NCBI RefSeq assembly: GCF_046105845.1
Contig: NZ_CP151004.1
Reading direction: 5' to 3' (one strand)
DNA length: 64,000 bases
Origin: Escherichia coli
GTDB lineage: Bacteria > Pseudomonadota > Gammaproteobacteria > Enterobacterales > Enterobacteriaceae
In this document: one piece after another, positions 1-64,000 of the stretch
Layout: the number at the start of each line of letters is the position of its first letter
Numbering within the stretch: position 1 is the first letter of the stretch
Translations under genes and position numbers: made by a program
Notes under the pieces: model-generated
Told to the model about the DNA's origin: nothing
What the model saw: only the letters and a program-made list of their open reading frames with translations
The model's database searches: none

Positions 1-342
1 CCACTGCTGCCTCTCAAATTGCGGAGCTTCGCCGAAGAGATCCAGACCGATCTCCCCCACCGCCACCACCTTCGCCGGACGCCTTTCCAGCGCCTGCTGT
101 AGCTGATCAAGAGACACATCGCTATGTTTTTCCAACATACCAGGATGCAAGCCCAATGCGGCATACAGCGGTTGATATTTTTCCGCTAACGCCTGCACGC
201 GGGCAAAATTTTCCGCCTCGGTTGCCGGAACAATGATCTTGCCTACGCCCGCTTGTGCCGCGCGTTGCAGGCTGGCCTCTTCATCGCCACTAAACGGCGG
301 GAAATCAAAATGGCAGTGGGTGTCGATAAAACGGCAAATCAA
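1..342 (-). CDS. yjjV: TatD-family DNase YjjV, N-terminal part only (gene runs off the window start)
   Basis: Minus-strand translation from TTG at 340-342 reads LICRFIDTHCHFDFPP, the TatD metal-binding N-terminus; start overlaps the yjjU stop as in the E. coli yjjU-yjjV pair. Confidence 0.8.
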   Translation of the reverse strand, partial: MICRFIDTHCHFDFPPFSGDEEASLQRAAQAGVGKIIVPATEAENFARVQALAEKYQPLYAALGLHPGMLEKHSDVSLDQLQQALERRPAKVVAVGEIGLDLFGEAPQFERQQW

Positions 343-1412
343 GCCAGATCCTCATTGTTAAATGTCGGGTCGTTCGCCTGCGGAGCATCGCTCACTTCGG
401 CAACCAGCGTATCGTTGGCGACTGGCGCAGGCGGAATAACGATCGATTCCGGCGTCACCACTGGCACCAGATGGCGGGTAAGCGGCGCTTTTTCAGTCAA
501 TAATTTACCGACCGTGGCGAGGAAATAACGACCGCATAAACGCCCAAGTTTATAGTCTTCACGCAGCGCCGGAATCCGACTGCCAAGCGCGATACTATGT
601 AATGGCTTCGGCGGATAAATTTCGAATATCCGCAGCTTGCCCGGTGGTTTCTCAATAAATTGCTGAATGTCACGATAGCTGGTTTCATGATGCTGCACCA
701 GATTGACCAGCGGCTGCAGGCTACTGTCACCCAGCCAGCGTTCCATGCGTTTGAACCACTGCGGCGTGTAGTACATTTGTGACGGCACAGTGCGGATGAC
801 GACCAACGTTTTAGCGCCCTGCCTTGCCGCCTCTTTAACCGGAATCGCATCACTGATCCCGCCATCCAGGTAGTTAATGCCTTCCAGCGACACTCCGCTA
901 CGATAAAAGCCAGGTATCGCACTGGAGGCGCGAATCACATCCAGCCAGTTTTGTTTGGTTGGTAAAAAGTAATTCGGCGCGTAGTCATCCTGACGACAGG
1001 CGCACATATAAAACGATTTGCCGCTGTCAAACAACCGCGCAGCGGTATCCATTTGCAACGGCATCTGGCTTGCAGTGGCCTCCACCAGCCAGTCGAGATC
1101 GATAAGATTTCCTCCACGGACAAAGCGCAATGGATCGAAAAATTCGCGTTTTGTGGTATAGCGCATGATGACTTTGCGCGCGTAACCGGGCTGATTGCAG
1201 ATATACGCCGAGAGGTTCTGCGCCCCGGCAGATGTGCCAAGATAAAGATCGAAAGGATTAAACTGCGCGCGCATAAACTCATCCAGCACGCCAGCCGTGA
1301 AAATTCCACGCTGTCCGCCGCCTTCGCACACCAGAGCTATTCGTCCAGGCTGGAACGGCCTTAGCGACAACGGCGCAATATTACCAAGCGTTACAGGTAT
1401 TCGCTGCCCCAC
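339..1412 (-). CDS. yjjU: patatin-like phospholipase YjjU
   Basis: ORF 339-1448; GGGQRG and GTSAG patatin motifs; probable GTG start at 1412 (357 aa), matching remembered E. coli YjjU. Confidence 0.9.
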   Translation of the reverse strand: MGQRIPVTLGNIAPLSLRPFQPGRIALVCEGGGQRGIFTAGVLDEFMRAQFNPFDLYLGTSAGAQNLSAYICNQPGYARKVIMRYTTKREFFDPLRFVRGGNLIDLDWLVEATASQMPLQMDTAARLFDSGKSFYMCACRQDDYAPNYFLPTKQNWLDVIRASSAIPGFYRSGVSLEGINYLDGGISDAIPVKEAARQGAKTLVVIRTVPSQMYYTPQWFKRMERWLGDSSLQPLVNLVQHHETSYRDIQQFIEKPPGKLRIFEIYPPKPLHSIALGSRIPALREDYKLGRLCGRYFLATVGKLLTEKAPLTRHLVPVVTPESIVIPPAPVANDTLVAEVSDAPQANDPTFNNEDLA

Positions 1413-1533
1413 CTCTGCCTTCCTGTTTTTGTTGTGAAAGAATGACAAAGTAACGCAATTTATTATTCGCTAAAACCGCAAAAGCCAGTCCGCTGGACTG
1501 GCTTTGGATAAAATTTTCTTAATGGTCTGAAAT

Positions 1534-1695
1534 CTAGGGTCGTTTTCGGCCCATGAACAAACTCACCAGGAACAGAATAATCCCGACGACAAAGACAATT
1601 TTAGCTGCGCCTGCAGCGGTACCGGCCAGACCACCAAACCCAAGTGCGGCGGCGATTAACGCGATAACCAGAAATATGATGCCCCAACGAAACAT
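1534..1695 (-). CDS. ytjA: small membrane protein YtjA (DUF1328/UPF0391)
   Basis: ORF 1534-1725; internal start [22 protein letters not shown] gives the 53-aa two-helix protein. Confidence 0.85.
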
Positions 1696-1821
1696 AAGCG
1701 TCTCCTTTACCATAGTTAATGTCACCGCTTGATATGAGCGTGAAAATCACTCAATGCGATATTTTTAGTGTGGTGCACATCGCGCCTCCCGACAAAGTTC
1801 GGGAGGACGAATTACGACGAA

Positions 1822-2427
1822 TTACTTAGTTTTCAGATCATTTTTAACGCTTTTCACACCATCTACCGCTTTGGCGATACTTTCAGCACGGTCGCTCTGT
1901 ACCTGGGAATCGACGGTACCGGAGAGCTGAACCACGCCGTCGGTGGTTTCAACTTTCACATGACGGGAAGGGACGATATCGTCCGCCAGCAGTTTGGCTT
2001 TGATTTCACTGGTGGTGGCGGTGTCACCCGCGTAGCCCTTCACAGAGCCTTCTTTAGCGTCGCGAACGTGCAGTTTGTCGCTGACAGAGGTCACGCCTTC
2101 AACGCCTTTGGCCACTTTCACTGCCTCTTCGGCCTGGGCCTGGCTTTCAACGAAACCGCTCAGGGTCACGACTTTTTGATCGGTTTTGACAGAGATATCG
2201 GTGCTCTTGATGTTGTCATGATCCACCAGGGCCGCCTTCACTTTCGCGGTGATGGCGCTGTCATCCATGAAATTACCGACTTTATTCATAGAGCTATCGA
2301 CTTTTTGCCCTGCGCTTTCATTGGTAGTCTGCGCGTTGTTTTCCGCGTAGGCAGAGCCGGTCGCGACGGCAGAGGTCAACATTACAGCCAGCAGAGTTTT
2401 CGAAATCTTCAGTCTTGTCATAGTCAT
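1822..2427 (-). CDS. osmY: osmotically inducible periplasmic protein OsmY (two BON domains)
   Basis: ORF 1822-2505; start [28 protein letters not shown] is a signal peptide, followed by the OsmY sequence (201 aa). Confidence 0.92.
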
Positions 2428-2783
2428 CGATTTATTCCTGTATGTTTGCTCGTAATTTGAGCCTGGCAACACGAGGTTGCATTGCTGAATAGGGAGAGAC
2501 TTCACCCTCTACAGAAGTCAATGGTCGCCATCACAAAAGCGATGGGTGATGAATAACGACCATTACAGCCTCTGAATCAGTTATTAATATCGGTAGAATG
2601 ACAATCGACGGCTTTAGATACTGATATCTACGCATTGAACGATATTTAACGCCGTCAGAAATGTCATTACTTTGTTAAATATAGATCACAATTTTGAAAC
2701 CGCTCGGGATATCAGCTAAAACATAAGCAAAAGTGAATGTTTTAAGAACATTCCGTAAGCGGCTAATAAGGAAGGGAAATTGA

Positions 2784-2809
2784 CAGGGCGCAGCGGCTAC
2801 CGCGCCCTG
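2784..2809 (-). terminator. GC-rich hairpin immediately downstream of prfC
   Basis: Inverted repeat cagggcgc...gcgccctg with T/C-rich tract on the minus strand after the stem. Confidence 0.45.
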
Positions 2810-2819
2810 GAGGCAAGAA

Positions 2820-4406
2820 TTAATGCTCGCGGGTCTGGTGGAACTGAACGTCCGGATAACGTTCCTGCGCCAGGCGCAGGTTTACCATGCTGGTAGCGAT
2901 GTAAGCGAGGTTATCGCCGCCATCAAGCGCCAGTTGGCTTTCGTTCTTACGCTTGAACTCTTCGAATTTCTTCGCGTCCGCACATTCTACCCAGCGGGCA
3001 GTGGCAACGTTGACTGACTCATACACTGCTTCAACGTTGTATTCGCTCTTCAGGCGCGCTACCACCACATCAAACTGCAGCACACCAACCGCGCCAACGA
3101 TCAGATCGTTGTTGGAGATCGGACGGAACACCTGCACCGCGCCCTCTTCGGAAAGCTGTACCAGCCCTTTAAGCAGCTGTTTTTGCTTCAGCGGATCTTT
3201 CAGGCGGATACGACGGAACAGTTCTGGCGCGAAGTTCGGAATACCGGTGAACTTCATCATCTCACCCTGGGTAAAGGTGTCGCCGATCTGAATGGTGCCG
3301 TGGTTGTGCAGACCAAGGATATCGCCAGGATATGCTTCTTCAACGTGCGAACGGTCACCCGCCATAAAGGTCAGCGCGTCGGAGATCACCACATCTTTCG
3401 CAGTACGCACCTGGCGCAGCTTCATGCCTTTTTCATATTTACCGGACACCACACGCATAAACGCCACGCGGTCGCGGTGTTTCGGGTCCATGTTGGCCTG
3501 AATTTTAAATACGAAGCCGGTAAATTTGTCTTCGCTCGCCTCTACGGTACGGGTATCAGTCTGACGCGGCATCGGCGCAGGGGCCCACTCCACCAGGCCA
3601 TCCAGCATATGATCGACGCCGAAGTTACCCAGCGCAGTACCAAAGAATACCGGGGTGATTTCGCCCGCAAGGAACAATTCTTTGTCGAACTCGTTAGACG
3701 CGCCTTTCACCAGCTCCAGTTCATCACGCAGCTGCTGCGCCAGATCTTCACCAACCGCAGCGTCGAGATCCGGGTTATTCAGCCCTTTAACAATGCGGAC
3801 TTCCTGAATGGTGTGGCCTTTACCACTCTGATAAAGATAGGTTTCATCTTTATAAAGGTGATAAACGCCTTTAAACAGCTTGCCGCAGCCAATCGGCCAG
3901 GTGATCGGTGCACAGCCGATTTTCAGCTCGTTCTCAACTTCATCGAGCAGCTCCATCGGGTCGCGGATATCACGGTCAAGTTTGTTCATAAAGGTGAGGA
4001 TCGGCGTGTCGCGCAGACGGGTAACTTCCATCAGCTTACGGGTACGATCTTCAACACCTTTTGCGGCGTCGATAACCATCAGGCAGCAGTCCACCGCCGT
4101 CAGGGTACGATAGGTATCTTCCGAGAAGTCTTCGTGCCCCGGGGTGTCGAGCAGGTTAACCAGGCAATCGTGATACGGAAACTGCATCACAGACGTGGTA
4201 ATGGAGATCCCACGCTGCTTTTCCATCTCCATCCAGTCCGACTTAGCGTGCTGGTTGGAACCACGGCCTTTTACTGTACCGGCGGTCTGAATGGCCTGTC
4301 CGAACAGCAGCACCTTCTCGGTGATGGTAGTCTTACCGGCGTCCGGGTGAGAAATAATTGCAAAGGTTCTTCTTTTCGCTACCTCTGCGGCCAAAAGGCT
4401 TGTCAT
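2820..4406 (-). CDS. prfC: peptide chain release factor 3 (translational GTPase)
   Basis: ORF 2820-4433; AHAGKTT G1 motif ([10 protein letters not shown]), DTPGH, NKLD; probable start [13 protein letters not shown] at 4406. Confidence 0.93.
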
Positions 4407-4566
4407 AATTGTTGTCTCTTTGATTATGTACAATCATATGTACAAAGAAAAATTCATGCCGCTGATTGTACATTTTGGAGGTATCAGAGCATAGCAGAAC
4501 ATGATCAGTAGGTGTATTTGTAGCCAAAGAACATTTGTACATGCAGCAATCTTTGTTCTATTGACA

Positions 4567-4582
4567 CTGTTTATTCATACAG
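4567..4582 (+). promoter_or_regulatory. LexA box (CTGT-N8-ACAG) upstream of dinI-like gene
   Basis: ctgtttattcatacag read directly. Confidence 0.6.
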
Positions 4583-4594
4583 TTAAAAATAACA

Positions 4595-4610
4595 CTGTAT
4601 ACAAACACAG
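4595..4610 (+). promoter_or_regulatory. second LexA box (CTGT-N8-ACAG), ends 16 nt before the dinI-like ATG
   Basis: ctgtatacaaacacag read directly. Confidence 0.6.
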
Positions 4611-4625
4611 TGTAGAGGGATTTTT

Positions 4626-4874
4626 ATGCGTATTGAGATCTGCATAGCCAAAGAGAAAATGACTAAAATGCCAAACGGTGCTGTGGATGCGTTAAAGGAA
4701 GAATTAACTCGACGCATCAGTAAGCGTTATGACGATGTAGAGGTGATCGTAAAAGCCACCAGCAACGATGGCCTTTCTGTTACGCGCACCGCCGATAAAG
4801 ATTCAGCTAAAACTTTTGTTCAGGAAACTCTGAAAGATACCTGGGAGTCTGCTGACGAGTGGTTTGTTCACTAA
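4626..4874 (+). CDS. DinI-family protein, likely a prophage-end moron
   Basis: MRIEICIAK...[11 protein letters not shown] resembles DinI (MRIEV...TWESADDWF); two LexA boxes upstream. Confidence 0.8.
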
Positions 4875-5482
4875 TTAACACGTAAAATCGGTAACGGCTG
4901 GAAATCATTCAATACTCGCACTATCGGAAGTTCACCAGCCAACCGCAGCACGTTCTTGCATACGACGTGTCTGCGGTTTTTCAACCATTCAGATACAGCA
5001 CTCTCATAACATTCATTCTTCCGCATTAAAGTATATATGACCATATCACCTTAATATTTTTCTTCTTCAGATAAAAATTGTTATCTATGTATACTTTTAA
5101 ACCGAATCCGTGTAGAGTCTCTACCTAAGTTAGTTCGCAGCTCCCCCTTCAGTTTGCGCCATTAACCTCCTGACTTTTGCCGCTATCTGTAAGCATTCCT
5201 GTATACCTGAAACTACAGGGTTCATCTACGAACTTTAAGAACACCCAGGATAAAAATTGTCAACTATATTATATATAACACCATACTAATTCGAGGCTAT
5301 ATGAACAGCATACTGATAATCACTTCACTACTTATCATATTCAGCATTTTTGGTCATGCTCTAATAAAATTAGGGATTGGCATATCCAATAACCCGGACA
5401 AAACAGATGTATAAGTCAACATATCCTGAATCAGACATACAATATTGCAATGAAAACCAATAATATTTTAAGGAATATCTTC

Positions 5483-5716
5483 ATGAAATCAAAAGACACC
5501 CTAAAGTGGTTCCCTGCGCAGCTTCCTGAAGTCAGAATTATCCTGGGAGATGCTGTCGTGGAAGTAGCAAAACAGGGAAGACCTATCAATACCAGAACAT
5601 TGCTTGATTACATTGAAGGAAACATAAAGAAAAAGTCATGGCTGGATAACAAAGAATTATTACAAACAGCGATATCAGTTCTTAAAGACAACCAAAATTT
5701 AAATGGTAAAGTGTAA
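5483..5716 (+). CDS. YdfK/YnaE-like cold-shock-induced prophage protein
   Basis: MKSKDTLKWFPAQLPEVRIILGDAVVEVAKQG matches remembered Qin/Rac YdfK/YnaE; sits beside the pin gene as in Rac/Qin; AT-rich leader. Confidence 0.55.
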   Translation: MKSKDTLKWFPAQLPEVRIILGDAVVEVAKQGRPINTRTLLDYIEGNIKKKSWLDNKELLQTAISVLKDNQNLNGKV

Positions 5717-6095
5717 TACCCCCCCTGAAAAATAATTTTTCAATGCATTAAAAAAATATCAACAACTACGTTATTCCGCAACAACCTACTTTTTTTACCA
5801 TTTTTCCACTTTAACAACATTTTGCTCCACTTTTCCACGACCAAACAACTTAAAATCTGGTTGAAATAACATACAACACTATTATTCGTCTTCCTCGAGT
5901 CCGCCCGGAGTTCGAAAAACAAACCGAGTTAAAGCCATTTTTCAAAAAATCGATTTTTGGTTACACCAAAATTACGGGACTGCATCCGAATTCGTTTATT
6001 TTCGAACGTATACATACAAATATGTACAATAATAAGCGAAATAATTTTTGGATATGCATTATGATATGTACACCAATTTCGTATAGAGTCTCACT

Positions 6096-6686
6096 ATGTC
6101 TCGAATTTTTGCTTACTGTCGGATATCAACGCTGGATCAGACCACCGAAAATCAACGCCGGGAAATCGAAAGTGCAGGTTTTAAAATCAAACCTCAGCAA
6201 ATAATCGAAGAACACATTAGCGGCTCAGCAGCAACCAGTGAGCGTCCTGGTTTTAACCGGTTGCTTGCTCGCCTGAAATGTGGTGATCAATTGATTGTGA
6301 CAAAACTGGATCGCCTTGGTTGTAATGCAATGGATATCAGGAAAACAGTGGAACAACTGACCGAAACAGGTATCAGAGTGCATTGCTTAGCATTGGGGGG
6401 CATTGACCTGACCAGTCCAACAGGAAAAATGATGATGCAAGTAATTTCAGCAGTCGCTGAATTTGAACGAGACCTTTTACTTGAACGCACTCATTCCGGG
6501 ATAGTAAGAGCCCGGGGCGCAGGGAAACGTTTTGGTCGACCACCTGTGTTAAATGAAGAACAGAAACAGGTGGTATTCGAACGGATTAAGTCAGGTGTAA
6601 GTATAAGTGCCATTGCCCGGGAATTCAAAACCTCGCGGCAAACCATTTTAAGAGCCAAAGCAAAACTTCAGACACCTGACATATAA
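6096..6686 (+). CDS. serine recombinase of the PinR/PinQ type
   Basis: 196 aa, [15 protein letters not shown] catalytic-serine N-terminus and C-terminal HTH; adjacent to tfa/stf as in Rac/Qin. Confidence 0.8.
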
Positions 6687-6783
6687 AAAATAATCTTGGT
6701 GTGAGATGCTTTACGTCTTCCAAGCCCCCTTCCTTGCCGTAAATGGAAAGATACATCTAATTATAGAATTTATATGTTTTACC

Positions 6784-7359
6784 CTACGGCAGTGCTGGCC
6801 ATTCAATATCCTGTGCAGTTGACGTATCAACACGGTTCAGCAATACCCGATACTTTTTCCATGCTTCCAGCAACGAGATTTCTTCCTCCGTTGCAATTTC
6901 CAGATCTGCAGCATCCTGAAGCGGCGCAATATGCTCACTGGCTACCTGCATCAGGCTGTTTTTTGTTTCTTCCGCCTCCCGGATCCGGAACAGTTTTTCT
7001 GCTTCTGCATCTTTCACCCAGGCTGTGCCGTTCCACTTCTGAAACTCCCCTTCCGGCGATAACCAGGTAACATTTTCCGGTAACGGACCGAGTTCAGAAA
7101 TAAATAACGCGTCCCCTGACGCTACGTCATAAACCGTTTTACCCCGATGGTCTTCAACGAGATGCCACGATGCCTCATCACTGTTGAAAACAGCCACGAA
7201 GCCTGCCGGAATATCTGGCGGTGCAATATCGGTACTGTTTGCTGGCAGACCTGTATGAGGCGGAATATATGCGTCACCTTCACCAATAAATTCATTAGTT
7301 CCGGCCAGCAGATTATAAATTTTTATGGTCCGTGGTTGTTCACTCATTCTGAATGCCAT
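6784..7359 (-). CDS. tail fibre assembly protein
   Basis: 191 aa; Tfa-like sequence ending DIEWPALP; directly downstream of stf. Confidence 0.85.
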
Positions 7360-10300
7360 TATGCAAGCCTCACAATGTAGTTAAATGCGATGTTTTTGAC
7401 GGTGTTTTCCGCGTTACCAGCAGCGTTAACGGTGATAGTGTGTCCATGTGAGCCAATCGCAACAGAGTGCGTATGAGCACCAATACCGACAGTATGTGCG
7501 TGAGCACCTGCAGATGCGGCTGTGCCGCTAACACTATGAGTGTGCGCTCCTGCAGCACTTGTATTCACACTGGCCGCAGACACTACCTTATGTACTGACC
7601 CATTTTGTGACCACTGGCTGACTGCTGATGCGCCTGTGACACTATGAGTATGGTTTCCGGCACTTGCGGCTGTACCGCTCACACTGTGCGTATGCGCCCC
7701 GGTGTTATTCGTGGATTTAGTGCCGTAATCAAACGACGATGTGGTTTTCGTCCCCAAATCCGTACTGGATGCGCTGGCGCTGTGGGTGTGCGATTTAATG
7801 CCGTCCTGTTCCTGAGACAATACGGCCCGACCACTGGCAGGTTTGCCCTTAATCGTCCAGCTACGCATATCAGGGATCACGCCTGACGGATAAGCGGCTG
7901 CAAGTTTCGGGTATGCAGATTTGTCAAAAGTCTGCCCCTGCATCAGGGCATAACCAGACGGAACGGTATCTGATGGCCACGGGATTGGTGCGCCGACTGG
8001 GTAGCTTTCTGGTGGAAGATTTTTCGAGGTATAAACTTCTGCCCAGTCTTCCTCAAAACCATAGCCATCTCTTGAGGAACGGTAGAACAGACCTCCATTT
8101 CTGTAATGCGCCTTCATCTGCAGGGTCCGGCAACTTCCGACTCCGGTATAGAAGTTAACCAGAATATAGCTGTCGCCAGAGCGGGTGACATTGTAAGCGC
8201 CTGATTCGGCATTCCATGGAACGCCCCCATCCGCATCGGCATACGTATCCGTTGCTCTTCTGGCAAAAGCAGCCACATGCGCGGCGGTTAAAGTAATATC
8301 TTTGGAACCATCAAACTCAACACCAGAAACCCGTCTTGGCGTTTGCAGCTTTGTTGCTGTTAATGCATTACCGTTCAGACTTGCGGACAGTTTGGTTCCA
8401 ATAACCAGCTCGCCGGTTGCGTTATCAATAGCAAACGGTCTTAATGTATTCCAGCCACCATAAACATCACCTTGATTGGTAAGCAGCAGGTAAGTTTTAG
8501 CGCCATCATTACGCCATAATGCACCATACTCCCCACCTATCATTCGAATCTGATTACCACCACGCGCTACAATTTCGTCTGTGGCAAAAAGTTTTTTGCA
8601 CGACAAGTTATCGTTAACGATTAACGAATGAGACTCATAAAAACCACGCCCACTCTTAAAATCAAGGATAACGTCCGCCGCGATACATTCAGTCGCTGGA
8701 TTTGTTGCCCCAAACTTATAGGTCGTATCATTAACAACGAGATCAGCACCAGGTGCGGATATTGACAGGCCATCTTCGATAAACGCAAAAACAGGGAAAG
8801 CAGCGCCATCAACATAGAACACAGAGCGCAAATCATCGCCCTTATTACTCATCATTATTGAGTGGATGGCTCGTTCATTGTTTTGATATTGCCAGAACAT
8901 TCCATAAGCATAACGCCCCCTGTCAGTCCAGCCACCAGGCATAACAAATCCGTTAAACTCGCAGTTATTCATCGGATCGCCTGCGGTTCGCGTTGCCGTG
9001 GTGATAATGACCCTTGATGCCAGTTCGCTTACTGAGCCAGCAGAACGCATAACAACAACAGGGTAATATTTTCCAGATGTTGCACCTGCAGGAGCGTTAA
9101 CCCGCACATAACGCATACCACGCTTATCAGCAAAGTCTGTTTTACTGACCGCGTTAATGTTGTTCAGGAAGCGTCCCTTATCGGGTATATCAGCGCCGTT
9201 CTGGTCTTTCTGCAGACGTTTCTCTGCATTGTCATAGGCTGATTTTACTGCCTTTGGCGTTGCCGCCAGCGTTTCAGACGTACTGTTGGTCGCACTGCTG
9301 AGCTGTACTATCCCCTTTTTCGTCGTGCTCGCATCCTCAAGCGCCACGGCGGATGCAATATCCTCTGCCCGTTTTGCCGCTGTCTCAGCGCGCGTTGCTG
9401 CAGATTCCGCCGTACTTTTGCTCTGAGCTGCTGCCGTCGCACTACCAGCAGCCTCTGTCGCCTTCGTGGATGCCGTCGTGGCGCTGCCCTTCGCTGCTGA
9501 CGCCTGTCTGGTCGCCTCATCTTTTGAAGCAGACGCCGATGAGGCCGATGACGCCGCCGAACTGGCGGACGATGCCGCTGCCGTTTTTGAGGATTCTGCA
9601 CGGGTTTCCGACGCTTTCGCGTTCGTTTCGGATGTCTTCGCTGCGGAAGCTGACCTCGCTGCTGCCGTGGCCTGCTCAGTGGCTTCGCCAGCCTTCGTTG
9701 TGGCTGTTGAAGCGGATGATGCGGCGCTTTCTGCCGATTTTCCGGCGGCGGTGGCACTGACTGAGGCCTGCCCGGCACTTGTTGACGCGGCACTGGCAGA
9801 CGACGCAGCCGCTGTTTTTGAGCCTGCCGCAGCTGAGGCGCTCTGTCCCGCTGCCGTCTCAGAAGACCTGGCGTTCGTCTCGGACGTTTTTGCCGCCTTC
9901 GCGGAATTTCCTGCCGCCGTTGCCGAGGAAGCTGCGCTGCTGGCGCTCGAGGCTGCGTTCGTTTCTGATGATTTTGCCGCCTCTTTTGAAGCCGACGCAT
10001 CCCGTGCTGAAGTGGCTGCTTCTGACGCTTTCGTGGTCGCGGTGGATGCAGAAGTGGCTGCTGATTGTTGTGACGCTGCCGCATTCGTTTCTGACGTTTT
10101 CGCCGCACCGGCACTGGTAGCCGCCGCGCTTTTTGAGGACTCTGCAGCGGCAGCACTTTTTGATGCTTCAGTGGCCTTTGCTGATGCCGTTCCTGCGCTG
10201 GAAGACGCTGACTGAGCCGACGACGCGGCCTGTCCGGCTGACGTGCTGGCTGCGCGTGCTGAGCCTGCAGCATCAGTCGCATGGGTTGCCGCCTCACGGG

Positions 10301-10712
10301 CTGATGTGCTGGCATTGCTGGCTGACTTCTTCGCGGCTGCTGTGTTCTGTGCCACCGCGGACGCGTTACGCGCCACCTCTTCCACCATCAGTTCAAAACG
10401 TCGCAGTGCCTCCGGACGGGTATCATCCTCCGTCATGGCACCGAGAAAATCATTCAGCGTACCGGGTTGAGAATCTTCATACACGGTGATGGTCCCGGCA
10501 TGTGACGGCGGGAATCCCTCCACCAACAGAATAACGCTGTACTGACCGTACTCAACGTCCATACTGTAACGCCCGGCTTCATCCGGATTTTCTGAGGCCA
10601 GCGTGTTCACCACCACAGTGGTACTGTTACGTTTTGCTTTCAGCTGGATTGTGCAGTTCTGTACCGGTTTTCCTGTGCCGTCTTTCAGTACACCTGAAAT
10701 CTTTACTGCCAT
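7359..10712 (-). CDS. side tail fibre protein, StfR-like
   Basis: [28 protein letters not shown]-terminus, long Ala/Ser/Thr-rich central region, C-terminus HTHS repeats and [11 protein letters not shown]. Confidence 0.85.
9300..10370 (-). repeat. low-complexity Ala/Ser/Thr-rich coding repeats inside stf
   Basis: Reiterated [14 protein letters not shown] peptide units in the translation; produces artefactual long ORFs in the other frames. Confidence 0.7.
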
Positions 10713-10776
10713 ATTCACCCCACAAAAAAGCCCGCCTGAACCGGCGGGCTGTCATAACACTGTGTTACCTGGCTAA

Positions 10777-11376
10777 TCAGAATTTATAACCGACACCCAC
10801 GATGAAACCGTCAGTGCGCCAGTCACCACTGCCGGAGCCTTCATAAGCAATATCAATGGCCACGGATTCGGTCGGGTTAAACTGCACGCCAGCCCCCCAC
10901 GCCAGAGACGTGTTGCTGTGGCGACCGTCATCACTTCCGGTCAGCACATCGTGCGTTTTCCCCTTGTTGTCAGTTACGCGGAGATAATCCCCGGAGAAAG
11001 TCGACACACGGCTGTAAGCCACACCCGCCATCGCATACGCGCTGAACCATTCATTCACGCGTACAGACGGCCCCGCCATCACGCTGAACCAGCGGTTACG
11101 CACTGAATCTTCATGCCAGCGGGTATCGCTGTAACGGGTAAGCTGGCGATTCTTGTCTCCTGCATAGCTGAATGACGTCACCAGCCCCAGTGTGTCCGTA
11201 AACTCATAACGGTATTTCACGTTAATCCCGTTCAGATCATCGCTGCCGGAAACGTTCGTCGAGGCATGAAGATAGCCCGCGCTCAGCGTGGACTGATGTT
11301 CAGACGCCCATGCAGGCGCACCGGATACGGCCAGACAGATGGCTGCGGACAAAATGGTGGCATAAAGTTTACGCAT
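10777..11376 (-). CDS. lom: Lom/Ail/PagC-family outer-membrane beta-barrel protein
   Basis: Signal peptide [24 protein letters not shown], ends GYKF; lambda-like position between J and stf. Confidence 0.85.
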
Positions 11377-11442
11377 AATTACCTCTCGCTTTTCTGCAAT
11401 AAAAAAGGCGTCATTTCTGACGCCCGTTATGGGTTATAAAAT

Positions 11443-15203
<3,761 letters not shown>

Positions 15204-15232
<29 letters not shown>

Positions 15233-15533
15233 AACGCACACCTCCGGAAATACCTTCCCCAAGATGCATCAGTTCTTCGTCCGTTCGCTCCGGTATCCCG
15301 TTCTCTTCCGGTAAAAGGCTGAAATCAGCCACCGCAGCATCACTGCTACCGGACACCATTCTCACGATCAATGCCTTCAGCGAGGCAAACTGCGCATCCA
15401 TCCACACATCACTGAAGCTCTGCATCCGGAAATAATCGCCCCACTCACCAAGCTCAGTGGCCGACATTTCCGACAGCATCCGCCGCCAGTCTGCCCGTCG
15501 GAACTCCCGGGCAAGCCGCATGACAAACTGCAT
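15204..15533 (-). CDS. tail assembly chaperone T-like frame (expected as a G-T fusion)
   Basis: -1 frame ORF overlapping the end of the G-like gene, lambda G/T arrangement. Confidence 0.6.
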
Positions 15534-15541
15534 TTCCCGCG

Positions 15542-15931
15542 TCAGGACTTTTCCGGCGTCAGCGCCTCATGCTCATCATCCCCGGCATTATCAATGGTCC
15601 CCATACCGCTCAGCGACAGAACCATCTCCGCCCCCGCACCCAGGGCATCATACGACCATGTTGTAATAACGGATGCGCAAAGCGTCTCTACATCCTTAGA
15701 CTGATCCGCATTCCACAGTGAGCGGGAAACCAGCCAGGCATTGATATCCATCCCCATCCGCAGAAAAGCAATCTGTCGTTCAGCCTCCGGCAGTTCTCCC
15801 TCTTCGGCATCAAACTTTGCCGTTCGCTGCTGAACAAACGCCAGATATTCAATTCTCTGCAGCCCGGACAGCTCACTGAGCACCACGGACTGCTTTTCAT
15901 AATTAAACGTGCCCTGTTTCAGAAACATCAT
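15542..15931 (-). CDS. tail assembly chaperone, lambda G-like
   Basis: MMFLKQGTFNYEKQSVVLSELSGLQRIEYLAF resembles lambda G (MFLKTESFEHNGVTVTLSELSALQRIEHLA). Confidence 0.75.
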   Translation of the reverse strand: MMFLKQGTFNYEKQSVVLSELSGLQRIEYLAFVQQRTAKFDAEEGELPEAERQIAFLRMGMDINAWLVSRSLWNADQSKDVETLCASVITTWSYDALGAGAEMVLSLSGMGTIDNAGDDEHEALTPEKS

Positions 15932-15988
15932 GTTCTCCACCTGCAAAAAAGCCCCGGATAATCGGGGCAAATGATGAGTATCGTCCTG

Positions 15989-16732
15989 TTAACCTGCGGC
16001 GCTGACAGCCACCGTAGCCACTGCCACAAAATCGCCGTCAGAAGTCATGCCCACAATGCTGACACTGCCCTGCTTCACGCCTTTCACCGTGGCCACAAGC
16101 CCGTTCAGGGTCACCGTGGCAGTCTGTGGATCTGTCGAATGCACACTGATCGCTTTGTCACTGGCTCCGTCAGGTTTTACTGTAAAGGTCAGCGTGGTGG
16201 TTGCTCCCACTTTTACACTGGCAGATGCCGGTGCCACCGTCAGCCCGGTAACGCCCACGGTTTCAGTGCCTTCTTCTGCCAGATACGGACGCCCCACACC
16301 GCTGATTTTCACTGTGCGGGTCATCACGTCTTTTGAGGCAATGGTTTTACCCAGTGAACTCAGCCAGCCACGGAAAACATCAACAGTACCGTTGGGATAT
16401 TTGATACGAAACGCGCAGACTTCACCGGAGTCGAACAACTGAACCAGTTTTTTCTGCCCGCTGTCACCCGGACGCCAGGCCAGCGTCGCCGAAGTATCAC
16501 CGACGGATTTCTGCCCCTGGGTTGTCGTTTTCCAGTCTGCATCTTCATCATCGAGATAAGTGTCATCTTCTGCATCAGCGGTCATTTCGCCAGGTTGCAG
16601 ATCCTTCACCATCGCAAGACGCAGCCAGTCAGTGTCCGACAAAGGGTTCGCAAACGCATCGCCGTTGCCGGTATACATCCAGAACGTCGTCCCCGCACCT
16701 TTCGTCTTTGCCAGTGGATTTGGTGTGGTCAT
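15989..16732 (-). CDS. major tail protein, lambda V-like with C-terminal Ig-like domain
   Basis: Start MTTPNPLAKTKGAGTTFWMY; C-terminal Big_2-like segment; position between U and G. Confidence 0.8.
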   Translation of the reverse strand: MTTPNPLAKTKGAGTTFWMYTGNGDAFANPLSDTDWLRLAMVKDLQPGEMTADAEDDTYLDDEDADWKTTTQGQKSVGDTSATLAWRPGDSGQKKLVQLFDSGEVCAFRIKYPNGTVDVFRGWLSSLGKTIASKDVMTRTVKISGVGRPYLAEEGTETVGVTGLTVAPASASVKVGATTTLTFTVKPDGASDKAISVHSTDPQTATVTLNGLVATVKGVKQGSVSIVGMTSDGDFVAVATVAVSAAG

Positions 16733-16742
16733 TACCACCTCC

Positions 16743-17156
16743 TTAATTCGTGTACGTGATCTGGTACGTGATTTCCGCCATCGCCCAGGTGGCCATCTCA
16801 TTATCACGTTGATAGTTAAAACCGAGTGGGATCAGGGTGTCGATGAGTCCGGAAAGTGCCGGTACATCATTCAGGGCAGGGAAAATGGTGCTCTCCATCC
16901 ACATATCCAGCTCTGAATCCGGTGCCTGTGCCCGGATGAAGACGGCAATATGCAGAACAGCCTGCCAGTCATCTTCATCCGTCATTTTTCCGGTGTACTG
17001 AGCATCACTCAGCCACACCGCCACGGCAGGCAGTTCCTGCGCATCAATAAATGCCGGAAGCCCGTCAAAAAACGTGGCGCTGTCTCCACACTGTTCCCGA
17101 AGGCGTGCCAGTACGGCCTGGCGGATTTGTGTATGTCGGTTCATCGGGTCAGCCAT
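16743..17156 (-). CDS. tail terminator protein, lambda U-like
   Basis: ATFFDGLPAFIDAQELPAVAVWL and DSELDMWMESTIFPAL resemble lambda U. Confidence 0.8.
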   Translation of the reverse strand: MADPMNRHTQIRQAVLARLREQCGDSATFFDGLPAFIDAQELPAVAVWLSDAQYTGKMTDEDDWQAVLHIAVFIRAQAPDSELDMWMESTIFPALNDVPALSGLIDTLIPLGFNYQRDNEMATWAMAEITYQITYTN

Positions 17157-17719
17157 AACCTCAGTTGTTGTTTCAGTGCATACCCCAGCTGTTTCGGCAT
17201 TTCCGCAGCAATGATGTGGTCACGGGCATCTTCAAATGCCTGTGTCAGCGGTCCGGACAGCGGGATTTTCACCACATCAATGGGGTAACGATTTTTGCCA
17301 TCAATACGTCGCATCACATGCCAGCGACCATTCGCCAGTTGCTGAATAAACGCATCCCGGAAAAGATATTTACCCACCTTCAGCACACTGCCACGGTACT
17401 GCAGTTTTCCACCACGCCGGGCCAGTCTGACCCGGGCTGTCCCCAGCTTAATGGCGGGCAGATTGCCTCGGTTAACGCGGATCCTGGCCGTCATTTTTCC
17501 TGACGGACTGGCTTTAAACACCCGGACACGCTGACGTACCAGTTTCAGGGGGATCCCTTTCACCTGGTTATCTCCCGCAACGGTATTCCCGGCAACCTGC
17601 CGGGTGGCAACCGAGACCGCTTTCTGTGCCACACGGTTTATCGCCCATGCGCTGGCCTGTGGCACCATACGGGTATCAAGGCTGTTCAGATTGCGGATGG
17701 CATTCTCAAGCCCCTTCAT
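17141..17719 (-). CDS. tail completion protein, lambda Z-like
   Basis: 192 aa; NGRWHVMRRIDGKNRYPIDVVKIP and LGYALKQQLRL resemble lambda Z. Confidence 0.8.
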   Translation of the reverse strand: MKGLENAIRNLNSLDTRMVPQASAWAINRVAQKAVSVATRQVAGNTVAGDNQVKGIPLKLVRQRVRVFKASPSGKMTARIRVNRGNLPAIKLGTARVRLARRGGKLQYRGSVLKVGKYLFRDAFIQQLANGRWHVMRRIDGKNRYPIDVVKIPLSGPLTQAFEDARDHIIAAEMPKQLGYALKQQLRLWLTR

Positions 17720-17730
17720 CCCACACCTCT

Positions 17731-18006
17731 TTACTCAATAAAGATCATTGGCTTACCGTTAAAGCGTTCATGCCGTGTGACCGTCCATTGTTGTCCGTCA
17801 TAAACAACGCGATCCCCGCGCCGTGGGCGGTATCCCGAAGAAAACACCACCAGAGAGACCGCAGGTCCGGACAGAGCATTCAGCTCTGCCAGTGTTTCTC
17901 CCGGGATCACAGTCATATCGACATCATTAATCGAGGCTGTCTTTCCCATCTTTCTGACCGTGATCGCATCCATACGCGCTGCCAGCCGGGAAAAGGGATC
18001 AGACAT
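17731..18006 (-). CDS. head-tail joining protein (lambda FII position)
   Basis: 91 aa, gene order between head gene and Z. Confidence 0.5.
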   Translation of the reverse strand: MSDPFSRLAARMDAITVRKMGKTASINDVDMTVIPGETLAELNALSGPAVSLVVFSSGYRPRRGDRVVYDGQQWTVTRHERFNGKPMIFIE

Positions 18007-18322
18007 TGAGTTTTACCGGCACTTCTTCTGCACTGGTTCCGGCATCTGCCCAGACAACCCCGACCAGCGGATCAGAGCCACTGTTAGTCAGCTGAACTTT
18101 TCCTGACTTCATATAAACCTTCTTACCCGTTTTCATGTCATCCGTTTTCAGCTTAGGCAGCATAAACACACCTTCGGTTATGCCGTCGCCTGTTTCTCCC
18201 TGTGGAATATCGGTCAGCGCCACCGCAAAAACATCACCCACCTGCACCAGATCTCCGCTGCTGATGGCTGCACTGGCAACAATCGCCACCGTTTTTCCTT
18301 CTTCTACAAAATTCTTTGCCAT
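17999..18322 (-). CDS. small head protein of unknown function (lambda FI position)
   Basis: ORF 17999-18367; internal ATG at 18322 preceded by GGAG. Confidence 0.4.
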   Translation of the reverse strand: MAKNFVEEGKTVAIVASAAISSGDLVQVGDVFAVALTDIPQGETGDGITEGVFMLPKLKTDDMKTGKKVYMKSGKVQLTNSGSDPLVGVVWADAGTSAEEVPVKLNV

Positions 18323-18408
18323 AACTGTCTCCGCACAGCCCCGTTCAGGGGCTGATTTCAGGTACAAAAAAAGCCCTTACGGGCCATCAGAGTTGTTGTC
18401 TGCGACGT

Positions 18409-20367
18409 TTACGCCGTACATTTCACCAGGCCGCGGTGATCAACTGGCGCAACACCAGCGTCAATACGTACTTTCGTTGTCACGCCATCCACACTGAAGC
18501 CCTCCATCTGATCAATATATGGCGTATCCACACCGTTGAGATAAGCCACTTCAATCGTATCGGAGCCTTTGGACGCAGCCAGGTAGAAGGTGGTCTGGCT
18601 GTTATCATCAAGACGAGGCTCTGCAATAACGGTCGCAAAATCTTTCACCGGGTTAATAATACCGGCGTTAATGTCAGCCCCCTTGACACTTGAGGAGCGA
18701 ATGACCTGGTTAGCAACAGACTCCATCGCCGTCGGTACCAGTACGAACGCAGGACGAATATTCAGATGACGCTCACCCTCTTTCTGAACGCGCATCAACT
18801 GGCGGGCTTTATCCAGCGATGCCACGTCCATTGCCGCGCTCTCCAGTACGTTTGCATGTTTCGCTTTATCGAACAGACTTACATTATCTGTGGAGATTTT
18901 CGGGTTAGACGTCAGAATGGCATAAACCAGATCGGCAATAGTGGATTTCGCCGCACGGCCCAGCTTCATCGGGACATCGGTCAGCATATTCAGATCATCA
19001 TTGATAATGGCCTGACGGGTGATACTGAACAGCTCGCCATAGGTCGCCAGTGCAATAGTGGCCTGTTTATCTCCGGTGGTGACGTATTTATATTCTGCCC
19101 CTTCACGCACCTGACGCAGAGCACTGAAGCCCCCCATACCCACACGATGGGCAATTTTAAAATCAGACAACTGACCTTTCCGCGTCCACTGTTCATAGGT
19201 TTCAGGGGCATCTTCCCAGCCCTGCAGAATGGCTTTGTTCGCAACATCCAGCAGAATATTACCGAAGTCAGACGTACTGTGTGTGAACGCCGCACCGACC
19301 ATCTGCATCGGGTTATAACTGGAAACACCAATACCACGTTCAGTCAGTGACATACGGGCATATTCACGCAGGGTCATCCCGTTGTAGACATTATCACGTT
19401 CGGTTTTTTCAAACCCGGCGCGCGCCATCAGCGCCTGGCGGATCCCGTCCCCCACAAAATTACCGTTACCGGCATAAATATGAGCCGGGGTATTTTTATT
19501 GGATGGCGTGGACTCGCGCCCCATCTCGTTCAACAGCTTTTCGCGGGCCTGCTCCAGCGAACATTCAGGATCGGCAAGACACTGAGCCTGCAGCGACTGA
19601 TAACGCCCACCAAACATGGCAAACAGATCATTAATACCGTTTACACGCGCTTTTTGCTCTGCCAGGACCTGCGCACGGATGCTGTTTTCATCCACCACGG
19701 GTGCTGCTGCCTGCACTGGCGTCCGGGAGGCTGCAGGTCCATCATCCTGTACGCGTGGAGCACTGTTGCGTGGCGGAGTAATCATATTTCGAATGGATTC
19801 CGGCATCTTTTTAAATTCCTCTGTACGTTTTGACTGAATACATGCCATTGCCTTAATGGCTGGTGTCACCTGATCAGCAAATCCCTGTGCCAGACATTCG
19901 GCACCGGACATCCAGGTCTCATCCGCCAGCATGGCAGCAATTTCATCGGTGGTTTTCCCGGTTTTCTGTGCATAAGCGGGTAACAGAACCGCCTCAACTT
20001 TATCGAGCAGGTCGGCATAGGTGCGCATGTCCTCCGCATCACCGCCCGTAAAGCCAAATGGTTTATGAATCATCATGAAGGAGTTTTCCGGCATAATGAC
20101 CGGGTTTCCCACCATCGCAATGACCGACGCCATTGACGCCGCCACACCGTCGACATAAACGGTAATGGACGCACCATGTGTTTTCAGTGCATTAAAAATG
20201 GCGATGCCTTCAAAGACATCGCCACCCGGTGAATTAATATGGAGATTAATGTGGGTGATATCGCCCAGTGCATTCAGATCACTGATAAACTGCTTCGCCG
20301 TAACACCCCAGAAACCAATCTCGTCATAAATATAAATATCCGCGTCACTCTGGTGACCTGCCTGCAT
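18409..20367 (-). CDS. prohead protease (ClpP-like) fused to major capsid protein
   Basis: ORF 18409-20628; N-terminal ClpP-like domain (INSPGG, GVAASMAS) then capsid domain; start assumed at ATG 20367 just after the portal stop. Confidence 0.7.
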   Translation of the reverse strand: MQAGHQSDADIYIYDEIGFWGVTAKQFISDLNALGDITHINLHINSPGGDVFEGIAIFNALKTHGASITVYVDGVAASMASVIAMVGNPVIMPENSFMMIHKPFGFTGGDAEDMRTYADLLDKVEAVLLPAYAQKTGKTTDEIAAMLADETWMSGAECLAQGFADQVTPAIKAMACIQSKRTEEFKKMPESIRNMITPPRNSAPRVQDDGPAASRTPVQAAAPVVDENSIRAQVLAEQKARVNGINDLFAMFGGRYQSLQAQCLADPECSLEQAREKLLNEMGRESTPSNKNTPAHIYAGNGNFVGDGIRQALMARAGFEKTERDNVYNGMTLREYARMSLTERGIGVSSYNPMQMVGAAFTHSTSDFGNILLDVANKAILQGWEDAPETYEQWTRKGQLSDFKIAHRVGMGGFSALRQVREGAEYKYVTTGDKQATIALATYGELFSITRQAIINDDLNMLTDVPMKLGRAAKSTIADLVYAILTSNPKISTDNVSLFDKAKHANVLESAAMDVASLDKARQLMRVQKEGERHLNIRPAFVLVPTAMESVANQVIRSSSVKGADINAGIINPVKDFATVIAEPRLDDNSQTTFYLAASKGSDTIEVAYLNGVDTPYIDQMEGFSVDGVTTKVRIDAGVAPVDHRGLVKCTA

Positions 20368-20380
20368 CCTGAACCAGGAA

Positions 20381-21889
20381 TTATTCTTCGGACTGGTCGT
20401 CGGTGTGCTGCGGCTCCTGTCGTTTCGTTGCGGCACTGCTGCCTCCTTTATCACTGGCCGGATCGGTATCAAATACCAGATCCAGCTTGCGGTTTTCATC
20501 AATTTCGGCCTTGCGCCGACGTTTGACATCATCCGGATTACGACCACCTGCACGTACCCAGTCTGATTCTGTCGCCGCTCCACCACGAATCTGAATTTTC
20601 CAGGCCTCAGCCTCCTTAACAGGGTCAATCCACGGCATCACCGGTCCGGAATACACCGCGGTATACAGTGAAGAACGATCAAGATCGCGGGGTAGCCTGA
20701 TAACACCGGATGCCACAGCCTGTTTCAGCCAGGCACGATACATCGGGCGGGTGACGGCACCAATAAACCAGTCCTGCAGGATCAGGTAGCCATCAGTGGA
20801 TTCAACCAGCTCCTGACGCTGGGCGCTGTAAGTGCCGTTATAGTTGCGCGCTGTACTGGAAAAACTCAGACGACTGCCCGCCGCCACGGCACGCAACTGA
20901 CCATTACGAAAAGTTTCAAGATTAGGATTGGGGCGATCCGACTTCACCATTCCGATTTCTTCGCCGGGTTTCAGATCGTCGTAAATAATGCCTGGCTGAA
21001 TGGTAAGCTCGCGTTCCTTATCCTTGCTGCCATTACCATCCGGTTCATAGCTCTGCCCGTCGCCTTTCCGGATGTACATCCCCAGAGCAGCGGCGATCCT
21101 TGCTGCAGTCAGCTCAGAATCTTCATACTCTTTCAGGGCACTGAGGCGGATCAGCACACCGGACAACAAAGACGTCCCGCGCATCTGGTGCAGACGGCGA
21201 ACAAATTTAAGATGCAGCATTCGCTCTGCATCCACTTCTTTGGTTTCCATCTGCCGTCCGGATACGGGACGGCTTTTATACACCAGATATTTTTCGGGAC
21301 GCCCCCAGTCATCAACAAACACGCCCTGATTCAGCCTGTTGCTCTCATCACTGGTCATGGGAATAAAGTCCGGCTCGAGCGCCTCCAGCCAGAAATGAAC
21401 ACCGGCAGAAGGCGTCAGGCTGTTTATGCGCCCGGAAACCATCTGGGCAAACACCTCACCATCGCGCAGCCAGGTACGCAACATCAGACGTTCCAGCATC
21501 GGACGGGTAAACTGCCCGGTGACTTCCGGACTGACAGACCATTCACTCCATCGGGTGCGTATCTCCGCTGCCAGATCACGGGCAATGGCCCCATTGCGTA
21601 ATACCGGATGTGGCTCGACAATAATCCCGTTTTTCCCCACCACCCGTTCTTCCAGCTTGTCAAATACACCAATGACCAGATCGTGGTTGTTATCAAGGTA
21701 ACGGGCCTGCTCACGTAACGACACGGCCCCGTACTGGCTTAACTGGTCGGCAGTTCGGTTTTCCCGCCGGGCTTTGTGTGTCCGCGTCGTTTTTACGGCC
21801 TCATAAGCCTGGATCACCGCACGGGAACGCAGCCTTGCCGCTTTCCATCCTGGTGAAAAAACGCCAATCACATCATCAAGAATTGCCAT
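20381..21889 (-). CDS. portal protein (lambda B family)
   Basis: ORF 20381-21961, ~500 aa, between W-like gene and protease-capsid gene; start MAILDDVIG overlaps the W stop. Confidence 0.8.
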   Translation of the reverse strand: MAILDDVIGVFSPGWKAARLRSRAVIQAYEAVKTTRTHKARRENRTADQLSQYGAVSLREQARYLDNNHDLVIGVFDKLEERVVGKNGIIVEPHPVLRNGAIARDLAAEIRTRWSEWSVSPEVTGQFTRPMLERLMLRTWLRDGEVFAQMVSGRINSLTPSAGVHFWLEALEPDFIPMTSDESNRLNQGVFVDDWGRPEKYLVYKSRPVSGRQMETKEVDAERMLHLKFVRRLHQMRGTSLLSGVLIRLSALKEYEDSELTAARIAAALGMYIRKGDGQSYEPDGNGSKDKERELTIQPGIIYDDLKPGEEIGMVKSDRPNPNLETFRNGQLRAVAAGSRLSFSSTARNYNGTYSAQRQELVESTDGYLILQDWFIGAVTRPMYRAWLKQAVASGVIRLPRDLDRSSLYTAVYSGPVMPWIDPVKEAEAWKIQIRGGAATESDWVRAGGRNPDDVKRRRKAEIDENRKLDLVFDTDPASDKGGSSAATKRQEPQHTDDQSEE

Positions 21890-22107
21890 CAGAACCTCGC
21901 AAGCCGGTACCCGGGATGCCCCCGTCGTCGTGTAATCAGAGCCGCAAGGCGGCGCTCCCACTCCTGCCGTCCCTGCCGGATCTCAGATAAGTTTTCCATG
22001 GTCATCTGCTGACCATTAAAGGTGACGGATTTTCCGTCCAGCACCGCCATTTCAGCTTCCGTATAACGCTGAATCATGGCTTCGATATCATTCTGGTTCA
22101 TAACCAT
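21889..22107 (-). CDS. head-tail joining protein, lambda W-like
   Basis: 72 aa ending RRRGHPGYRLARF, cf. lambda W C-terminus RRRGPAGFYV. Confidence 0.75.
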   Translation of the reverse strand: MVMNQNDIEAMIQRYTEAEMAVLDGKSVTFNGQQMTMENLSEIRQGRQEWERRLAALITRRRGHPGYRLARF

Positions 22108-24200
22108 CCTCCGGAAGTCAGCCAGGGGTTAACATCGTCAGTTACTGTTTTCTTCCGTTTTTGTTTTTTAACAGGCGTGGATACCGGTTCCGGTGTGGGT
22201 GACGGTTCGGTACTGTCCGGGACACACTCCAGCCAGGTTTCCCGGCTCGCCCACTCCGGTGCATCCGGCCAGCGGATCTTTTCGTATCCATGCAGAATGA
22301 CCAGAGCCTCGGCATACACCATCAGGTCAAAAGCTTCGTTGGCACCGCGACCCGGCTTACTCCATTTCCCGTCACTGCTCCGCTCTTCATACGTCAGTTC
22401 GTCGTAAAACCAGCTCCCCAGCCAGTCAGGGAAATGCACATAGCCGGGACCTGGCGAGTCACGCCATAACGCGTTATTCACCCGGTCTTTCAGGGCATCC
22501 GTCTGAAGAAGCCAGAGCGGTACATCACCTGCGGCCTGCGCCCGTCGGCCCGTTCGTCCGGTGTTATCAGGGAATGTACGGGTGATCAGTTTTGCGCGCC
22601 GGATGCTGTCGCCCTTAAACAGGTAAATACGTTTACCAAGGCCATCACGACGGCAACGACGCCAGAATTTATAGGCATTATCAGTGACTCCGTCTTCACC
22701 GCCGGAGTCCACCGCCATTGCCATCAGTCGCATTTGTTGAGAAGGATCGGAGGCCAGCGGCCAGCTTTTATGAAAAACATCCGTCAGCAGGACATCCCAG
22801 TCTTCCGGATAGCTGGCCGGATCAATTCGCTGGCTCTCCCCGTCGCTGTCACCGCGCAATGACTGCGTGATGTTGTAACGATCAATAATCCAGCGTTCGC
22901 CACGGCTGCCATAGCCCGTTACCTGAACCACAAAACGGCGATGACGTCCCGCCTGCACATCAACTGTCGCCACCAGGAAATTAACGCCATCCGGCACACT
23001 GCGGGAAGGAACTGGCTCTGCCCGCTGCTCAAGCAGTTCACTTTTTCGTTGCTCCATGCTGGCACGGGGAAGATAAGGTAATCCCCAGTCGGTATTGATA
23101 ACCGTCTTGAGTGTTTCTTCACTTCCGGTTGTCTCGTATTCCTGTTCTGCAGCAAGCAGTTTGTAAACGAGTTGCGAGAGTGTCTGGTAAGCAGCTGCCG
23201 GACCCTCCATCCAGAATGACGCAATACGTGAGCGTCGGGGATCACCATAACGACTGCCATCCGCATTGATGGATTCACCATCCCGCAACCAGACCCCACG
23301 TCCGTTCAGCTCACGTTTTTGTTCAGGCATAATCCGTCCTGAACAGGAAGGACACTGAATATAAGCCGCCTCACTTGCCAGCACGGGATCGGCAATATCA
23401 CGGAAACCAGCAACCACATCGCCGCAGGGCTGAAAATACTCACCACAGTGTGGACAGGGCCAGTACCAGCGACGGCGATCGCCACGGTTATAGAGCGACA
23501 GTATCCCCGTGGTTGGTGGAGCCTCATGCGGTGAAGTCCGTCGCCATTTCACATCCTTCACATCCCTGCCGGGGGAACTCTCCACCAGCGTCATACCACT
23601 GGACATAAATGTGGTGGTACGTTTTGAGGCAAGAGAGAAGGCATCCCCCTCGCCATCAATATCTTCCGGAAAACGGTCATAATCCGTCAGCGCCACGCAT
23701 TTATAATCTGATGAGGACATGATATTGACTGACGGCCAGCCGATTTTCAGGTAGTTGCCAGCAAGGAATGTTCTGTCATAAACGTTGTTGTCATTTTTGT
23801 TCGGACTCAGGCGACTGACCACTTCCGGGCTGACGCGAAACGTTCTGGCAAGTCGTTTTTTGGAGTGTTCGCGGGCTTTTTCCTCCGTCATCTGAATGAT
23901 CAGCATATCAGCAGGATCGCAAATCACGTTGTAAATCACCCAGCCGTCAATCAGGCCGATAGTCTTGCCAGTTCGTGCCGGGCCAACAAATATCACTGCG
24001 TCGTATTCACGCGAGGCCAGGCAGTTCATCGGCTCAATAACATACGGTGCCACCAGCGGATCCCACGGGACTGAGTTCCCGGCCCCCATGGGCACCCGCA
24101 TATACTGAGCAACGGCATCAGCAACCCGCATTCGTCTCGGTGCGCGAAGGATATAACCTGAATCGGTTCGTGCTGCCTTTGCGGTTTCCTGATTCAGCAT
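22098..24200 (-). CDS. terminase large subunit (lambda A family)
   Basis: 700 aa; Walker A-like VGPARTGKT near the N-terminus; gene order after the small subunit. Confidence 0.85.
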   Translation of the reverse strand: MLNQETAKAARTDSGYILRAPRRMRVADAVAQYMRVPMGAGNSVPWDPLVAPYVIEPMNCLASREYDAVIFVGPARTGKTIGLIDGWVIYNVICDPADMLIIQMTEEKAREHSKKRLARTFRVSPEVVSRLSPNKNDNNVYDRTFLAGNYLKIGWPSVNIMSSSDYKCVALTDYDRFPEDIDGEGDAFSLASKRTTTFMSSGMTLVESSPGRDVKDVKWRRTSPHEAPPTTGILSLYNRGDRRRWYWPCPHCGEYFQPCGDVVAGFRDIADPVLASEAAYIQCPSCSGRIMPEQKRELNGRGVWLRDGESINADGSRYGDPRRSRIASFWMEGPAAAYQTLSQLVYKLLAAEQEYETTGSEETLKTVINTDWGLPYLPRASMEQRKSELLEQRAEPVPSRSVPDGVNFLVATVDVQAGRHRRFVVQVTGYGSRGERWIIDRYNITQSLRGDSDGESQRIDPASYPEDWDVLLTDVFHKSWPLASDPSQQMRLMAMAVDSGGEDGVTDNAYKFWRRCRRDGLGKRIYLFKGDSIRRAKLITRTFPDNTGRTGRRAQAAGDVPLWLLQTDALKDRVNNALWRDSPGPGYVHFPDWLGSWFYDELTYEERSSDGKWSKPGRGANEAFDLMVYAEALVILHGYEKIRWPDAPEWASRETWLECVPDSTEPSPTPEPVSTPVKKQKRKKTVTDDVNPWLTSGGWL

Positions 24201-24691
24201 TACTCCTCCTGCTGTAATTCCTCCTCATCATCCGCACCTGCTTCGGTCACCCGCAGGGCTATCTGATCGCGCAGATCATCAATAATGGACTGAACACGGC
24301 TCACAGCGGCAGGCTGCAGGCCGCAGTCACGTTCCAGAATATCCGGTAATGTCTCCAGCACCTGCACGACCGCTTTTGCCCAGATGGCAAACTCCCGTCT
24401 GACATCACTGGCCGGAATGAGTTGTGCCGTTTCCTGTTCGAACTTAAGACGCTCACGTTCAGACTGATACCAGGCTTTGCGTTCATGTGGATCCATTTCG
24501 CCCTCAGCAACCGGCGGTGGTAACCCCATAAATTCAGTCAGAATATCGGTCAACCGGTATAGCTTGAGTTTGTCATGTCCACCAGCGGGACGAATGTTTT
24601 TCAGTCTTGCCACGACAGTCTGGCGGTGCAGACCAGATAAAGCCGCCAGTTGATTAATATTCAGCACCAGGTTTTTCAACTCATGATCCAT
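24200..24691 (-). CDS. terminase small subunit (lambda Nu1-like)
   Basis: 163 aa; N-terminal wHTH-like MDHELKNLVLNINQLAALSGLHRQTV; immediately upstream of the large subunit. Confidence 0.7.
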   Translation of the reverse strand: MDHELKNLVLNINQLAALSGLHRQTVVARLKNIRPAGGHDKLKLYRLTDILTEFMGLPPPVAEGEMDPHERKAWYQSERERLKFEQETAQLIPASDVRREFAIWAKAVVQVLETLPDILERDCGLQPAAVSRVQSIIDDLRDQIALRVTEAGADDEEELQQEE

Positions 24692-24699
24692 ATTTCCTC

Positions 24700-24950
24700 C
24701 GGAGAGCTTTAAACATGCATCGTGCGAACAACTTTAAGAAAACGCGTTCGATGTCGAACAAAAAACACTCAATTCGACATACAAAAAACAAACAACCATT
24801 AATAATCAATAAGATGCAAAGATGATGGTGGCCGATAAGAATGCAAAAACTAGCCTTTTTCCGCGACGCTCCCGCCCCGTGGCAGGGCCCCCCCCCAGGG
24901 AGGACCCGACAGCCTGACAACCGTGACGAGCATCTGAAACAGAGCTTTAC
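24700..24950. other. putative lambdoid cos/terminase-binding region
   Basis: Position directly upstream of Nu1-like gene; repeated tcgaac/ttcgacat units followed by A tracts and a G/C-rich block (gggcccccccccaggg). Confidence 0.3.
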
Positions 24951-25244
24951 ATAATGGCGTGGGGATAATTCAGAAGGACATCACAGCATGCCCACACAAA
25001 TTAGTGTGAGTGTCCTGTTTCTTACTACGCGCAGGACTGACGAGCATGAGGGGAAAATACGCGAACCGAAATGCCTTATCTTCAGAAATGCAGCCGGCAT
25101 CCGAACTGGACGATATTGTAAATTCACCTAAATACGAGGCATTGCTGTAGTTGAATTGCAGTACTGTATTAGCCTGACAGTGACAGAATACGATATTGAC
25201 TCTGTCACTTGTGAAATGGTCAGAATGGTTAGCAGTTATGGTGA

Positions 25245-25451
25245 TCAGTCAACCACCAGGGAATAATCCTTCGTATTCTTATCGTGCTTTACTAACGCGG
25301 CCTCAATTGCCCTGAATGCTTCCAGAGATACTTGATGTTCTATACATGCAATTACAACATCCGGGTAACCCATCGAAATGGTGCTATTAAGCATAGTTTT
25401 TACACGAACCTGCTCCTGGGAGGGGGCATCAGTGTATTGATCTTTATGCAT
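25245..25451 (-). CDS. hypothetical small protein at the lambdoid/186-like junction
   Basis: 68-aa ORF with ATG start; no recognisable motif. Confidence 0.3.
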
Positions 25452-25775
25452 TTTGTCGCTCCATGCGTTTGCTCTTCACTTGCGGCTAAAAATATAACGT
25501 CAAATCACTCAGCATGAAAGAGTGAAAGTTTCAGCGCGTTTCCCTTACATAATCTGTCGTTTGTATTCTCTTCAGGCATACCGGAAAGACTAGGTATTGT
25601 CACACAACCAATACCATCGACAATCGAGATTTATATCTATTCGGTAATGTTTAAATATAACAAAACCCCGTAAAAACGAGGTTTATGGGTATTTTGTTGT
25701 CTGAAATTTATGCCGTTTAAAATCATGACGTTAGAAGCACTGTTTTTTAACGATGGCGACAAAATGGCGGCAGCG

Positions 25776-25994
25776 TCAAAGAGAGAGCGCCACCTGTCCT
25801 GATTTCATTGGATGCGGCTGAACCGGATTTGACTCTTTTGGCGTTGCAATCGAACGAACAAAAGTTTCATGGGTTACAAAAGTATGGCTGCAGTTAATAT
25901 TCTGGCACTGGTTGTAACGCTCTTTGGTCAATGAAGATACCTGAAAACTGCTGCGAGTATGGGCGGCACTTCCACACAGTGGGCAAATCATCAT
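25776..25994 (-). CDS. ogr: Ogr/B-family zinc-finger late-gene activator
   Basis: MICPLCGSAAHTRSS...ERYNQCQNINCSHTF, Cys4 pattern as in P2 Ogr. Confidence 0.85.
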   Translation of the reverse strand: MMICPLCGSAAHTRSSFQVSSLTKERYNQCQNINCSHTFVTHETFVRSIATPKESNPVQPHPMKSGQVALSL

Positions 25995-26084
25995 TTTTCG
26001 AGTTCTCCCCATTTTTGCTAAATTCACAATAATGATACCGCATTATTCCATTTTGCAAACTTAAAAGTTCTCCATTGCGAAGAA

Positions 26085-27185
26085 TCATTCCATTTCGAAA
26101 TCATCAATCCTCACTTCAAGCTCCAAACTGGTCGTAAAACCGTTATCCGGGCTGACGGTATGCGTCAGAGTCGTAATGGTCCATTCCGCATCATCTATCG
26201 GCTGTTTAAAACCACTGACCTTCACAGGCATTTCCGTGTAGAGATCTGCCCGCCCTTCTGCCAGTTGTAGCGAAAATGACGCAACGCCGCGTTGCAGGCG
26301 TTCCCACTGCATTTTCGCCGCTCGTTCGGCGTTGCTTCGGTTGGCATAAGTGCGATTAAGTACCAGCACGTTTTCATCCGTACCCACCAGGTAATCGCCC
26401 TGCTTCGCTTCTGGCTCTTTCTTCTGCTTCTTAGTTCTGCGCTTACGCTTCACCGTGGTGCTTTCTTTCTTCGCAGGTTCGCGGGTATGCAACCAGCTGG
26501 CAATTACGCCCGTGTAGGCTCCGCGATCTGCCAGGGTAAATCGGTGACTGTCGCCGTCCTTGCGTGTGATAGTGATCACTGGCAGAGGTTTACCAGTGGC
26601 GCTTTTGCCCTGCCCCTGCCGGATGAATAACAGATTGCCATTTTTCACCGACGCGATGGCACCGTACTGTCGCGCCAGCCGCATCAGAAAACTGCCGTCA
26701 CTCTCATTAGTCTGGTCTATATGCTCCACGGGCTTATCCGACAGGTCTTTACCCAGTGCCATCTTCAGCTTGTGCCGCGCGGCTATTTCCTTCACCACTT
26801 CCCCGACGGTGGTCTTATGCCACGATTTTTCACGGCGGGTATTCAGCGTTTCCCGAAAATCAGCACTTCGCGCCCGGATAGTCAGGCGGTCCGGTGCGCC
26901 AGTGTGTTCAATCTCGTCCACTGTGAATGCCCCTTTCGGGAAAAGCGGCTGCCCCTTCCAGCCCAGCGCCAGCGTAATAACCGCACCACGGCGCGGCAGC
27001 ACGATTTTTCCGTCAGCGTCATCCAGCTCCAGATCAAGCTGGTCCGCTTCAAAGCCCCGGTTATCCGTCAGCGTCAAACTCATCAGGCGGTTATCCAGCA
27101 CAGTGGTGATATCCCTGCCCTCAATACTGATGCTGAATGCGGGAGTTTTGTTGCCTTTGTTAAGCAGTTCAGAGCTGAAATTCAC
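26085..27185 (-). CDS. D: P2 gpD-like tail protein
   Basis: 366 aa, P2-like gene order D-U-T. Confidence 0.85.
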   Translation of the reverse strand: MNFSSELLNKGNKTPAFSISIEGRDITTVLDNRLMSLTLTDNRGFEADQLDLELDDADGKIVLPRRGAVITLALGWKGQPLFPKGAFTVDEIEHTGAPDRLTIRARSADFRETLNTRREKSWHKTTVGEVVKEIAARHKLKMALGKDLSDKPVEHIDQTNESDGSFLMRLARQYGAIASVKNGNLLFIRQGQGKSATGKPLPVITITRKDGDSHRFTLADRGAYTGVIASWLHTREPAKKESTTVKRKRRTKKQKKEPEAKQGDYLVGTDENVLVLNRTYANRSNAERAAKMQWERLQRGVASFSLQLAEGRADLYTEMPVKVSGFKQPIDDAEWTITTLTHTVSPDNGFTTSLELEVRIDDFEME

Positions 27186-27667
27186 GACAGCAGCCCTCCC
27201 ACCGTTTTACTGATATCGCTTAAGGCAGACGTTGCCGTGTCCTGCAGATTATTCAGTTGCGCACTGAGATCACCGAACATATCGGACAGGGATTCATCCA
27301 CTCGTTTGAGCGACAGGGTGAACTCAATCCGGCGCGGCATACCGTCGCGGAAAAACTCCGTTTTAGTCTGATTCAGTCCCTCAATCACATACATGCCGTA
27401 AATCGTGCCGCTGCCTTCAATCAGGGGCCATGCTTTCCCCTGTTCTGCCATCTGCTCCAGTGCCAGCAACGACAGCCTGCCGCCTGTTATCTCCGGCATA
27501 AGAACACCGGAAAGCGTCAGCATGTCGTTGTCCGGTCCCAGAAACTGCGTGGACGGACGACGATTTACCCGGCTGTTAGCCACATGTCGCCAGCTGCGCT
27601 GATACTGCAGTTCCTGATACGGCACGGTGCGCAGCATAAACACGTACAATCCCAGCACCATCATCAT
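27182..27667 (-). CDS. U: P2 gpU-like tail protein
   Basis: MMMVLGLYVFMLRTVPYQE matches remembered P2 gpU start. Confidence 0.85.
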   Translation of the reverse strand: MMMVLGLYVFMLRTVPYQELQYQRSWRHVANSRVNRRPSTQFLGPDNDMLTLSGVLMPEITGGRLSLLALEQMAEQGKAWPLIEGSGTIYGMYVIEGLNQTKTEFFRDGMPRRIEFTLSLKRVDESLSDMFGDLSAQLNNLQDTATSALSDISKTVGGLLS

Positions 27668-30600
27668 GCGTCGTATCCCCCCTGATCGCTGTAGTTACTC
27701 CTGGCTTTTGCCTTCAGCCTGCGTTCACGTTCATCAAGCTGGCGGGCCACCTCCCGCGCAATATCCTGCGCACTTTGTCCTGGCTGTGTCTGGATGATGA
27801 TCTGCGTCGGTGCTTCAATCCGTTGAACGGGCGGCACAGTGGCTGCACGACTCACCATCGCTTCACCGCCTTTCGCGGGAAGTGCCAAAGGGTGCAACGG
27901 TGGAAGCTCTGCTGGCGTAGCAGCAACACCCATCATTCCGGCAACAACGGCAGCCAGTGCAGCTGTATTTCTCCGGCTGGTCACATTTGCCGGGCCGTTA
28001 ACAATTTCCGGCCCGTTTTCACCGACGATGCCAAACTGCCCGCGCGGGATATACCCGCCGCTGTCATACATCCCCGCAAAGCCATATCCCCATGACGGAA
28101 AACCACCCGATGGCATCATCACTTTACCGTCTGCATTCACCGTCGCAGGTTGCTGACGCGTCACGCTTTCCGGCAGTTTCGCCTTTGCGGCCTCTTTACT
28201 GACAATGCCAAGTTTCTCCAGCAACCAGGAAACGCCGGATTTCAGCGAGTCCAGCGGATGCATGACCATATTCAGCCCTTCCGCCAGAGCCTCCCCGAAT
28301 CGTCGCCCCATTGCCGCTGCACTCTGCAGTTCGGCAGAGGTCGACTTAACGGGCGTCAGCAGATCAGTAAACCAGCCCCACAGCGCCTGTACTTTGTCGC
28401 CAATCCACTGGAACACAGGCTTAAGCGGTTCGAACGCGGCACTGACAGGACCTGCCGCCGCTTTGAATCCTTCCACCACGCCACCGAGAAATGCGGTGAT
28501 GGGCTGCCAGTATTTCCAGACAACCAGCGCCACACCCGCCAGTGCAGTAACCACAAGACCTATCGGACTGAGCAGAGCACCTAACAGACCAGAGACGGCA
28601 TACAGGGCAACGCGCAGCATCGCCAGTGGACCGGATGCGAGCATACGCAGCACCGTGCCTGTGGCAGCCAGTCCGCCGCGTAGTACCGCCAGTGGATTCA
28701 TAAACATCACAGCAACCGCACGTAAACCGGATAATCCAGACCGCAAAAGTGCAACCGGCGCACCTGCTACAGTTTTCAGGATATTTCCCGTCAGTAATGC
28801 CGTGCGGCGCAAAGACGACAACGGCGCAGTAAGTAAACCTGCAGCGTTGCCCGATGAAGCAAGCCCGCGTCGCAGCAGTGCCAGTGGTGCGCCAGCCAGC
28901 CAGGACAACGCGTTGCTGGTTCGGGTTACTGCTGCCGTAACGGAAGGTAACGTTTTGATACCCAGCACAGAGAATCCCAGACGGATGACTGCCAGCGGCC
29001 CCAGCACTGCAGCCAGCGCCACCGCTAAGGTGCCGAGGCCCACGGTAACGGCAGCTACCACAGCGGCTACTTTCATCAGAGTGCCCGTCAGTTCCGGGTT
29101 AGCTTCCACCCAGCGACGCAACGCCCCCGTGACGCTTTTCACCGTGTACAGAATATCCATCAGCGGCTGGCGCAGCGTTTCCCCCAGGCTGCTGAAGGTG
29201 TTCTGTGCTCCGGTTTTGACCAGCAACCACTGAGCAGAAAGTGAATCCTTGTTGATGTCGGATTCTTTCTGCATGGAACCGAGCGCATCATTGCCCGCTG
29301 TCAGTTTTAACTGGCGCTGAAGTTCCGGCAGGTTGTTTGCCAGTTTCGCTGCGTCATCGCCAAACTCTTTACCAAACAACATGGTCATGGCAGACAGGCG
29401 CTTATCCTGTGGCAGCGCATTCACCTTCTCCAGCACGCGCTGGATAGTTCCCATCGCATCCTTCGTCATCTGCTTTTCAATCACTTCTGGATTGAGTTTC
29501 AGCAGATTCATCCCTTCAAAGAAACTCTTGCTTTGCATGGTGGCAATGGACAATTCACGCACCATCGCGTTTGCTGCACTGGCTGCAACCTCAGGCGCAG
29601 CGCCGAGTGTCAGGAAGGTGGAACCCAGCGCCGCCGCTTTACGATAATCCAGACGGTCAGCCACACCGCCCAGGCGTTGCATGACATCAATGATGTCCGC
29701 CCCTTTCGACATGGCGTTATCATCCAGATAGTTCAGCGCATCACCGAGCTGCTCAATATTGCGGGTAGGGATTTTGTAGAGCTGGGCGATTTTCCCCAGA
29801 CTTTCTGACAGTTCATCCGCTGGCAGTTCAAAGGCTGTTGCCGCCTTTGCCGCCGTGCTGGCGAAGGCCAGCAGGTCACGTTTCTGATCTTCCCAGCTGT
29901 CGTCAGGGTTTGCGACGTTCATGCGCGCACCACCTTCAACCAGTGCAGCGAAGTCCACCGCACCGTTTTCCATCGGCAACTGTTCGCTGGCAGCCTTGAT
30001 GGCATCCTGCATTTCATAAAAACGTGCAGTGCGGTTGCCATTATCGTCACGCAGACCATTGACCTGCTTTGCCACACCTTTCATGGCATCTTCCATGCTG
30101 GTATAGCTTTTTACTGCCGCCATCACTGGCGCACCCATTGCCAGCCCTGCAGCCGTGGTGGTAGCTCCGGCACCTGCAATACGATCACGCACCTCCAGCG
30201 AACGGGCATAACTGGCACGCGCTGCATTCATCCTGCGCTGAGCTTCCCCCAGTCGCTTCAGCCGCGCCTCCTGTTTCGAAAGTTCCTGGTTATAACGTGA
30301 TGTTTCACGGGCTAAACGGGCAGTTGCTCCCGCATCGTCTTTCGCAGAAATTCCCGCCCGGTACAGTTCAGCACGCACAAGCGCCGTCTGCTGCTGCAGC
30401 TTTTTCTGGCGTTCTTCTAGGCGCTGAACAGCCAGCCGTTGACGGCCCAGAGCAACAACCTGACGTTGCGAAGGCGGCCCCATCGCTCCCAGTTCCTGAC
30501 TGAGCAAATTTGCACGCTGGCGGGCATAGTTCAGCCTGTCGCCTAATTTCTGATTTTCTGCCTGCAGCTTTCGGAAGCTGTCCAGACTGCTCCCGGCCTG

Positions 30601-30741
30601 ATCAAGCTGCTTTATTGCATCGCGGGATTTTTTGACAGCAGCAGCCAGTTCTCTTGAACTGGCCTGCGCAGATCGAAATGGGCGGGTGAGCTTGTCAACC
30701 GCATTAAGAATGACCTGCAGACGCAGGTTGTTATCACTCAT
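27664..30741 (-). CDS. T: tail tape-measure protein (P2 gpT-like)
   Basis: 1025 aa, coiled-coil N-terminus, hydrophobic central block. Confidence 0.85.
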   Translation of the reverse strand: MSDNNLRLQVILNAVDKLTRPFRSAQASSRELAAAVKKSRDAIKQLDQAGSSLDSFRKLQAENQKLGDRLNYARQRANLLSQELGAMGPPSQRQVVALGRQRLAVQRLEERQKKLQQQTALVRAELYRAGISAKDDAGATARLARETSRYNQELSKQEARLKRLGEAQRRMNAARASYARSLEVRDRIAGAGATTTAAGLAMGAPVMAAVKSYTSMEDAMKGVAKQVNGLRDDNGNRTARFYEMQDAIKAASEQLPMENGAVDFAALVEGGARMNVANPDDSWEDQKRDLLAFASTAAKAATAFELPADELSESLGKIAQLYKIPTRNIEQLGDALNYLDDNAMSKGADIIDVMQRLGGVADRLDYRKAAALGSTFLTLGAAPEVAASAANAMVRELSIATMQSKSFFEGMNLLKLNPEVIEKQMTKDAMGTIQRVLEKVNALPQDKRLSAMTMLFGKEFGDDAAKLANNLPELQRQLKLTAGNDALGSMQKESDINKDSLSAQWLLVKTGAQNTFSSLGETLRQPLMDILYTVKSVTGALRRWVEANPELTGTLMKVAAVVAAVTVGLGTLAVALAAVLGPLAVIRLGFSVLGIKTLPSVTAAVTRTSNALSWLAGAPLALLRRGLASSGNAAGLLTAPLSSLRRTALLTGNILKTVAGAPVALLRSGLSGLRAVAVMFMNPLAVLRGGLAATGTVLRMLASGPLAMLRVALYAVSGLLGALLSPIGLVVTALAGVALVVWKYWQPITAFLGGVVEGFKAAAGPVSAAFEPLKPVFQWIGDKVQALWGWFTDLLTPVKSTSAELQSAAAMGRRFGEALAEGLNMVMHPLDSLKSGVSWLLEKLGIVSKEAAKAKLPESVTRQQPATVNADGKVMMPSGGFPSWGYGFAGMYDSGGYIPRGQFGIVGENGPEIVNGPANVTSRRNTAALAAVVAGMMGVAATPAELPPLHPLALPAKGGEAMVSRAATVPPVQRIEAPTQIIIQTQPGQSAQDIAREVARQLDERERRLKAKARSNYSDQGGYDA

Positions 30742-30867
30742 CGTTGGCCCCGCTTCTCTGAATCGCTTTATACCGCCATTCCAGCACTTCGGTCAGCGGC
30801 ATAACGTCAGTAACGGATGGCGGCCAGTGAAAAATGGTGGCGATATCTGCCACCAGATCGTCAACCG

Positions 30868-31170
30868 TCAGGCTGTCGGTAAACCGGCAAGCACCGACTT
30901 CTTCAACAAAAAAGTGACAACCTCAACCGACATGGCAGTGAGATCTGCCGGGTCCATCTCTGCAATTTCCTGTGCAGTCAGTGCCGGACTGGAGATGCGG
31001 GGGATCACGGTCATCATCGCGTTTACATCCATATCCATAATGGCCTGCAGGCGTGTACCGCGCAGCGCACCGGACTGCGGTTTACGCAGCACAATTTCGG
31101 TGATTTCTGTTTTACCGCGCTTGATGGGGGTATCCAGTTGAATGGTCTTTTCAGTCTGCTTATCGCTCAT
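30868..31170 (-). CDS. E: tail assembly chaperone gpE (E-prime via frameshift)
   Basis: 100 aa upstream of T; slip site within its 3' end. Confidence 0.8.
   Translation of the reverse strand: MSDKQTEKTIQLDTPIKRGKTEITEIVLRKPQSGALRGTRLQAIMDMDVNAMMTVIPRISSPALTAQEIAEMDPADLTAMSVEVVTFLLKKSVLAGLPTA
30907..30913 (-). promoter_or_regulatory. -1 frameshift heptamer TTTTTTG for E/E-prime
   Basis: Coding strand reads act ttt ttg ttg near the end of E, the P2-type slip site. Confidence 0.6.
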
Positions 31171-31224
31171 TTTGCTGTCCTGTCAATTGGGTTCTGGCGC
31201 GGTATCCCGCGCCGTTCAGATATA

Positions 31225-31740
31225 TCAGAGGCCGAGGGCGTTGCGGTGCGCTTCCATCAGGTCCACACCGTCCACAATTTCCACCATGTTGATAAGGTCC
31301 ACTTCATAGAGCACCTCACCATTGATGGTCAGCTTCGCGTAGCTGTTGGTACTGGTCACTTTGGTGGTGTTGCTTTCGCCCGTCTTCCACTCGCCGGAAT
31401 CCACTTCTTTGTGACGTCCACGCACGACAAGCTCCACGGCCTGCACTTCCGCGGTATCGTCACGCTGAATAGAGCCGGTAAAGCGCAGCTGGATGCCATC
31501 CACCGTGGCTTTACCCATCTGTTTAAACAGCAGCAATTCAGTACCACCAATGGAAAATTCTGTGTCCAGCGCACTGTCATCAAGCCCCAGATCCACATCC
31601 ACCGCACCCGGCATTCCGCCGCCGCGATACTTCTCATATTTGCGGGTAAATTTCGGCAGCGTCAGCGACTCAACGATCCCCTGCCAGTTGTTCCCGTCGT
31701 TAAACAGGTTCAGGTGTTTTAATTTGCGTGGTAAAGCCAT
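31225..31740 (-). CDS. FII: tail tube protein (P2 FII-like)
   Basis: 171 aa, order FI-FII-E-T. Confidence 0.85.
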   Translation of the reverse strand: MALPRKLKHLNLFNDGNNWQGIVESLTLPKFTRKYEKYRGGGMPGAVDVDLGLDDSALDTEFSIGGTELLLFKQMGKATVDGIQLRFTGSIQRDDTAEVQAVELVVRGRHKEVDSGEWKTGESNTTKVTSTNSYAKLTINGEVLYEVDLINMVEIVDGVDLMEAHRNALGL

Positions 31741-31749
31741 GTTGTCCCC

Positions 31750-32922
31750 TTACGCGCTGACCTGGCTGGCGAAATTCACCAGGTACTGATCGGTGATGCG
31801 CTGACGCAGCATCAGGTTTTCAAGTGGCGGCACTGGCGTGTAGTCGTAGTCGATGGTGAGTTTTCCGGCTTTCAGCGTGTCTTTGTCGTTCACCGACTCA
31901 TCCAGCCAGCAATCACCACCAATGAGATAGCCCTGACAGACCAGGCTGCGCATTTTGGCGCGGATACCTTCGATAATGTCGCGGGCCAGCGACGGGTTAA
32001 GCGGTTTATCCACCGCCCACATGTGTGCTTCTGCCATCGTGTCCATCAGCACCTGCGCCGTGCGGGTGTAGTTTTCGAAGGCAAAGAGCGGGTCATCACT
32101 CAGGCAGCGGGAACCCCAGAAGCGGAAACCGTCTTTACGCACAAGCGTGGTGACGTCGTTCTGGTTCAGCAGACCTGCATCGGTTGCCGGGTCCTGCAGA
32201 TCCCAGAACACATCTGCAGAAATTCCGGTGACACCGTTCACGCCCACGTTGGACAGGCTTTTGTGCCATCCGGTCTGCTCGTCAATTTTGGCGCGCAGAC
32301 CAAGCGCACGGGCGGTGGCATATGCCGTTGCTTCGGCATTCAGCACCGTGTCCCAGCCAGTAAAGTCAGGCCAGATCAGCATCCCTTCGCGCTGGCTGAA
32401 GTTTTCGCGGTAAGTGATCGCCTCCTGCACTGTCTTGCAGCCATACGCTGACAGGTAAGCAAATCCACGCAGGCTTTGCGCCACGCTCAGCAACTCAGTC
32501 GCAACGGCTTTGTTATCGTGACCTGGCACGCCGAGAATGCGCGGTTTAACGCCGAGCTGTGTCTGGGCAGATAACAGGGCTTTCATGCCTGTTTTTTTAC
32601 CTTCAGCAGTCACTGCGCCGATGATATTGGTCGTGGTTTCTTCTTCCGTTTCACCCTGCGGCACACGCACAACAACGGTCACGGGTTTTGCCTGGTCAGA
32701 GATGGCATCCAGCGAACGGGCCAACGTGCCGGACTCACCCGCTTTACCGCTGGCAGTCAGCACATCAGTGATCAGCACGGGTTTATTAAGAGGAAACATT
32801 TTTGCATCGGCATCATCGCCCGTGCAGACCATGCCCACGATGGCGGTGCTCACCGTGGTAATGGATCGGGTACCTTCGTTGACTTCAACAACGCGCACCC
32901 CGTGGTGGTAATCCTGAGCCAT
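31750..32922 (-). CDS. FI: tail sheath protein (P2 FI-like)
   Basis: 390 aa, [13 protein letters not shown] start. Confidence 0.85.
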
Positions 32923-33064
32923 AGTGGCGAACCTCCTGATTGGATTAGGCTTCGCCCTATGTTGAAGTGATTGTGCCTGACAAACAGCTAAGCGCAGTTG
33001 TACCGTTATTCACACAAAATGACGGTATTTGTCTGCTTGCAGGGATAATCAAAATAATGCTGAT

Positions 33065-33631
33065 TCAGGGGGATTCATTACTCTTATTTGCCGGAAATTT
33101 TCTATAAATTGTGGAAACACCCACATCAAAAATCAGTGCAATACGCTGTCTTGATTCTCCGGCCTCGAGTAAGCGTCCAATCTGTGCCCACTGTTCGGTG
33201 GTCAACTTAGGACGGCGTCCACCTACTCTGCCTTTGTCGCGAGCTGCAGCAATCCCCGCCCTGGTACGTTCAACTATCAGTTCGCGTTCCATTTCAGCCA
33301 GGGCACCCATGACATGAAAAAAGAAACGGCCCATTGGGGTACTGGTATCAATACTGTCAGTCAGGCTTCGGAAATTCACGCCACGCTGGCGCAACTCTTC
33401 TATCAGCGTAACAAGATGCCGCATACTGCGTCCCAACCTGTCCAGCTTCCAGACAACCAGCGTGTCTCCTGCCGATAGTGTCCTGAGTAGTTTTTTCAGC
33501 CCCGGTCTGTCGGACTTAGTGCCACTGATTTTATCCTCAAAAATCCGCTCACATCCCGCGCAGTTCAGTGCATTACGTTGCAAATCGGTGTTCTGGTCAT
33601 TTGTTGACACGCGTACATAGCCAATAAGCAT
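33065..33631 (-). CDS. Pin/Gin/Hin-family DNA invertase
   Basis: MLIGYVRVSTNDQNTDLQRNAL N-terminus at 33631; close to remembered e14 Pin. Confidence 0.9.
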   Translation of the reverse strand: MLIGYVRVSTNDQNTDLQRNALNCAGCERIFEDKISGTKSDRPGLKKLLRTLSAGDTLVVWKLDRLGRSMRHLVTLIEELRQRGVNFRSLTDSIDTSTPMGRFFFHVMGALAEMERELIVERTRAGIAAARDKGRVGGRRPKLTTEQWAQIGRLLEAGESRQRIALIFDVGVSTIYRKFPANKSNESP

Positions 33632-33685
33632 GATCAATCCCCTGAATAAAAACCGTGGATGATGCCAGTTAGCCATTATCTCTGC

Positions 33686-34060
33686 ATTTTCATAAACGTT
33701 GGTTTGGGAGAAGCGGCGAAAAGGGATGTGGGCACAGGAGAAAATCAGATACCGGATATGTCAGCCTGGAAAAGAAATCCGAGTTCTAATCGCTGGAGAA
33801 AATTGCCTGATGGAACCATCATTCAAATGGGAATATCAGCATCAGGACCATTAGGCTCACCTGTAAATATCACCCTGCCGATATCTTTCAGCAATACCAA
33901 TTATTGTGTTGTTGCATCGTACGATAATGCACGGTCAGGTGTGTCAACAATGGTTAGTTTTGCAGCATTGCCTGTTTCACCATCGCAATTTTCCCTGATG
34001 TCATCTGTGACTGAGCAAGGAATAAATCCTTTTGCTTACTGGATTGCTTTTGGAGATTGA
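33686..34060 (+). CDS. alternative tail-fibre C-terminal variable segment, promoterless (expressed only after inversion)
   Basis: Frame open through the crossover site (…VGLGEAAK…); no independent start within the segment. Confidence 0.65.
   Translation: MFINVGLGEAAKRDVGTGENQIPDMSAWKRNPSSNRWRKLPDGTIIQMGISASGPLGSPVNITLPISFSNTNYCVVASYDNARSGVSTMVSFAALPVSPSQFSLMSSVTEQGINPFAYWIAFGD
33687..33712. promoter_or_regulatory. 26-bp inversion crossover site (gix/pix-like), invertase-proximal
   Basis: ttttcataaacgttggtttgggagaa; reverse complement shares 14/14 leading bases with the site at 35536. Confidence 0.8.
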
Positions 34061-34063
34061 TAA

Positions 34064-34483
34064 ATGGACAGATACTTCTATTCACAAAAAGAAAATGGTT
34101 TTTTTACCGATTTAAATAAAGCACCTTCAGATGCTGTTGAGATAACCACGGATGAATGGCTGTTACTACTGGATGGTCAGGATAATGGCATGAAAATAGT
34201 CAGCAATCAGGAGGGATATCCGGTTTTGATAGAGCAACCACCTTTATCAAAAGAAAACCTTATTGCATTGGTGGAGTTGAAAAAAAGAAAACTTATTAAT
34301 GAAGCCAACGAGCACATGAACAGCAGACAATGGCCAGGTAAAGCGGCTATTGGTCGTCTGAAAGGTGAGGAACTGGCGCAATATAATTTATGGCTGGATT
34401 ATCTGGACGCACTGGAACTGGTTGATCCCTCCAGTGCTCCAGATATTGAATGGCCTACGCCTCCGGCAGTTCAGGCCAGATGA
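34064..34483 (+). CDS. alternative tail fibre assembly protein
   Basis: 139 aa ending DIEWPTPPAVQAR, Tfa-family C-terminus. Confidence 0.75.
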   Translation: MDRYFYSQKENGFFTDLNKAPSDAVEITTDEWLLLLDGQDNGMKIVSNQEGYPVLIEQPPLSKENLIALVELKKRKLINEANEHMNSRQWPGKAAIGRLKGEELAQYNLWLDYLDALELVDPSSAPDIEWPTPPAVQAR

Positions 34484-35057
34484 CATCCGGTGCGGTGCTG
34501 GTATCTGTTGCCGTCACCGCGTCAATGTAATCCAGCGCAGCGTTAAGTCGGGCGGTTTCTGCCTGCGTCAGATTCCGTCCGGCCTGTAATTTCAGTTGAA
34601 TCAGACTGATAGAAGCCATTGCTGTATCAATCAGCGACTGGCGCTGTGCTTCTGCTGCATCTACTACGGCGCTATGCTGTGCCTCGGTATCCGTCACCCA
34701 TTTCTCACCATCCCATTTATCGTATGGCGTTAACGGGGCGATAGTGGTTGTATTATCAGGGTAATCACCCGGTGCTGTGATTTCTTTTGATTCTCCTGTT
34801 TCGGTGCTAAAGACAATTTCACCGCGATGGTCTGGTACATATTCCCATGAGTTAAAATCTGCAGAGCGGCAGATTGCATAACCAGCTTTGTAGGTGCCTG
34901 GAGCATCTAAACAGGAATATGCCGGAATGCCGACACCAACAGCAAGATATTCAGTTGAAGCTGAAATATACTCCCGACTCATGACGTCAAAGTTATAAAC
35001 AGTAATTTCTCCTGCCATAGTGGCAATTAATTCACTGTTTAATTCTGCGTTATTCAT
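34455..35057 (-). CDS. tail fibre assembly protein (current orientation)
   Basis: 200 aa ending VIWPELPEA; directly downstream of H. Confidence 0.8.
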   Translation of the reverse strand: MNNAELNSELIATMAGEITVYNFDVMSREYISASTEYLAVGVGIPAYSCLDAPGTYKAGYAICRSADFNSWEYVPDHRGEIVFSTETGESKEITAPGDYPDNTTTIAPLTPYDKWDGEKWVTDTEAQHSAVVDAAEAQRQSLIDTAMASISLIQLKLQAGRNLTQAETARLNAALDYIDAVTATDTSTAPDVIWPELPEA

Positions 35058-36598
35058 TATGCAGCCCTCACAATATAGTTAAAAGCGACATTTCGTGGGC
35101 GTGTTTCATTCGCACCTGCAGGTTTAGTCGTTGCCGCAACAACACCACCCTCTGTAATAGCCGGGTTAGGAATTGGGTAATTATCGAAGTCAATGGCCGG
35201 AGACAGGGGCGTGATTTGTTTTAAAATCGTGGTGCCTGTAAAACTTTCCAGAGTCTGGTCGTTAGTTCGTGAAGTCCAGATTCCCCAATAGTGGTTATGA
35301 CTGACAATCGCACCGTCCTGAAGCGTTAATAATCCCCTTCCGTTATCCACTCCACGTCCGTCATCCCAGCCACGAATAAACTCACCGCGTAAATCAGGCA
35401 ATTTATTTGTCGGGTAAGCCTTTGCCAGTTCCGGGTATTCTTCAGCAGAAAAAGCCGCACCATTGCATTTCAGCCAGCCTGTCGGCGGAGTGGCGGAAGG
35501 CCACGGAACAGGCACACCAACAGGTAATGCAGAGCCTTCTCCCAAACCAAGGTATGCGAGAAGACCAGCTACATCCTTTCCACTCAAATTGGTAAGCGTA
35601 TTGTCCAGCGGTTGTTTACCTGCCAGCGCATTAAGCATTGTCGTGGCAAAGTTCGGATCATTCCCCAGTGCCGCCGCCAGTTCGTTCAGTGTATCCAATG
35701 CCGCGGGTGCAGAACCCACCATTGCTGCAATCGCTGATTTTACAAAAGCTGTAGTGGCAATCTGTGTATTGTTGACCGACTGTGCCGCAGTAGGTGCTGT
35801 TGGCGTTCCGGTGAGTGCCGGACTCGACAGTGGCGCTTTCAGTGCCAGCGCATTGTTAATGGTGGTACTGAATTTCGGATCATTGTTAATGGCTACGGCT
35901 ATTTCTTTCAGCGTGTCCAGCGTGGCTGGCGCACCATTAATAAGAGCCGTCAGTGCCGCCTGAACAAATGCGGTGGTCGCAAGCTGCGTGGTATTATTCC
36001 CCGCCGCTGGCGTTGGCGCTTTGGGGGTTCCGGTAAACGTTGGACTTTCTTTGGGTGCATACTGTGAATGCGGGTCCGGCGCGGCAAGATGTTTTGCCAT
36101 CAGGTCATCCACGTACACCTTCAGCTCCAGTGCCTTGTCATCCACATACTTGCGGGTTGCCAGCACTACTGCAGGGTCGATTTTCAGGGTGATATTGTCC
36201 GTGCTGCTGGTAATCAGCACCATGCGCACGGTCTGGGTGCGCCCGCTGCCTTCAGCCAGTTGCGGCTTATAGCTTTCCGGGCAGTTGCCCACGGCAATCA
36301 ATGCACCTGATTCATCAAACAGGCCCACTTCACGTATCCACCAACCGCCCTCGTTTTCAGGGATCACCTGTTCAGCAATAATCTGGCTGCTGTTCTGCGG
36401 GTCGATATAGAGCATATTCAGCGCAGCCCGGCGTTTCTCATTTACCAGTGCCGTCTGCTTTGCGTCCGGCGTTGGCAATGTTCCGCCGCCATCGCCGACC
36501 GCCATATGGGTAATTTTTAAAGGCACACCGAGCGCGGCGGCGCTGGCAAGTTTCGCCGCGCCAATATCCGTCAGCAGGGTATAAAATTTTGTGCTCAT
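35057..36598 (-). CDS. H: tail fibre protein (P2 gpH-like), current-orientation fusion
   Basis: MSTKFYTLLTDIGAAKLA start; crossover site encodes LLAYLGLGEG about two thirds into the protein; C-terminus NVAFNYIVRAA. Confidence 0.85.
   Translation of the reverse strand: MSTKFYTLLTDIGAAKLASAAALGVPLKITHMAVGDGGGTLPTPDAKQTALVNEKRRAALNMLYIDPQNSSQIIAEQVIPENEGGWWIREVGLFDESGALIAVGNCPESYKPQLAEGSGRTQTVRMVLITSSTDNITLKIDPAVVLATRKYVDDKALELKVYVDDLMAKHLAAPDPHSQYAPKESPTFTGTPKAPTPAAGNNTTQLATTAFVQAALTALINGAPATLDTLKEIAVAINNDPKFSTTINNALALKAPLSSPALTGTPTAPTAAQSVNNTQIATTAFVKSAIAAMVGSAPAALDTLNELAAALGNDPNFATTMLNALAGKQPLDNTLTNLSGKDVAGLLAYLGLGEGSALPVGVPVPWPSATPPTGWLKCNGAAFSAEEYPELAKAYPTNKLPDLRGEFIRGWDDGRGVDNGRGLLTLQDGAIVSHNHYWGIWTSRTNDQTLESFTGTTILKQITPLSPAIDFDNYPIPNPAITEGGVVAATTKPAGANETRPRNVAFNYIVRAA
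35536..35561. promoter_or_regulatory. 26-bp inversion crossover site inside the tail-fibre gene
   Basis: ttctcccaaaccaaggtatgcgagaa, inverted copy of the 33687 site. Confidence 0.8.
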
Positions 36599-37200
36599 GG
36601 ATTCACTCTCATTGTGTCAATAACATGGACCGCCCCGCCTTCATGCGCGGTGCCACCGGAAATAATCGTTTCGTTGATATACGGATAGATCGTGATTTCT
36701 TCGCCAAGATAGCTGGCGGCTCCCACCCAATGCGGGCCGCTGGTCTGCAGATTGATGGACATGCCGATCATGTGACGGCTACATGGTTTGGCATCGCTTA
36801 TCAGTCGCTCAAGTTCCAGATAGGTATCTTCAGTGATGCCCTGGTCCTGCACGCCGATATCCAGGCGAAACGTGCCCGGTGCCTCTCCGGTCTGCCACCA
36901 CTCAATAATGCGGATCAGAAAGCCGAACGGCTCCACCACCCGCCGCACGGCACTGGTGGTCCCTTTATGCTGATGAATATAAAAAGCATCCTTCACTACC
37001 TGGCGTTTGACGCTTTCTGTCCAGCCCTCGTCCCAGCGATCCACAGAGAACGCCCAGGCGAGATAAGGCAGGAAACTGACCGGACAGGTTGCCGGATTCC
37101 ACAAGTCACGCAGCGGCACCTGCAGATCAGAAATCCCGCTGCAGGTTTGCGCCAGTCGGCGCTCCAGTGGCGTTGAACCCGGTGGCAGCAGACTATTCAT
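36595..37200 (-). CDS. I: baseplate protein (P2 gpI-like)
   Basis: 201 aa, order J-I-H. Confidence 0.8.
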   Translation of the reverse strand: MNSLLPPGSTPLERRLAQTCSGISDLQVPLRDLWNPATCPVSFLPYLAWAFSVDRWDEGWTESVKRQVVKDAFYIHQHKGTTSAVRRVVEPFGFLIRIIEWWQTGEAPGTFRLDIGVQDQGITEDTYLELERLISDAKPCSRHMIGMSINLQTSGPHWVGAASYLGEEITIYPYINETIISGGTAHEGGAVHVIDTMRVNP

Positions 37201-38101
37201 CCGTTCCTCCGTTGGTTACGCTCCACTGCGTACATGATGCCGCCTGTGTTTTGTTCAGGACCACATCCGCCAGAGGAGAAGCCAGCTCCACACGCTGCAC
37301 ACCCTCAACATGCAGGGCGGCAAAGATGGCGCTACGGCGAATATCCCGACCAAGACGCGTCTGACTGGCGATGTACTTCTGCAGGCTGGCTTTTGCCGCT
37401 GCCATTACCGGCTCTGCTTCCGGTCCCGGATAGAGAAAAATGGTGGCTTCCACGCGATACGGGATGATTTCTGCGCTGCGAACCGTCAGACGGTCAGCCA
37501 CCGGGCGGAAGTTCTCACTGTTCAGAGCTTTTTCCACCACGTCCAGCAGGTCTTTTTCTGCAGTTCCATCGCCTTCGCGGCTAAGGACAGTCAGCACCAC
37601 CTCTGCAGGTGCCGGGCTGGTTGCACTGGCATCCGCCACCCGACCGTCGGCGCTTCGGGCATGAAATTCATAAGCTGCAGTTGGCCCCGCAACAGAAAGC
37701 CCTTCAAAGGCTGCAGGCACACGCAGGCGTAACGCTTCATCGCTTTCCATCACAGCCGCAATGGGTGGCACAGCGTCATTATCAGCAGGCGTCACCGTCA
37801 GGCGTTTCACGTTGTAGTTGGCAGCGAGCTGGTCAAGATCGCCGCCCATCGCGTAAGCCACCATCACAGCCTGCGCGGCTTCGTTAATGCGCTGGCGCAG
37901 AAGCAACTCACGGTAAGCGTTCTCCTGCAGCAATTTGGTGACGGGTTCAGATTCCAGTTCCAGCGTGCGGATCACTGCTTCCTGCTCATCTTTCGGATGA
38001 AGCGCAACAAATTCGGCCTTGCGTTCGGCAAGCAGCGTCTCAAAGTCCGGCACATCCACAATCTGCGGCGCAGGCAACTGCGAAAGGTCAATCACTGCCA
38101 T
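37193..38101 (-). CDS. J: baseplate assembly protein (P2 gpJ-like)
   Basis: ORF 37193-38140; start MAVIDLSQLPAPQIV, cf. P2 J MPIIDLNQLPAP. Confidence 0.85.
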   Translation of the reverse strand: MAVIDLSQLPAPQIVDVPDFETLLAERKAEFVALHPKDEQEAVIRTLELESEPVTKLLQENAYRELLLRQRINEAAQAVMVAYAMGGDLDQLAANYNVKRLTVTPADNDAVPPIAAVMESDEALRLRVPAAFEGLSVAGPTAAYEFHARSADGRVADASATSPAPAEVVLTVLSREGDGTAEKDLLDVVEKALNSENFRPVADRLTVRSAEIIPYRVEATIFLYPGPEAEPVMAAAKASLQKYIASQTRLGRDIRRSAIFAALHVEGVQRVELASPLADVVLNKTQAASCTQWSVTNGGTDE

Positions 38102-38447
38102 TCTCTGCTCCTGTTGATACGGAAAGGGAAACAGGCACACCGTTATTACGCCGCCCGGTCAGCTCCACCACCATTGAACCGTCAAAATTGCTGTTAATGG
38201 TGATGGAATCCAGCGTCAGCCGTGGCTCCCAGCGACTCAGCGCCACATACACTGCCGACATGACCTGCAGGCGTAATGCCGGATTTTGTGGCTGGTCTAT
38301 CAGTGCCGACAGCAGGGAACCATATTCCCGACGGGCAATGCGGCTACCCTGCGGCGTCAGCAAAATGTCCCGCACCGACTGGCGCAGATGGTCAATATCA
38401 GTAATGGCTTTACCGCTGGTATTGTTCATCCCGCTATAAAGCGTCAT
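38088..38447 (-). CDS. W: baseplate wedge protein (P2 gpW-like)
   Basis: 119 aa, order V-W-J. Confidence 0.8.
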   Translation of the reverse strand: MTLYSGMNNTSGKAITDIDHLRQSVRDILLTPQGSRIARREYGSLLSALIDQPQNPALRLQVMSAVYVALSRWEPRLTLDSITINSNFDGSMVVELTGRRNNGVPVSLSVSTGAENGSD

Positions 38448-39022
38448 ACCGGGCCTCCGGTTGTATCGCCGCCTTTCAGGACGCCAGTATGCTGATGCGC
38501 ATCAACCACGATCCCGTTAGAACTCATCGCTCCGCCGCCCTGAGTAACGCCACCATTGACCACCACTTCGCTGTTAATACGCGTGCACTCAGCCTCCAGC
38601 ACAAACTCACTGGTTTTCAGGGTGATGTTATCGGCAGCCTCAATGACCATGGATTTGATGCCCCTGACATACCAGCGCCCGGTGGCAGGTTCGTATTCAA
38701 ACCAGCCACCGTCAGGATGTTCTGTCACGCAGGCGTCCGCCGACGTCGACGGTGGTGCGAACTGATTCGAATAGATGGCGGGCAGCGCAAAAGCTGTTTC
38801 CAGATTACCGCCCATACTCAGCAGCACCACCTGCTCACCTTCCGATGGTCGCCACCATGTCCGGGCATTCCCGGCACGCAGCGTCAGCCAGCTGATCCAG
38901 TTGGTTTCAAGGTCGCCCGTTTTCACCCGGCAAAGCCAGTTTGTCCTGTCCACTTCGGTGACTACCCCAGTGCGGATCAGGTTGGTGATAAGGCGCATGA
39001 TTTCGGTTAATTGTGCGTTCAT
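38444..39022 (-). CDS. V: baseplate spike/assembly protein (P2 gpV-like)
   Basis: 192 aa. Confidence 0.8.
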   Translation of the reverse strand: MNAQLTEIMRLITNLIRTGVVTEVDRTNWLCRVKTGDLETNWISWLTLRAGNARTWWRPSEGEQVVLLSMGGNLETAFALPAIYSNQFAPPSTSADACVTEHPDGGWFEYEPATGRWYVRGIKSMVIEAADNITLKTSEFVLEAECTRINSEVVVNGGVTQGGGAMSSNGIVVDAHQHTGVLKGGDTTGGPV

Positions 39023-39090
39023 AGTGAAAGGTTGCCATCAGGGGAAGAAAGGCGGCAGTGCTGCAACTTGTATCAGTGCTGATACAAAAA

Positions 39091-39537
39091 TCACCCCGCC
39101 AGCCATTGCAGAATCATGTCGCGGGTCATTGCCTCAACATCATCATTTACACCCAGAAGGCGACGCTCTGCGTAACGGACCTCCGGTCCTTTGCGGCTGA
39201 CGCGATCACGTAAGCCGTAGTGATGAACACGGGCAATGCGCTGTACCTTGCCTTCAAACTGCACGCTGGCAGAGTCGGCGCTGGCGGAAGTTTTCAGGTA
39301 TTTTGTGGTGCGCAGCTTTGCAAACATCTGACGTTTGATACGGCCTTTTTTACTGCGTGCTGTTACCCGTCGCGGTTCATAACTGCTGCCATCTGGATTG
39401 CGCTGCATTCTGATATTTTGCTGCTGTGTCCGGCGTAGTTCCTGCGCCAGCTGGCGCATCATGCGGCTTCTTGCGGCTGGCTCCAGATTCGCCAGCAAGG
39501 CACTCAGCCAGTCGTCCACTTTCTGCAGTTCAGCCAC
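39091..39537 (-). CDS. S: tail completion protein (P2 gpS-like)
   Basis: 148 aa. Confidence 0.8.
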   Translation of the reverse strand: MAELQKVDDWLSALLANLEPAARSRMMRQLAQELRRTQQQNIRMQRNPDGSSYEPRRVTARSKKGRIKRQMFAKLRTTKYLKTSASADSASVQFEGKVQRIARVHHYGLRDRVSRKGPEVRYAERRLLGVNDDVEAMTRDMILQWLAG

Positions 39538-39982
39538 GTTTCACCGTCCACATTTCTTCAGGTTCATCAGGTTCCGCTATAGCTTCAACGCTCGACACAC
39601 TGCCGTCAGTGCTGACCAGCACACGCTCCGTCAGTTGCAGGTTGAGGCTGATATCACAGACATCGTTGCGCAGAATATCCACCTCAAAGGTGAATAGCTT
39701 TTCCCGTAACGCCGGGTTATTGATGGCATCGGGCTGGTTATCACGCAGCCACAGCAAAACCGGGGCCATCAGCAGATTCTGGTCGCCGCTGAAATCCTCA
39801 ATCACCACGTTCAGGGTGTAGCGGTACTCCCATGACATGGAGCTGGCCCCCGTGGCAACCAGCGAACCGTTATCCACAAACAGATGCAGTTTGTCCGGGT
39901 TATTTCGGACATAAGGCACCGCTTTATTGAGGGCGTGGCGCAGGGATTGTGGTTTGTTCACTGTTTCGCTCCTGACACGCAA
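39530..39982 (-). CDS. R: tail completion protein (P2 gpR-like)
   Basis: 150 aa. Confidence 0.8.
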   Translation of the reverse strand: MRVRSETVNKPQSLRHALNKAVPYVRNNPDKLHLFVDNGSLVATGASSMSWEYRYTLNVVIEDFSGDQNLLMAPVLLWLRDNQPDAINNPALREKLFTFEVDILRNDVCDISLNLQLTERVLVSTDGSVSSVEAIAEPDEPEEMWTVKRG

Positions 39983-40214
39983 TAATCATGTCCACTTTGT
40001 CTGCACAGACCGCCCAGGCGGCCTCCGTTTCATCCAGCAACTCGTTCAGGTCACCGTTAGTGCGCGGCGCTGCCTGCCCCAGCCGACACGGCGTCACTCG
40101 CGGACAACCACTGACGGTAAGCTGCACCTCCGGTGAGTGCCGGACGTTCCCGCAGCCGGATAATGTCAGCAGGCAAAGGAGTATCAGCCCAGCGGCGTAA
40201 ATCCTCGTTCTCAC
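39924..40214 (-). CDS. lysC: outer-membrane lipoprotein spanin (LysC/Rz1-like)
   Basis: Lipobox LLTLSGC; starts within lysB in another frame and runs past its end. Confidence 0.65.
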   Translation of the reverse strand: MRTRIYAAGLILLCLLTLSGCGNVRHSPEVQLTVSGCPRVTPCRLGQAAPRTNGDLNELLDETEAAWAVCADKVDMIIACQERNSEQTTIPAPRPQ

Positions 40215-40485
40215 GTTTCAGTTCCTCGATCCGGCGTTGTCGTTGTCTCAGCTGTGCGCTGGTCTGTTCTGCTTCGGCATAGAGCCGCGCCTGCTCCCGG
40301 TTATTGGTTTCAGTCAGAATGGACAGGCTGATAAGCTGGCTGTTGCTCTTTGCCAGTGCCTGGCTTTTGCTCTGCAGCTCGTCTGCCTGCGTGCTGATGG
40401 TCTGGCTGGCATCAGCCAGCCGCCACGTCTGCCAGCCCAGCGCCGCCAGTAATAACGCCAGCACAACCAGCAGCAACCGGTTCAT
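40057..40485 (-). CDS. lysB: inner-membrane spanin (LysB/Rz-like)
   Basis: N-terminal TM helix then coiled coil. Confidence 0.75.
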   Translation of the reverse strand: MNRLLLVVLALLLAALGWQTWRLADASQTISTQADELQSKSQALAKSNSQLISLSILTETNNREQARLYAEAEQTSAQLRQRQRRIEELKRENEDLRRWADTPLPADIIRLRERPALTGGAAYRQWLSASDAVSAGAGSAAH

Positions 40486-40859
40486 GCTGCTACCTGTTGC
40501 GCCATCTGATTACGGGTGATCCAGAAGGCAATAACGGTCAGTAGATAAAAGACCAGGGTAATAGCCCACCCCGTCCAGGCGAGACTTACAACAATCAGCA
40601 ATCGCATCACCCAACTGGTAAATACGTTTTCTTTTCGGGTAATTGTCTTCAGCAAAGATGCCCTTAACTCCTGCCAGAGCGGGCCATTCTTAATTAACGC
40701 AGCCAGTGCTACCGGAATTACCGCCCATGTCAGCAAACAGGCTACCCAAACGCCGGACGCTGCCAGTACCGGAAAAATCCCCTGCGGATACACCATTGCT
40801 GCGATTAACAGCGCCATCCATAACATCAGAAACAGTCCGCTGATTAATTTCTTTTTCAT
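40482..40859 (-). CDS. lysA: lysis timing membrane protein (LysA-like)
   Basis: ORF 40482-40931; several TM segments; start assumed at MKKKLISGLF. Confidence 0.65.
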   Translation of the reverse strand: MKKKLISGLFLMLWMALLIAAMVYPQGIFPVLAASGVWVACLLTWAVIPVALAALIKNGPLWQELRASLLKTITRKENVFTSWVMRLLIVVSLAWTGWAITLVFYLLTVIAFWITRNQMAQQVAA

Positions 40860-40860
40860 T

Positions 40861-41373
40861 TCAGTTTGCTCCCTGTAAGCACCAGGCCATCTCCCGCGCA
40901 CGGCGGTTATCCAGCCCCTGATTAAAAACACCTTTCACATAAACCCAGCGCGGCAACTGTCGGCACGCATCTGCCCAGCGCCGCTGATTGAGTAATTTCA
41001 CCAGCGTGGAACTGCAGGCATTGCCCGTTCCCACGTTGAAGGCAAACGACACCGCAGCGTCATACACCTTCTGCGGCGGCTGTTGCTTCACACACCTTTC
41101 CAGCGCCCGCTCCACACGCAGCACGTTGGAGATCAGCCCTTCTGCTGCCTGTCGCTCCGTAATGGTTTTGCCGGGAATGACGCCTGACGTATTACCAATG
41201 CCGTCGGTCCAGACACCCGCGCTGCACTGATACGGCTGCAGACGACAACCTTCGTAATCAGCAATCAGTTTCAGCCCCTCCACGGAGGTGTGAAGCTGCT
41301 GAAAACCCGGCAGCGTGGCAGCAATAGCCAGCACGGCCCCGACAAGGCAGCGTTTAACGATTGATGGATTCAT
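40861..41373 (-). CDS. K: endolysin (P2 gpK-like lysozyme)
   Basis: 170 aa. Confidence 0.8.
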   Translation of the reverse strand: MNPSIVKRCLVGAVLAIAATLPGFQQLHTSVEGLKLIADYEGCRLQPYQCSAGVWTDGIGNTSGVIPGKTITERQAAEGLISNVLRVERALERCVKQQPPQKVYDAAVSFAFNVGTGNACSSTLVKLLNQRRWADACRQLPRWVYVKGVFNQGLDNRRAREMAWCLQGAN

Positions 41374-41569
41374 AGTCCTCCCGCGTGATCTGCCCGTCGC
41401 GCAGAAGCTGGTAGGCTTTGTGTTTGTAGTACCAGTTGATAGCCAGCATCAGCACACCAATCATCAGGCCGCCCAGCGTTGAGGCATCCTTGATGGACAA
41501 ATCGCCCAGCCAGGCCAGCACAACGGCGATGCAGTACGTGATAAAGGCGCTGATTCGCTCAAGCGTCAT
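41354..41569 (-). CDS. Y: holin (P2 gpY-like)
   Basis: 71 aa with hydrophobic helices. Confidence 0.75.
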   Translation of the reverse strand: MTLERISAFITYCIAVVLAWLGDLSIKDASTLGGLMIGVLMLAINWYYKHKAYQLLRDGQITREDYESINR

Positions 41570-41572
41570 AAT

Positions 41573-41776
41573 TCAGTCCCATAGCTGGACGGTCTGCACG
41601 GTGGTGGTAGTCGGAATGTCCGGCAGCTCCACCTGCAGCCCGTGAGGTAAAAAGGGGCCGTATTCGGCAAGCCCCGGATTTGCCTTCAGTACCTGCTCCG
41701 TGACACCCTGCGTGCGCCCGTAATGACGCCAGCAAAGCGCGTCCACCGTGTCATACTGATGCGCACGCACTTTCAT
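41573..41776 (-). CDS. X: tail protein (P2 gpX-like)
   Basis: 67 aa, MKVRAHQYDTVDALCWRHYG. Confidence 0.75.
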   Translation of the reverse strand: MKVRAHQYDTVDALCWRHYGRTQGVTEQVLKANPGLAEYGPFLPHGLQVELPDIPTTTTVQTVQLWD

Positions 41777-42303
41777 CAGATAAGCTCCACTGTGCAGTGC
41801 GGCGCGTCCTGTACCCGGCTGATGGCCCAGCGGGCGTCACGCCATAAATTACCGCTGGCTTCTGCCAGTTCTTCGCCCCGCTTCACACCGGATGCCGTGG
41901 CGTCATAGTCCTGGTAACGTTCGTTGAGCATGGCGCGTGCCCAGCAGTAAACCGCGTTGAAATAGTGCTGAATGCGCTCGCTTTTGCCGTCCAGATGTTC
42001 TGCCGGAACCTCTGCCAGCGAGGCATACCCCAGCATCTGCTGGCGTCTGCGAAACTCATACAGCTCTGCGTTGACCTCCGAAATTGCCGACAGCGCAACC
42101 TGCTTTAAACGCGGCTGCGTCACCGTGCCATCAGTGCGCATCACGCTGCGAAACTCCGACAGGTCCACATCAGGCCAGAACGGCGTATTTCTGATGATTT
42201 CCGCCTGTTCCGGTGCCTGTTCTGGCGCAACAAACTTCATGCTGCTTTCTCCTGAAATAAAGGGCGGTGGACGGGGTTTTGATGTGGCAGTGCCTTTCGC
42301 CAC
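41776..42303 (-). CDS. L: head completion protein (P2 gpL-like); start uncertain
   Basis: WRDARWAISRVQDAPHCTVELI C-terminus, cf. P2 L WRDMRWAVARIQGKPRCIV. Confidence 0.8.
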   Translation of the reverse strand: MAKGTATSKPRPPPFISGESSMKFVAPEQAPEQAEIIRNTPFWPDVDLSEFRSVMRTDGTVTQPRLKQVALSAISEVNAELYEFRRRQQMLGYASLAEVPAEHLDGKSERIQHYFNAVYCWARAMLNERYQDYDATASGVKRGEELAEASGNLWRDARWAISRVQDAPHCTVELI

Positions 42304-42335
42304 CCCGTGCCGCCCGTGCGCGGGGGCACGTTCTG

Positions 42336-42986
42336 TCAGCGGCTGTCATTGCGCAGTCTGCGCTCCAGCTGCTGTTTGTCTTTTTTCACGCCACAGCGGG
42401 GATCGAGCTGTAACGCATGGTTGAGATGATTAAGGGCGGAAGCCGGATTGCTTTCACTCAGAACAGCGCCAATCGCTTTATGCAGACGCGCCCGTGACTG
42501 GTCCGGCATATCCAGACCGTCTGTCAGCTCCAGCGTCTGCAGCAACAGATCGGCATCAAAGCCGGTGGCGGCAAGCATTGCGCTCTGCGCTGCATCTGCC
42601 ATTTCCTCTGCCAGCACGGTCTGCACATTGCGGTTACCCAGCGGCATCACCCAGCCATGACGCAGGGCATGACGCCCGATCTCCAGCGCCCCGGCATAAT
42701 CTCCGGCATCAATACGCCACAGCATCACGTACATCAGCACGTCATCCTGTTGAGCGCCTCCGGCAGCCAGAACACCCTCCGCCCAGGCGGCGTACTTCGG
42801 CAGCAGCTCCACTTTGATTTCCGCTTTTTTGACCGTGGACTGAACGCCCTTGAGACGGCGTCGGTCTTCCGCCAGTTGCAGCAGCATCAGGTCATAGCCC
42901 GACGCGTGGCGAACGCTGCCGCCCTCGCGGGCGGCCTGTTCAGCCTGAACGCGCAGGCGATGCTGCCGTGCGGGACTCAGGCTCAT
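42336..42986 (-). CDS. M: terminase small/endonuclease subunit (P2 gpM-like)
   Basis: GAQQDDVLMYVMLWRIDAGDYAGALEI, cf. P2 M. Confidence 0.85.
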   Translation of the reverse strand: MSLSPARQHRLRVQAEQAAREGGSVRHASGYDLMLLQLAEDRRRLKGVQSTVKKAEIKVELLPKYAAWAEGVLAAGGAQQDDVLMYVMLWRIDAGDYAGALEIGRHALRHGWVMPLGNRNVQTVLAEEMADAAQSAMLAATGFDADLLLQTLELTDGLDMPDQSRARLHKAIGAVLSESNPASALNHLNHALQLDPRCGVKKDKQQLERRLRNDSR

Positions 42987-42989
42987 GGT

Positions 42990-44045
42990 TTATGCTCCGG
43001 CTTCTACGGCGACGCTGAAGTCGCCAATCTGGATGTTTTCCACCAGTGCTGCGCAGCGGTAGTCCTCAACCACATAGGCTTCGTTAACGGATTCAAAGTT
43101 TTCAATCCGGTCACGTTTCGGGTTGTCGATAACTGAACGGCGGCGGGTGTCTTCCTGCCAGTAGATGGACAGGTTATCCAGACGGGTGATCAGCAGCGCA
43201 TTCGGCGGGAAGAACGGCGCACGCACGGCCTGCAGGCCACCCATGCGTTTCTGGCTGATGATCATATCGGCAGCCAGTTTTTCACTGTTTTCCTGCTCTT
43301 TGTTGACCAGCGGGAAATACTTGTCAGACAACAGTTCACGACCGCAAATCACCACCAGATCGTCATCGTCCTGGTAGACCACGTCGATAAGCTCATTGAC
43401 GGCATCCATCACCACAGCGTCCAGGTTGGCATATTCGCCACCTTTCCCGACTTTCACCGCACCCGGTGTGGTTTCACCGCCCGTGGTGGTGCTGCCCATG
43501 ACGTGATCCGGTGCATCCTCACGGATTTTCTGCAGCCAGCCTTTATTCACATCCTGCAGCAGTGGGTTTTCGCTACGGTTTGAGGTTTTCGCACGCTTCA
43601 CGCCGTTAAAGCCGATCATGATGCGGTCCAGTGCCTGACGTTTCACGATCGCGTCACGAATACGCACCTGGAAATCCTGAAACTTCGCCCACAGGTCCAG
43701 CTTCGCGTAGGTCAGCACCGTGTCAAAGTTGGTCTGCTCGCATTTGTATTCCACATCGACCATCAGCGTCGGATCGACAGGCTCACGCTCTTTTGCGGTG
43801 GTATCAGTGGTTCCGGCAATGGTGCTGCCAACACCCAGCCCCAGCAGCTGACCAGACTGCTCGGTCACTGGCGTGACGTTAATCAGCGTAAGGAAAGCGG
43901 CGGATTGCTGGATCTGGTCTTCCAGCGTCTGCTGCACAGACGGCTCCACGGTGAACTTGCTGGACAGTTCTTCAACTGCCACACCGTTCAGACGCGCCAG
44001 CTGCTGCAGGTAAGCGTTAAAAGCAAAGCGGGTTTTCTTCTTCAT
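42990..44045 (-). CDS. N: major capsid protein (P2 gpN-like)
   Basis: 351 aa; KTRFAFNAYLQQLARLNG, cf. P2 N ETRFKFNAYLSRVAELNG. Confidence 0.9.
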   Translation of the reverse strand: MKKKTRFAFNAYLQQLARLNGVAVEELSSKFTVEPSVQQTLEDQIQQSAAFLTLINVTPVTEQSGQLLGLGVGSTIAGTTDTTAKEREPVDPTLMVDVEYKCEQTNFDTVLTYAKLDLWAKFQDFQVRIRDAIVKRQALDRIMIGFNGVKRAKTSNRSENPLLQDVNKGWLQKIREDAPDHVMGSTTTGGETTPGAVKVGKGGEYANLDAVVMDAVNELIDVVYQDDDDLVVICGRELLSDKYFPLVNKEQENSEKLAADMIISQKRMGGLQAVRAPFFPPNALLITRLDNLSIYWQEDTRRRSVIDNPKRDRIENFESVNEAYVVEDYRCAALVENIQIGDFSVAVEAGA

Positions 44046-44061
44046 CGGGTTTTGTGCTCCA

Positions 44062-44895
44062 TCAGCAATTGGTCAGAGTGTCAGCGGGGGCGTTACCGCC
44101 TGTTGCACGCTGGCGGTAGTCCTGGCGGCTGTCTTCATGACTCAGCTTGTCCACCAGTTCGTTAAAGGCGGTTTGCTGTGCCTGCAGGGCAGTCTCCAGC
44201 TCAGACAGGCGTTCTTCCTGCTCAGACAGGGATTTTTCGGTGCGTGCGCTCAGGTTCTGCTGCTCAGTGGCGACCAGCTCCACGGCCTTATGCACATCAG
44301 AGAACCGGGCGTCATCGGACTGCTCTTTTTTGGTAAACAGCGCCGTGACACGGGCAAACAGGGACGGTTTGTCGTCCTGGATTTCTTCCAGTTCGATCAC
44401 CGTTTCCTCTGCAGCGGTAAAGAGATTGGCAGGATTCTGCTTGCGGTTTGCCAGTGGGTTATGGGCTGCACTGGCGCTGAATGTCAGCATTTCCGTACCC
44501 AGACTGGCAGGGTCATCAGTGGCAGCCAGGCCGACCAGGTAGGCTTTGCCCGTATCAGCGAACTTCGGGCTGACTTCCATAGAGGTGAATAATTTCTGGC
44601 CTTTTTTCACCAGTTCCACCAGGGACTCCGTTGGCTCAACGTCAGCATACAGCGCCATCTTGCCTGCCAGCGGACCTTCCGTGATTTCTTCAGCAAACAG
44701 CGCCGTCACCTTGCCGTAGCGGTTAAAGGTGCTGTCCGGCAGATAAGACTTGATGTGCTCAAGGTTAATCAGCGCGGTATACACCGCCGGGTTATAGCTG
44801 GCTGCCATCTGTTCCAGCCATTCACGCTGGATTTCGCGTCCGTCGGTGGTGGCACCTTCCACCCCGATGCGAAAACGCTTTGCTTTCACTGTCAT
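44062..44895 (-). CDS. O: capsid scaffolding protein (P2 gpO-like)
   Basis: 277 aa. Confidence 0.85.
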   Translation of the reverse strand: MTVKAKRFRIGVEGATTDGREIQREWLEQMAASYNPAVYTALINLEHIKSYLPDSTFNRYGKVTALFAEEITEGPLAGKMALYADVEPTESLVELVKKGQKLFTSMEVSPKFADTGKAYLVGLAATDDPASLGTEMLTFSASAAHNPLANRKQNPANLFTAAEETVIELEEIQDDKPSLFARVTALFTKKEQSDDARFSDVHKAVELVATEQQNLSARTEKSLSEQEERLSELETALQAQQTAFNELVDKLSHEDSRQDYRQRATGGNAPADTLTNC

Positions 44896-45037
44896 GAGCC
44901 GTGCTCCGTTAGAAAAAACTTACTGGAGCCTTATGGTTGCGGTGATAGGGGCAGTGAAACAATGCGCGGTATTTGTACCGACAACCACACAAACCGCAGG
45001 CGGGGAAAGCCTTCATTCAAGGCTGTAGGTTTGTGCC

Positions 45038-46804
45038 ATGAACACCACACTAACACCCGCAGATCTCGATCCCCGTCGGCAGGCCATGCTGCTGTACTTT
45101 CAGGGATACCGCGTAGCCCGCATTGCTGAAATGCTGGGCGAGAAAGTTGCAACCGTTCACAGCTGGAAAAAACGCGACAAGTGGAGTGACTATGGGCCGC
45201 TGGATCAGATGCAGCTCACCACCGCCGCACGCTACTGCCAGCTCATTATGAAGGAGCACAAAGAAGGGAAAGATTTCAAAGAGATTGACCTGCTGGCGCG
45301 CCAGTCGGAGCGCCATGCGCGGATCGGCAAGTTTAACAATGGCGGCAACGAAGCCGACTTAAACCCTAACGTTGCCAACCGCAACAAAGGCCCGCGCCGT
45401 CAGCCGGAAAAGAACGTTTTCACCGATGAACAGATTGAGAAGCTGGAAGAAATCTTCCATTCCTCCATGTTCAACTACCAGCGCCACTGGTGGGAAGCCG
45501 GAAAAACCAACCGCATCCGCAACCTGCTGAAGTCACGCCAGATCGGCGCGACCTTCTATTTTGCCCGTGAAGCCCTGATTGACGCCCTGCTAACCGGGCG
45601 TAACCAGATTTTCCTTTCCGCCAGCAAGGCACAGGCCCACGTCTTTAAGCAGTACATCATCGACTTCGCCAAAGAAGTGGAGGTGGAGCTGAAAGGCGAT
45701 CCGATGGTGCTTCCTAACGGGGCCACGCTGTACTTCCTCGGCACCAATGCCCGCACGGCCCAGAGTTACCACGGCAACCTGTATCTGGATGAATATTTCT
45801 GGATACCGAAATTCCAGGAGCTGCGCAAAGTGGCTTCCGGTATGGCTATTCACAAGAAATGGCGACAGACCTATTTTTCCACGCCATCCAGTCTGACACA
45901 CAGTGCTTATCCGTTCTGGTCCGGTGCGCTGTTCAACCGTGGGCGCAACAGAGCCGATAAGGTGGACATCGACCTGTCCCACAGCAATCTGGCCCCCGGC
46001 CTGCTGTGCGCAGACGGGCAATACCGCCAGATAGTCACCGTGGAAGATGCGGTGCGCGGCGGCTGTAACCTGTTCGACCTTGACCAGTTGCGCATGGAGT
46101 ACAGCCCTGACGAATACCAGAACTTGCTGATGTGCGAGTTCGTGGACGATCTCGCGTCCGTGTTCCCGCTCAGCGAATTGCAGGCGTGCATGGTGGACAG
46201 CTGGGAAGTCTGGACCGACTTTCATGCACTGGCCCTGCGCCCGTTTGGCTGGCGCGAAGTGTGGATCGGTTATGACCCGGCAAAAGGTACGCAGAACGGC
46301 GACAGCGCCGGATGCGTGGTGGTGGCACCGCCAGCCGTGCCAGGCGGTAAGTTCCGCATTCTTGAGCGTCACCAGTGGCGCGGAATGGACTTTCGCGCCC
46401 AGGCTGACGCCATCAAAAAACTGACCGAACAGTACAACGTGACCTATATCGGCATCGACTCAACCGGCGTTGGTCACGGGGTTTACGAGAACGTGAAAGC
46501 GTTTTTTCCTGCCGTCCGGGAGTTTGTCTACAACCCCAACGTTAAAAACGCCCTGGTACTCAAGGCCTACGACATTATCAGCCACCGCCGTCTTGAGTTT
46601 GACGCCGGGCACACCGACATTGCGCAGTCATTCATGGCAATCCGTCGCGCCACCACCGCCAGCGGCAACCGCCCGACCTATGAAGCCAGCCGCAGCGAAG
46701 AAGCCAGCCATGCCGATCTGGCCTGGGCAACAATGCACGCACTGTTTAACGAACCACTGCAGGGCGAGTCCGCCAATACCAGCAATATTGTGGAGATTTT
46801 TTGA
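45038..46804 (+). CDS. P: terminase large (ATPase) subunit (P2 gpP-like)
   Basis: 588 aa, divergent from O. Confidence 0.9.
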   Translation: MNTTLTPADLDPRRQAMLLYFQGYRVARIAEMLGEKVATVHSWKKRDKWSDYGPLDQMQLTTAARYCQLIMKEHKEGKDFKEIDLLARQSERHARIGKFNNGGNEADLNPNVANRNKGPRRQPEKNVFTDEQIEKLEEIFHSSMFNYQRHWWEAGKTNRIRNLLKSRQIGATFYFAREALIDALLTGRNQIFLSASKAQAHVFKQYIIDFAKEVEVELKGDPMVLPNGATLYFLGTNARTAQSYHGNLYLDEYFWIPKFQELRKVASGMAIHKKWRQTYFSTPSSLTHSAYPFWSGALFNRGRNRADKVDIDLSHSNLAPGLLCADGQYRQIVTVEDAVRGGCNLFDLDQLRMEYSPDEYQNLLMCEFVDDLASVFPLSELQACMVDSWEVWTDFHALALRPFGWREVWIGYDPAKGTQNGDSAGCVVVAPPAVPGGKFRILERHQWRGMDFRAQADAIKKLTEQYNVTYIGIDSTGVGHGVYENVKAFFPAVREFVYNPNVKNALVLKAYDIISHRRLEFDAGHTDIAQSFMAIRRATTASGNRPTYEASRSEEASHADLAWATMHALFNEPLQGESANTSNIVEIF

Positions 46805-47832
46805 TGGGAAAGAGTAAGAAGAACCGCGCTGCGGCGACGAAACAGATCCAGCATAAAAACCAGACTTCAGCCGAAGCATTCAGCTTCGGTGATCCCGTTC
46901 CTGTTCTGGACCGCCGCGAACTGCTGGACTATGTGGAATGCGTACAGATGGACCGTTGGTATGAGCCACCAGTGAGTTTCGACGGCCTGGCGCGAACCTT
47001 CCGCGCCGCCGTACACCACAGCTCACCGATTGCAGTAAAGTGCAACATTCTGACCAGCACCTATATCCCTCACCCGTTGCTCAGCCAGCAGGCTTTTTCA
47101 CGTTTTGTGCAGGACTATCTGGTATTTGGTAATGCCTACCTGGAGAAACGCACGAACCGCTTCGGTGAAGTTATCGCCCTTGAACCTGCCCTGGCAAAAT
47201 ACACTCGACGCGGATTAGACCTGGATACCTACTGGTTTGTGCAATACGGTATGGCAACCCAGCCGTATCAGTTCACGAAAGGCAGCATCTTTCATCTGAT
47301 GGAACCGGATATTAATCAGGAGATCTACGGCCTGCCTGGCTATCTTTCTGCTATTCCATCCGCTCTGCTCAACGAGTCCGCCACGCTGTTCCGCCGGAAG
47401 TATTACATTAACGGCAGTCATGCAGGCTTCATCATGTACATGACCGATGCCGCGCAAAACCAGGAAGATGTGAACAACCTCCGCAACGCGATGAAAAGCG
47501 CCAAAGGTCCGGGCAATTTCCGCAACCTGTTTATGTACTCGCCTAACGGCAAAAAAGATGGCATTCAGATTATCCCGTTATCGGAAGTCGCGGCGAAGGA
47601 TGAGTTTTTGAATATCAAGAACGTGAGCCGGGACGACATGATGGCAGCACACCGTGTGCCGCCACAAATGATGGGGATTATGCCTAATAATGTTGGGGGA
47701 TTTGGGGATGTGGAGAAGGCGAGCTTGGTCTTTGTTCGTAATGAACTGATTCCTTTACAAAAAAGACTGATGGAAGTAAATGTCTGGCTCAATGAAGAAG
47801 TGATTGTATTCAATAGATACATTTTAGAGTAA
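46801..47832 (+). CDS. Q: portal protein (P2 gpQ-like)
   Basis: 343 aa. Confidence 0.9.
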   Translation: MMGKSKKNRAAATKQIQHKNQTSAEAFSFGDPVPVLDRRELLDYVECVQMDRWYEPPVSFDGLARTFRAAVHHSSPIAVKCNILTSTYIPHPLLSQQAFSRFVQDYLVFGNAYLEKRTNRFGEVIALEPALAKYTRRGLDLDTYWFVQYGMATQPYQFTKGSIFHLMEPDINQEIYGLPGYLSAIPSALLNESATLFRRKYYINGSHAGFIMYMTDAAQNQEDVNNLRNAMKSAKGPGNFRNLFMYSPNGKKDGIQIIPLSEVAAKDEFLNIKNVSRDDMMAAHRVPPQMMGIMPNNVGGFGDVEKASLVFVRNELIPLQKRLMEVNVWLNEEVIVFNRYILE

Positions 47833-47838
47833 AAAAAT

Positions 47839-47856
47839 GGGCACCATGAGGTGCCC
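47839..47856 (-). terminator. rho-independent terminator of the 474-aa NTPase gene
   Basis: Hairpin gggcacc-atga-ggtgccc followed on the minus strand by a T7 run. Confidence 0.7.
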
Positions 47857-47862
47857 AAGTTG

Positions 47863-49287
47863 TTACTTACGTGTTTCAACTATATTCAGCCCCTTATAAA
47901 GGCTTTGATGGATATATACAGAACCAGTATTTGGCAACATTAAATCAGCATCTTCACATCGGAATCTAGCCGTACCGGAATTGCCCAACCGGACACCAAT
48001 CACAGAAGCATTAAATAGAGTTTTCATCAATTCACGAGAAGTATAGCGCTTACAAAGGTCAGGCGCTTTCTCTTCAATCTTACTGATGAATTCTTCTGTA
48101 GAATTATATCTATGCTGCGTCTGACGTAAAGATTCCAATAGCTCACCAAAATGAGGGTAGAGCCTTTTGTATTCTTGTTTTAAGTCCTCAACTTTCCAAG
48201 CGCTGTACCGTTCTTCAGCTATTCTAATTATATCCTTTTTTATTTCAGAAGCATTAGCATCACAGCGTTTTTGGCATTCTTGCAAAAACTGAATAACTTC
48301 TCTTGGGCGCAAAAATGTGCGCTTCACCAAATAGTTAAACGGTGAAATACTCCCTCTCATTTCACCTTCCTCAAAAATATCATCTATAGTTATATTTTCC
48401 GGCAATCTGGCGTTCACCATATCTTTCAACAACTCTGGTGTCCAGATTATTTCTTCTTCAATTGCTCGGTGTTTATCTTTATCATCAAATTCCAGCCCTT
48501 GATAAATATCAGAGCGTAAAAATGTTACAATATGAATACCTTTGGCTCTAGTATCAGAATAACTATCATTAATATCTTTTGTTGCCTTCAACAAGCCAAT
48601 CAAAAGGCTTTTGGCATCATCCGATCCATCCCAAGAATCATCTAATCGATCAGTGGCAATTAGCACCCCAATATCTGTACAAATTTCTTTAAGCTCGTCA
48701 AGGATGATTTTTATTATTTGAGGTGTCAATGGTGCTTGCGAAGCATCCTTATTAAACCCCACAGCATATCCGAAAGCCTCAAAATTGAATGAACTTAATC
48801 CCGAGAGTAACTTCCTTGCAGTTCCCAAAGTAGTTGGCGATATACCACCATAGTTATCAGAAACAAATTTTTTAATTCTAGCAAGGGCCTCCCGAGGTCT
48901 TTTCTCTGAAAATTGCCTACCTGACCTAATAATTTCTGCCGCAGCCTCAACAGCTATTGCAAATTTCCAAGCATTACAATGTGCCTGTTCGGGTAACAAC
49001 CCTTGCTCTTGATATTGTTTTAATGCTCCCCAAGCATACTGGTCTGGGGTCATGACATTTACGATAACGTCCTGCCCATATTTTGCTCTTACCAACCTTG
49101 GGAGTTGGGTAAAGATGGATGATTTCCCAGCCCCCTTTCTTCCAAGAAAATGGGCACTATAGAAACTCAGAGCTTGCTCAACTTGAGGAGTATTGATGAA
49201 ATAATCAGCCAACCTTCTATCAGCTTCAGCATCGACAGTACCAAAGTTGAGTCCCTTAACTGTAAGGCCTAACGCATCTAACCGCAC
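47863..49287 (-). CDS. P-loop NTPase of unknown family; accessory cargo between portal gene and cos
   Basis: 474 aa, GTG start with AAGGA RBS; Walker A GRKGAGKSS; possible Walker B LIATDRLDD; AT-rich by eye. Confidence 0.6.
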   Translation of the reverse strand: MRLDALGLTVKGLNFGTVDAEADRRLADYFINTPQVEQALSFYSAHFLGRKGAGKSSIFTQLPRLVRAKYGQDVIVNVMTPDQYAWGALKQYQEQGLLPEQAHCNAWKFAIAVEAAAEIIRSGRQFSEKRPREALARIKKFVSDNYGGISPTTLGTARKLLSGLSSFNFEAFGYAVGFNKDASQAPLTPQIIKIILDELKEICTDIGVLIATDRLDDSWDGSDDAKSLLIGLLKATKDINDSYSDTRAKGIHIVTFLRSDIYQGLEFDDKDKHRAIEEEIIWTPELLKDMVNARLPENITIDDIFEEGEMRGSISPFNYLVKRTFLRPREVIQFLQECQKRCDANASEIKKDIIRIAEERYSAWKVEDLKQEYKRLYPHFGELLESLRQTQHRYNSTEEFISKIEEKAPDLCKRYTSRELMKTLFNASVIGVRLGNSGTARFRCEDADLMLPNTGSVYIHQSLYKGLNIVETRK

Positions 49288-49372
49288 GATAATTCCTTAA
49301 TTGGTAAACTAAATTTGAACTTGATGCCAACAAAGATAATATCAATTTAATTAAAAAGAAAGCTGTTGCGCG

Positions 49373-49393
49373 CGCTCGTATCCCCGCCACGCC
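49373..49393 (-). other. P2/186-type cos site
   Basis: Reverse strand reads GGCGTGGCGGGGATACGAGCG, cf. remembered P2 cohesive end GGCGAGGCGGGGAAAGCAC. Confidence 0.55.
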
Positions 49394-49772
49394 TGCCCGC
49401 TTTATGCAGTGGTTTTCATGCACATGCATGACATGAGCAAAAGCCCGCCAGTTCTGGCGGATCTGAGCAAAGACGATCCTCAATCGATCATGCGATTTCA
49501 TGCAGCATAGTCATGCACTGTCAAAGAAGTAAAAATCCGTATCTGAATGGCCACTTGAAAAACGGATCATACGGGTTTACAAAGATGAATGTTCGCTGTG
49601 AACGGGAAGCGGAAGTTAACTTTCAGATAACATAATCCATATGCACGAGAACCTCTAAAATAGAATGGGACACCTAAGCGGGGTACTTACAACGATTCTT
49701 TCCATATTCACAGTTAACACTCTGTTTGGCGTATTTTTATTCAAATAGCAAACACCAATAAAAGGAGTTTCC

Positions 49773-50108
49773 ATGAACAATATTCCCCCTATACCACAGT
49801 TAGGAATTTATGTCTCAAAAATCGATCCCACCCTACGTATCACTGTAACCGATGTTGATATTGTTGATGGTGAGGATGATTCTCCTGATGATGAATTGTT
49901 TTATTTAGTCCACTGGATCGAGGGGGAAGATGAAAGTGATATGACAGCAATGGGATTTGAGCTAGACCCAGTAGAGTGGCAGGCTTTCGTTGAATCTGAG
50001 CAATTAGTGTTTGAGCGTGATCCGTACATGGATTCAATCCCCGAAAATTCAAACTTGGCAAAGATTCGGGATTTTCTCATGAAGACTAAACAGAATGATC
50101 ATTCGTAA
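49773..50108 (+). CDS. hypothetical acidic protein
   Basis: 111 aa, D/E-rich, no motif recognised. Confidence 0.4.
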   Translation: MNNIPPIPQLGIYVSKIDPTLRITVTDVDIVDGEDDSPDDELFYLVHWIEGEDESDMTAMGFELDPVEWQAFVESEQLVFERDPYMDSIPENSNLAKIRDFLMKTKQNDHS

Positions 50109-50300
50109 GTGTAAGCATCCATCAGGAAAATGGTTTTGTAAGTGAATCATCAACTTTTAGAGAGTCTCAGACACTCCCACTTCTGCTTCTGACACAAAGC
50201 GGACGATCACTTATCAAAATAACCGCCCACCTTACGCCTTATTTCACTCATTGCCCAAACTAGCCCCCATCAGAATGAATCCTCCTGGGGGCAACATTTC

Positions 50301-50534
50301 TTAATGCAGCCAGCTGTCGTCCTCCCACACCTTCTGCATAATTTTCATCACTTGTTTTCTTTCTTCATCCAGTTGCAGTCCGGTTAGTTCCACACCGTTA
50401 GAGCTACCTTTGCGAATGCGAATTACCGTTTTGGGATACAGGGGGCGCAGATTGCGGTAAAGCTCGGATTCAAGGGCGTCCAGGGTAGACTGGCTAATCT
50501 TCTGCTCTTTATCGATCATTATTTCAATGCGCAT
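50301..50534 (-). CDS. DinI-like protein (C-terminal module of a Tum-type antirepressor)
   Basis: ORF 50301-50606; MRIEIMIDKEQ...KVWEDDSWLH DinI fold signature. Confidence 0.7.
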   Translation of the reverse strand: MRIEIMIDKEQKISQSTLDALESELYRNLRPLYPKTVIRIRKGSSNGVELTGLQLDEERKQVMKIMQKVWEDDSWLH

Positions 50535-50544
50535 AAAAGTCACC

Positions 50545-50733
50545 TCAGCTGATGACATCCATTGAGCGGTTGTATTCGTGGCTTCTGATTTTTGCCATGA
50601 GTTCATCAGTCAATTCAGAAACCCACTGCAGAGCCAGCCCCTTCTCTTCATCACTACACTCACTAGCCGCTACAAGCTTAAGAAAAAAATCAATGCGCTG
50701 GAGCTTCAAAGACTCCAAAAAATAGTCCTGCAT
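50545..50733 (-). CDS. small protein upstream of DinI-like gene (Tum N-terminal-like position)
   Basis: 62 aa; LexA box in its promoter. Confidence 0.45.
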   Translation of the reverse strand: MQDYFLESLKLQRIDFFLKLVAASECSDEEKGLALQWVSELTDELMAKIRSHEYNRSMDVIS

Positions 50734-50774
50734 CTTTCCTCCTATAACACCAAAACAATACTGTACACATAACC

Positions 50775-50793
50775 ACTGTTTATATTTACAGTA
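50775..50793. promoter_or_regulatory. LexA box ACTGTTTATATTTACAGTA
   Basis: Perfect CTGT-N8-ACAG palindrome ~40 nt upstream of the 62-aa ORF. Confidence 0.7.
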
Positions 50794-50885
50794 TATAATA
50801 ATCTTACTGATGTAAAACGTTTTTTTACGTTCATCGGCCTGATATGCCTGGTATTATTAAGAGCACGAATTGTTAACCCGCGTAA

Positions 50886-53300
50886 TTAATATAGGTTCCG
50901 CCACTTATCATCTTCCTTCAGACGCTGGTTCCGATAGAAGATACGCAGGCCTGCTCCTGACGGAATACTGCCGCCGCGAAGGAGCAAATCGACTTCTTTC
51001 TCGCTGCCATCAAATCCCCTGGACTTCAGTTCATAGACGAGCTGCTGTCGCTGATGGTCTGTAATTCGCTGTTTGTAGTCTTTACGCCGTTTCGGTTTCA
51101 CCTGGCGTAACCTTGCAGCCAGTTCCCGGCGCTCTTTTTTGCTCATACTGTGCAGGTAATCGTGCAACTCCTTGTCATTCATACGGGTAATATCCGTTCT
51201 GGAGTCCGCATCAGCTGATTTGTCTTTCCCTTGTTGGTTCAAATTTTCAGCAAGGGGACAGTTATTGCCACGAGTCCAAGGGGCGCAAGCGCCCTGGTCG
51301 GCTGCCGCCTCCTGAACGTCAACGACCTTACGAACCATTTTCCATTTCATTGCATGAGTGCAGATCTTGCCCTGTACAATGGGTGACCAGATGCCATAAA
51401 TACGAATACCGTGATCGCCATAAGCGGTCGGCTCTTCGTTAATTTCATAAGCTGTTCTGATAAGGTGATATTTGCGGGGAACCAGTACGCCGCCCTGCTT
51501 CATGATGTAGGTGGCAAAACAGCCAGCATCAGCGGCAGCCAGGATGGCATCAAGGCGCGGGTCATCCAGTACCGGCGCACCTGCTTTTTTGTCACCCTGT
51601 TGCCTTGCCGCCTGACCAGCCAGCAAGCGAAGTTCACGGTACGCCTGACGCCCCGGAATACCAAAGAAGCGGAACTGCTGAACACGATGCAGAGACGCCC
51701 AGGCATTAACGTATTCGGCGTTATCACGCAGGGATTTACCCGTTTCCTTGCTGATCTCGCCAGCCAGACCACGTCCGTCAATGTTCTTACTGATGTATTT
51801 CGCGATGTAGCTTGTCGGCGTTCCTTTGCGCGGGTTTATCAGCTCAGACTTAAAGCGTGGACCCGTGTTATTGCCCAGTTCCTCGCGGTCTTCACGGATG
51901 GCAAACTTACGCAACAATGCAGTAATGGCGCGGCGGTCTTTTTTGCGCATGAAACACATGAGATGCCAGTGCACAGTACCGTCATGGTGCGGCTCAGCCA
52001 CCCGCACGCCATACCAGCGCAACCCGGCTTTGTGCATAGCCTTACGAAATGCAGCAAACATGCCGACCAGATAATCGCTGCTTTGTCTTACCGTCGCATT
52101 TGTCCAGGTTGGGTTTGGTCTGCCGTTATTGAGCGTAGAATGGAAACGTGACGGACAGGTAATGGTGTAGAAAACGGCGCAGTCACCACGCATTTCCGCG
52201 ATAAGCTCCAGACCTTTAACACAGGCCATCATCTCATTGCGGCGGTGCGCCGGGTTGCTGCTGCTGGCGTTTACCACGTCTTCCATATCCAGCGTGTCGC
52301 CGTCTTCGTTCACCAGTTCATGAGAACGGAAAAACTCCAGCGACTTGCGGCGCTGCTCACGTTTATGCGTCACTGCTTCATAGCTGACATAGGGAGATGC
52401 TTTTTTGCTGACCAGGCAGACAGCACGCAACTGCTCTTCCCGCCATTCGCAACGTATCTTCCACAATTTTCGATACCACCAGTCGGCGCAAAGCATACGT
52501 GCCAGCGAACCCGGTATGAGTTCATAGGGCACGGGTTTGCGGCGGTTTCTTTTCCGACGGAGTTTCTCAAACGCAGGCGGGATAACATCCAGACGCAGGG
52601 TTTCCGCTGCCACCTTTTCCCATGTCTTGCGGATTTCTTCTGGCTTAACGTCATCGGTGGCATACAAATCACCACAAGCGGCCTCAAGACACATGCTCAT
52701 ATGCGCTGCTACCAAGGTGGACAGGCGTTTTACCTGATCCTGACTCATTTCAGGCAGGATCAGCAGGCCCTCAAGCCCTTGATGGCTTGCCATAAAACGG
52801 AAAGAAGCGGATAGCTGACTGTCGCGTACATACTCCAGTCGCTCCAGACATGACTTAATCGTCTCACGCAAATAGCGGGAATAAGCCTTTGGCCTGCCCA
52901 GGCTGCTGAAGTATTCGATACGTTGCATCAGCGGCTTGCTGATGTGGGTGGGCTGGGCGCTGACGTCCGCCAGAATGACCATGTCCGGGTTAAAACGCTG
53001 CTGCTCATGCGCCAGCTTTGCCCGACTAATGAGATTATCCTGCTCCATTTCGCGCTGGACAGGATCACGGGATTCATTAAAGAAATAACGCTCCCAGACC
53101 TGCTCACTCAGTGCATCGCGGCGCAGCTGTTCCTGCTCGTTATCGGCAGCGTACAGAGTGATCATGTTTGAAAGTGCAGACTCCGGCGCAACTTCCGCCG
53201 GGTCCAGATAAGGGTTAATGGCCTTTTTCGGGCCGTTCCATGAAAATGCTGCAGCGGCCTCGTTAAAGCCGCTAGAGTTGCTCATATCATCATGACTCAT
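50886..53300 (-). CDS. A: replication initiation endonuclease (P2/186 gpA-like)
   Basis: 804 aa; rolling-circle motif region HWHLMCF. Confidence 0.85.
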
Positions 53301-54154
53301 ACACGCACCTCGTACACAGCAGAACTATCCACGCCACGCGAAGGATCAAATCCCACCCAGCAGCGCGCCCCGGAAACAGCAATGATTTCTGTTGCAGATT
53401 TACTCTCGCCAGCCGACACGCCGATGCTGCGTTTTGCCTTGATGTAGTGGTGAGTGAAATTGCGATACAGCGAACGAATCAGGGATGTGTCACTGTTAGA
53501 AACAATGACCGGATGACCTTCAGATGATCGATGTTCAAGAACGGATGCCAGGTGATACTGGTCATCCTCAGTGAAGCCATCAGTGTGATAGCCGGAAAAC
53601 GTACCGTCATAAGGCGGATCGCAATACACCACATCCCCCGCCTTCAACATCGCCAGCGTTTCATCAAAGCTGGCGCAGATAAACGTTGCTCGCTGGGCTT
53701 TTTCTGCAAATTTGCGAATTTCTTTTTCAGGGAAATACGGATTTTTATAATTCCCGTAGGGAATGTTGAAATGCCCGCTCTTGTTATAGCGACATAACCC
53801 ACGGTAACCATGACGATTGAGATACAGGAAATATACCGCTTTCATGAAATCAGTAATTTCAGTGGAGTAATTAAACTCCTGCCTTATGTTGTAATAAGCC
53901 ACCTCCCTGTTTGCTTCCTCAAATAAAGCTCTGGCACGAGATATAAACGCCTCGCAATCAGCAGCAACCTTTTTATAGAGGTTGATTAAATCAGGATTAA
54001 TATCCGCAACAAGATAGCTGGGGTAATCCGTCTCTATCATCACAGCACAAGAACCCGCGAAAGGTTCAACCAGTCGCGGGCCAGCAGGAAGGTATTTTTT
54101 CAGTTCTGGCATAATGGCGGTTTTATTACCCGCCCATTTCAGGATGGTGCTCAT
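53297..54154 (-). CDS. DNA adenine methyltransferase (Dam-like)
   Basis: ORF 53297-54214; motif [12 protein letters not shown] and motif IV DPPY. Confidence 0.85.
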
Positions 54155-54378
54155 ACAGCACCTCCGTTGTAATGTTTGCCTTTCAGCTCTGCGATTTCCT
54201 GACAGGTAATGCAAAGCTGCACACCCGGAATGGCGCGACGTCGTGCTGGCGGAATTGGTGCTTCACACTCAATGCAAAGCACGCGGGATACGCCCGGCGT
54301 TTTGGCGCGGGCAGCACGGATATGACGCTGGCGTTCTTCTTCAACGCGCTGCTGTACGAGATCCATTGCATCAGCCAT
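54151..54378 (-). CDS. TraR/DksA-family C4 zinc-finger protein
   Basis: CIECEAPIPPARRRAIPGVQLCITC. Confidence 0.75.
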   Translation of the reverse strand: MADAMDLVQQRVEEERQRHIRAARAKTPGVSRVLCIECEAPIPPARRRAIPGVQLCITCQEIAELKGKHYNGGAV

Positions 54379-54617
54379 CAGTGGATCTCCTGCGCTTCGT
54401 TCTGGATTGCTTCAGCAGTCACACGCAGCAGTTCTGCCGCTTCGACGTGGTTTAGCTGGCGGGATGTGATATGAGACGCCAGGCTATCAAGGCGAGCTGC
54501 CATTGCTTCAGCCCTTGCCCGGCGTTCTTCCAGACGAGCCTCTGTCAGTAAAATATTAAGCCCTGCATCATCCGGTCCGGTTTTAGTCATGAGGGTTTCA
54601 ATATTACGCATAATCAA
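54378..54617 (-). CDS. hypothetical early protein
   Basis: 79-aa ORF in the early operon. Confidence 0.4.
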   Translation of the reverse strand: MIMRNIETLMTKTGPDDAGLNILLTEARLEERRARAEAMAARLDSLASHITSRQLNHVEAAELLRVTAEAIQNEAQEIH

Positions 54618-54678
54618 TTCTCCTGAATTTAGATAAAGGGATGCCTGGCGGGTTTACGCCATGAATTTCATTAGTTGG

Positions 54679-55020
54679 TTAATTCGGCATGGTTAGCCGT
54701 CTGGGAAATAAGCTCACCACTGCACGAAAATGATTCATTGCTTTAATCAGCTCCCGCTTTTCGTCAGTGGTCAGCTCATTAATGCTGATGCTATGACGTT
54801 CAGCTGGAATTTTTGCCATAAAGAATATGGCAGCCAGTGCCCGTTTATTTTGTTCATTATTGATATCCCGTGGATCACGCATATCTTTAATAAACCGCTC
54901 AAGCTCTGACTCAATATTCAGGCCAAAAACTTTCGCTCTTAATTCCGCAATATGATTAAGTCCATTCAGGCGTTCACCGGGGCTTAATGGAACAGTCGCC
55001 GCAGCGCCTTCAATAGCCAT
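54679..55020 (-). CDS. hypothetical early protein
   Basis: 113-aa ORF. Confidence 0.4.
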   Translation of the reverse strand: MAIEGAAATVPLSPGERLNGLNHIAELRAKVFGLNIESELERFIKDMRDPRDINNEQNKRALAAIFFMAKIPAERHSISINELTTDEKRELIKAMNHFRAVVSLFPRRLTMPN

Positions 55021-55184
55021 TGGTTCCCCCGTTTTTTCGTTGATAGTTCTGCCAGCAATTCATCTTGTGAACGGCACGGATGCCAGCGTTTACCATCCTC
55101 ACCCATGATCCAGCCGTGACCGTAGTGCATTGCCGGACTTTGTTTTACCAGCAGCGATGCAAATGATGGTTCTTTCGTCAGCAT
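54984..55184 (-). CDS. hypothetical early protein (186 fil position)
   Basis: ORF 54984-55214; start assumed at MLTKEP. Confidence 0.35.
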   Translation of the reverse strand: MLTKEPSFASLLVKQSPAMHYGHGWIMGEDGKRWHPCRSQDELLAELSTKKRGNQWLLKALRRLFH

Positions 55185-55191
55185 AAGCACC

Positions 55192-55707
55192 TCACAGCAA
55201 ACCGAATGAAGCACCGAGGCCAGTCACGGTATCAACTGCACTCGCCATCGCAGGATTAGCCTGTAAACGGGCCTGCAATGAAACAGCAGCCAGCGCCATC
55301 AGTCGTGTAACAGAGTTAATGCTGCTGATCGCATCACGACGGCCTGCACTGGTTTTTACATCGCCAGAAACCGCACCTGCCGCGACACGCCCTATCTCTG
55401 CAGTTGCACTCATGACGTAATGCGGCAGTTTCTCTTTTGCCACCTCATTAATCGGTACACATGGCAGGCAGTGAATCTGTGCCAGAAAGCCATCTACCAG
55501 CGTTGAATCTTCAGTCAGATCGGTAAGCAGCCAGATTTCTGGCGCATTGAGCTGATGCGGTTGATCTGGGTTGAGTTTGTTTCGCAGAGTCTGGACATTC
55601 ATTCCTGCACGTTCTGCCAGCTTCGCCATATTGTGACGAAGTGCAAAAGCTCTACAGGCTTCATCAAAATGCGGGTGTTTGGAAACTTGGTAATCAAACA
55701 TGGTCAA
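55192..55707 (-). CDS. cII: CII-type lysogeny establishment regulator (phage 186 CII-like)
   Basis: [45 protein letters not shown] closely matches remembered 186 CII. Confidence 0.85.
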
Positions 55708-55733
55708 TGCCTCTGATGTATTTCAGAATCGAA

Positions 55734-55955
55734 CTAATTAAGGTTTAGATTGCATTCTGAAAGCGCATCAACGGTCATGGCTGCTATGTTGATCATCACT
55801 TTTTCGCGTTTTTTATCTTTCCGCAGACGGTGACGGATAAGACGTCCATCAGCCAACATGTCATTGATAGTATCGATGGATAGCCCTGTCAGCTCGCTAT
55901 AACGTTCAATAGTCACATGAGGCGTGGTAAGAGTGATTGAAATGTTAGGTTTCAT
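55734..55955 (-). CDS. Apl/Cox-type excisionase/regulator
   Basis: 73 aa, first gene of the lytic operon, divergent from cI. Confidence 0.55.
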
Positions 55956-56080
55956 GATGCAACATTCCTCGTTTAATGTTGATTAATCAGGACGAATACG
56001 GATCGTTTGTATTTTGTGAACATCATAAACATACGATCGCATAATGAAATCGTCAAGACAAAAGTTCACTTGGAGTGACC
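55956..56080. promoter_or_regulatory. immunity switch region between apl-like gene and cI
   Basis: Intergenic; imperfect inverted repeat gatcgtttgtat...atacgatc (56001-56039). Confidence 0.4.
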
Positions 56081-56650
56081 ATGAATTTGGAGAAAGGCGG
56101 ACGAGGCGCTATAGAGCGCATGGTAGAAGCATATGGCTTCAAGACTCGACAGGCGTTGTGCGATCACTTAGGAATCTCTAAAAGTACTCTCGCCACACGC
56201 TATATGCGTGACTCATTCCCTGCTGAATGGGTAATCCAGTGCGCACTTGAAACGGGCGCCTCGCTTAACTGGCTCACGACCGGACATGGTTCAAAGCAAA
56301 CTTCAGGTAATACAAATACTATGGAAGTCGTTAAATATGTATTATCTGATGGAACCTTGCAGGAAGATGGTTTTTATATTTTCGATAAAGAATTTCTACC
56401 ATCTACGCTCAAAAATCCGTTTGTAATCACCGATAACAATTCCGTTTTTATTTGCGATAAAGAGTTTAACGATATTCGTGACGGCAAATGGGTAATAAGT
56501 ATTGATGCCGAAGTAACAATCCGCGATATCACTCGTTTACCTGGTGGAAGAATCTTAGTTGAAGGTGGAAATAGGGCTTTCGAATGTAAAAAAGAAGAAA
56601 TCGAAATTATTGGAAAAATTATAAGCATAACAGTTAAGTACTTTGAGTAA
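56081..56650 (+). CDS. cI: CI-type immunity repressor (186 CI-like)
   Basis: ATG at 56081 after GGAG; N-terminal HTH (…AYGFKTRQALCDHLGISKSTLATRY…) and CI-like C-domain. Confidence 0.75.
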   Translation: MNLEKGGRGAIERMVEAYGFKTRQALCDHLGISKSTLATRYMRDSFPAEWVIQCALETGASLNWLTTGHGSKQTSGNTNTMEVVKYVLSDGTLQEDGFYIFDKEFLPSTLKNPFVITDNNSVFICDKEFNDIRDGKWVISIDAEVTIRDITRLPGGRILVEGGNRAFECKKEEIEIIGKIISITVKYFE

Positions 56651-56700
56651 TATAGGAATGTTTTTATGCTTGGTAAAGCATTTGTTGTGGTGTAAAAAAT

Positions 56701-57624
56701 ATGTCAACTCAAAAATTAAAATTTAGCCATATCAAAAACGATCTGAAAGCAATAGTTATGCAGAATCGTGGAGGGCAAAAAGTTATTGAGCGTATACTCC
56801 TAGCCTATGGCTTCAAGTCACGACAGGCATTATGTAATCATCTAGGTATTTCCCAAAGTACTATGGCCAACAGATATGCACGTAATACCTTTCCTGCAGA
56901 TTGGGTTGTTATATGTTCCATAGAAACAGGAGCATCAATTGAATGGTTAGTTCTTGGTTCAGATACTGCTCCTTCATCAGAGCAATATTCTGAAAAACAT
57001 GCCGTTAATGGCCTTTGCAATGAAGTATACATTCCCACTATAAAGTTCGATAATGAAAAACTCATGAATTTTAACCGAGGGGGTAAGGCAACAATAGAAC
57101 GAATTGTCGAGGCTTACGGTTACAAAACGCGCCAAGCATTAGCTGATCACCTAGGTATTTCAAAAAGCACATTAGCCACACGATACATGCGTGACATTTT
57201 TCCTGCAGACTGGGTTTTGCAGTGTGCAATAGAAACGGGCCATTCTATTGAATGGATTTCATTTGGTACAGGAGAAATGAAAAACACAAAAAATAAAGAT
57301 ACTTTAACATTAGTGAAAAAAGTATTAATCAATGGCAAGTTAATAAATGATGGCTCATATTTATTTGACCCATGCTTTCTACCTTCCAATTTAAAAAATG
57401 CATTCGTAGTATCTACCGAAGACTCTGAATTAATATGTGAAATGGGTTTTAAAGATGTACATGATGGTAAGTGGCTAGTAAATATTGATGGAGAGAATTC
57501 ATTTAGAATGATAACTCGACTACCTAAAGGACGAGTTTATATTTCATCCCAAAATCACTCTTTTGAATGTTCGCTTACAGACATTGAGTTTATTGCAAAA
57601 GTTATTATAAGTTGTTTACATTAA
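56701..57624 (+). CDS. CI-repressor paralog with a duplicated N-terminal HTH domain
   Basis: 307 aa; two tandem copies of GG..IER...AYG.K.RQAL..HLGIS.ST.A.RY.R..FPA.WV, then a CI-like C-domain; AT-rich. Confidence 0.6.
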   Translation: MSTQKLKFSHIKNDLKAIVMQNRGGQKVIERILLAYGFKSRQALCNHLGISQSTMANRYARNTFPADWVVICSIETGASIEWLVLGSDTAPSSEQYSEKHAVNGLCNEVYIPTIKFDNEKLMNFNRGGKATIERIVEAYGYKTRQALADHLGISKSTLATRYMRDIFPADWVLQCAIETGHSIEWISFGTGEMKNTKNKDTLTLVKKVLINGKLINDGSYLFDPCFLPSNLKNAFVVSTEDSELICEMGFKDVHDGKWLVNIDGENSFRMITRLPKGRVYISSQNHSFECSLTDIEFIAKVIISCLH

Positions 57625-57649
57625 GTAAATTTTTCATGGAGACTTCATA

Positions 57650-59167
57650 GTGAAATGTGGTGATTGTAATTGGAACTGGGATGAAGAAACTACCTTTATA
57701 TTAGACGACGAAGAGGAAATTCTTTCCAAAGACAAACTTAATCGGAGACACTATGCAGAATATCTATATTTTTATCTTAAGGAAAAGGGGCAAAAGAACA
57801 ACACGGTAATCAACCTTAATGCAGAATGGGGAGCTGGTAAAAGTTTTTTCATAAAGAGATTTTATAACTCAATAAAAGATGCACACCCATGCGTTTACAT
57901 TGATGCCTGGAAGCAAGACTTTTCTGATGATGCATTTTTAACCCTTTTTTCTTCTTTGTCACAACAATTGCAAACATATGCAGGAAAACTTGATGCTCGA
58001 TTGATACAAAGCGGCCATGCTATCGGACGCTTTACAAAAGGTGTTCTACCTGAAATCATATCTGGCCTAATCAAGACTTATGCAGGAGTAGATAACGTAG
58101 GTGATATAGCCAAAGAAGCCTCATTAATAATGCTGAAGGAACACCAGGAAAAACTGAAGAGCATTAAGGTATTAAAAAAAGAACTAACGTTATGGTCTAG
58201 GTTGGCATATGAAAATAGTTTTTCATGTCCTATATTTATCTTTATAGATGAATTAGACAGATGCAGGCCAGATTATGCAATTTCTCTTTTAGAGATTGTT
58301 AAACATATATTCGATATTAAAAATTTTGTCTTTATTATTGCTACTGACACAGATCAATTACAACATTCAATCAAGAATGTTTACGGTAATGATTTTTCCG
58401 CAAATGACTATTTAGGCCGTTTTTTTCATAGAAGATTTACTTTAAAACAACCTGAACTTAAAGATTTAATTAATGGTGTTATTGGTGATTATATTGGTAC
58501 CGATTTTGAAAATATCACATCAAAAACATACCCACTAACAGCAACATTAGAAGACTTTTCAATAAATATTTCCAACGTATTTGAAGCATTTGGGTTAAAT
58601 CTAAGAGACTCAATCCGAAATACTGAAAGGTTAATAGACATTCTTAAATCTGATTTAGTCAAAAAGAAAGTAGATTATATTTTTATAATTTCGCTAATGA
58701 TTATATATGATAAGGATCGTCAAATTATAGATGGACTAATTGGTCGAAGAAATGCAGCACAACGTTTCACTGATTCGATAAAGCAAAGCTCCAATTTAAA
58801 AGGTGTTTCTCAAGCCATCCTTGAATTAAATCTTGATACAAATCAGCAAAGAATAGGTGTCAATTATATCTATAGAACGGCGAGCAGTAGATTATTCATC
58901 TCACAGATCGAGCCCAAAATAAATTTAACATTAATAAATTACTTAGATGTTGCATTGTATTTTATTAATAATATAAACATGCTTAAATCAAGTATAAAAA
59001 ACAATGGGCAAAATTCACTAATGATTATATCTCAACAAGGCCCTATTGATGGTGATACAGCTATAAAGTATTTGCAAGGAGCCCTTATAGAGAATGGTCT
59101 GAATACATCTTTTTATGCCTTACATAATTACATTGAATTAATTGAACTGGCCACATCATTTGATTAA
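57650..59167 (+). CDS. KAP-family P-loop NTPase
   Basis: 505 aa, GTG start after GGAG; Walker A NAEWGAGKS; Walker B IFIFIDELDRCRPDY; AT-rich by eye. Confidence 0.7.
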   Translation: MKCGDCNWNWDEETTFILDDEEEILSKDKLNRRHYAEYLYFYLKEKGQKNNTVINLNAEWGAGKSFFIKRFYNSIKDAHPCVYIDAWKQDFSDDAFLTLFSSLSQQLQTYAGKLDARLIQSGHAIGRFTKGVLPEIISGLIKTYAGVDNVGDIAKEASLIMLKEHQEKLKSIKVLKKELTLWSRLAYENSFSCPIFIFIDELDRCRPDYAISLLEIVKHIFDIKNFVFIIATDTDQLQHSIKNVYGNDFSANDYLGRFFHRRFTLKQPELKDLINGVIGDYIGTDFENITSKTYPLTATLEDFSINISNVFEAFGLNLRDSIRNTERLIDILKSDLVKKKVDYIFIISLMIIYDKDRQIIDGLIGRRNAAQRFTDSIKQSSNLKGVSQAILELNLDTNQQRIGVNYIYRTASSRLFISQIEPKINLTLINYLDVALYFINNINMLKSSIKNNGQNSLMIISQQGPIDGDTAIKYLQGALIENGLNTSFYALHNYIELIELATSFD

Positions 59168-59229
59168 AAGCATTGTTTGAATAAACTAAACCATACATTG
59201 ACCACTGGTCAAACATACAGTTAAATTTA

Positions 59230-59248
59230 GCCCTCTGATATGAGGGCT
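59230..59248 (+). terminator. hairpin plus T-tract after the KAP gene, abutting the int start
   Basis: gccctc-tgatatg-agggct then TTTATT, then ATG of int. Confidence 0.55.
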
Positions 59249-59253
59249 TTATT

Positions 59254-60306
59254 ATGGCAGTACGAAAACTCACCACAGGAAAATGGCTTTGCGAATGTTA
59301 CCCCGCCGGACGTAGTGGGCGTCGTGTGCGTAAACAATTCGCCACCAAAGGCGAAGCACTGGCTTTTGAGCGTCACACGATGGAAGAAACCGAAGCAAAG
59401 CCCTGGCTGGGTGAATCAGTGGATCGTCGAACACTGAAAGACGTGGTTGAGCTATGGTTCAAACTACATGGTAAATCTCTGACTGCTGGGCAGCATGTCT
59501 ATGACAAATTGCTGCTGATGGTTGACGCTCTGGGCAATCCCCTTGCAACTGATCTAACCTCTAAAATGTTTGCCCACTATCGAGATAAACGCCTGACAGG
59601 TGAGATCTACTTCAGTGAGAAATGGAAGAAAGGAGCAAGCCCGGTCACCATTAACCTGGAGCAAAGCTATCTAAGTAGTGTTTTTAGCGAACTATCCCGC
59701 CTGGGCGAATGGTCGTATCCGAACCCACTGGAGAACATGCGAAAATTCACCATCGCAGAAAAAGAGATGGCATGGCTTACCCATGAGCAGATTGTTGAAT
59801 TACTAGCTGATTGCAAACGTCAGGACCCAATTCTGGCACTGGTAGTTAAGATATGCTTAAGCACAGGCGCACGCTGGCGAGAAGCCGTAAATCTTACCCG
59901 CTCACAGGTGACCAAATACCGAATTACCTTTGTAAGAACGAAGGGGAAGAAAAACAGAAGCATCCCTATCAGTAAAGAGCTTTACGAAGAGATCATGGCG
60001 CTTGATGGGTTCAATTTCTTCACAGACTGCTATTTTCAATTTTTATCCGTGATGGAAAAAACGTCTATCGTGCTCCCTCGCGGTCAACTCACACACGTTC
60101 TGCGCCATACGTTTGCGGCGCACTTCATGATGTCGGGTGGAAACATTCTGGCTTTACAAAAAATTCTCGGACACCACGATATAAAAATGACTATGCGTTA
60201 CGCACATCTGGCACCGGATCATCTGGAAACGGCGCTCCGTTTCAATCCTCTGGCAACGCTGCCAAGTGGCGACAAAGTGGCGGCAGCGGTTGGCATTACC
60301 CCGTAA
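59254..60306 (+). CDS. int: tyrosine integrase (P2/186 Int family)
   Basis: MAVRKLTTGKWLCECYPAGRSGRRVRKQFATKGEALAFE; LSTGARW; HxLRH; terminal Y region MRYAH. Confidence 0.9.
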   Translation: MAVRKLTTGKWLCECYPAGRSGRRVRKQFATKGEALAFERHTMEETEAKPWLGESVDRRTLKDVVELWFKLHGKSLTAGQHVYDKLLLMVDALGNPLATDLTSKMFAHYRDKRLTGEIYFSEKWKKGASPVTINLEQSYLSSVFSELSRLGEWSYPNPLENMRKFTIAEKEMAWLTHEQIVELLADCKRQDPILALVVKICLSTGARWREAVNLTRSQVTKYRITFVRTKGKKNRSIPISKELYEEIMALDGFNFFTDCYFQFLSVMEKTSIVLPRGQLTHVLRHTFAAHFMMSGGNILALQKILGHHDIKMTMRYAHLAPDHLETALRFNPLATLPSGDKVAAAVGITP

Positions 60307-60442
60307 TAACCACCACTGACCACCAACCCAACTTATTGTTTTTACTCTAAGTTATTGTTTTCATTAACCCGTTTACATAAATGGGTAATTTGTATTGTTG
60401 AATAGCATCTGATGAGAAATTGATGCTAATATTATAAACATA

Positions 60443-60616
60443 CTAGATTAAATCAATCTTGATATCATAGCTTTCAAGACCAGTCATTTTTTCCCGTGCA
60501 GTAAACTGGATACTGGTAACTTCTTTCCCGGTCTTTTTCTTAAGCTCAATGATTTTTTTTGTTATATATTCAGAAATATCTGCTTCTGTTTTTGTTTTTA
60601 ACTCTTCAATGTTCAT
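60443..60616 (-). CDS. GnsA/GnsB-family small protein
   Basis: ORF 60443-60709; MNIEELKTKTEADISEYI...FTAREKMTGLESYD matches remembered GnsB. Confidence 0.7.
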   Translation of the reverse strand: MNIEELKTKTEADISEYITKKIIELKKKTGKEVTSIQFTAREKMTGLESYDIKIDLI

Positions 60617-60788
60617 CATTTCCTCTTTTAGTCTGTTATGACTTTCCTGGTACACAGTAGTGTCAATTATATGGAGCAAACGTATAAAAGATAAGATGAA
60701 ACATCGCAATAATCAACATACGACGGTCTAAATTTCACACAAACAGATAAAGATGATTATCATTTATTATCAATGCATTAGAATCAAA

Positions 60789-61019
60789 TCAATTCAAGAG
60801 TCTCATTGCTGCTTCCAGAATTTCTTCTGAAGTTACATGTCGATCCGCTGCTACATAAATGACTTTATGATCTCCGGTCAGAGATGGAAACCCTGCAGCC
60901 ATTACAGTGAGGTGTGTTGTTTCGCCATTTGGATATTCACGCATGATGGTGTTAACTCCGGTCATCACTGGCACTACCATTGCTGGTTCAGAGTTAAAAA
61001 AAACTATTATTTTTTTCAT
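60789..61019 (-). CDS. hypothetical small prophage protein
   Basis: ORF 60789-61058, internal ATG at 61019. Confidence 0.35.
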   Translation of the reverse strand: MKKIIVFFNSEPAMVVPVMTGVNTIMREYPNGETTHLTVMAAGFPSLTGDHKVIYVAADRHVTSEEILEAAMRLLN

Positions 61020-61290
61020 AATGTTACCGTAATATGTGAGTATCCATCGACTAGACACTAAGCAAAAAAGCTCCCGAAGGAGCCTTCATTTTCACTTTCT
61101 TAAATCTAACGACAGACGGCTAACATTTAAGTATTGTGAAATATTATCAAATGTAATCATCATTGATTTACAAAAGATACATTTTGCCCCGAAAGGATTC
61201 CTGTCAGAAACATCAAAAGATGATGTTCTATACTGAGAACCATGGCAACACGGGCATCTAAAGTGAATATGGTTTGTAATATTTTCTACC

Positions 61291-61503
61291 TCAAAGTGCC
61301 ACTACATGAACAGCCGCGGGGCCTTTAGGTCCGTTCTCAATACCAAATTCGACTTCCTGATTCTCAGTTAACGTTTTGAAATCGTTGCTCTGAATAACTG
61401 AGAAATGGACAAACACATCTTTGCTACCATCTTTCGGCGTGATGAAACCAAAACCTTTTTCAGGGTTAAACCATTTCACTAAACCAGTCATTTTGTTAGA
61501 CAT
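61291..61503 (-). CDS. CspA-family cold-shock protein (CspI/CspB-like)
   Basis: [23 protein letters not shown]...VHFSVIQ RNP motifs; long AT-rich leader. Confidence 0.9.
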
Positions 61504-61866
61504 CATTATTACCTTTTGAAGAAGTTAGCCCTTGGGCAGAATGGTCCGAAAAAAAATATCAGAGAGAAAAACCAACAAGGAGATCTCAAGAGGTACAAAT
61601 AATAAAATTATAACAATGACTGCTTCAGATAATTTTGTAACAAACCAGAACACCATTAACGCATGATTAACCAACCATAGCAAGGATTACTTTTGTAAAG
61701 AAAAACACACGAATGAAACAATAGCTTTATTTATTAATAAAACGTGTCATTCTGTCTAATGACCTTTTATCTTACCCTTAAGATTTCAAGGATTTTGACT
61801 CATGGAAGAGTCCTTTTTATTTAAATTTCACATTCAGCGCTAAAAATAATCCGATTTAATATTAAT

Positions 61867-62894
<1,028 letters not shown>

Positions 62895-63215
62895 GGATAT
62901 TTATCAGGATTTATCGGCTTCAAATCCCCGGATATGTTAAATCTTACCTCACCAGTGATGGGCACTGGCGGGAGGAGGATGTCAATCTGATAAACACAGA
63001 GGTGACTATGGATTACACAAATCTACCAAAACAAACTTTTGCTGATTTAATCGCACTCAGGCAAGCAGTCGTAGCTCTAATCAACTTGTTGCCGGAGAAG
63101 GAAAAGGAATTAGTTAAAGCGCTTCTTAACAGAACTGCCGCCGATTTTTCATCATATCCACTGACAGATGACCTTGCGGACCTTCCTGAATTAATTGCAG
63201 CGTCCGCCATTAAGC

Positions 63216-63767
63216 TTACTGAAGAGATTTACCCTCCTCAAAAATCTTCACAAAATTCCTGCGAGTAACTTCAATGCAATAATCGTAAAACGCCGCAAAC
63301 TGCTCATCGCGGCGTTTTTTTTCATCTTCAGAAGGGATCAGCACCGACAATTTTTTATTCAGATCAGCGACGCTGCCCTCCAGTTTTTCAATGGGCGATT
63401 CAATATCATCTTTTTCTGACCGCAATGCCGTCGGTGGCGTCTTCAGAGAACCAGTAATTCTTCCCGGTAGCTTTCCTTTGTAGGTTATCCACACATTCTG
63501 CGCCTCTAAAATTATGGGGCGCTTTTCCGGCGACTGCTCATCCCCTACACATAACCCGGCAGCAACATCCAGGAATACCTGTCTGATTCTCATTCTGGCT
63601 GCTGCCTCATAAAACTCCAGCGCGGCACCTTCAACACGGTCCAGCGAGATGTCCAGGTCAAAAATTTCACCGTCAAAGCGTTTTTTGTCCCGTAAGGCTA
63701 CAGTTACCGCCACTTTATTCTCAAAATTGCGGACTCCTTTCACAACCAGTTCATAGTCTTGTGTCAT
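63216..63767 (-). CDS. hypothetical protein inserted between holin and endolysin
   Basis: ORF 63216-63788 (TTG); ATG at 63767 with purine-rich RBS. Confidence 0.45.
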   Translation of the reverse strand: MTQDYELVVKGVRNFENKVAVTVALRDKKRFDGEIFDLDISLDRVEGAALEFYEAAARMRIRQVFLDVAAGLCVGDEQSPEKRPIILEAQNVWITYKGKLPGRITGSLKTPPTALRSEKDDIESPIEKLEGSVADLNKKLSVLIPSEDEKKRRDEQFAAFYDYCIEVTRRNFVKIFEEGKSLQ

Positions 63768-63771
63768 TGGA

Positions 63772-63987
63772 TTACTCTCTTCTCGCAACCTTACGCCTGT
63801 CTTCTTTAATCTTGAAATAAAGGTTTGTCAGATACGTCAGCAGGCCAAAAACCAGACTACCCAGCACACCGATTGCAGCCCACTGTGACGGAGTTACTTT
63901 ATCGAGTAACTGCAATGCCCAGAAACCAGCATTACCAGCCGATGTGCCATAGGCGATACCTGTTGTTAACTTATCCATTGATTTCAT
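63772..63987 (-). CDS. holin (EssD/EssQ-like)
   Basis: [26 protein letters not shown]...[14 protein letters not shown] matches remembered EssD. Confidence 0.85.
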
Positions 63988-64000
63988 ATCCTCACCCCGA

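Follow-up and report, generated by a model that had tools for sequence, protein, structure and literature searches.

The window, that is the whole stretch of 64,000 nucleotides of Escherichia coli DNA that was analysed, runs from a block of chromosomal genes ending with prfC into a lambdoid prophage, which in turn harbours a second, 186-like prophage. Approximately 270 bp inside the lambdoid prophage lies a small gene encoding a DinI-like protein, which is preceded by two predicted LexA boxes and followed by an intrinsic terminator. The coordinates of these features and the evidence on which they are based are summarized in Table 1.

Table 1: Features of the window around the DinI-like gene and of the two prophages.
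Feature	Position	Strand	Basis or remark
Chromosome: yjjU, ytjA, osmY, prfC	1-4344
Lambdoid prophage, tail-fibre end to cos (about 25345)	4345-25697
att core, 14 bp, ATTATTTCTCACCC in prfC sense, inside prfC around codons 17-21	4345-4358	-	attB/attL/attP comparison
Phage-encoded prfC codons 1-16, replacing the K-12 N-terminus	4359-4406	-	K-12 alignment, translation, presence in phage 2H10
Phage arm, att core to DinI-like promoter	4407-4560	.	found only in prfC-type phages
-35 hexamer TTGACA, left edge of mobile cassette	4561-4566	+	promoter scan; homology edge
LexA box 1 (predicted) CACTGTTTATTCATACAGTT, HI 6.20, fills -35/-10 spacer	4565-4584	+	sequence, HI, promoter variants
-10 region TAAAAAT, between the boxes	4584-4590	+	TAAAAA (17-nt spacer) or AAAAAT (18-nt spacer), promoter scan
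LexA box 2 (predicted) CACTGTATACAAACACAGTG, HI 9.86, over predicted transcription start, ends 13 nt 5′ of ATG	4593-4612	+	sequence, HI, variants
Ribosome-binding site AGAGGG, 6 nt before ATG	4614-4619	+	sequence; largely conserved among promoter variants
DinI-like gene, 82 aa, identical to RefSeq WP_001217539.1 "DinI-like family protein"	4626-4874	+	Pfam, PDB match, annotations, selection
Intrinsic terminator, right edge of cassette	hairpin 4941-4978 plus UUUUU, to 4983	+	RNA fold, homology edge
YnaM-like gene	5301-5414		internal prophage cargo
ydfK-like gene	5483-5716		internal prophage cargo
DNA invertase	6096-6686		followed by tail-fibre assembly and tail-fibre genes
Nested 186-like prophage	about 25698-60380
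Lambdoid lysis region	60381-64000

Reading the DNA between positions 4560 and 4630 yielded the arrangement TTGACA-CTGTTTATTCATACAG-TTAAAAATAACA-CTGTATACAAACACAG-TGTAGAGGGATTTTT-ATG, in which CTGTTTATTCATACAG (4567-4582) and CTGTATACAAACACAG (4595-4610) both represent perfect CTGT-N8-ACAG boxes separated by a gap of 12 bp (28 bp centre to centre). The original prediction, which had proposed such a pair 12 bp apart directly 5′ of a DinI-family gene, was thus confirmed, with the ATG located at 4626. Three exact CTGT-N8-ACAG motifs are present on both strands of the 64 kb window compared to 0.77 expected from shuffled sequences. Two of them form the pair at the DinI-like promoter, and the third (50776-50791) is located 5′ of the window's other DinI-domain gene. 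A promoter scan detected 10 out of 12 matches over the -35 hexamer and an A/T-rich -10, the latter alone matching at 4 of 6 positions. Given the positions of TTGACA and the -10 region, box 1 fills the spacer between them and box 2 covers the predicted transcription start, ahead of the ribosome-binding site, so that both operators overlap the promoter or start. At a spacing of 28 bp, or about 2.7 helical turns, the LexA dimers would not face the same side of the DNA; cooperative binding of LexA is therefore not implied.

The quality of the boxes was evaluated using the LexA heterology index (HI), the matrix of which was recovered exactly by regression, with a maximum error of 3.5e-5, from 140 pairs of sequence and HI value listed in Table S1 of PMC12527982. 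Penalties for changes within the CTG and CAG triplets were not fittable, but are not needed for the boxes considered here. The 20-mers CACTGTTTATTCATACAGTT and CACTGTATACAAACACAGTG obtained HI values of 6.20 and 9.86, respectively, both inside the range of proven operators. Reference values are 4.31 for recA, 6.40 and 8.32 for boxes 1 and 2 of lexA, and 6.24 for the chromosomal dinI, and the low-HI class in the published table reaches about 13.6 (PMC12527982). Apart from four low-HI boxes, all CTG-N10-CAG sites in the window showed HI values of at least 17.5.

Both boxes are retained in all 25 distinct promoter variants, which derive from at least five flanking contexts. The CTG and CAG triplets are unchanged in every variant, substitutions being confined to degenerate central or flanking positions, and the boxes are spaced 28 bp apart from centre to centre in 24 variants and 29 bp in the remaining one. 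HI values across the variants range from 2.9 to 11.4, with box 2 represented in most alleles by TACTGTATACAAACACAGTA (HI 5.2). The -10 region is conserved as well, with occasional single-base changes nearby. Comparison of window positions 4561-4874 with phage PhiR12_2 revealed that the 66-bp promoter/operator region is identical at 63 of 66 positions (95%), whereas the DinI-like coding sequence shows 76% identity on the DNA level and 70% on the protein level, with a dS of 0.8. This contrast might be explained either by recombination at the start codon or by strong constraint on the operator-promoter region. More distant relatives, namely Gifsy-1, mEp237, two Klebsiella phages and the chromosomal dinI, contain a single box, and BP-4795 shows decay of its distal box. 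The tandem operator is thus characteristic of this E. coli lambdoid clade. The inspected phage records carry no annotation of the LexA boxes, and the conserved tandem operator is neither annotated nor described in the records and papers inspected. We consider it a minor variant.

The assignment of the open reading frame to the DinI family, likewise part of the original prediction, is strongly supported. The protein matches Pfam PF06183 (DinI) with 70.8 bits (cut-off 24.2; E 1.2e-19) over profile positions 1-63 of 63, and phmmer aligned residues 1-81 to the solved DinI structures 1GHH and 7YWA (E 8e-13), which represents a full-length match. Cryo-EM of RecA filaments has identified the RecA-contacting residues of DinI as a hydrophobic pocket (L13, L21, W71, W77 and F78), which receives F203 of RecA, and an acidic patch (E24, E69 and D76) (PMC9926225). 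In the prophage protein, L13, L21, W71, W77, F78, E24, E69 and D76 align to M15, L23, W73, W79, F80, E26, D71 and E78, respectively. Thus, five of the eight contact positions are identical and three are conservatively replaced (L13 by M15 as well as two acidic residues). Comparison with diverged alleles (dS 0.8-2.6) resulted in dN/dS values of 0.06-0.23, demonstrating purifying selection. A literature search on E. coli prophage DinI-like proteins returned mentions in the context of genome associations only, and no LexA-binding, damage-induction or RecA-binding experiment on this protein or cassette was found.

Promoter, gene and terminator together form a compact cassette (4561-4983). The terminator consists of a G+C-rich hairpin of the 14-bp class located 67 nt 3′ of the stop codon. 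The MFE structure and the centroid structure both include this hairpin, and the 126-nt segment containing it showed a fold z-score of -2.9. An automated terminator scan with a loop limit of 8 nt missed 4941-4983, probably due to an over-long loop, and flagged only the palindrome of box 2 on the minus strand. There, the palindrome and an adjoining T-run (4592-4613) score as a weak terminator-like hairpin with 9 pairs, including 3 G-C pairs, oriented for transcripts that leave the prophage in the direction of prfC. This hairpin is probably a by-product of the operator palindrome. No open reading frame is present between the stop codon of the DinI-like gene and the terminator, and all three frames are closed up to 5300, leaving no antirepressor gene. 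Scanning positions 4300-6200 against Rfam returned only CssrB below the threshold (24 bits versus a gathering score of 76), which was treated as a chance match.

Homology to prophages at ssrA and dusA and to at least two further contexts starts at 4558-4561, corresponding to the -35 hexamer, and ends at 4969-4982, within the terminator. The cassette consequently carries its own promoter and terminator, and its homology edges coincide across unrelated flanks, as is characteristic of a moron. Copies with 92-100% identity are located in lambdoid phages at the end next to att, the carriers being 2H10, cdtI, the Stx1a and Stx2c phages at prfC, mEp460, and the ssrA and dusA prophages. Among isolated phages, the copies are 100% (PhiR63_1), 99.7% (2H10) and 96.5% (cdtI) identical, and further copies are found in mEp460, VT1-Sakai (H0001) and many Stx phages. 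The segment 4500-4900 was detected with at least 80% coverage in about 1,575 of 5,426 complete E. coli genomes (roughly 29%), and the full prfC-linked version (4407-5300) in 148 of the 5,426. The slot between the terminator of the cassette and the invertase and tail-fibre genes (4984-6095) contains varying cargo. The ynaM- and ydfK-like genes occupy it here, a TIR-domain reverse transcriptase annotated as anti-phage is found in strain KFu024, and the type III effectors espM2, espW, espK and espN are present in ssrA prophages of O157:H7 and others.

The junction between chromosome and prophage was mapped by comparing the window with attB of K-12, attL taken from strain RM9872 (the junction on the yjjG side) and attP taken from phage 2H10. 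A core of 14 bp, GGGTGAGAAATAAT on the plus strand of the window (4345-4358), is common to K-12 attB, RM9872 attL and the window junction, with the flanks exchanged. The isolated phage 2H10 matches window positions 11690-4345 at 98.7%, the match stopping exactly at the core, and the GC content drops from 0.54 to 0.35 at the same point. A shared core, swapped flanks and a restored target gene identify a lambdoid prophage integrated at prfC, the window junction representing its tail-fibre end. prfC is a published integration locus of long-tailed lambdoid Stx1a and Stx2c phages (PMC10132054), and the Stx1a and Stx2c phages at prfC carry the same sequence as the window. Since the core is located within prfC, codons 1-16 of prfC, its upstream region and the DinI-like gene are all phage DNA. 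The proposal that the gene is prophage-borne and lies at the chromosome-prophage border therefore holds, and in prophage-free K-12, the comparison suggested at the time, yjjG is located directly 5′ of prfC with no dinI-like gene in between. However, the border itself had been placed between 4.4 and 5.4 kb rather than inside prfC, and the AT-rich stretch taken for the prophage end (5.0-6.0 kb) turned out to be internal cargo comprising the ynaM- and ydfK-like genes. The other prophage end is not contained in the window, in which homology to K-12 spans 823-4386 only. A lambda-like arrangement, in which the DinI-like gene would be located downstream of int and read from the early-left operon across attP, was rejected because int and the DinI-like gene diverge from attP in both 2H10 and RM9872.

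In the lysogen, prfC is intact and encodes a protein of 528 aa with a phage-derived N-terminus; the fused open reading frame is annotated as prfC in S88 and RM9872 (RefSeq). Compared to K-12, six of the first eight residues differ and the protein is one residue shorter. The phage arm between 4407 and 4560 must carry the prfC promoter used in the lysogen. This phage-derived upstream region is only loosely similar to the native yjjG-prfC intergenic region, and the best minus-strand promoter candidate in the arm (TTTTCT-17-CATAAT, 4451-4423), although weak, aligns with the region upstream of prfC in K-12. The arm further contains four ATGTACAA/TTGTACAT repeats (4426-4433, 4438-4445, 4466-4473 and 4535-4542), so that four of the eight WTGTACAW matches in the entire window fall within these 117 bp (4426-4542). 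Four more copies of ATGTACAA/TTGTACAT are located just 5′ of the int start codon at attL of RM9872 (11175-11232 in the RM9872 sequence). The repeats are candidates for arm-type binding sites of the integrase and overlap the likely phage-supplied prfC promoter.

The second prophage, about 34.7 kb in size and similar to phages 186 and P2, is inserted into the lambdoid prophage between a gnsB-like gene and cos. Its junctions are marked by an imperfect 13-bp repeat, ATGGGTA(T/A)TTTGT, at 25685-25697 and 60381-60393, and the junction at about 25.7 kb was present in no complete E. coli genome of the collection. The nested prophage encodes two paralogues of the 186-type CI repressor (56075-56650 and 56701-57624). 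Its further genes include those for a KAP-family NTPase (57650-59167), an integrase (59254-60306) and a Dam-type methyltransferase (53297-54214). The window's other DinI-like gene, counted as the first one originally, belongs to this nested phage and is part of a Tum-type locus on the minus strand (50301-50793). There, a predicted LexA box, CACTGTTTATATTTACAGTA (HI 5.89, 50774-50793), is followed by an open reading frame of 62 aa (50733-50545) and a DinI-domain open reading frame with the probable ATG at 50534 and its end at 50301 (Pfam DinI, E 1e-22). In the nested phage, tum thus takes the form of two genes, the second of which is the DinI homologue, as reported for PSP3 and Fels-2, and not that of a fusion as in 186. 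The fourth low-HI LexA-like box, CACTGGTCAAACATACAGTT (HI 9.77, 59203-59222), is located in the 86-bp gap between the genes for the KAP NTPase and the integrase; judged by its sequence, it may be a chance match or may place int of the nested prophage under SOS control.

Taken together, the locus is likely to represent a moron of a lambda-like prophage, in which a DinI-family gene with its ribosome-binding site lies between a terminator and a sigma-70 promoter containing two LexA operators, and for which LexA control and RecA binding are predicted from the sequence. Based on the quality and position of the operators, the gene would be kept off in undamaged cells by two LexA dimers, one bound in the promoter spacer and the other at the transcription start. 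Upon DNA damage, RecA* would trigger self-cleavage of LexA and a transcript of this single gene would be produced, the terminator and the cassette edges arguing for a monocistronic message. As all eight RecA-contact positions are kept or conservatively replaced, the protein would be expected to occupy the groove of the RecA-ssDNA filament like E. coli DinI. Bound there, it may make the filament more stable and act as a competitor of UmuD and CI-type repressors, which would probably dampen SOS mutagenesis and/or change when prophages with cleavable repressors are induced. In the close relative 2H10, a Cro-like gene adjoins the gene for an S24 ("UmuD-like") CI-type repressor, and a RecA modulator could therefore bear on the phage's own induction.

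A more specific reading, which we regard as doubtful, is that the cassette acts as a device for timing and competition. Held off by two LexA dimers, the gene would be expressed only after deep depletion of LexA, and its product would then fill the groove of RecA* and slow the cleavage of S24 CI-type repressors and UmuD. Selection on timing would fit the finding that the 66-bp regulatory region is far better conserved than the coding sequence. If this reading is true, the damage threshold would be raised for the phage's own or rival prophages with cleavable repressors, leaving antirepressor-driven residents such as the nested 186-like phage unaffected.

We find it quite improbable that the DinI-like protein itself acts as an antirepressor or on another target than RecA, for instance the repressor of its own or a co-resident prophage, in the manner of Tum of phage 186. 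Tum is a LexA-controlled antirepressor with a DinI-like C-terminal half (PMC3121763), and the nested 186-like prophage of the window has its own LexA-boxed tum-type locus. In the split tum of PSP3, however, it is the non-DinI gene located upstream that provides the antirepressor activity, the DinI homologue being separate (personal communication cited in PMC3121763), and the protein studied here, with its 82 aa, comprises the DinI domain alone, its ATG directly following the operator and the ribosome-binding site. Retention of all RecA-contact positions also argues against a different target.

The boxes might also or mainly control the divergent prfC, which would place release factor 3 under SOS control in lysogens. 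This would be in accordance with the finding that the entire upstream region of prfC is phage DNA, and a weak extended -10 candidate (TCTACA-19-TGtTATTTT, minus strand, 4616-4586) overlaps both boxes. Nevertheless, we judge this to be highly improbable. The boxes are located 160-205 bp 5′ of the prfC ATG, the standard promoter scan detected no minus-strand promoter in the region, and the promoter-like site at 4451-4423 that aligns with K-12 is much closer to the ATG. Moreover, the two boxes accompany the DinI-like gene at ssrA, dusA and further locations devoid of prfC.

Very little speaks for the gene being the first of a Gifsy-type LexA-controlled operon (dinI homologue, small antirepressor and irsA), in which the boxes would serve as the prophage induction switch. 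Small open reading frames are found directly 3′ of the dinI homologues at the Gifsy-1 and mEp237 loci. Here, in contrast, a strong terminator follows 67 nt after the stop codon, the downstream frames are all closed as far as the ynaM-like gene at 5301, and homology of the cassette elsewhere stops at the terminator, the downstream content depending on the context. In addition, the gene is located at the att end and not 3′ of replication genes, the S24 CI-type repressor of the relative 2H10 needs no antirepressor, and identity of the protein to the Gifsy-1 homologue amounts to only about 42-45%, the value varying with the aligner used. Membership in a dinI-antirepressor-irsA operon is thus rejected.

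That the cassette is a decaying relic lacking a current function, with boxes persisting merely through recent divergence of the copies, is hardly credible either: most copies are 92-100% identical, which explains part of the conservation, one ssrA copy contains an internal stop and BP-4795 a decayed distal box, but dN/dS is low (0.06-0.23) against alleles with dS of 0.8-2.6, the PhiR12_2 promoter is 95% identical where synonymous sites are saturating, and viable isolated phages carry the cassette.

Favouring the moron reading, we note that the gene itself is already known and represents an ordinary annotated phage accessory gene, since identical genes are annotated in RefSeq (WP_001217539.1) and in named phages. 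For annotation, the value of the present analysis lies in fixing the prophage junction to a 14-bp core within prfC, in recognizing that RF3 of the lysogen has phage DNA in its first 16 codons and upstream region, and in defining a compact promoter/two-operator/gene/terminator cassette, copies of which are also carried by Stx1a, Stx2c and Cdt-I phages. Being so widespread, the cassette could affect SOS mutagenesis or the timing of toxin-phage induction under treatment with DNA-damaging antibiotics.

Related genes in other prophages have been characterized in part. The dinI homologues of the Salmonella Gifsy prophages carry LexA boxes (PMC3121763), and treatment with nalidixic acid induced those of Gifsy-1, -2 and -3 by a factor of 4.6 to 23 (PMC8072944). 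When the dinI homologue of Gifsy prophages was removed by a non-polar deletion, induction did not change significantly (PMC3121763). The dinI-like gene c0943 of a CFT073 prophage was down-regulated together with sulA, umuD, recN and dinI in a colicin producer that had been evolved, for which the authors proposed a reduced SOS response of the evolved strain as the cause (PMC2817434).

Compared to the chromosomal DinI of E. coli (b1061; structures 1GHH and 7YWA, the latter in complex with the RecA filament), the prophage protein has practically the same length (82 versus 81 aa) and shows an end-to-end identity of about 46-49%. The C-terminal helix is nearly identical (TWESADEWF in the prophage protein, TWESADDWF in DinI), and two short loop insertions distinguish the prophage protein, the gene of which is phage-borne and mobile. 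The chromosomal dinI likewise contains a LexA box in its promoter, but a single one (HI 6.24) over the -10 instead of two, and the promoter DNA of the two genes cannot be aligned. Gifsy-1, -2 and -3 also encode a prophage DinI-family protein directly behind a LexA box (Lemire et al. 2011, PMC3121763), but there a single box is located 19 nt from the ATG, and the dinI homologue lies 3′ of replication genes and heads the LexA-controlled dinI-antirepressor-irsA operon, whereas the gene described here has two boxes, is located at the att end and is followed by a terminator and no antirepressor. Tum of 186 and the split tum of PSP3 and Fels-2 similarly place a DinI-like domain behind a LexA-repressed phage promoter. 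However, Tum has, or follows, an antirepressor part, whereas the present gene encodes the DinI domain alone, which is 33% identical to the DinI domain of the Tum-type locus in the window. The closest counterparts are gp27 of 2H10, gp30 of cdtI, gp21 of mEp460, H0001 of VT1-Sakai and the genes of the Stx1a and Stx2c prfC phages, which represent the same cassette with 96-100% DNA identity. In the phage records they are annotated as DinI, "RecA filament binding protein DinI" or "DNA-damage-inducible protein I", and the record of mEp460 annotates the promoter as well.

Follow-up and report, generated by a model that had tools for sequence, protein, structure and literature searches.

Among the closest described systems to the locus analyzed here is the side tail fibre protein gpStf of phage Ur-lambda, which was studied in 2025 by cryo-EM, cryo-ET, and AlphaFold3 (PMC12617516). 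The four fibres share one collar made of twelve N-domains, and the N-terminal collar domain docks the fibre on the junction between tail tube and tip. It is followed by a linker (residues 92–101) and, from residue 102 on, by a coiled coil. [quoted passage not shown] In the lambda fibre, a straight proximal rod and a defined hinge are visible, and the model of its shaft is an AlphaFold3 prediction fitted to low-resolution tomograms (PMC12617516). Furthermore, residues 1–393 of lambda Stf fused to gpH of phage P2 yield functional fibres (PMC11338833). Entries in the PDB cover only residues 1–94 of lambda Stf, and the shaft is without a solved structure.

A more distant likeness exists to the N-terminal rod of T7 gp17 and to T5 pb1, which also have a helical rod lying between the domain for attachment to the tail and the part that binds the receptor. 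However, these fibres attach via a different domain and have no long Ala/Ser heptad array at the sequence level, and their sequence matches to the array described below were non-significant (E 0.07).

Gene organization and relationship to lambda and Rac

The window, a stretch of 64,000 nucleotides (64 kb) of Escherichia coli DNA, contains a prophage in which most tail genes have been lost. The side tail fibre gene, an stf/stfR homologue of the Stf/StfR family, is located at 7359..10712 on the minus strand and codes for 1117 amino acids from an ATG at position 10712. The mechanically called ORF (7359..10718, minus strand) is two codons longer and begins with a GTG at 10718. The gene product is 100% identical to the RefSeq CDS WP_021530826.1 of E. 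coli O145 RM9872, whose start corresponds to the ATG at 10712, and the 1651 nt surrounding the repeat array (positions 9100–10750) are 100% identical to the prophage of this strain. Directly upstream of stf lies a lom-like gene for an outer membrane protein (10777..11376, minus strand; Pfam Ail_Lom, E 3.7e-119), and the analysis of the neighbouring genes also revealed a C-terminal remnant of gpJ (11443..11742). Directly downstream, a tfa-like gene for a tail fibre assembly chaperone was found (6784..7359, minus strand; Pfam Caudo_TAP, E 2.1e-43). Given the lost tail genes, the stf copy in the window may never be assembled.

In the Pfam scan of the stf product, the domain phage_tail_N (PF08400, E 2.8e-71) covers residues 3–136, and Gp34_trimer, Collar (E 3.7e-11), and Phage_fiber repeats (E 2.2e-5) are also present. 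The N-terminal collar domain (aa 1–94; 10431..10712, minus strand) matches the lambda gpStf N-domain chains 9e7m/9mgh with an E value of 1.3e-52, and AF2 predicts a beta-sandwich for residues 2–77. It is followed by a linker and hydrophobic neck helix (aa 95–115; 10368..10430, minus strand), which is helical from residue 99 in the AF2 model and shares its heptad register with the adjoining array (aa 116–465; 9318..10367, minus strand). The junction behind the array (aa 466–516; 9165..9317, minus strand) is a conserved tail-fibre repeat common to Mu/P2-type fibres, which matches chains 8ju3/5yvq of the Mu tail fibre protein S (E 1e-16 to 1e-17) and has tblastn matches in P2/186/Mu-like phages. 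In the tblastn search against phages the array was masked as low complexity, so that coordinates alone were used and the coverage figures are meaningless. The distal receptor-binding part extends over 7419..8726 on the minus strand, in coordinates converted from a 1119-aa numbering. It comprises, all assigned by Pfam on the same strand, a Gp34_trimer-like domain (8427–8726), a Collar domain (7854–7994), and His-rich Phage_fiber repeats (about 7419–7709).

When the N-terminal 126 residues alone served as protein query, nearly all matches were truncated proteins of 110–220 aa labelled 'partial', of no use for comparing lengths, which shows that assemblies often break near the array.

The gene order is shared with lambda, being J-lom-orf401 in the latter and lom-stf-tfa in the window. 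Full-length lambda Stf has a length of 774 aa. A global alignment shows the stf product to be colinear with orf-401 of lambda, which comprises the N-terminal part of Stf, except for one net block of 105 aa. Both proteins have the N-terminal collar domain in common, their DNA being about 87% identical in the 904 nt of the N-terminal part that they share, and in both a heptad array leads to the same junction motif. The lambda array consists of 35 heptads compared to 50 in the window, which corresponds to 15 heptads or about 15.5 nm more rod here. Past the junction the two differ, since the 1117-aa product continues with the Gp34_trimer-like and Collar domains and the His-rich repeats. The DNA alignment places the ends of the lambda indel only approximately, as SKTAAA-like heptads occur there in both forms and the sequences share only about 85% identity, and no clear microhomology could be called.

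StfR of the Rac prophage of E. coli K-12 bears the same RefSeq product name and is 96.2% identical over 1651 nt, with 94.8% in the array, and without indels, so that both arrays consist of 50 heptads. Over the compared region the two differ by point substitutions alone. Judged from the Pfam domains, the lom and tfa neighbours, and the 96% identity to the K-12 Rac stfR, the gene is a known lambdoid side tail fibre gene, annotated as StfR type; the original prediction had correctly called it a side tail fibre.

The heptad array, a probable proximal shaft

The array has a length of 1050 nt and encodes 50 heptads in one register with zero breaks. It coincides with the Ala/Ser/Thr coding repeats that had been proposed for positions 9300–10370, and its periodicity is far beyond chance. 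Compared to composition-preserving shuffles, the residue autocorrelation peaks only at lags of 7, 14, and so on up to 56 (z = 7.7–9.9), and at all other lags it does not exceed the expectation. A PSSM scan likewise found a single register in the array. No second array of this kind was detected by a position-specific scan in any frame of the 64-kb window.

The consensus heptad is S-A-[T/S]-x-A-x-[T/S]. The presumed core stripe is formed by small and not by large apolar residues, with alanine in 47 of the 50 heptads in column 5, serine in 37 in column 1, and alanine in 35 in column 2, the latter being occupied by lysine or glutamate in 12 heptads. On both sides the array is flanked by hydrophobic helices (IASAVAL on the distal side), which continue its heptad register and carry Leu, Phe, Val, or Ile in the columns where the array has its conserved alanines.

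The array has a predicted helix propensity. In the AF2 model of the monomer, helices comprise residues 99–238, 243–364, and 399–457, with a pLDDT of about 72–80 over most of their length. The shaft is bent back into hairpins in this model, the turns having low confidence (mean pLDDT 61), and the model is usable for secondary structure only. Such a fold-back is expected, because one chain of an oligomeric rod was modelled alone.

Periodicity, predicted helices, and homology to lambda Stf make it very probable that the segment forms the shaft, a proximal alpha-helical coiled coil, of a side tail fibre of the lambdoid type. Against this reading count the core of Ala and Ser, which is weakly hydrophobic for a coiled coil, the Lys or Glu in column 2 of 12 heptads, the low-resolution tomograms behind the shaft model of lambda, and the seven of 33 relatives whose lengths are not multiples of seven. 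By analogy with the Ur-lambda fibre, the rod would be thin and consist of three chains wound around one another, the N-terminal collar domain attaching each of them to the tail; its 50 heptads would turn a stripe of small residues (Ser-Ala ... Ala) inwards. Both the trimer and the function as a rod are carried over from the Ur-lambda study. We further infer a spacer role, in which the shaft would keep the hinge and the distal receptor-binding part about 52 nm away from the tail tip (350 residues × 0.148 nm). At the same rise of 0.148 nm per residue, the array of lambda with its 35 heptads would be about 36 nm long. The number of heptads would set the length of the rod, and evolutionary changes in length are rare block indels which nearly always keep the register.

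Shaft length and distal parts in relatives

The 5426 complete E. coli genomes contain 16,313 stf-like places, and in 3600 of these genomes a copy covering at least 80% of the array is present. From the 4246 E. coli records matching the array, an evenly spaced sample of 60 was taken, and all 49 copies with full coverage in it align as single ungapped pieces of exactly 1050 nt, with identities from 100% down to 88.9%. Two fetched copies, with 97.1% and 90.6% nucleotide identity in the array, both have 50 heptads and show no indel. Compared to the 90.6% copy, 73 of the 99 substitutions are located at codon position 3, and 68 codon changes are synonymous versus 23 non-synonymous. By this pattern of codon changes, the stf frame is under purifying selection.

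At the protein level, the shaft length was determined as the distance between an anchor on either side, the distal anchor being the first occurrence of the junction motif after the shaft. Among the 120 closest protein clusters this distance is 350 residues in 115, 322 residues (four heptads fewer) in two, 347 in two, and 353 in one. An apparent length class of 394 residues was false, as in 54 proteins the best local alignment had taken the KGIVQL repeat in its second copy. The register exceptions among the close relatives are gaps of three residues. Coiled coils tolerate three-residue discontinuities. The repeat number of the array is fixed among close relatives.

The wider family, represented by 33 proteins at 50% identity, displays anchor distances of 35, 97, 126, 133, 142, 147, 202, 238, 245, 300, 301, and 350 residues. 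These are multiples of seven in 26 of the 33 proteins (P = 1.6e-16 when the proteins are treated as independent) and for 8 of the 12 distinct lengths (P = 5e-5), whereas seven of the 33 relatives have other distances. Relative to the form with 50 heptads, the shorter forms show block gaps at varied positions (28, 112, 7+105, 105, 224, 70+147, and others), of which 18 of 27 are multiples of seven (P = 8e-10), as taken from automatic pairwise alignments whose positions are approximate in divergent relatives. Read from these distances and gaps, the length variants, ranging from 5 to 50 heptads in the wider family, are real and represent rare, old block indels, mostly of whole heptads and with the register kept.

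The original prediction had called for a comparison of the repeat number across relatives and had considered variants in fibre length possible. The comparison yielded 1050 nt in 49 of 49 copies and an equal length in 115 of 120 clusters. Variation in fibre length thus holds only on a long evolutionary scale, with 35 heptads in lambda and 5 to 50 in the family.

Rod length in steps of whole heptads (5 to 50 heptads, about 5–52 nm) could be an adaptive, tunable trait, or the Ala/Ser array could represent a distinct class of unusually thin trimeric coiled coils; both ideas are possible but rather doubtful. If the length is tunable, it could match the thickness of the O-antigen or capsule that the distal tip has to cross. 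A literature search for prophage tail fibres that vary in heptad number or length yielded nothing specific.

The shaft of 50 heptads is joined to at least five types of distal parts, namely Gp34_trimer plus Collar as in the window, Gp53-like_C, Collar, gp37_trimer, and parts not recognised by Pfam. In a further E. coli copy (L005), the sequence is near-identical for about 24 heptads and then diverges in register; with the register unbroken throughout, its array comprises 33 heptads, which are followed by a different distal part. As one shaft occurs with several distal modules, as L005 changes in register, and as the P2 gpH fusions are functional, the shaft behaves as a conserved adaptor to which recombination joins different receptor-binding modules at the distal end.

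An alternative assumption is that the main selected role of the array is to provide DNA homology for the exchange of distal modules between co-resident prophages, the rod being secondary. Up to 15 matching places per E. coli genome, an identity of 89–100% in the shaft across thousands of genomes with differing distal parts, and the switch of partner inside the array of L005, in register, are all compatible with this assumption. However, selection acts at the protein level, as seen from the predominance of synonymous changes and the conserved heptad columns, and the N-terminal domain would supply homology too. A role in exchange would moreover complement the structural explanation and would not replace it, and as the main role it is improbable. 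The coiled-coil shaft is hence retained as the preferred reading.

Composition, nucleotide sequence, and other-frame ORFs

The term repeat applies to the array at the protein level and not to its DNA. Tandem Repeats Finder reported two trivial arrays of 25–30 nt and nothing more, and a repeat search found only short copies that are 60–94% identical, mostly at multiples of 21 nt. Within the 1050 nt, exact direct repeats do not exceed 12 nt. In 200 controls, in which synonymous codons were permuted among identical residues, the longest repeat had a mean length of 13.1 nt and reached or exceeded the observed 12 nt in 157 cases. Identical residues in two heptads use the same codon at a rate expected by chance for essentially all lags, with a slight excess at lags of one to three heptads (z 2–3). 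All six serine codons and all four alanine codons are mixed along the whole array. The repeat is a periodicity of the protein and not a DNA repeat.

Since a DNA-level repeat is missing, there is no substrate for slippage or for homology-dependent unequal crossing-over within the array, and since its DNA is not repetitive, the array is not a mutational hot spot. The claim that it is prone to slippage or recombination is thus not supported, and the constant length of the 49 copies and of 115 of the 120 clusters speaks against it as well. A hypervariable tract, in which slippage or unequal recombination would often change the repeat number and generate heterogeneous fibre lengths in the manner of a contingency locus, is accordingly very unlikely. 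It would account for the length classes from 5 to 50 heptads in the family, for the few close relatives that differ by 28, 3, or 3 residues, and for the small excess of shared synonymous codons between heptads one to three units apart. It does not agree with the controls for the 12-nt repeat, the lack of an array in Tandem Repeats Finder, or the mixture of six Ser and four Ala codons, nor with the stability of the array in the E. coli sample (identity 100–88.9%) and the zero indels in copies differing at 2.9% and 9.4% of the array positions. In addition, the unit is 21 nt long, hence phase-variable frameshifting is impossible. The likeness to phase-variable simple-sequence contingency loci is superficial and rests on the impression of a motif recurring in a gene for surface recognition and on nothing else, whereas the stf array lacks tandem DNA identity, has a unit that is a multiple of three, and shows no polymorphism in repeat number among close relatives.

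The amino acid composition of the array is highly biased, with 131 alanines, 82 serines, and 42 threonines among 348 residues (73% Ala/Ser/Thr), no proline, and 12 glycines. A collagen-like Gly-X-Y fibre repeat was ruled out by the low glycine content (12 of 348) and by the lack of an autocorrelation peak at lag 3. It is also very unlikely that, instead of a coiled coil, the segment forms a Ser/Thr/Ala-rich linker in the manner of a mucin-like stalk, which would be disordered or extended and might be glycosylated: its low complexity, its very few large hydrophobic residues, and the lack of an experimental structure for the array would fit such a linker, but this would give no reason for an exact seven-residue register over 50 units or for length changes in whole heptads, and proline is absent, glycine is rare, AF2 predicts helix, and in the lambda fibre the proximal rod is straight and the hinge is defined (PMC12617516).

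Five other-frame ORFs of 113–335 aa were listed within the array. The longest is a spurious ORF of 335 aa in the +1 frame of stf (9308..10315, minus strand), which is rich in Arg, Gln, and Pro and has no Pfam match. A spurious antisense ORF of 249 aa (9466..10215, plus strand), rich in Ala, Asp, Phe, and Val, has a sole Pfam match below the threshold. The remaining three are located on the plus strand at 9353..9760, 9779..10120, and 10133..10489. The Pfam scan of the other-frame ORFs yielded no credible match.

The open frames can be traced to the codons used. The +1 frame has no stops because the codons for Ala, Thr, and TCN-type Ser carry a C at position 2. In the antisense frame that is aligned with the codons there are 28 stops, just as many as there are TCA codons, and the remaining two antisense frames contain two stops each. 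Furthermore, the other frames differ from the 90.6% copy at 85–88 of about 350 positions (85 in the +1 frame), compared to 32 in the antisense frame that shares the wobble positions of stf. This is the frame of the ORF at 9466..10215, and its apparent conservation is therefore automatic. Its counterpart in lambda is orf206b, which lies antisense inside orf-401 and is still present in the GenBank record. Judged from codon usage, the missing credible Pfam matches, and these 85–88 changes, the other-frame ORFs are by-products of codon composition, in agreement with the original prediction, which had considered them artefactual.

Based on this, the long other-frame ORFs, including the old orf206b of lambda, should not be annotated as genes, and the array should not be flagged as hypervariable, as it is a protein-level periodicity and not a DNA repeat. 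The array is a known, ordinary feature, which corresponds to the proximal coiled coil known from Ur-lambda, and its discovery value is small. The natural gradation of shaft lengths by whole heptads, along with the in-register junctions to different distal modules, may aid the engineering of chimeric lambda side fibres for DNA delivery.

Start and distal junction of the side tail fibre gene

The mechanically called open reading frame of stf begins at a GTG at position 10718, two codons upstream of the ATG at 10712, which is the start in the RefSeq annotation. The lambda protein likewise begins with MAVKISG, and translation probably starts at the ATG at 10712.

Distal to the heptad array, the junction formed by residues 466-516 (9165-9317) resembles the Pfam Phage_fiber_2 repeat and matches structures of the Mu protein S. 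PF03406 is given for near-identical proteins in precomputed annotations; it was absent from the hmmscan output for the stf protein, even at E ≤ 1.

In the lambda reference record J02459, an "orf206b" is annotated at 2004-2624 on the minus strand, antisense within the heptad array of orf-401, the N-terminal part of lambda Stf. It is of the same kind as the open reading frame at 9466..10215 of the window, both being composition-driven.

Loss of tail genes in the prophage

An IS3-family insertion sequence of 1258 bp, whose open reading frames encode HTH_Tnp_1 and rve domains, is located at 11691-12948. It takes the place of approximately 6.3 kb found in the corresponding prophage of the O145 strain RM9872, while the rest is 99.9% identical. 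In the RM9872 prophage, this segment holds most of J together with the genes I, K, L, and M, and reaches into the tape measure gene, covering its 3′ end; all of this is missing from the window. The J remnant (flank 11443-11742) keeps the last 99 amino acids and that of the tape measure protein (flank 12944-15262) the first 772. As both proteins are reduced to remnants, the prophage in the window is tail-defective.

The array in database entries, plasmids and giant proteins

Very many entries of the family (protein matches P0001-P0120) are "partial" proteins, which end 110-220 residues in, near the array start. Up to 15 places per genome match the stf sequence. The partial entries are likely caused by short-read assemblies breaking near the array start, because several prophages of one genome have this sequence in common.

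Tail fibre genes with part of the array (query positions ~1-865, 91-95% identity) were also found on large E. coli plasmids of 110-120 kb (hits H151-H153), which may be phage-plasmids.

Finally, four giant proteins of 2820-3903 amino acids (P0322, P0341, P0352, and P0360) each carry at least 10 short arrays of Ala/Ser heptads similar in type to the stf array, mostly of roughly 20-190 residues, with starts typically ~180-360 residues from one another. The N-terminus of P0341 is gpJ-like (FNIII-A_GpJ, Phage-tail_3), which suggests giant central tail fibres made of repeated shaft-plus-domain modules.

What the first reader, a model, noticed from the sequence alone, without database searches (positions are those of the whole stretch)
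15533..15560. G-T tail chaperone overlap with a non-canonical slip sequence
The T-like frame overlaps the end of the G-like gene in the -1 frame as in lambda, but the overlap reads ccg gaa aag tcc tga rather than G GGA AAG. Either frameshifting uses an unusual heptamer (GGAAAAG) or the G-T fusion is not made here.
Basis: seen in the sequence. Interest (0 to 1): 0.3.

Follow-up and report, generated by a model that had tools for sequence, protein, structure and literature searches.

The report
Known N15-type G-T frameshift site
This is the tail-chaperone gene pair G/T of a common E. coli lambda-like prophage; its off-consensus slip sequence GGAAAAG is the usual one in this branch of the family and is already annotated as the frameshift site in phage N15, so the finding is real but ordinary.

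Summary
On the minus strand, a lambda-G homologue (15931..15542) is overlapped in the -1 frame by a lambda-T homologue (open from 15566, stop at 15204). The overlap reads CCG GAA AAG TCC TGA, so the heptamer G GAA AAG lies at 15554..15548.

The "unusual heptamer" reading is supported, not the "no fusion" reading:
- The -1 frame is open for only 25 nt before the G stop, and that stretch contains the heptamer.
- The T frame has no usable ribosome-binding site. Its only ATG aligns with Leu in relatives, and an invariant Glu lies upstream of it.
- Selection on the T frame is as strong as on G (dN/dS 0.16-0.32).
- GGAAAAG sits exactly 12 codons upstream of the conserved AREF motif in 42 of 55 distinct junctions (14 of 21 clusters below 85% identity). 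Lambda's GGGAAAG and the Stx phages' AAAAAAG occupy the same position.
- The N15 GenBank record already labels this heptamer "slippery sequence for -1 translational frameshift".

No conserved downstream RNA structure was found. A GAGG 10 nt upstream may act as a stimulator.

This copy lies in a defective prophage: an IS3-family element replaces the 3' end of the tape-measure gene and most of the tail-tip genes. No frameshift product has been demonstrated for this heptamer in anything I could access.

The parts
15989..16732 (-). Major tail tube gene (lambda V-like, with a C-terminal Ig-like domain)
   Evidence: Pfam Phage_TTP_12 (E = 1.2e-66) and Big_2 (E = 1.6e-11). Strong SD sequence AAGGAGG upstream of the ATG at 16732.
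15945..15968 (-). Terminator-like hairpin plus T-run between V and G
   Evidence: GCCCCGATTATCCGGGGC followed by TTTTTT. The same position is annotated as a terminator in Ayreon and mEp460 and as a putative rho-independent terminator in N15.
15542..15931 (-). G-like tail assembly chaperone gene, 129 aa. ATG at 15931 (a second ATG at 15928 aligns with the MFLK start of relatives); stop TGA at 15544..15542
   Evidence: Pfam Phage_TAC_2 (E = 6e-40). 35% identity to lambda G-T by tblastn. SD-like GGAG upstream, dG -6.4.
15565..15568 (-). SD-like GAGG, 10 nt upstream of the heptamer (a possible stimulator, inferred only)
   Evidence: Anti-SD duplex of -5.6 to -5.8 kcal/mol. 6 of 21 clusters reach -5.5 kcal/mol at this position, against 7.5% of background windows in G genes. 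All six lie in the short-overlap subclade.
15548..15554 (-). Slip heptamer G GAA AAG (0 frame Glu-Lys; -1 frame GGA AAA)
   Evidence: It lies exactly 12 codons upstream of the AREF motif in 42 of 55 distinct relatives. It is the most conserved nucleotide block at the junction. The identical heptamer is annotated as the slippery sequence in N15.
15204..15566 (-). T-like reading frame (-1 relative to G), open from 15566, stop at 15206..15204. The predicted G-T fusion is 242 aa (128 aa from G plus 114 aa from T)
   Evidence: Pfam Phage_tail_T (E = 5.1e-15). dN/dS 0.16-0.32. The predicted fusion aligns end to end with lambda, phi80, HK225 and Gifsy-2 fusions.
15531..15533 (-). First ATG in the T frame. 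Annotators use it as the T start, but it is probably not a real start
   Evidence: The best anti-SD duplex at usable spacing is only -1.1 kcal/mol, against -6.4 for G and -10.8 for the tape-measure gene. It aligns with Leu in most relatives, and the invariant Glu133 lies upstream of it.
12944..15232 (-). Tape-measure gene (lambda H-like), truncated at its 3' end
   Evidence: Pfam TMP_2 (E = 7e-49) and TMP_4. Homology to phage cdtI stops at cdtI position 11980, which is window position 12949.
11691..12948 (+). IS3-family insertion sequence (1258 bp) at the deletion junction. It carries its own A AAA AAG -1 frameshift site at 12023..12029
   Evidence: Two overlapping transposase ORFs. Inverted ends TGTAGTGG read directly from the sequence. 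RefSeq labels matches in other genomes as IS3 family transposase.

Best explanation
This is the G/GT tail-assembly-chaperone recoding site of a lambda-like (cdtI/mEp460-type) prophage.

Most ribosomes translate G (129 aa) and stop at TGA 15544..15542. A small fraction slip back one base on G GAA AAG (15554..15548). I favour a tandem slip: the A-site tRNA-Lys re-pairs perfectly from AAG to AAA, and the P-site tRNA-Glu re-pairs from GAA to GGA, with G:C at codon position 1, a G-U pair at position 2 and A:U at position 3. Translation then continues in the T frame and gives a 242-aa G-T fusion with the junction ...ALTPEK|VLTREMQF....

By analogy with lambda, the G part would bind the tape-measure protein and the T part would recruit the tail tube protein.

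- **Shown here:** the gene identities, the frame geometry, the lack of an independent T start, purifying selection on T, and nucleotide-level conservation of the heptamer at a fixed position.
- **Inferred:** that slippage happens at this heptamer, that it is tandem, and that GAGG 10 nt upstream helps.

In this particular prophage the product would be of no use, because the tail module is deleted downstream.
For: 1. **Homology and gene order.** The order is V, G, T, H, with Pfam Phage_TAC_2 (6e-40) and Phage_tail_T (5e-15). The region is 99.4% identical to phage cdtI and 98-99% identical to mEp460, Tritos and Ayreon.
2. **Narrow window.** The -1 frame is open for only 25 nt before the G stop, and that stretch includes the heptamer. 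In relative L055 the whole window is 21 nt: GAT TTG CCG GAA AAG TCC TGA.
3. **Fixed position.** GGAAAAG lies exactly 12 codons before the AREF motif in 42 of 55 distinct junctions and 14 of 21 clusters below 85% identity. Lambda's GGGAAAG and the Stx phages' AAAAAAG occupy the same slot.
4. **Conserved synonymous positions.** The codon before the heptamer is CCG, GCG or CTG (Pro, Ala or Leu) but always ends in G. Glu is always GAA, and Lys is always the rarer AAG. Elsewhere between these lineages the proportion of synonymous differences is 0.47-0.70. Codon usage figures come from PMC3296357, Table 2.
5. **No independent start for T.** 8 of 21 clusters have no ATG, GTG or TTG in the T frame before AREF. 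The window's ATG at 15533 has no usable SD sequence and aligns with Leu, and the invariant Glu133 lies upstream of it.
6. **T is translated.** dN/dS is 0.16-0.32, the same range as G.
7. **Prior annotation.** The N15 record marks GGAAAAG as "slippery sequence for -1 translational frameshift". HK225 annotates "tail assembly protein GT", and Gifsy-2 annotates "part of G+G' frameshift hybrid protein".
8. **Precedent for the motif.** A_AAG is the most shift-prone tetramer in E. coli (PMC4066793). The same GAA-to-GGA re-pairing through G:U has been proposed for other phage chaperone sites (PMC10885494).
Against: - I could not find any experimental demonstration of a G-T fusion from a GGAAAAG site.
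- In a reconstituted E. coli translation system, G GAA AAG was chosen as the unfavourable, "less slippery" sequence and gave mainly the 0-frame product (PMC6924986).
- The A_AAG tetramer alone gives only about 0.15% frameshifting in vivo without a stimulator (PMC4066793).
- I found no conserved downstream structure. The single-sequence fold has z = -0.77, and the alignment fold gives -1.5 kcal/mol with no compensatory pairs.
- The upstream GAGG is not conserved across the whole family.
- My sample of relatives is biased towards the query, because only the best 80 of at least 581 hits were kept, and the clusters are not phylogenetically independent.
Confidence: 0.85

Rival explanations
1. Frameshifting occurs at this site, but by slippage of a single tRNA-Lys on A_AAG. 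The P-site tRNA-Glu would not need to re-pair, so the effective signal is a tetramer rather than the heptamer.
For: A_AAG is the best tetramer in E. coli, and C_AAG also shifted measurably with a strong stimulator, which points to tRNA-Lys as the main driver (PMC4066793). Some relatives carry G GCA AAA TAG, where the P-site tRNA-Ala could not re-pair well. PMC6924986 treats GAA-to-GGA as a second-position mismatch.
Against: The base before GAA is G in every GGAAAAG cluster, although the amino acid there varies between Pro, Ala and Leu. The P-site codon is always GAA and never GAG. A pure tetramer mechanism does not predict this. Tetramers need a strong stimulator to reach percent levels, and I found no conserved structure.
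Confidence: 0.2
2. T is made on its own by initiation at ATG 15533 (or 15521), as database annotations imply, and no fusion is needed.
For: An ATG exists, and GenBank and RefSeq annotate T as a separate CDS starting there. Some relatives (L034, L051) have a GGGAG that could serve a GTG or ATG nine codons after the slip site.
Against: - There is no SD sequence at usable spacing: -1.1 kcal/mol for ATG 15533, and -4.3 kcal/mol at a 12-nt spacing for ATG 15521.
- The ATG aligns with Leu in most relatives.
- 8 of 21 clusters, including Gifsy-2 and the phi80 type, have no start codon at all in this stretch.
- Conserved T-frame residues, including the invariant Glu133, lie upstream of the ATG.
Confidence: 0.07
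3. Nothing functional happens here. The prophage is decaying, and the G/T junction is a relic whose signal no longer matters.
For: The tape-measure gene is truncated, and cdtI positions 11981-18626 (the tape-measure 3' end, M, L, K, I and most of J) are missing and replaced by an IS3-family element.
Against: This concerns only the usefulness of the product in this copy, not the nature of the signal. G, T and the junction are intact and 99.4% identical to the same region of the sequenced phage cdtI and 98-99% identical to mEp460 and Tritos. If the late operon is transcribed, the ribosome would behave the same way.
Confidence: 0.05
4. The frame change is made by RNA polymerase slipping on the A run (transcriptional slippage), not by the ribosome.
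For: The site contains a run of A residues.
Against: The run is only four A's. From general knowledge, transcriptional slippage in bacteria needs runs of roughly seven or more; I did not test this here. The conserved flanking G GA and the final G are features expected of tRNA re-pairing, not of a homopolymer.
Confidence: 0.02

Closest known systems
Phage N15 genes 14/15 (and their HK225, mEp237 and phi80 homologues)
   Same: These are homologous G and T proteins with the identical heptamer GGAAAAG at the identical distance from the T core. The N15 record annotates that heptamer as the -1 slippery sequence.
   Different: In the N15 type, the G frame runs five more codons after the heptamer before its stop. 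Here and in Gifsy-2 it runs only one (TCC TGA). The N15 type has no SD-like GAGG upstream. Protein identity to the window is only about 37-40%.
Phage lambda G / G-T programmed -1 frameshift (G GGA AAG)
   Same: The Pfam families, the V-G-T-H gene order, the -1 overlap near the end of G and the slip position (12 codons before AREF) are all the same. In lambda about 4% of ribosomes shift, and the G:GT ratio matters for assembly (PMC3296357; PMC5009743).
   Different: The third base of the heptamer is A here, not G. The P-site codon is therefore Glu GAA instead of Gly GGA, and re-pairing needs a G-U pair at the middle position. The sequence fails the strict X XXY YYZ rule.
E. coli dnaX (A AAA AAG with an upstream SD-like element and a downstream hairpin)
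   Same: The A-site codon is AAG, read by the single E. coli tRNA-Lys (PMC6924986). In this window an SD-like GAGG lies 10 nt upstream of the heptamer, which from my recollection is similar to the dnaX spacing.
   Different: There is no conserved downstream hairpin, the P-site codon is not slippery in the classical sense, and the SD-like element is confined to one subclade.
IS3-family transposase orfA/orfB frameshift
   Same: This is also a -1 shift centred on AAG/tRNA-Lys. IS3 itself uses the A_AAG tetramer (PMC4066793). An IS3-family element with A AAA AAG lies 3.5 kb away in this window.
   Different: IS3 depends on a strong downstream pseudoknot, and nothing comparable is seen here.

Membership tests
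Lambda-type G/G-T tail assembly chaperone pair | The upstream gene is a lambda gpG homologue | tested here: met
   Pfam PF06894 Phage_TAC_2, E = 6e-40, covering residues 2-122 of 129.
Lambda-type G/G-T tail assembly chaperone pair | The downstream frame is a lambda gpT homologue | tested here: met
   Pfam PF06223 Phage_tail_T, E = 5.1e-15, with full profile coverage. The predicted fusion aligns with the lambda G-T fusion.
Lambda-type G/G-T tail assembly chaperone pair | Located between the major tail tube gene and the tape-measure gene | tested here: met
   Phage_TTP_12 lies upstream and TMP_2 downstream, all on the minus strand.
Lambda-type G/G-T tail assembly chaperone pair | T is in the -1 frame, overlaps the 3' end of G and lacks its own conserved start | tested here: met
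   Frame geometry. No usable SD sequence. 8 of 21 relatives have no start codon before the conserved core, and the ATG aligns with Leu.
Lambda-type G/G-T tail assembly chaperone pair | Canonical X XXY YYZ slippery heptamer in the overlap | tested here: not met
   The only candidate in the 25-nt window is G GAA AAG, in which the XXX positions read G-G-A. It matches the heptamer annotated in N15 and the 'twofour' pattern listed for phage chaperone frameshifts in PMC10885494.
Lambda-type G/G-T tail assembly chaperone pair | A G-T fusion protein is made at a low fixed ratio to G and is required for tail assembly | not testable with these tools
   This needs protein detection or genetics. Indirect support only: the T frame is under purifying selection, with dN/dS 0.16-0.32.
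dnaX-like stimulated -1 frameshift sites | A conserved downstream stem-loop or pseudoknot 5-9 nt after the heptamer | tested here: not met
   Single-sequence fold z = -0.77. The 17-sequence alignment fold gives -1.5 kcal/mol, with 0 compensatory pairs.
dnaX-like stimulated -1 frameshift sites | An SD-like element about 10 nt upstream of the heptamer | tested here: inconclusive
   GAGG is present 10 nt upstream here. 6 of 21 clusters reach -5.5 kcal/mol, against a 7.5% background, but it is absent from the N15, phi80 and lambda types. The lineages are not independent.

The most novel reading that the evidence does not exclude
GGAAAAG may not be a degenerate lambda site but a separately tuned one.

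- Both slipping tRNAs (Glu and Lys) carry the mnm5s2U34 modification, so the G:GT ratio would be doubly sensitive to the host's tRNA thiolation state.
- The intrinsically weak heptamer would be brought to a working level in the cdtI/Gifsy-2 subclade by an SD-like GAGG 10 nt upstream and by the stop codon one codon downstream.

If so, the sequence that kinetic studies use as a "poorly slippery" control would be a natural programmed site in a large share of E. coli prophages.
Probability: 0.25. Interest if true: 0.4.

Novelty: already known. Interest (0 to 1): 0.18.

Why it matters
The scientific weight is small, and the main value is practical.

- **Annotation.** GenBank and RefSeq records for this module list G and T as two separate genes, with T starting at a doubtful ATG. 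At least 80% of a 3.3-kb stretch spanning G, T and the tape-measure remnant is found in 1821 of 5426 complete E. coli genomes. The likely real product is a 242-aa G-T fusion.
- **Search tools.** Frameshift finders that accept only X XXY YYZ (for example the motif set searched in PMC4066793) will miss this whole branch of the family.
- **Mechanism.** A heptamer treated as unfavourable for slippage in vitro (PMC6924986) is the commonest one in my sample of this natural recoding family. Measuring its in vivo efficiency and its dependence on context would be a cheap, well-defined experiment.

Tried and rejected
- **Downstream stimulatory structure.** I folded 113 nt after the heptamer (z = -0.77) and 17 diverged homologues in register (consensus -1.5 kcal/mol, no covariation). 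I rejected a conserved structure.
- **Independent T start.** I scored SD pairing for both T-frame ATGs and compared it with the G, V and tape-measure starts. My first attempt used wrong start coordinates for V and G, which I corrected. I also surveyed start codons in 21 clusters. I rejected an independent start as the general route.
- **Literature.** I searched for GGAAAAG or "G GAA AAG" with frameshift or phage terms. The only relevant hit was the in vitro kinetics paper PMC6924986. The key papers (Xu, Hendrix and Duda 2004; Baranov et al. 2006) are not held, so I could not check whether N15-type sites were tested experimentally.
- **Upstream SD-like element.** It is enriched but confined to one subclade. 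I kept it as a hypothesis only.
- **Transcriptional slippage.** I rejected it because the A run is too short.
- **Failed scripts.** The dN/dS script stopped on a sixth relative whose G start was not recognised; five comparisons were completed.

Full report
**1. What is there**

All the genes concerned are on the minus strand. Reading 5' to 3' on that strand:
- A lambda-V-like tail tube gene lies at 16732..15989 (Pfam Phage_TTP_12 1.2e-66, plus Big_2).
- A terminator-like hairpin lies at 15968..15951, followed by a T-run.
- A G-like gene lies at 15931..15542 (Phage_TAC_2, 6e-40).
- A T-like reading frame is open from 15566 to its stop at 15206..15204 (Phage_tail_T, 5.1e-15).
- A tape-measure gene starts at ATG 15232 (TMP_2, 7e-49).

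The junction reads GAG GCG CTG ACG CCG GAA AAG TCC TGA in the G frame, and tga GGC GCT GAC GCC GGA AAA GTC CTG ACG CGG GAA ATG in the T frame. T is therefore in the -1 frame. The heptamer G GAA AAG is 15554..15548, and the G stop follows one codon later.

**2. Origin of the region**

The 851-nt region is 99.4% identical to phage cdtI and 98-99% identical to mEp460, Tritos, Ayreon and others. At least 80% of a 3.3-kb stretch spanning G, T and the tape-measure remnant (window 16000..12700) is found in 1821 of 5426 complete E. coli genomes, where RefSeq names the genes "phage tail assembly chaperone G" and "phage tail assembly protein T". Mapping the whole cdtI genome onto the window gives three results:
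- cdtI 829-11980 corresponds to window 24101..12949.
- cdtI 18627-19724 corresponds to window 11457..10363.
- cdtI 11981-18626 (the tape-measure 3' end, M, L, K, I and most of J) is absent.

A 1258-bp IS3-family element sits at the junction, at 11691..12948. This prophage cannot build a tail, but its G/T junction is intact.

**3. Is the heptamer more than chance?**

By itself it is not. GGAAAAG occurs 17 times in the window, against 9.7 +/- 3.0 expected. The signal lies in its position and its conservation.

The -1 frame is open for only 25 nt before the G stop, so any shift must occur within eight codons. I collected 12 diverged phage homologues by tblastn and 80 viral contigs. In every one, a run of A's sits at the same place: 12 codons upstream of the conserved AREF motif of the T domain, or 13 in a Vibrio phage.

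Among 55 distinct junction sequences, the heptamer is:

| Heptamer | Count | Example or note |
|---|---|---|
| GGAAAAG | 42 | this window, N15 type, Gifsy-2 |
| GGCAAAA | 5 | followed directly by TAG |
| GGGAAAG | 4 | lambda type |
| AAAAAAG | 2 | Stx phages |
| GGAAAAA | 1 | followed directly by TAG |
| CCCAAAA | 1 | Vibrio phage HY01 |

After clustering at 85% identity, 14 of 21 clusters carry GGAAAAG, and the heptamer is the best-conserved nucleotide block at the junction, while the sequence just upstream is highly variable. The codon before the heptamer encodes Pro, Ala or Leu but always ends in G. Glu is always GAA, and Lys is always AAG, which is the minor Lys codon in E. coli (24%; PMC3296357, Table 2). 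Elsewhere, the proportion of synonymous differences between the window and five relatives is 0.47-0.70.

Two caveats apply. The 80 contigs are the best-scoring of at least 581 hits, so they lean towards the query. The clusters are also not independent lineages.

**4. Is the T frame translated, and from where?**

- **Selection.** dN/dS for the T frame is 0.16-0.32, the same range as G at 0.13-0.33, so T is translated in the lineage.
- **Candidate start.** The window's first T-frame ATG (15533) has an anti-SD duplex of only -1.1 kcal/mol at usable spacing. The values are -6.4 for G, -10.8 for the tape-measure gene and -13.4 for V.
- **Alignment.** That Met aligns with Leu in most relatives. The invariant Glu133 of the predicted fusion lies upstream of it.
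- **Relatives.** 8 of 21 clusters, including Gifsy-2, a phi80-type phage and a Providencia phage, have no ATG, GTG or TTG anywhere between the opening of the T frame and AREF.

Entry from the G frame is therefore the only route common to the family, and the narrow window pins it to the heptamer.

**5. How it probably works**

After a -1 slip, the A-site tRNA-Lys moves from AAG to AAA, a perfect match. In E. coli a single tRNA-Lys reads both codons (PMC6924986). The P-site tRNA-Glu moves from GAA to GGA, which leaves G:C at position 1, G-U at position 2 and A:U at position 3. The invariant G before GAA argues that this P-site re-pairing is under selection, so I favour tandem slippage over a pure A_AAG tetramer mechanism. 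The same GAA-to-GGA re-pairing through G:U has been proposed for other phage chaperone sites (PMC10885494).

The evidence on efficiency points to a weak site:
- A_AAG alone gives about 0.15% in vivo, and 5.6% with a strong pseudoknot (PMC4066793).
- The best V_VV.A_AA.G heptamers give about 0.3% without a stimulator, rising to at most about 3.7% with a favourable 3' context (PMC4066793).
- G GAA AAG was used in vitro as the unfavourable sequence and gave mainly 0-frame product (PMC6924986).
- Lambda itself needs only about 4% (PMC3296357).

I found no conserved downstream structure. A GAGG lies 10 nt upstream of the heptamer here, and similar SD-like elements occur at the same distance in Gifsy-2 and several other short-overlap relatives. 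6 of 21 clusters reach -5.5 kcal/mol, against 7.5% of background windows. This resembles the dnaX arrangement but is absent from the N15, phi80 and lambda types, so it remains a hypothesis.

**6. Comparison with what is known**

The GenBank record of phage N15 carries a misc_feature at 10027-10033 labelled "slippery sequence for -1 translational frameshift", and the bases there are GGAAAAG. HK225 annotates its homologue as "tail assembly protein GT", and Gifsy-2 as "part of G+G' frameshift hybrid protein". The exact heptamer at the exact homologous position is thus already recognised by annotators.

The site meets every testable defining feature of the lambda G/G-T pair except the strict X XXY YYZ rule. 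I could not access the primary survey (Xu et al. 2004), and I found no experimental measurement for this heptamer in a phage context.

**7. Verdict**

The feature is a known variant of a known system in a very common prophage module, and in this copy it sits in a tail-deleted prophage. Interest is low. The residual value is in correcting annotation (G-T should be one joined product) and in a simple open question about how a weak heptamer reaches a useful frameshift level.

Noticed in passing
window 11691..12948 (+), with the slip site at 12023..12029: A 1258-bp IS3-family insertion sequence with inverted ends TGTAGTGG. Its two overlapping transposase frames are joined by a canonical A AAA AAG -1 frameshift site (TTA AAA AAG). 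This is a second recoding site, 3.5 kb from the G/T one.
   Followed up: partly
window 10363..12949 compared with cdtI (L095) 11980..18627: The prophage has lost about 6.6 kb: the tape-measure 3' end and the tail-tip genes M, L, K, I and most of J. The IS element sits at the junction. About 230 nt (11458..11690) to the left of the IS do not match cdtI at megablast level and may be the end of a diverged J gene.
   Followed up: partly
window 15945..15968 (-): A GC-rich hairpin plus T-run lies between the tail tube gene and G, and is annotated as a terminator in mEp460, Ayreon and N15. It may lower expression of G, T and the tape-measure gene relative to the tube protein.
   Followed up: partly
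loci L065, L066, L067, L070, L072 (G GCA AAA TAG) and L068 (G GAA AAA TAG): A subgroup of relatives has the A run ending directly at a TAG stop. Its P-site codon (GCA) cannot re-pair well in the -1 frame. This looks like a 'shifty stop' variant of the same site.
   Followed up: no
window 18409..20628 (-): A 739-aa ORF corresponds to the cdtI gene annotated as head maturation protease (cdtI 4563..6521). It appears to be a fused protease-capsid gene. The listed ORF begins well upstream of the start annotated in cdtI.
   Followed up: no
window 63771..63996: This stretch is 87% identical to the cdtI holin region (cdtI 45185..45410). It lies about 40 kb from where it would sit if it belonged to the same prophage, which suggests a second lambdoid prophage or a remnant at the far end of the window.
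   Followed up: no
locus L080 (two contigs): The -1 frame stays open for 255 nt before the G stop, far longer than the 21-57 nt in most other relatives, yet the heptamer and its position are unchanged.
   Followed up: no

Follow-up and report, generated by a model that had tools for sequence, protein, structure and literature searches.

Genes that unite three head-assembly functions have been described in small actinobacteriophages (clusters EE, AN, AX, CW, and others) and in archaeal proviruses (PMC7302621, PMC6563490). These fusions carry proteases of other families (S78; chymotrypsin-like in the archaeal cases), are unrelated in sequence to the gene studied here, and arose independently of it. 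A closer relative is gp5 of Pseudomonas phage MD8: Evseev et al. (2021, PMC8508860) present it as a single gene that combines the protease, scaffold, and capsid functions, and by HHpred they relate its product to the C protease and scaffolding domain of lambda and to the Mu capsid protein. A paper on CBASS escape deals with protease–scaffold fusions, not capsid fusions, and is not relevant here.

The gene described below belongs to the family NF045540 (scaf_prot_MCP1, [quoted passage not shown]), whose members include mEp460 gp05 and the homologs in cdtI, Ayreon, and Stx phages; the records disagree solely about where the gene starts. Its DNA is 99.3% identical to that of mEp460, and its product is 57% identical to MD8 gp5 over 97% of its length, MD8 having another host and a longer linker. 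Our searches of the literature found no experimental data on products of the NF045540 family, and no virion proteomics or N-terminal sequences for mEp460, cdtI, Ayreon, or related phages.

The window, that is, the whole stretch of Escherichia coli DNA analyzed (64,000 nucleotides), contains this gene on the minus strand. A first-pass annotation had read one long ORF as a ClpP-like prohead protease fused to the major capsid protein, with no separate scaffold gene between portal and capsid, and both statements are borne out. Pfam finds the two domains in the same, stop-free frame (CLP_protease, ORF residues 95–255, E 3.5e-36; Phage_capsid_4, ORF residues 441–736, E 9e-55). Because the portal gene lies directly upstream and a cement-protein gene directly downstream, a separate scaffold or capsid gene is absent. 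The features of the locus are as follows:

20381–21889, minus strand: portal gene (CDS), with its TAA stop codon at 20381–20383
18409–20628, minus strand: intact ORF as delimited mechanically, TTG to stop, 739 aa; the initial 64 codons merely lack stops where the ORF overlaps the portal gene and do not code for the fusion protein
20442–20449, minus strand: putative Shine–Dalgarno (SD) sequence AAAGGAGG, 5 nt upstream of GTG 20436 and within the portal coding sequence
18409–20436, minus strand: proposed CDS of the protease–scaffold–capsid polyprotein (675 aa, 73.4 kDa), from the GTG start through the stop codon
20381–20436, minus strand: overlap of 56 nt, the 3′ end of portal and the beginning of the fusion gene
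20365–20367, minus strand: ATG put forward as the start in the first-pass annotation and in the mEp460 record, read here as internal Met24
18362–18385, minus strand: terminator-like hairpin and T-run directly past the fusion-gene stop codon
17999–18322, minus strand: gene for a capsid cement/decoration protein (Phage_cement_2, formerly DUF2190; Pfam E 2.7e-20), the next gene

The gene order of terminase, gpW-like protein, lambda-type portal, fusion gene, and cement protein is common to the window and the NF045540 loci, and the cement-protein neighbor was found in nearly all fetched loci. The mEp460 record has a rho-independent terminator annotated at the equivalent place after the fusion gene. 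The protein matches NF045540 with 982.9 bits against a cut-off of 475 (profile positions 2–651 of 652) and NF045542 (ClpP-related head-maturation protease) with 216.9 bits against 120; phrog_133 and phrog_4523 (“major head and protease protein”) match as well. The fusion gene is thus an ordinary, already catalogued prophage gene, and its initial reading was correct but not new.

Public records give at least four different starts for the NF045540 gene, corresponding to 652, 659, 675, or 706 aa, and the first-pass annotation had likewise left the start ambiguous between ATG 20367 and an upstream codon overlapping the portal gene. It is the upstream option that stands: judged from ribosome-binding potential and conservation, the predicted start is GTG 20436, which lies 56 nt within the portal gene and yields a protein of 675 aa. 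The duplex between AAAGGAGG and the 3′ end of 16S rRNA, at −11.6 kcal/mol, is the strongest among all in-frame start candidates. This SD sequence is unchanged and at a fixed position in seven lineages in which the spacer and flanks vary, and the start codon is invariant across the same number of lineages except for one swap of GTG to ATG. Gene calls at loci from Salmonella, Kosakonia, Citrobacter, and E. coli have the identical 56-nt overlap, and the PGAP coordinates in an identical RefSeq copy, which also uses the NF045540 name, match the 18409–20436 CDS. In the chain started at GTG, residues 2–23 open with PQRNDRSRSTPTTSPK, whereas a chain started at ATG 20367 would open MQAGHQSD. The still earlier codons ATG 20532, ATG 20529, and TTG 20628 were rejected: their SD sequences are weak, and in other lineages the frame closes 13 to 29 codons upstream of the GTG, so that the upstream extension is not conserved as an ORF. 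The choice of start, with its 56-nt overlap, bears on proteomics databases and expression constructs.

Initiation at ATG 20367, which would give 652 aa as in the mEp460 annotation, has some attractions, the codon being an ATG that avoids overlap with the portal gene, lying in frame 13 nt past the portal stop, where terminating ribosomes could reach it, and yielding a product whose length equals the 652 positions of the NF045540 profile. We nevertheless regard it as very improbable. No usable SD sequence precedes this ATG (−2.2 kcal/mol), and structure prediction places Met24 within strand 22–26, the first conserved β-strand of the protease domain. The residue aligned with Met24 is hydrophobic (Ile in 41 and Met in 14 of 87 homologs) and forms part of a conserved N-terminal motif, W-[YF]-x-[IM], ahead of which distant homologs start by two to five residues. 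The 13 nt preceding the ATG are conserved, and the only changes there are synonymous in the protease frame, as with the Arg codon just upstream, which varies between AGG, CGT, and CGC. A different doubt concerns the fusion as such, which might be an artefact or a pseudogene in which two genes, one for the protease and one for the capsid, became joined through a frameshift or the loss of a stop codon. The window's prophage copy does carry defects elsewhere, having lost the tail-tip genes in an IS-associated deletion and received a 34.7-kb insertion, and databases contain erroneous longer fusions, such as 1159-aa portal–protease–capsid records. Against this, fusion DNA that is 100% identical occurs in several complete E. 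coli chromosomes; similar DNA is present in 2134 of 5426 complete E. coli genomes (about 40%) and in phages mEp460, cdtI, and Ayreon, plaque-forming phages being among the carriers; and the architecture is kept in homologs down to 35% identity, with thousands fused over their full length at 35 to 60%. The stop or frameshift between protease and capsid that would have undone the original reading is absent, and the fusion ORF is uninterrupted in 1981 complete E. coli genomes at ≥80% coverage; the chance that the fusion is artefactual is negligible. A programmed frameshift joining portal to fusion gene was considered separately and rejected, because the junctions in the 1159-aa records are scattered over many places in the stop-free overlap, as random single-base indels predict; there is no slippery site.

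The 675-residue chain can be divided into the following parts, numbered from the GTG:

19852–20385, minus strand: ClpP-fold serine protease domain, residues ∼18–195
20134–20136, minus strand: codon of Ser101, aligned with the ClpP Ser
20065–20067, minus strand: codon of His124, aligned with the ClpP His
19804–19826, minus strand: candidate internal ribosome-binding site and ATG (GAGGA at 19817–19821; ATG at 19804–19806, Met211)
19690–19800, minus strand: disordered Pro/Ala-rich linker, residues 213–249
19516–19689, minus strand: three-helix scaffold-like module, residues 250–307
18412–19458, minus strand: HK97-fold major capsid domain, residues ∼327–675

Ser101 and His124 are invariant across 87 homologs, and the position of the ClpP Asp is occupied by Glu173 (Glu in 76 homologs, Asp in 7). 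The protease domain, as judged from profile matches, shares the ClpP fold but is not a ClpP orthologue, the cut-offs of the cellular ClpP equivalogs being missed by a wide margin (TIGR00493, 59.7 bits against 308.6; NF001368, 78.8 against 249). The score for SppA_dom (TIGR00706), 21.6 bits against 155, places it outside the S49 family. The capsid domain is related to the Mu gpT/Phage_capsid_4 group. The neighboring cement-protein gene suggests stabilization by decoration instead of Lys–Asn isopeptide cross-linking.

Between these domains, the linker is the least conserved and length-variable part of the alignment, with pLDDT <50 for residues 223–246. It is followed, with high confidence in the structure prediction, by helices 250–273, 280–288, and 294–307 (pLDDT ∼90–97), a flexible segment, and the HK97 fold. 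The helical module has the conserved pattern E..R...I...L...A...LL..LG. Pfam gave no significant match for the linker and scaffold segment. BLASTP of lambda C/Nu3 against the fusion protein produced a weak colinear alignment that includes the Nu3 motif (E 0.004); with Nu3 by itself as the query, the last 465 residues gave no significant match (E 0.44). The family phrog_3348 combines the protease and the three-helix module in an unfused form. We therefore call the module scaffold-like: it weakly resembles the C-terminal motif of lambda Nu3, and its role would be that of a scaffold, a view that the published analysis of MD8 gp5 shares.

The in-frame ATG in the linker (ATG 19806) suggests a second product, since initiation there would yield a nested, protease-free scaffold–capsid protein of 465 aa and 50.6 kDa. 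Our literature search did not find an internal start described for the NF045540 family. A linker Met is present in 83 of the 87 homologs. When homologs with DNA were clustered at 70% identity, an in-frame ATG between protease domain and scaffold module occurred in all 48 clusters, the best linker ATG was preceded by an SD-like sequence in all but one, and it had the strongest SD of the internal in-frame ATGs in 29, with about 4 to 5 expected by chance; at six distant loci, its SD ranked first (four loci) or second (two loci) among ∼40 internal candidates. The lineages are related by kinship, and these cluster and locus counts are not independent. MD8-like loci have CAGGAG-N9-ATG at the equivalent Met, and the available part of the MD8 paper does not mention an internal start. 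Within the clade of 52 to 99% identity, the ATG at residue 211 is invariant, with AGGA or GGAG 9 to 11 nt upstream. Codon −5 before Met211 is always GAG, AAG, CAG, or GGA in this clade, Glu being encoded by GAG in 33 of 33 cases and Lys by AAG in 4 of 4, whereas 59% of Glu codons gene-wide are GAA and position −2 has GAA 18 times and GAG twice. The predicted mRNA accessibility at ATG 19806 is 200 times the median of internal ATGs; across 16 lineages, accessibility of the internal ATG is uneven, above the median in 14 and at rank ≤3 in 7.

Other strong internal SD sequences precede Met at ORF residue 201 and Val at 713; these lie inside folded domains and have a 2-nt spacing or are not conserved. 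The stronger SD belongs to the 5′ site, and by itself it predicts no minority of the protease-bearing form. A conserved [ED][ED][FY]xxMP motif surrounds Met211 and could be a feature of the protein.

The alternative is that the 675-residue chain is the sole primary product, with every capsid subunit carrying a protease that is removed after assembly, and that the linker ATG, with the SD-like sequence before it, owes its presence to a protein motif or to chance and does not serve initiation. We take this to be a real possibility, somewhat short of even. It fits the modest SD-like energy in the window's lineage (−6.0 kcal/mol, with a long spacing of 10 to 11 nt) and the fact that, in the 70% cluster containing the window, 15% of the other internal in-frame ATGs match or exceed the SD of Met211 (p about 0.39 alone). 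F208 and P212 beside Met211 are conserved at the protein level family-wide, and the papers on the actinobacteriophage fusions and on MD8, in the parts available, mention one gene product only. A purely protein-level or chance origin is harder to square with relatives that lack Met at 211, in which an internal ATG with an SD reappears elsewhere in the linker, often with a canonical AAGGAG at 5 to 8 nt and the best SD of the gene. It also leaves aside the codon choice at position −5, which is fixed, so that AGGA is kept, and the nested solution established for lambda C/Nu3 (annotation; Shaw and Murialdo 1980, as cited in PMC8508860). For the NF045540 family at large, we consider an internal start likely, and in the window's own lineage it is just on the probable side. 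By a similarly slight preference, we read the fused genes as two nested genes created by the linker ATG, the ratio of initiation setting the number of proteases per prohead.

Taken together, the gene very probably encodes the head-assembly polyprotein of a lambdoid prophage of the mEp460/cdtI type, a reading that comprises the parts list, the assembly route, and the second start. Translation would begin at GTG 20436, which has its strong ribosome-binding site within the portal gene's 3′ end. The predicted chain runs from a short disordered leader through the ClpP-fold protease (Ser101/His124/Glu173), the proline-rich linker, and the Nu3-like three-helix module to the HK97-fold capsid domain. 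By analogy with HK97 and lambda, the capsid domains would assemble a shell on the portal with the scaffold and protease parts facing inward, and the protease would then trim the chain back to the capsid domain, removing all that precedes it. The mature capsid N-terminus is predicted to fall between residues ∼308 and ∼345, for a protein of about 36–40 kDa. The shell would presumably expand during DNA packaging and be stabilized by the cement protein from the next gene. Met211 probably supplies a 465-residue, protease-free scaffold–capsid subunit, and with this second start the protease would be present on only a fraction of subunits.

The fusion itself changes nothing, belonging to a curated family and being in print for a homolog. 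What is new, on our reading of the sequences, is the GTG start inside the portal gene and a probable second, internal start that is conserved. If true, the internal start would explain how some 400 proteases per head are avoided despite the fusion of protease to capsid, and would show, in a simple case from a very common type of prophage, how nested initiation can control stoichiometry.

Among known systems, HK97 gp5 also has an HK97-fold capsid domain preceded by an N-terminal helical extension (the delta domain) that serves as scaffold and is removed by the phage protease. The predicted model of the window protein resembles it in placing a helical extension before the capsid fold in the same chain. 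The HK97 protease, gp4, is encoded by a separate gene and belongs to the herpesvirus-like S78 family, not to the ClpP-like proteases. The likeness to lambda extends to the neighborhood, where A, W, and portal B are followed by a protease gene overlapping the end of the portal gene, to the succession of a protease of the ClpP/SppA fold group and a scaffold segment, and to the presence of a decoration/cement gene. The lambda protease is of the S49 type, whereas that of the window scores as ClpP-like, and the lambda capsid protein E is encoded by a separate gene of a different sequence family, with D between Nu3 and E. The lambda scaffold Nu3 is made from an in-frame internal start and begins at C residue 239, within the protease domain. 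The nested-start logic proposed here is that of lambda C/Nu3 and of herpesvirus UL26/UL26.5, a principle that, if the internal start is true, would be extended through the capsid protein itself.

A single stop-free frame carries both the protease and the capsid protein, as the first-pass annotation had claimed. The frame and its neighbors are as follows.

20381–20383: terminal TAA of the lambda-type portal gene, directly upstream of the fusion gene
18409–20628, minus strand: stop-free frame of 739 codons, from TTG 20628 to the stop at 18409–18411
next gene downstream of the fusion gene: capsid cement protein gene (Phage_cement_2)

Counted from TTG 20628, Pfam assigns ORF residues 95–255 to a Clp protease domain (E = 3.5e-36) and residues 441–736 to a Phage_capsid_4 domain (E = 9e-55), the latter stronger than a match to Mu gpT. 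The curated NCBIfam model for such fusion proteins, NF045540, is matched end to end with 983 bits (cut-off 475), and the NCBI pipeline gives the gene the name of this model. Because the portal gene lies directly upstream and the cement protein gene downstream, the portal and head-completion genes have no separate scaffold or capsid gene between them, which agrees with the first reading. Directly 3′ of the capsid gene, within the late operon, lies a terminator-like hairpin, GGCCC-GTAA-GGGCT followed by T7 (18362–18385, minus strand), annotated as a terminator in the mEp460 record; its role may be to stabilize the mRNA of the capsid gene, or antitermination may let transcription pass through it. 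In L095, the locus of a distant homolog on an ENA metagenome contig, the fusion gene (1501–3447) is preceded by small ORFs and an HTH_36 protein, not a portal, and followed by a cement protein and then a tape measure. Such a locus may belong to a reduced or satellite-like element with its own protease–capsid gene.

The fusion is already known and common. Several complete E. coli chromosomes carry it at 100% DNA identity, and of 5426 complete E. coli genomes 2134 have a match (1981 at a coverage of at least 80%). DNA identity is 99.3% with phage mEp460, about 98.6% with cdtI and Ayreon, and about 78% with Stx-phage homologs. Among 1.84 billion cluster representatives searched, 7102 reached E ≤ 1e-30; of the best 150, the majority are fused at full length, at roughly 620 to 740 residues; the PHROGs family is phrog_133, along with phrog_4523 (“major head and protease protein”). 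Since identical DNA occurs in complete chromosomes and full-length homologs are widespread, the fusion is the normal state. The frame is intact in the identical chromosomes and the 1981 genomes, with no frameshift or stop splitting protease from capsid, which confirms the fusion and supports the earlier interpretation.

Comparison with the intact prophage of E. coli Ec1119 shows that the prophage carrying the gene is damaged, the fusion gene itself being intact. The features concerned are listed here.

11691–12948: insertion sequence (flanks 12949 and 11690), with a transposase ORF at 11894–12940, plus strand
26085–27185, 27664–30741, and 31750–32922: P2-like myovirus tail genes (gpD, tape measure, and sheath) in the insert
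60381–64000: present position of the lysis/cold-shock region, essQ...gnsB

This lambdoid prophage is defective: where that of Ec1119 has a further 6.3 kb, it carries the insertion sequence (approximately 1.26 kb, rve-type transposase). Missing with those 6.3 kb are most of J, the tail-tip genes M, L, K, and I, and the C-terminal quarter of the tape-measure gene (an ORF of 772 residues, compared with about 1021). Approximately 34.7 kb (25698–60380) is inserted between the lysis/cold-shock region and the terminase genes, and 13 reference bases matched on both sides suggest a duplicated attachment or target core; the insert looks like one prophage integrated inside another. Low-GC stretches at 4001–6000, 48001–50000, and 56001–62000 (0.37–0.41, compared with about 0.53 elsewhere in the window) suggest separately acquired cargo, and a resolvase/invertase gene (6096–6686) adjoins the tail-fibre genes.

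Annotated lengths of the fusion protein conflict (652 residues in mEp460, 675 from PGAP, and 659, 674, or 706 in the ~78% lineage), and the first-pass annotation had left the start between ATG 20367 and a codon overlapping the portal gene. Four lines of evidence point to the overlapping GTG 20436. AAAGGAGG lies ahead of it across a 5-nt spacer, and the predicted Shine-Dalgarno (SD) duplex with the 16S 3′ end (−11.6 kcal/mol, versus −2.2 for ATG 20367) is the strongest of all 60 in-frame candidates. The SD and start codon keep their position in all seven lineages compared (Salmonella, Kosakonia, Citrobacter, and four from E. coli or its phages), whereas the spacer and flanking bases differ; GTG becomes ATG in one, and the 56-nt overlap with the portal gene is kept across the compared loci. 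The Arg codon of “SWFRM,” which lies between the portal stop and ATG 20367, varies among AGG, CGT, and CGC, changes that are synonymous in the protease frame and thus count for GTG 20436, as this stretch would otherwise be intergenic spacer. Homologs at 35 to 60% identity start with M-x(1-4)-K-x-W-[YF]-x-[IM]-x-A, matched in the alignment by KNNSWFRMQA, so that Met24 (ATG 20367) is predicted to be a hydrophobic position of the first strand rather than the start; of 87 sequences, 41 have Ile at this position and 14 have Met. ATG 20367 does sit 13 nt past the portal stop, as had been noted. A small invariant hairpin, TCCTG-GTT-CAGGA (20367–20379, minus strand), ends at its A; this is probably merely the SWFR coding sequence and would also disfavor initiation there. 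Starts above GTG 20436 are excluded because in other lineages the frame closes 13 to 29 codons upstream.

In the window the protease frame has no stop in the 64 codons above the GTG, within the portal gene (20436–20628, minus strand), so single-base indels anywhere in this overlap create 1159-residue portal–protease–capsid “triple fusions.” More than a dozen occur in public protein sets (database proteins P0003–P0017, P0043–44, and P0070–71), five sharing one junction (a G lost from GAGG). Their junctions are scattered, and they resemble pseudogenes or sequencing errors rather than products of programmed frameshifting.

The layout below, numbered from GTG 20436, comes from an AlphaFold model with 87 homologs as its basis (mean pLDDT 86.9).

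1–17: disordered leader
~18–195: ClpP-fold domain, opening with strand 22–26
~196–222: short helices around the conserved F208...P212 motif
223–246: proline-rich disordered linker
250–273, 280–288, and 294–307: three confident helices
308–326: flexible segment
~327–675: HK97-type fold with E-loop strands and a long spine helix (482–510)

In alignment, Ser101 (GVAASMA) occupies the position of the ClpP nucleophile and His124 (MIHKP) that of the base, and neither varies in any of the 87 sequences; Glu173, at the ClpP Asp position, is acidic in 83. The protein falls well short of the cut-offs for genuine ClpP; it shares the fold but is not a ClpP orthologue. Pfam gives no match for the three-helix module, which is conserved (E..R...I...L...A...LL..LG) and is also found attached to unfused proteases (phrog_3348). 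Lambda C aligns colinearly with residues 120–324 (E = 0.004), the module aligning weakly with the Nu3 C-terminal motif. Judged from alignment and model, the “missing” scaffold is this putative scaffold-like module.

The disordered linker contains a Met in 83 of 87 aligned sequences, typically after E-E or K-E and followed by an N-terminus-like MP..., MS..., or MT.... The corresponding site in the window is as follows.

19804–19806, minus strand: conserved ATG (Met211), a candidate internal start, with SD-like GAGGA at 19817–19821

In the DNA of six distant homologs, the linker ATG has the best SD pairing among about 40 internal candidates in four and the second best in two (for example, gagAAGGAGGgcgttATG, −12.2 kcal/mol). 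Two viral-contig scans brought the set to 168 loci in 48 clusters at 70% identity. The linker ATG is present in all 48, lacks any SD in only one, and has an SD that beats every other internal in-frame ATG in 29 (chance expectation roughly 4–5). In distant relatives 26 to 65 residues separate it from the end of the protease domain, and a canonical SD precedes it at 5 to 8 nt. A nested protease-free product is thus quite likely across the family.

The main rival reading has every subunit produced full-length, with no nested product. In the window's clade (52–99% identity, including the Pseudomonas MD8 group), the ATG is fixed at residue 211 within [EDKQG][ED][FY]xxMP, with AGGA or GGAG 9 to 11 nt upstream, and SD strength alone is weaker evidence (p about 0.39 for the window's cluster). 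Where codon −5 encodes Glu it is nevertheless always GAG (33 of 33), and where it encodes Lys always AAG (4 of 4), compared with 59% GAA for Glu gene-wide and 18 GAA versus 2 GAG at position −2 of the same sequences. In 14 of 16 lineages the site's predicted accessibility exceeds the median for internal ATGs, 200-fold in the window. For the window's lineage we lean toward the nested product, predicted at 465 residues (50.6 kDa) and comprising linker, scaffold module, and capsid domain.

As read from DNA and model, one frame encodes the protease, the capsid fold, and predicted helices of a scaffold-like kind; the ribosome site at its 5′ end is strong and conserved and overlaps the portal gene. 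By analogy with HK97 and lambda, capsid domains would assemble around the portal with their N-terminal parts inside, the protease would then remove these parts, and the shell would expand and bind the cement protein. Initiation at Met211 would supply protease-free subunits, the full-length chain serving as the vehicle by which the prohead receives proteases in limited number.

What is added here is the resolved start codon and a testable, conserved internal start that is apparently undescribed. Comparable fusions of independent origin are described in small actinobacteriophages (PMC7302621), in Rhodobacter phages, and in archaeal proviruses (PMC6563490). Pseudomonas phage MD8 gp5, 57% identical, is published with the same architecture, and the MD8 report cites Shaw & Murialdo 1980 for the nesting of lambda Nu3 in C. 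The proposed arrangement would do the same as lambda C/Nu3, in which Nu3 is annotated as an in-frame nested CDS from C residue 239.

Follow-up and report, generated by a model that had tools for sequence, protein, structure and literature searches.

A 186-like prophage nested within a Qin-like lambdoid prophage at prfC in Escherichia coli

Gene content of the outer and inner prophages

The window, a 64-kb stretch of Escherichia coli DNA, holds a 34,696-bp complete 186-like (P2-family) prophage at positions 25698-60393, counting one copy of the att core. It lies between gnsB and the Nu1-like and terminase genes of a Qin-like lambdoid prophage, which is itself integrated at prfC (Table 1); homology to prophage-free chromosomes ends at position 4386, inside the 5' end of prfC. 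A preliminary description had already proposed a 186/P2-like prophage nested in a Qin-like lambdoid, with the lysis, cold-shock and gnsB genes on one side of it and the Nu1-like gene on the other, and the present analysis supports this arrangement. The range proposed there, 24200-63987, includes the insert and also takes in lambdoid flank on both sides.

Table 1. Position of the main features of the two prophages in the window
Feature	Position	Strand	Basis or remark
Left (late-gene) lambdoid part	4387-25684	-	99.5-99.9% identical to annotated Ec1119 prophage
IS3-family element, 1,258 bp	11691-12948	+	ORFs match IS3-family transposase model
Nu1-like gene (DUF1441), first of packaging/head operon	24200-24691	-	near-identical Ec1119 gene (RefSeq); ORF list
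Intrinsic-terminator-like hairpin AAACCTCGTTTTTACGGGGTTT, then T-rich tail	25663-25684	-	terminator scan
attL core ATGGGTATTTTGT	25685-25697	+	flank match ends 25697; canonical-prophage match starts 25679
Body of 186-like (P2-family) prophage	25698-60380	both	ORFs, PHROG matches, phage-record similarity
ogr/Delta-like zinc-finger late-gene activator	25776-25994	-	last gene at attL end
DinI-domain ORF, 101 aa, at 186 tum position	50301-50606	-	Pfam DinI 1.9e-22; PHROG 189
LexA-box-like palindrome CTGTTTATATTTACAG	50776-50791	+	170 bp upstream of DinI-domain ORF
186-type immunity switch	55192-56650	both	cII, apl/cox-like gene and cI face to face
cII	55192-55707	-	PHROG CII-like activator
apl/cox-like excisionase-repressor	55734-55955	-	PHROG Cox-like excisionase
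cI	56075-56650	+	Pfam Phage_CI_repr and Phage_CI_C
Low-GC cargo between cI and int	56701-59167	+	307-aa and 505-aa proteins
Tyrosine integrase of inserted prophage	59254-60306	+	Pfam Int_N and Phage_integrase; PHROG integrase
Terminator-like hairpin, 3' of int	60367-60386	+	3' half is ATGGGT of att core
attR core ATGGGTAATTTGT	60381-60393	+	flank match starts 60381; integrase-side match ends 60393
Right lambdoid part	60394-64000	-	runs on beyond window
gnsB	60443-60616	-	ynfN, ynfQ and cspI at higher coordinates, before rzpQ
rzpQ	61867-62364	-	
rrrQ	62361-62894	-	
essQ	63772-63987	-	ydfR remnant between rrrQ and essQ

Read from 25684 downward, the left part of the lambdoid begins with a gene for a 68-aa hypothetical protein and continues with the Nu1-like gene, terminase, portal, a protease/capsid fusion and tail genes, followed by lom, stf, tfa, a pin-type invertase, ydfK and a dinI-like gene. 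The lambdoid late order claimed in the preliminary description is present and matches an annotated, continuous prophage stretch of strain Ec1119 (NZ_CP126600.1), where RefSeq gives essQ, rrrQ, rzpQ, cspI, ynfQ, ynfN, gnsB, a hypothetical protein and the DUF1441 gene, and then terminase, portal, capsid, tail genes, lom, stf, tfa and a recombinase. Window positions 12949-25697 and 60381-64000 are 99.9-100% identical to this one stretch; on the right side the identity is 100% over 60381-62500, as with other genomes, and 99.97% over 60381-64000. The Ec1119 lambdoid measures ~45.5 kb and is flanked by yjjG on the side away from prfC.

The tail genes keep the order described, but their series is broken by the IS3-family element, which stands in for 6,324 bp that run from most of J through I, K, L and M into the tape-measure gene, whose C-terminal part is lost (window 1497-11690 aligns with 1-10194 of locus L001, and window 12949-25697 with 16518-29264). 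The ORFs beside the element keep only positions 1081-1163 of the J model and a truncated tape-measure protein. Since its 3-bp flanks differ (act and gtt), the element lacks a simple target-site duplication. The host lambdoid was already defective, part of its tail genes having been lost through this IS3-linked deletion. A search for the lambda-type cosN GGGCGGCGACCT gave no meaningful match, and placing cos in the GC-rich DNA around 24870-24935, upstream of the Nu1-like gene, is no more than a guess.

The label Qin-like is apt only for the late and moron region, where the essQ-rrrQ-rzpQ-cspI-ynfN-gnsB block and the stf/tfa/pin end share RefSeq gene names with K-12 Qin. The lambdoid analysed here retains its head genes in full together with some of its tail genes, which K-12 Qin is not known to carry. 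The label does not extend to the integration site, which is prfC-yjjG here and ydfJ for Qin (PMC3032704).

In the inserted prophage, the minus strand encodes ogr, D, U, tape measure, E, FII and FI, then tail-fibre, baseplate, lysis and head genes, and further on the replication gene A, a methylase, fil, cII and apl, while the plus strand carries terminase P, portal Q, cI, the cargo genes and int. A P2-type late module (head genes Q, P, O, N, M, L; contractile-tail genes FI, FII, E, T, U, D; ogr) is recognized from the expected order and size of the ORFs and from PHROG matches for portal, terminase, tail fibre and an ogr-type regulator. The insert is similar to P2-type phage records of 34.8-35.6 kb (87% coverage at 96% identity), and both of its ends are 99.8-99.9% identical to a prophage of strain Ec1117 that occupies the rybB site. 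Assignment of ogr is based on the RefSeq annotation of this 99.8% identical Ec1117 locus and on a PHROG transcription regulator match.

The immunity region is of the 186 type, with a two-domain CI, Apl/Cox and CII, and a cI-int operon facing the lytic operon; the product names are supported by RefSeq annotation in Ec1117, and close relatives carry Pfam Phage_186_Fil and Phage_CP76. The slot between cI and int, which is filled by other cargo in relatives, encodes two proteins here, one of 307 aa in which CI-like HTH regions are duplicated and one of 505 aa, a KAP P-loop NTPase assigned to the PADLOC candidate system PDC-S20. Judging from its position, the DinI-domain ORF may have the Tum function and is a candidate SOS-controlled antirepressor; the LexA-box pattern has three matches in the window, versus 0.77 expected by chance. 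The integrase and the 186-type regulators of the insert are apparently intact.

Boundaries of the insert and the empty site

The boundaries of the insert are fixed by alignment with the empty site, not by the att repeat. In Ec1119 and numerous other genomes, window positions 23500-25697 and 60381-62500 are directly joined, overlapping by 13 bp, and the two lambdoid flanks are joined in 631 complete E. coli genomes, the count being of genomes with an intact 141-bp empty junction (99.5-100% identity among the genomes listed). The block from ogr to int does split lambdoid neighbours, as had been proposed, and the two lambdoid halves belong to one prophage, since they are contiguous in these genomes. 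The superficial look of the gene order would also fit two different lambdoid prophages with the 186-like element in tandem between them, one of the conditions under which the preliminary description was to be abandoned. This arrangement is refuted by the empty-site alignments, in which the halves follow each other in the same order and orientation, and we assign it practically no probability.

The preliminary description could not locate att core repeats by eye. The direct repeat is an imperfect 13-mer, formed by the attL and attR cores, with 12 of 13 positions identical. By itself this repeat is weak evidence, because an equal 12/13 match between junction zones of such size arises in 3 of 100 shuffles. 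A larger direct repeat (21/22; 25754-25775 and 60267-60288) was rejected as the att site because it falls within the phage arms and recurs in canonical prophages and the free attP. The attR core is identical to the core of the empty lambdoid site, referred to below as attB', and the attL core is a hybrid with A at position 7, like attB', and T at position 8, like attP. An identical 7-bp block, ATGGGTA, is kept in both attL and attR.

A search of 5,426 complete E. coli genomes for both junctions found no other occupied site; the best junction-query coverages (63%, 53% and 70%) each corresponded to one side only. The exact junction patterns likewise had no match in IMG/VR viral contigs, GTDB species-representative genomes or JGI metagenome contigs. 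That neither junction recurs in any other record of the collections searched might point to an assembly or scaffolding artefact, in which a contig of a rybB-site prophage was misjoined into the lambdoid. We regard this as very improbable: the junctions have just 13 bp in common, not enough to cause misassembly; each coincides exactly, and in the correct polarity, with a sequence that resembles the known core of the integrase; the hybrid attL core (A then T) is absent from the empty site and from canonical prophages; and neither end carries rybB or rcdA sequence.

The secondary attachment site and the canonical rybB site

This integrase usually targets the sRNA gene rybB, beside rcdA, at its 3' end, with the core ATGGGTTTTTTGT; the rybB locus of the source genome lies outside the 64-kb window. 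In canonical prophages, the integrase end adjoins rcdA and the far end is at ybjL/rybB, and in prophage-free genomes the canonical-site match begins exactly at the core. The Rfam RybB match at the canonical site (105 bits) ends within the core. The integrase region is present in 1,134 complete genomes (97.5-99.8% DNA identity among the matches listed) and the int-core-rcdA junction in 1,040 of 5,426, and the exact integrase protein, seen in ten distinct contexts, adjoins rcdA in every one of them. The free-phage attP is represented by phage record OM835953.1, in which int, attP and ogr are contiguous and the core is ATGGGTTTTTTGTTG; attP, with the ATGGGTTTTTTGT core, is seen in KP12. The near-identical integrase and this attP core place the inserted prophage in the rybB-targeting integrase/att group.

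The attB' site, AGGTTTATGGGTAATTTGT, follows the stop codon of gnsB and precedes the gnsB terminator hairpin (fold -11 kcal/mol, z = -2.1), which is found ~50 bp downstream of gnsB in empty lambdoids and, in the window, after ogr of the inserted prophage. It agrees with the rybB attB, AGGTTGATGGGTTTTTTGT, at 16 of 19 positions and without longer homology; the corresponding attP reads ...CATAAATGGGTTTTTTGTTG... and the motif AGGTTNATGGGTNNTTTGT occurs once in the window versus 0.04 expected. The local alignment of attB' and the rybB attB scores 23, compared with 16.6 +/- 2.1 for shuffled sequences.

One explanation of this likeness is that the lambdoid has captured a rybB attB as an evolved landing pad, the nesting being a recurrent and selected phage-phage interaction. 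In its favour, the 16/19 agreement includes five B-arm bases to the left of the common core, the site occupies a spot downstream of gnsB that is widely conserved (matches in ~2,056 genomes), and published attB-in-prophage sequences do come from the chromosome (PMC8112680). Against it, the likeness ends at 19 bp, and 8 of 500 shuffles reach the same score. A permissive Rfam scan of the empty site (E <= 10) gave no RybB match either, and a hidden or degenerate rybB in the lambdoid was rejected on these two grounds, the shuffle-controlled alignment leaving just the 19-bp block. Recurrence is further contradicted by the genome counts, since none of the 5,426 complete genomes is occupied at the lambdoid site, at least 631 have this site and the phage is at rybB in 1,040, and by the rcdA contexts of the exact integrase protein. 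We thus consider capture of a rybB fragment improbable; attB' is very probably a secondary site that arose by chance.

Very probably, then, a 186-like temperate phage of the P2 family entered a secondary att site in the resident lambdoid by means of its own tyrosine integrase. The integrase would have used the look-alike at the gnsB terminator instead of the rybB 3' end, with strand exchange inside the shared ATGGGT block or at its edge. The expected products are an attL composed of the lambdoid arm, ATGGGTA and then phage TTTTGTTG, and an attR composed of the phage arm and then lambdoid ATGGGTAATTTGT. The hybrid attL core narrows the location of strand exchange by this integrase. A canonical TT attP heteroduplex, simply segregated, would leave one A and one T at core position 7. 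The presence of A at this position in both attL and attR suggests mismatch repair, a later change, or a variant attP in the incoming phage.

Expected consequences and comparison with known systems

The insertion breaks no lambdoid reading frame. It separates the lysis/moron genes by 34.7 kb from the probable cos/Nu1 region, and an excised composite of ~75 kb would be far over the capacity of a head made for a ~45-kb genome. The inner prophage itself looks complete and should be capable of independent excision, since attL and attR both retain the ATGGGTA block.

The 186 switch is well studied and has a face-to-face arrangement. Lambdoid late transcription is expected to run on the minus strand from the holin gene toward gnsB and, since gnsB is severed from its terminator, would enter the 186-like element. 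Such transcripts would be antisense to int and cI but would read apl, cII and A in the sense direction, as does transcription from the 186 lytic promoter. Lambdoid induction could in this way flip or excise the inner prophage, with the 186-like phage using the lambdoid as a sensor. More generally, the terminator-like rybB look-alikes that follow gnsB in hundreds to thousands of E. coli genomes could act as a fallback site for integration once rybB is taken. We consider such functional coupling, including the reserve-site idea, unlikely.

Both prophage-in-prophage arrangements and secondary-site integration by P2-family phages are already known, and the nesting described here is a clean but rare case of a known type of event that reveals no new mechanism. 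Secondary-site lysogeny is also known for lambda, and phage P2 was reportedly found by Barreiro and Haggard-Ljungquist in 1992 to lysogenize multiple loc sites in E. coli. As in these systems, a tyrosine integrase would have acted here on a partly identical core, and the resulting att cores are imperfect or hybrid. Unlike in P2, the integrase and core are of the rybB type (ATGGGTTTTTTGT) and the secondary site lies in another prophage, not in chromosomal DNA.

The prophage-in-prophage configuration was described by Nakamura, Ogura, Gotoh and Hayashi (2021) in STEC/EPEC, where lambdoid phages in lambdoid prophages recur in many strains, using attB sequences of 21-121 bp with 81-87% homology to chromosomal loci over 96-309 bp (PMC8112680). 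In common with those cases, an integrase-bearing inner prophage occupies an att site with att repeats on both sides, the outer site is also found empty, the host prophage is defective and the site is in an accessory (moron) region, not in an essential gene. The differences are that the guest is of the 186/P2 type, that the event is unique among 5,426 complete genomes, and that attB' has no extended homology to the chromosomal attB (16/19 positions, no RybB covariance-model match). P2-like prophages at the rybB site (Rybb*W, Rybb*B and Rybb*Cr) are named in the E. coli W genome paper (PMC3032704). The inserted prophage shares with this group the integrase/att family, the 186-like early region and the P2-type late genes; it differs in its location in the prfC lambdoid and in the cargo between cI and int. 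Searches of the available literature collection for rybB together with attB and integrase, and for P2-like phages inside prophages, gave no matching paper.

The locus provides a fully resolved case of prophage-into-prophage integration, for which attL, attR, the empty attB', the canonical attB and the free attP are all available, and it extends the published lambdoid-in-lambdoid cases to a P2/186-type guest. It suggests that a short chance look-alike of an sRNA terminator suffices for nesting, so that a captured chromosomal attB is unnecessary. For genome annotation, prophage callers may fuse the two elements into one oversized prophage of ~75 kb or divide the lambdoid in two.

Insert boundaries and recombination sites

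In the genome of Ec1119 (NZ_CP126600.1), a reference whose lambdoid prophage has the site empty, and in many other genomes, the matches to window positions 23500-25697 and 60381-62500 share a 13-bp overlap. The empty site (attB') reads ...aaaaccccgtaaaaacgaggtttATGGGTAATTTGTattgttgaatagc..., the left junction ...gaggtttATGGGTATTTTGTtgtctgaaattt... and the right junction ...ccgtttacataaATGGGTAATTTGTattgttgaatagc..., and the insert comprises 34,696 bp, one core copy included. The abutting flanks bear out the preliminary description of a 186/P2-like element nested in a lambdoid prophage; the observation and its interpretation are both supported, subject to the corrections given here. The direct repeat to be sought at both junctions is present, but is short (13 bp, 12 of them matching). 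Since 3 of 100 shuffles of junction zones of this size give a 12/13 repeat, the att repeat by itself proves little and the argument rests on the empty-site alignment. A 141-bp empty-site query is covered to at least 80% in 631 of the 5,426 complete E. coli genomes, and partially matched in 2,056. Both arms of the inner prophage also contain a 21/22 direct repeat, TGGCGACAAA(A/G)TGGCGGCAGCG, which exceeds the att core in size and is likewise found in the free attP (KP12). By eye it could be mistaken for the att site, and it may bind integrase as an arm-type site.

The int-proximal 1.2 kb was found in 1,134 complete genomes and adjoins rcdA in those inspected, and the exact integrase protein lies at rcdA in 10 of 10 distinct genomic contexts. 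The opposite end of the prophage adjoins ybjL in Ec1117, where RybB (Rfam, 105 bits) ends in ...GGTTGATGGGTTTTTTGTT, followed immediately by the phage sequence that is found from window position 25698. In 1,040 genomes a 600-bp query that runs from int through the core to rcdA is matched over its full length, and in prophage-free genomes the match begins exactly at the first base of ATGGGTTTTTTGT. The rybB ncRNA is among the P2-like prophage sites in the E. coli W genome paper (PMC3032704). Because int, attP and ogr are contiguous in the phage record OM835953.1 (...cccgtttacataaATGGGTTTTTTGTTGtctgaaattt...), all five att sequences are available, and together they are consistent with site-specific recombination of the classical type.

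At core positions 7 and 8, the canonical attP has T and T, attB' A and A, attL A and T, and attR A and A. By these bases, attL passes from lambdoid to phage sequence between positions 7 and 8, and attR passes from phage to lambdoid sequence at position 7 or left of it; strand exchange would have occurred inside the common ATGGGT block or at its border. The A at position 7 in both attL and attR departs from plain heteroduplex segregation. It could be accounted for by mismatch repair, by a subsequent change or by an incoming phage with a variant attP, three alternatives that we leave unranked.

The lambdoid site is identical to the rybB attB at 16 of 19 positions (AGGTTNATGGGTNNTTTGT), with no similarity elsewhere. 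The local alignment score is 23 versus 16.6 +/- 2.1 for shuffles, of which 8 of 500 reach 23, and the shared motif occurs once in the window versus 0.04 expected. A permissive Rfam scan did not find RybB at the empty site. In contrast, the attB-in-prophage sequences of Nakamura et al. 2021 (PMC8112680) have 81-87% identity to chromosomal loci over 96-309 bp. Read along the minus strand, attB' comes after the stop codon of gnsB and before a terminator-like hairpin. In plus-strand orientation, ATGGGT of the core supplies the 3' half of terminator-like hairpins in RybB and downstream of int, and such a hairpin, although weaker, is also present in attB' itself. To judge by these hairpins, the sequence recognised by the integrase appears to be terminator-shaped, and the lambdoid prophage appears to carry a similar one by chance.

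Among the 5,426 complete E. coli genomes searched, none has both sides of either junction (one side at most), and none of the viral contigs, species-representative genomes or metagenome contigs searched contained an exact junction pattern. As the site is offered by at least 631 genomes and the phage is at rybB in 1,040, this is a rare secondary-site event. Prophage nesting and secondary-site integration by P2-family phages are already known, and the present case is a well-resolved example of both; unusual are the 186-type guest in a lambdoid host and the use of a short chance look-alike instead of a captured attB.

Coordinates of the features in the window
Feature	Position	Remarks
prfC 5' end	4386/4387	end of similarity to prophage-free chromosomes
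Two LexA-box-like palindromes	4567-4610	CTGTTTATTCATACAG and CTGTATACAAACACAG; directly upstream of dinI-like gene, prfC-proximal lambdoid end
dinI-like gene	4626-4874	
Lambdoid serine recombinase	6096-6686	invertase-model matches weak, below cutoff
Rfam IS009 match	6818-7016	221 bits; within lambdoid tail-fibre-assembly gene
IS3-family element	11691-12948	1,258 bp
Rfam isrC match	11759-11881	150 bits; 5' part of IS3-family element
Terminator-like hairpin	25684-25663	minus strand
attL core	25685-25697	
Inner prophage	25698-60393	
21/22 repeat, copy 1	25754-25775	just beyond ogr stop
DNA invertase	33065-33676	inner prophage
Inverted alternative tail-fibre tip and fibre-assembly gene	33659-34483	beside DNA invertase
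474-aa ORF and 81-aa neighbour	47863-49501	beside portal gene Q
cI-int cargo	56701-59167	30-38% GC
21/22 repeat, copy 2	60267-60288	within 3' end of int
Hairpin downstream of int	60367-60386	plus strand
attR core	60381-60393	
gnsB, ynfN, ynfQ, cspI, rzpQ, rrrQ, ydfR remnant, essQ	60381-64000	lambdoid
cspA-type thermoregulator 5' UTR	61245-61650	Rfam, 117 bits; upstream of cspI

The host lambdoid prophage

The chromosomal left end carries osmY and prfC, and the prfC junction of the lambdoid is common to 475 genomes. Judging from the sequence, the prophage is inserted in the start of prfC, whose replacement 5' end it presumably supplies. Identity to the Ec1119 prophage is 99.5% over window positions 1497-11690 and 99.9% over 12949-25697, and 60381-64000 corresponds to the following stretch of that prophage (99.97%). 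The entire Ec1119 lambdoid (~45.5 kb) runs from prfC to an integrase adjoining yjjG, and its RefSeq annotation gives, in minus-strand order, DUF1441 (Nu1-like), terminase, portal, a protease/capsid fusion, tail genes, lom, stf and tfa, then a recombinase, ydfK and the dinI-like gene adjoining prfC. Through this near-identical annotated prophage the previously proposed lambdoid gene order is confirmed. The label 'Qin-like' is apt for the late/moron block, which resembles that of Qin, but Qin itself is excluded since it integrates at ydfJ (PMC3032704) and the lambdoid lies at prfC.

An IS3-family element replaces 6,324 bp present in Ec1119. J retains its last ~82 residues and the tape-measure gene is shortened C-terminally; I, K, L, M and most of J are lost, so the lambdoid is tail-defective. 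The unlike 3-bp flanks of the element (act / gtt) suggest an IS-associated deletion rather than simple insertion. The host prophage was likewise defective in every published prophage-in-prophage case (Nakamura et al. 2021, PMC8112680). The match to isrC, an Hfq-binding sRNA family, derives from the IS sequence and does not mark a free-standing sRNA gene.

The insertion breaks no lambdoid reading frame, but it parts gnsB from its terminator and moves the lysis genes and the Nu1-like gene 34.7 kb further apart. The composite would reach ~75 kb if the lambdoid part beyond the window matches Ec1119. The packaging limit of a lambdoid head, as for lambda, is below ~75 kb; by this lambda-derived limit the composite would be too large. 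By orientation, late lambdoid transcription would run on into the inner prophage, reading int and cI in antisense and apl, cII and A in sense; that it couples the induction of the two prophages is a speculation we regard as improbable.

Gene content of the inner prophage

ORF order and sizes fit a complete P2-family genome. The late genes ogr, D, U, tape measure, E, FII and FI are followed by a tail-fibre region with a DNA invertase, the baseplate genes I, J, W and V, then S and R, the lysis genes, X, L, M, N and O, with P and Q on the opposite strand. Next come a low-GC cargo gene, a DinI-domain ORF, replication gene A, a Dam-type methylase, fil, cII and apl, and, on the plus strand, cI, cargo and int. 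PHROG/Pfam matches confirm the portal, terminase, A-type replication nickase, ogr-type regulator, Cox/Apl-like excisionase-repressor and CII-like activator, a two-domain 186-type CI (Phage_CI_repr and Phage_CI_C) and a tyrosine integrase (Int_N and Phage_integrase). The DinI-domain ORF at the 186 tum position, a tum candidate, has a LexA-box-like palindrome upstream, which suggests that the inner prophage may be SOS-inducible as 186 is.

The late region matches phage records of 34.8-35.6 kb with 87% coverage and 96% identity. The closest (96%, window 25698-50600) are labelled Klebsiella phages (KP12, Kp48xx series), although in E. coli the integrase and att ends are common, with 1,134 complete genomes carrying them. 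Such host names may be unreliable, or phages of this type may move between genera.

The cargo between cI and int encodes a 307-aa protein in which CI-like HTH regions are duplicated, together with a KAP P-loop NTPase matching the PADLOC candidate PDC-S20. In relatives this slot holds SNIPE/T5orf172, an OLD-like ATPase/TOPRIM, YdcA or another KAP NTPase. Its content varies as in a hotspot, probably one for anti-phage defence. The low-GC (38%) 474-aa ORF (phrog_13260), with no PADLOC match, and its neighbour are located where P2 has its old-type cargo locus. Finally, the two candidate invertases of guest and host, ~27 kb apart, might cross-react or drive a large inversion.
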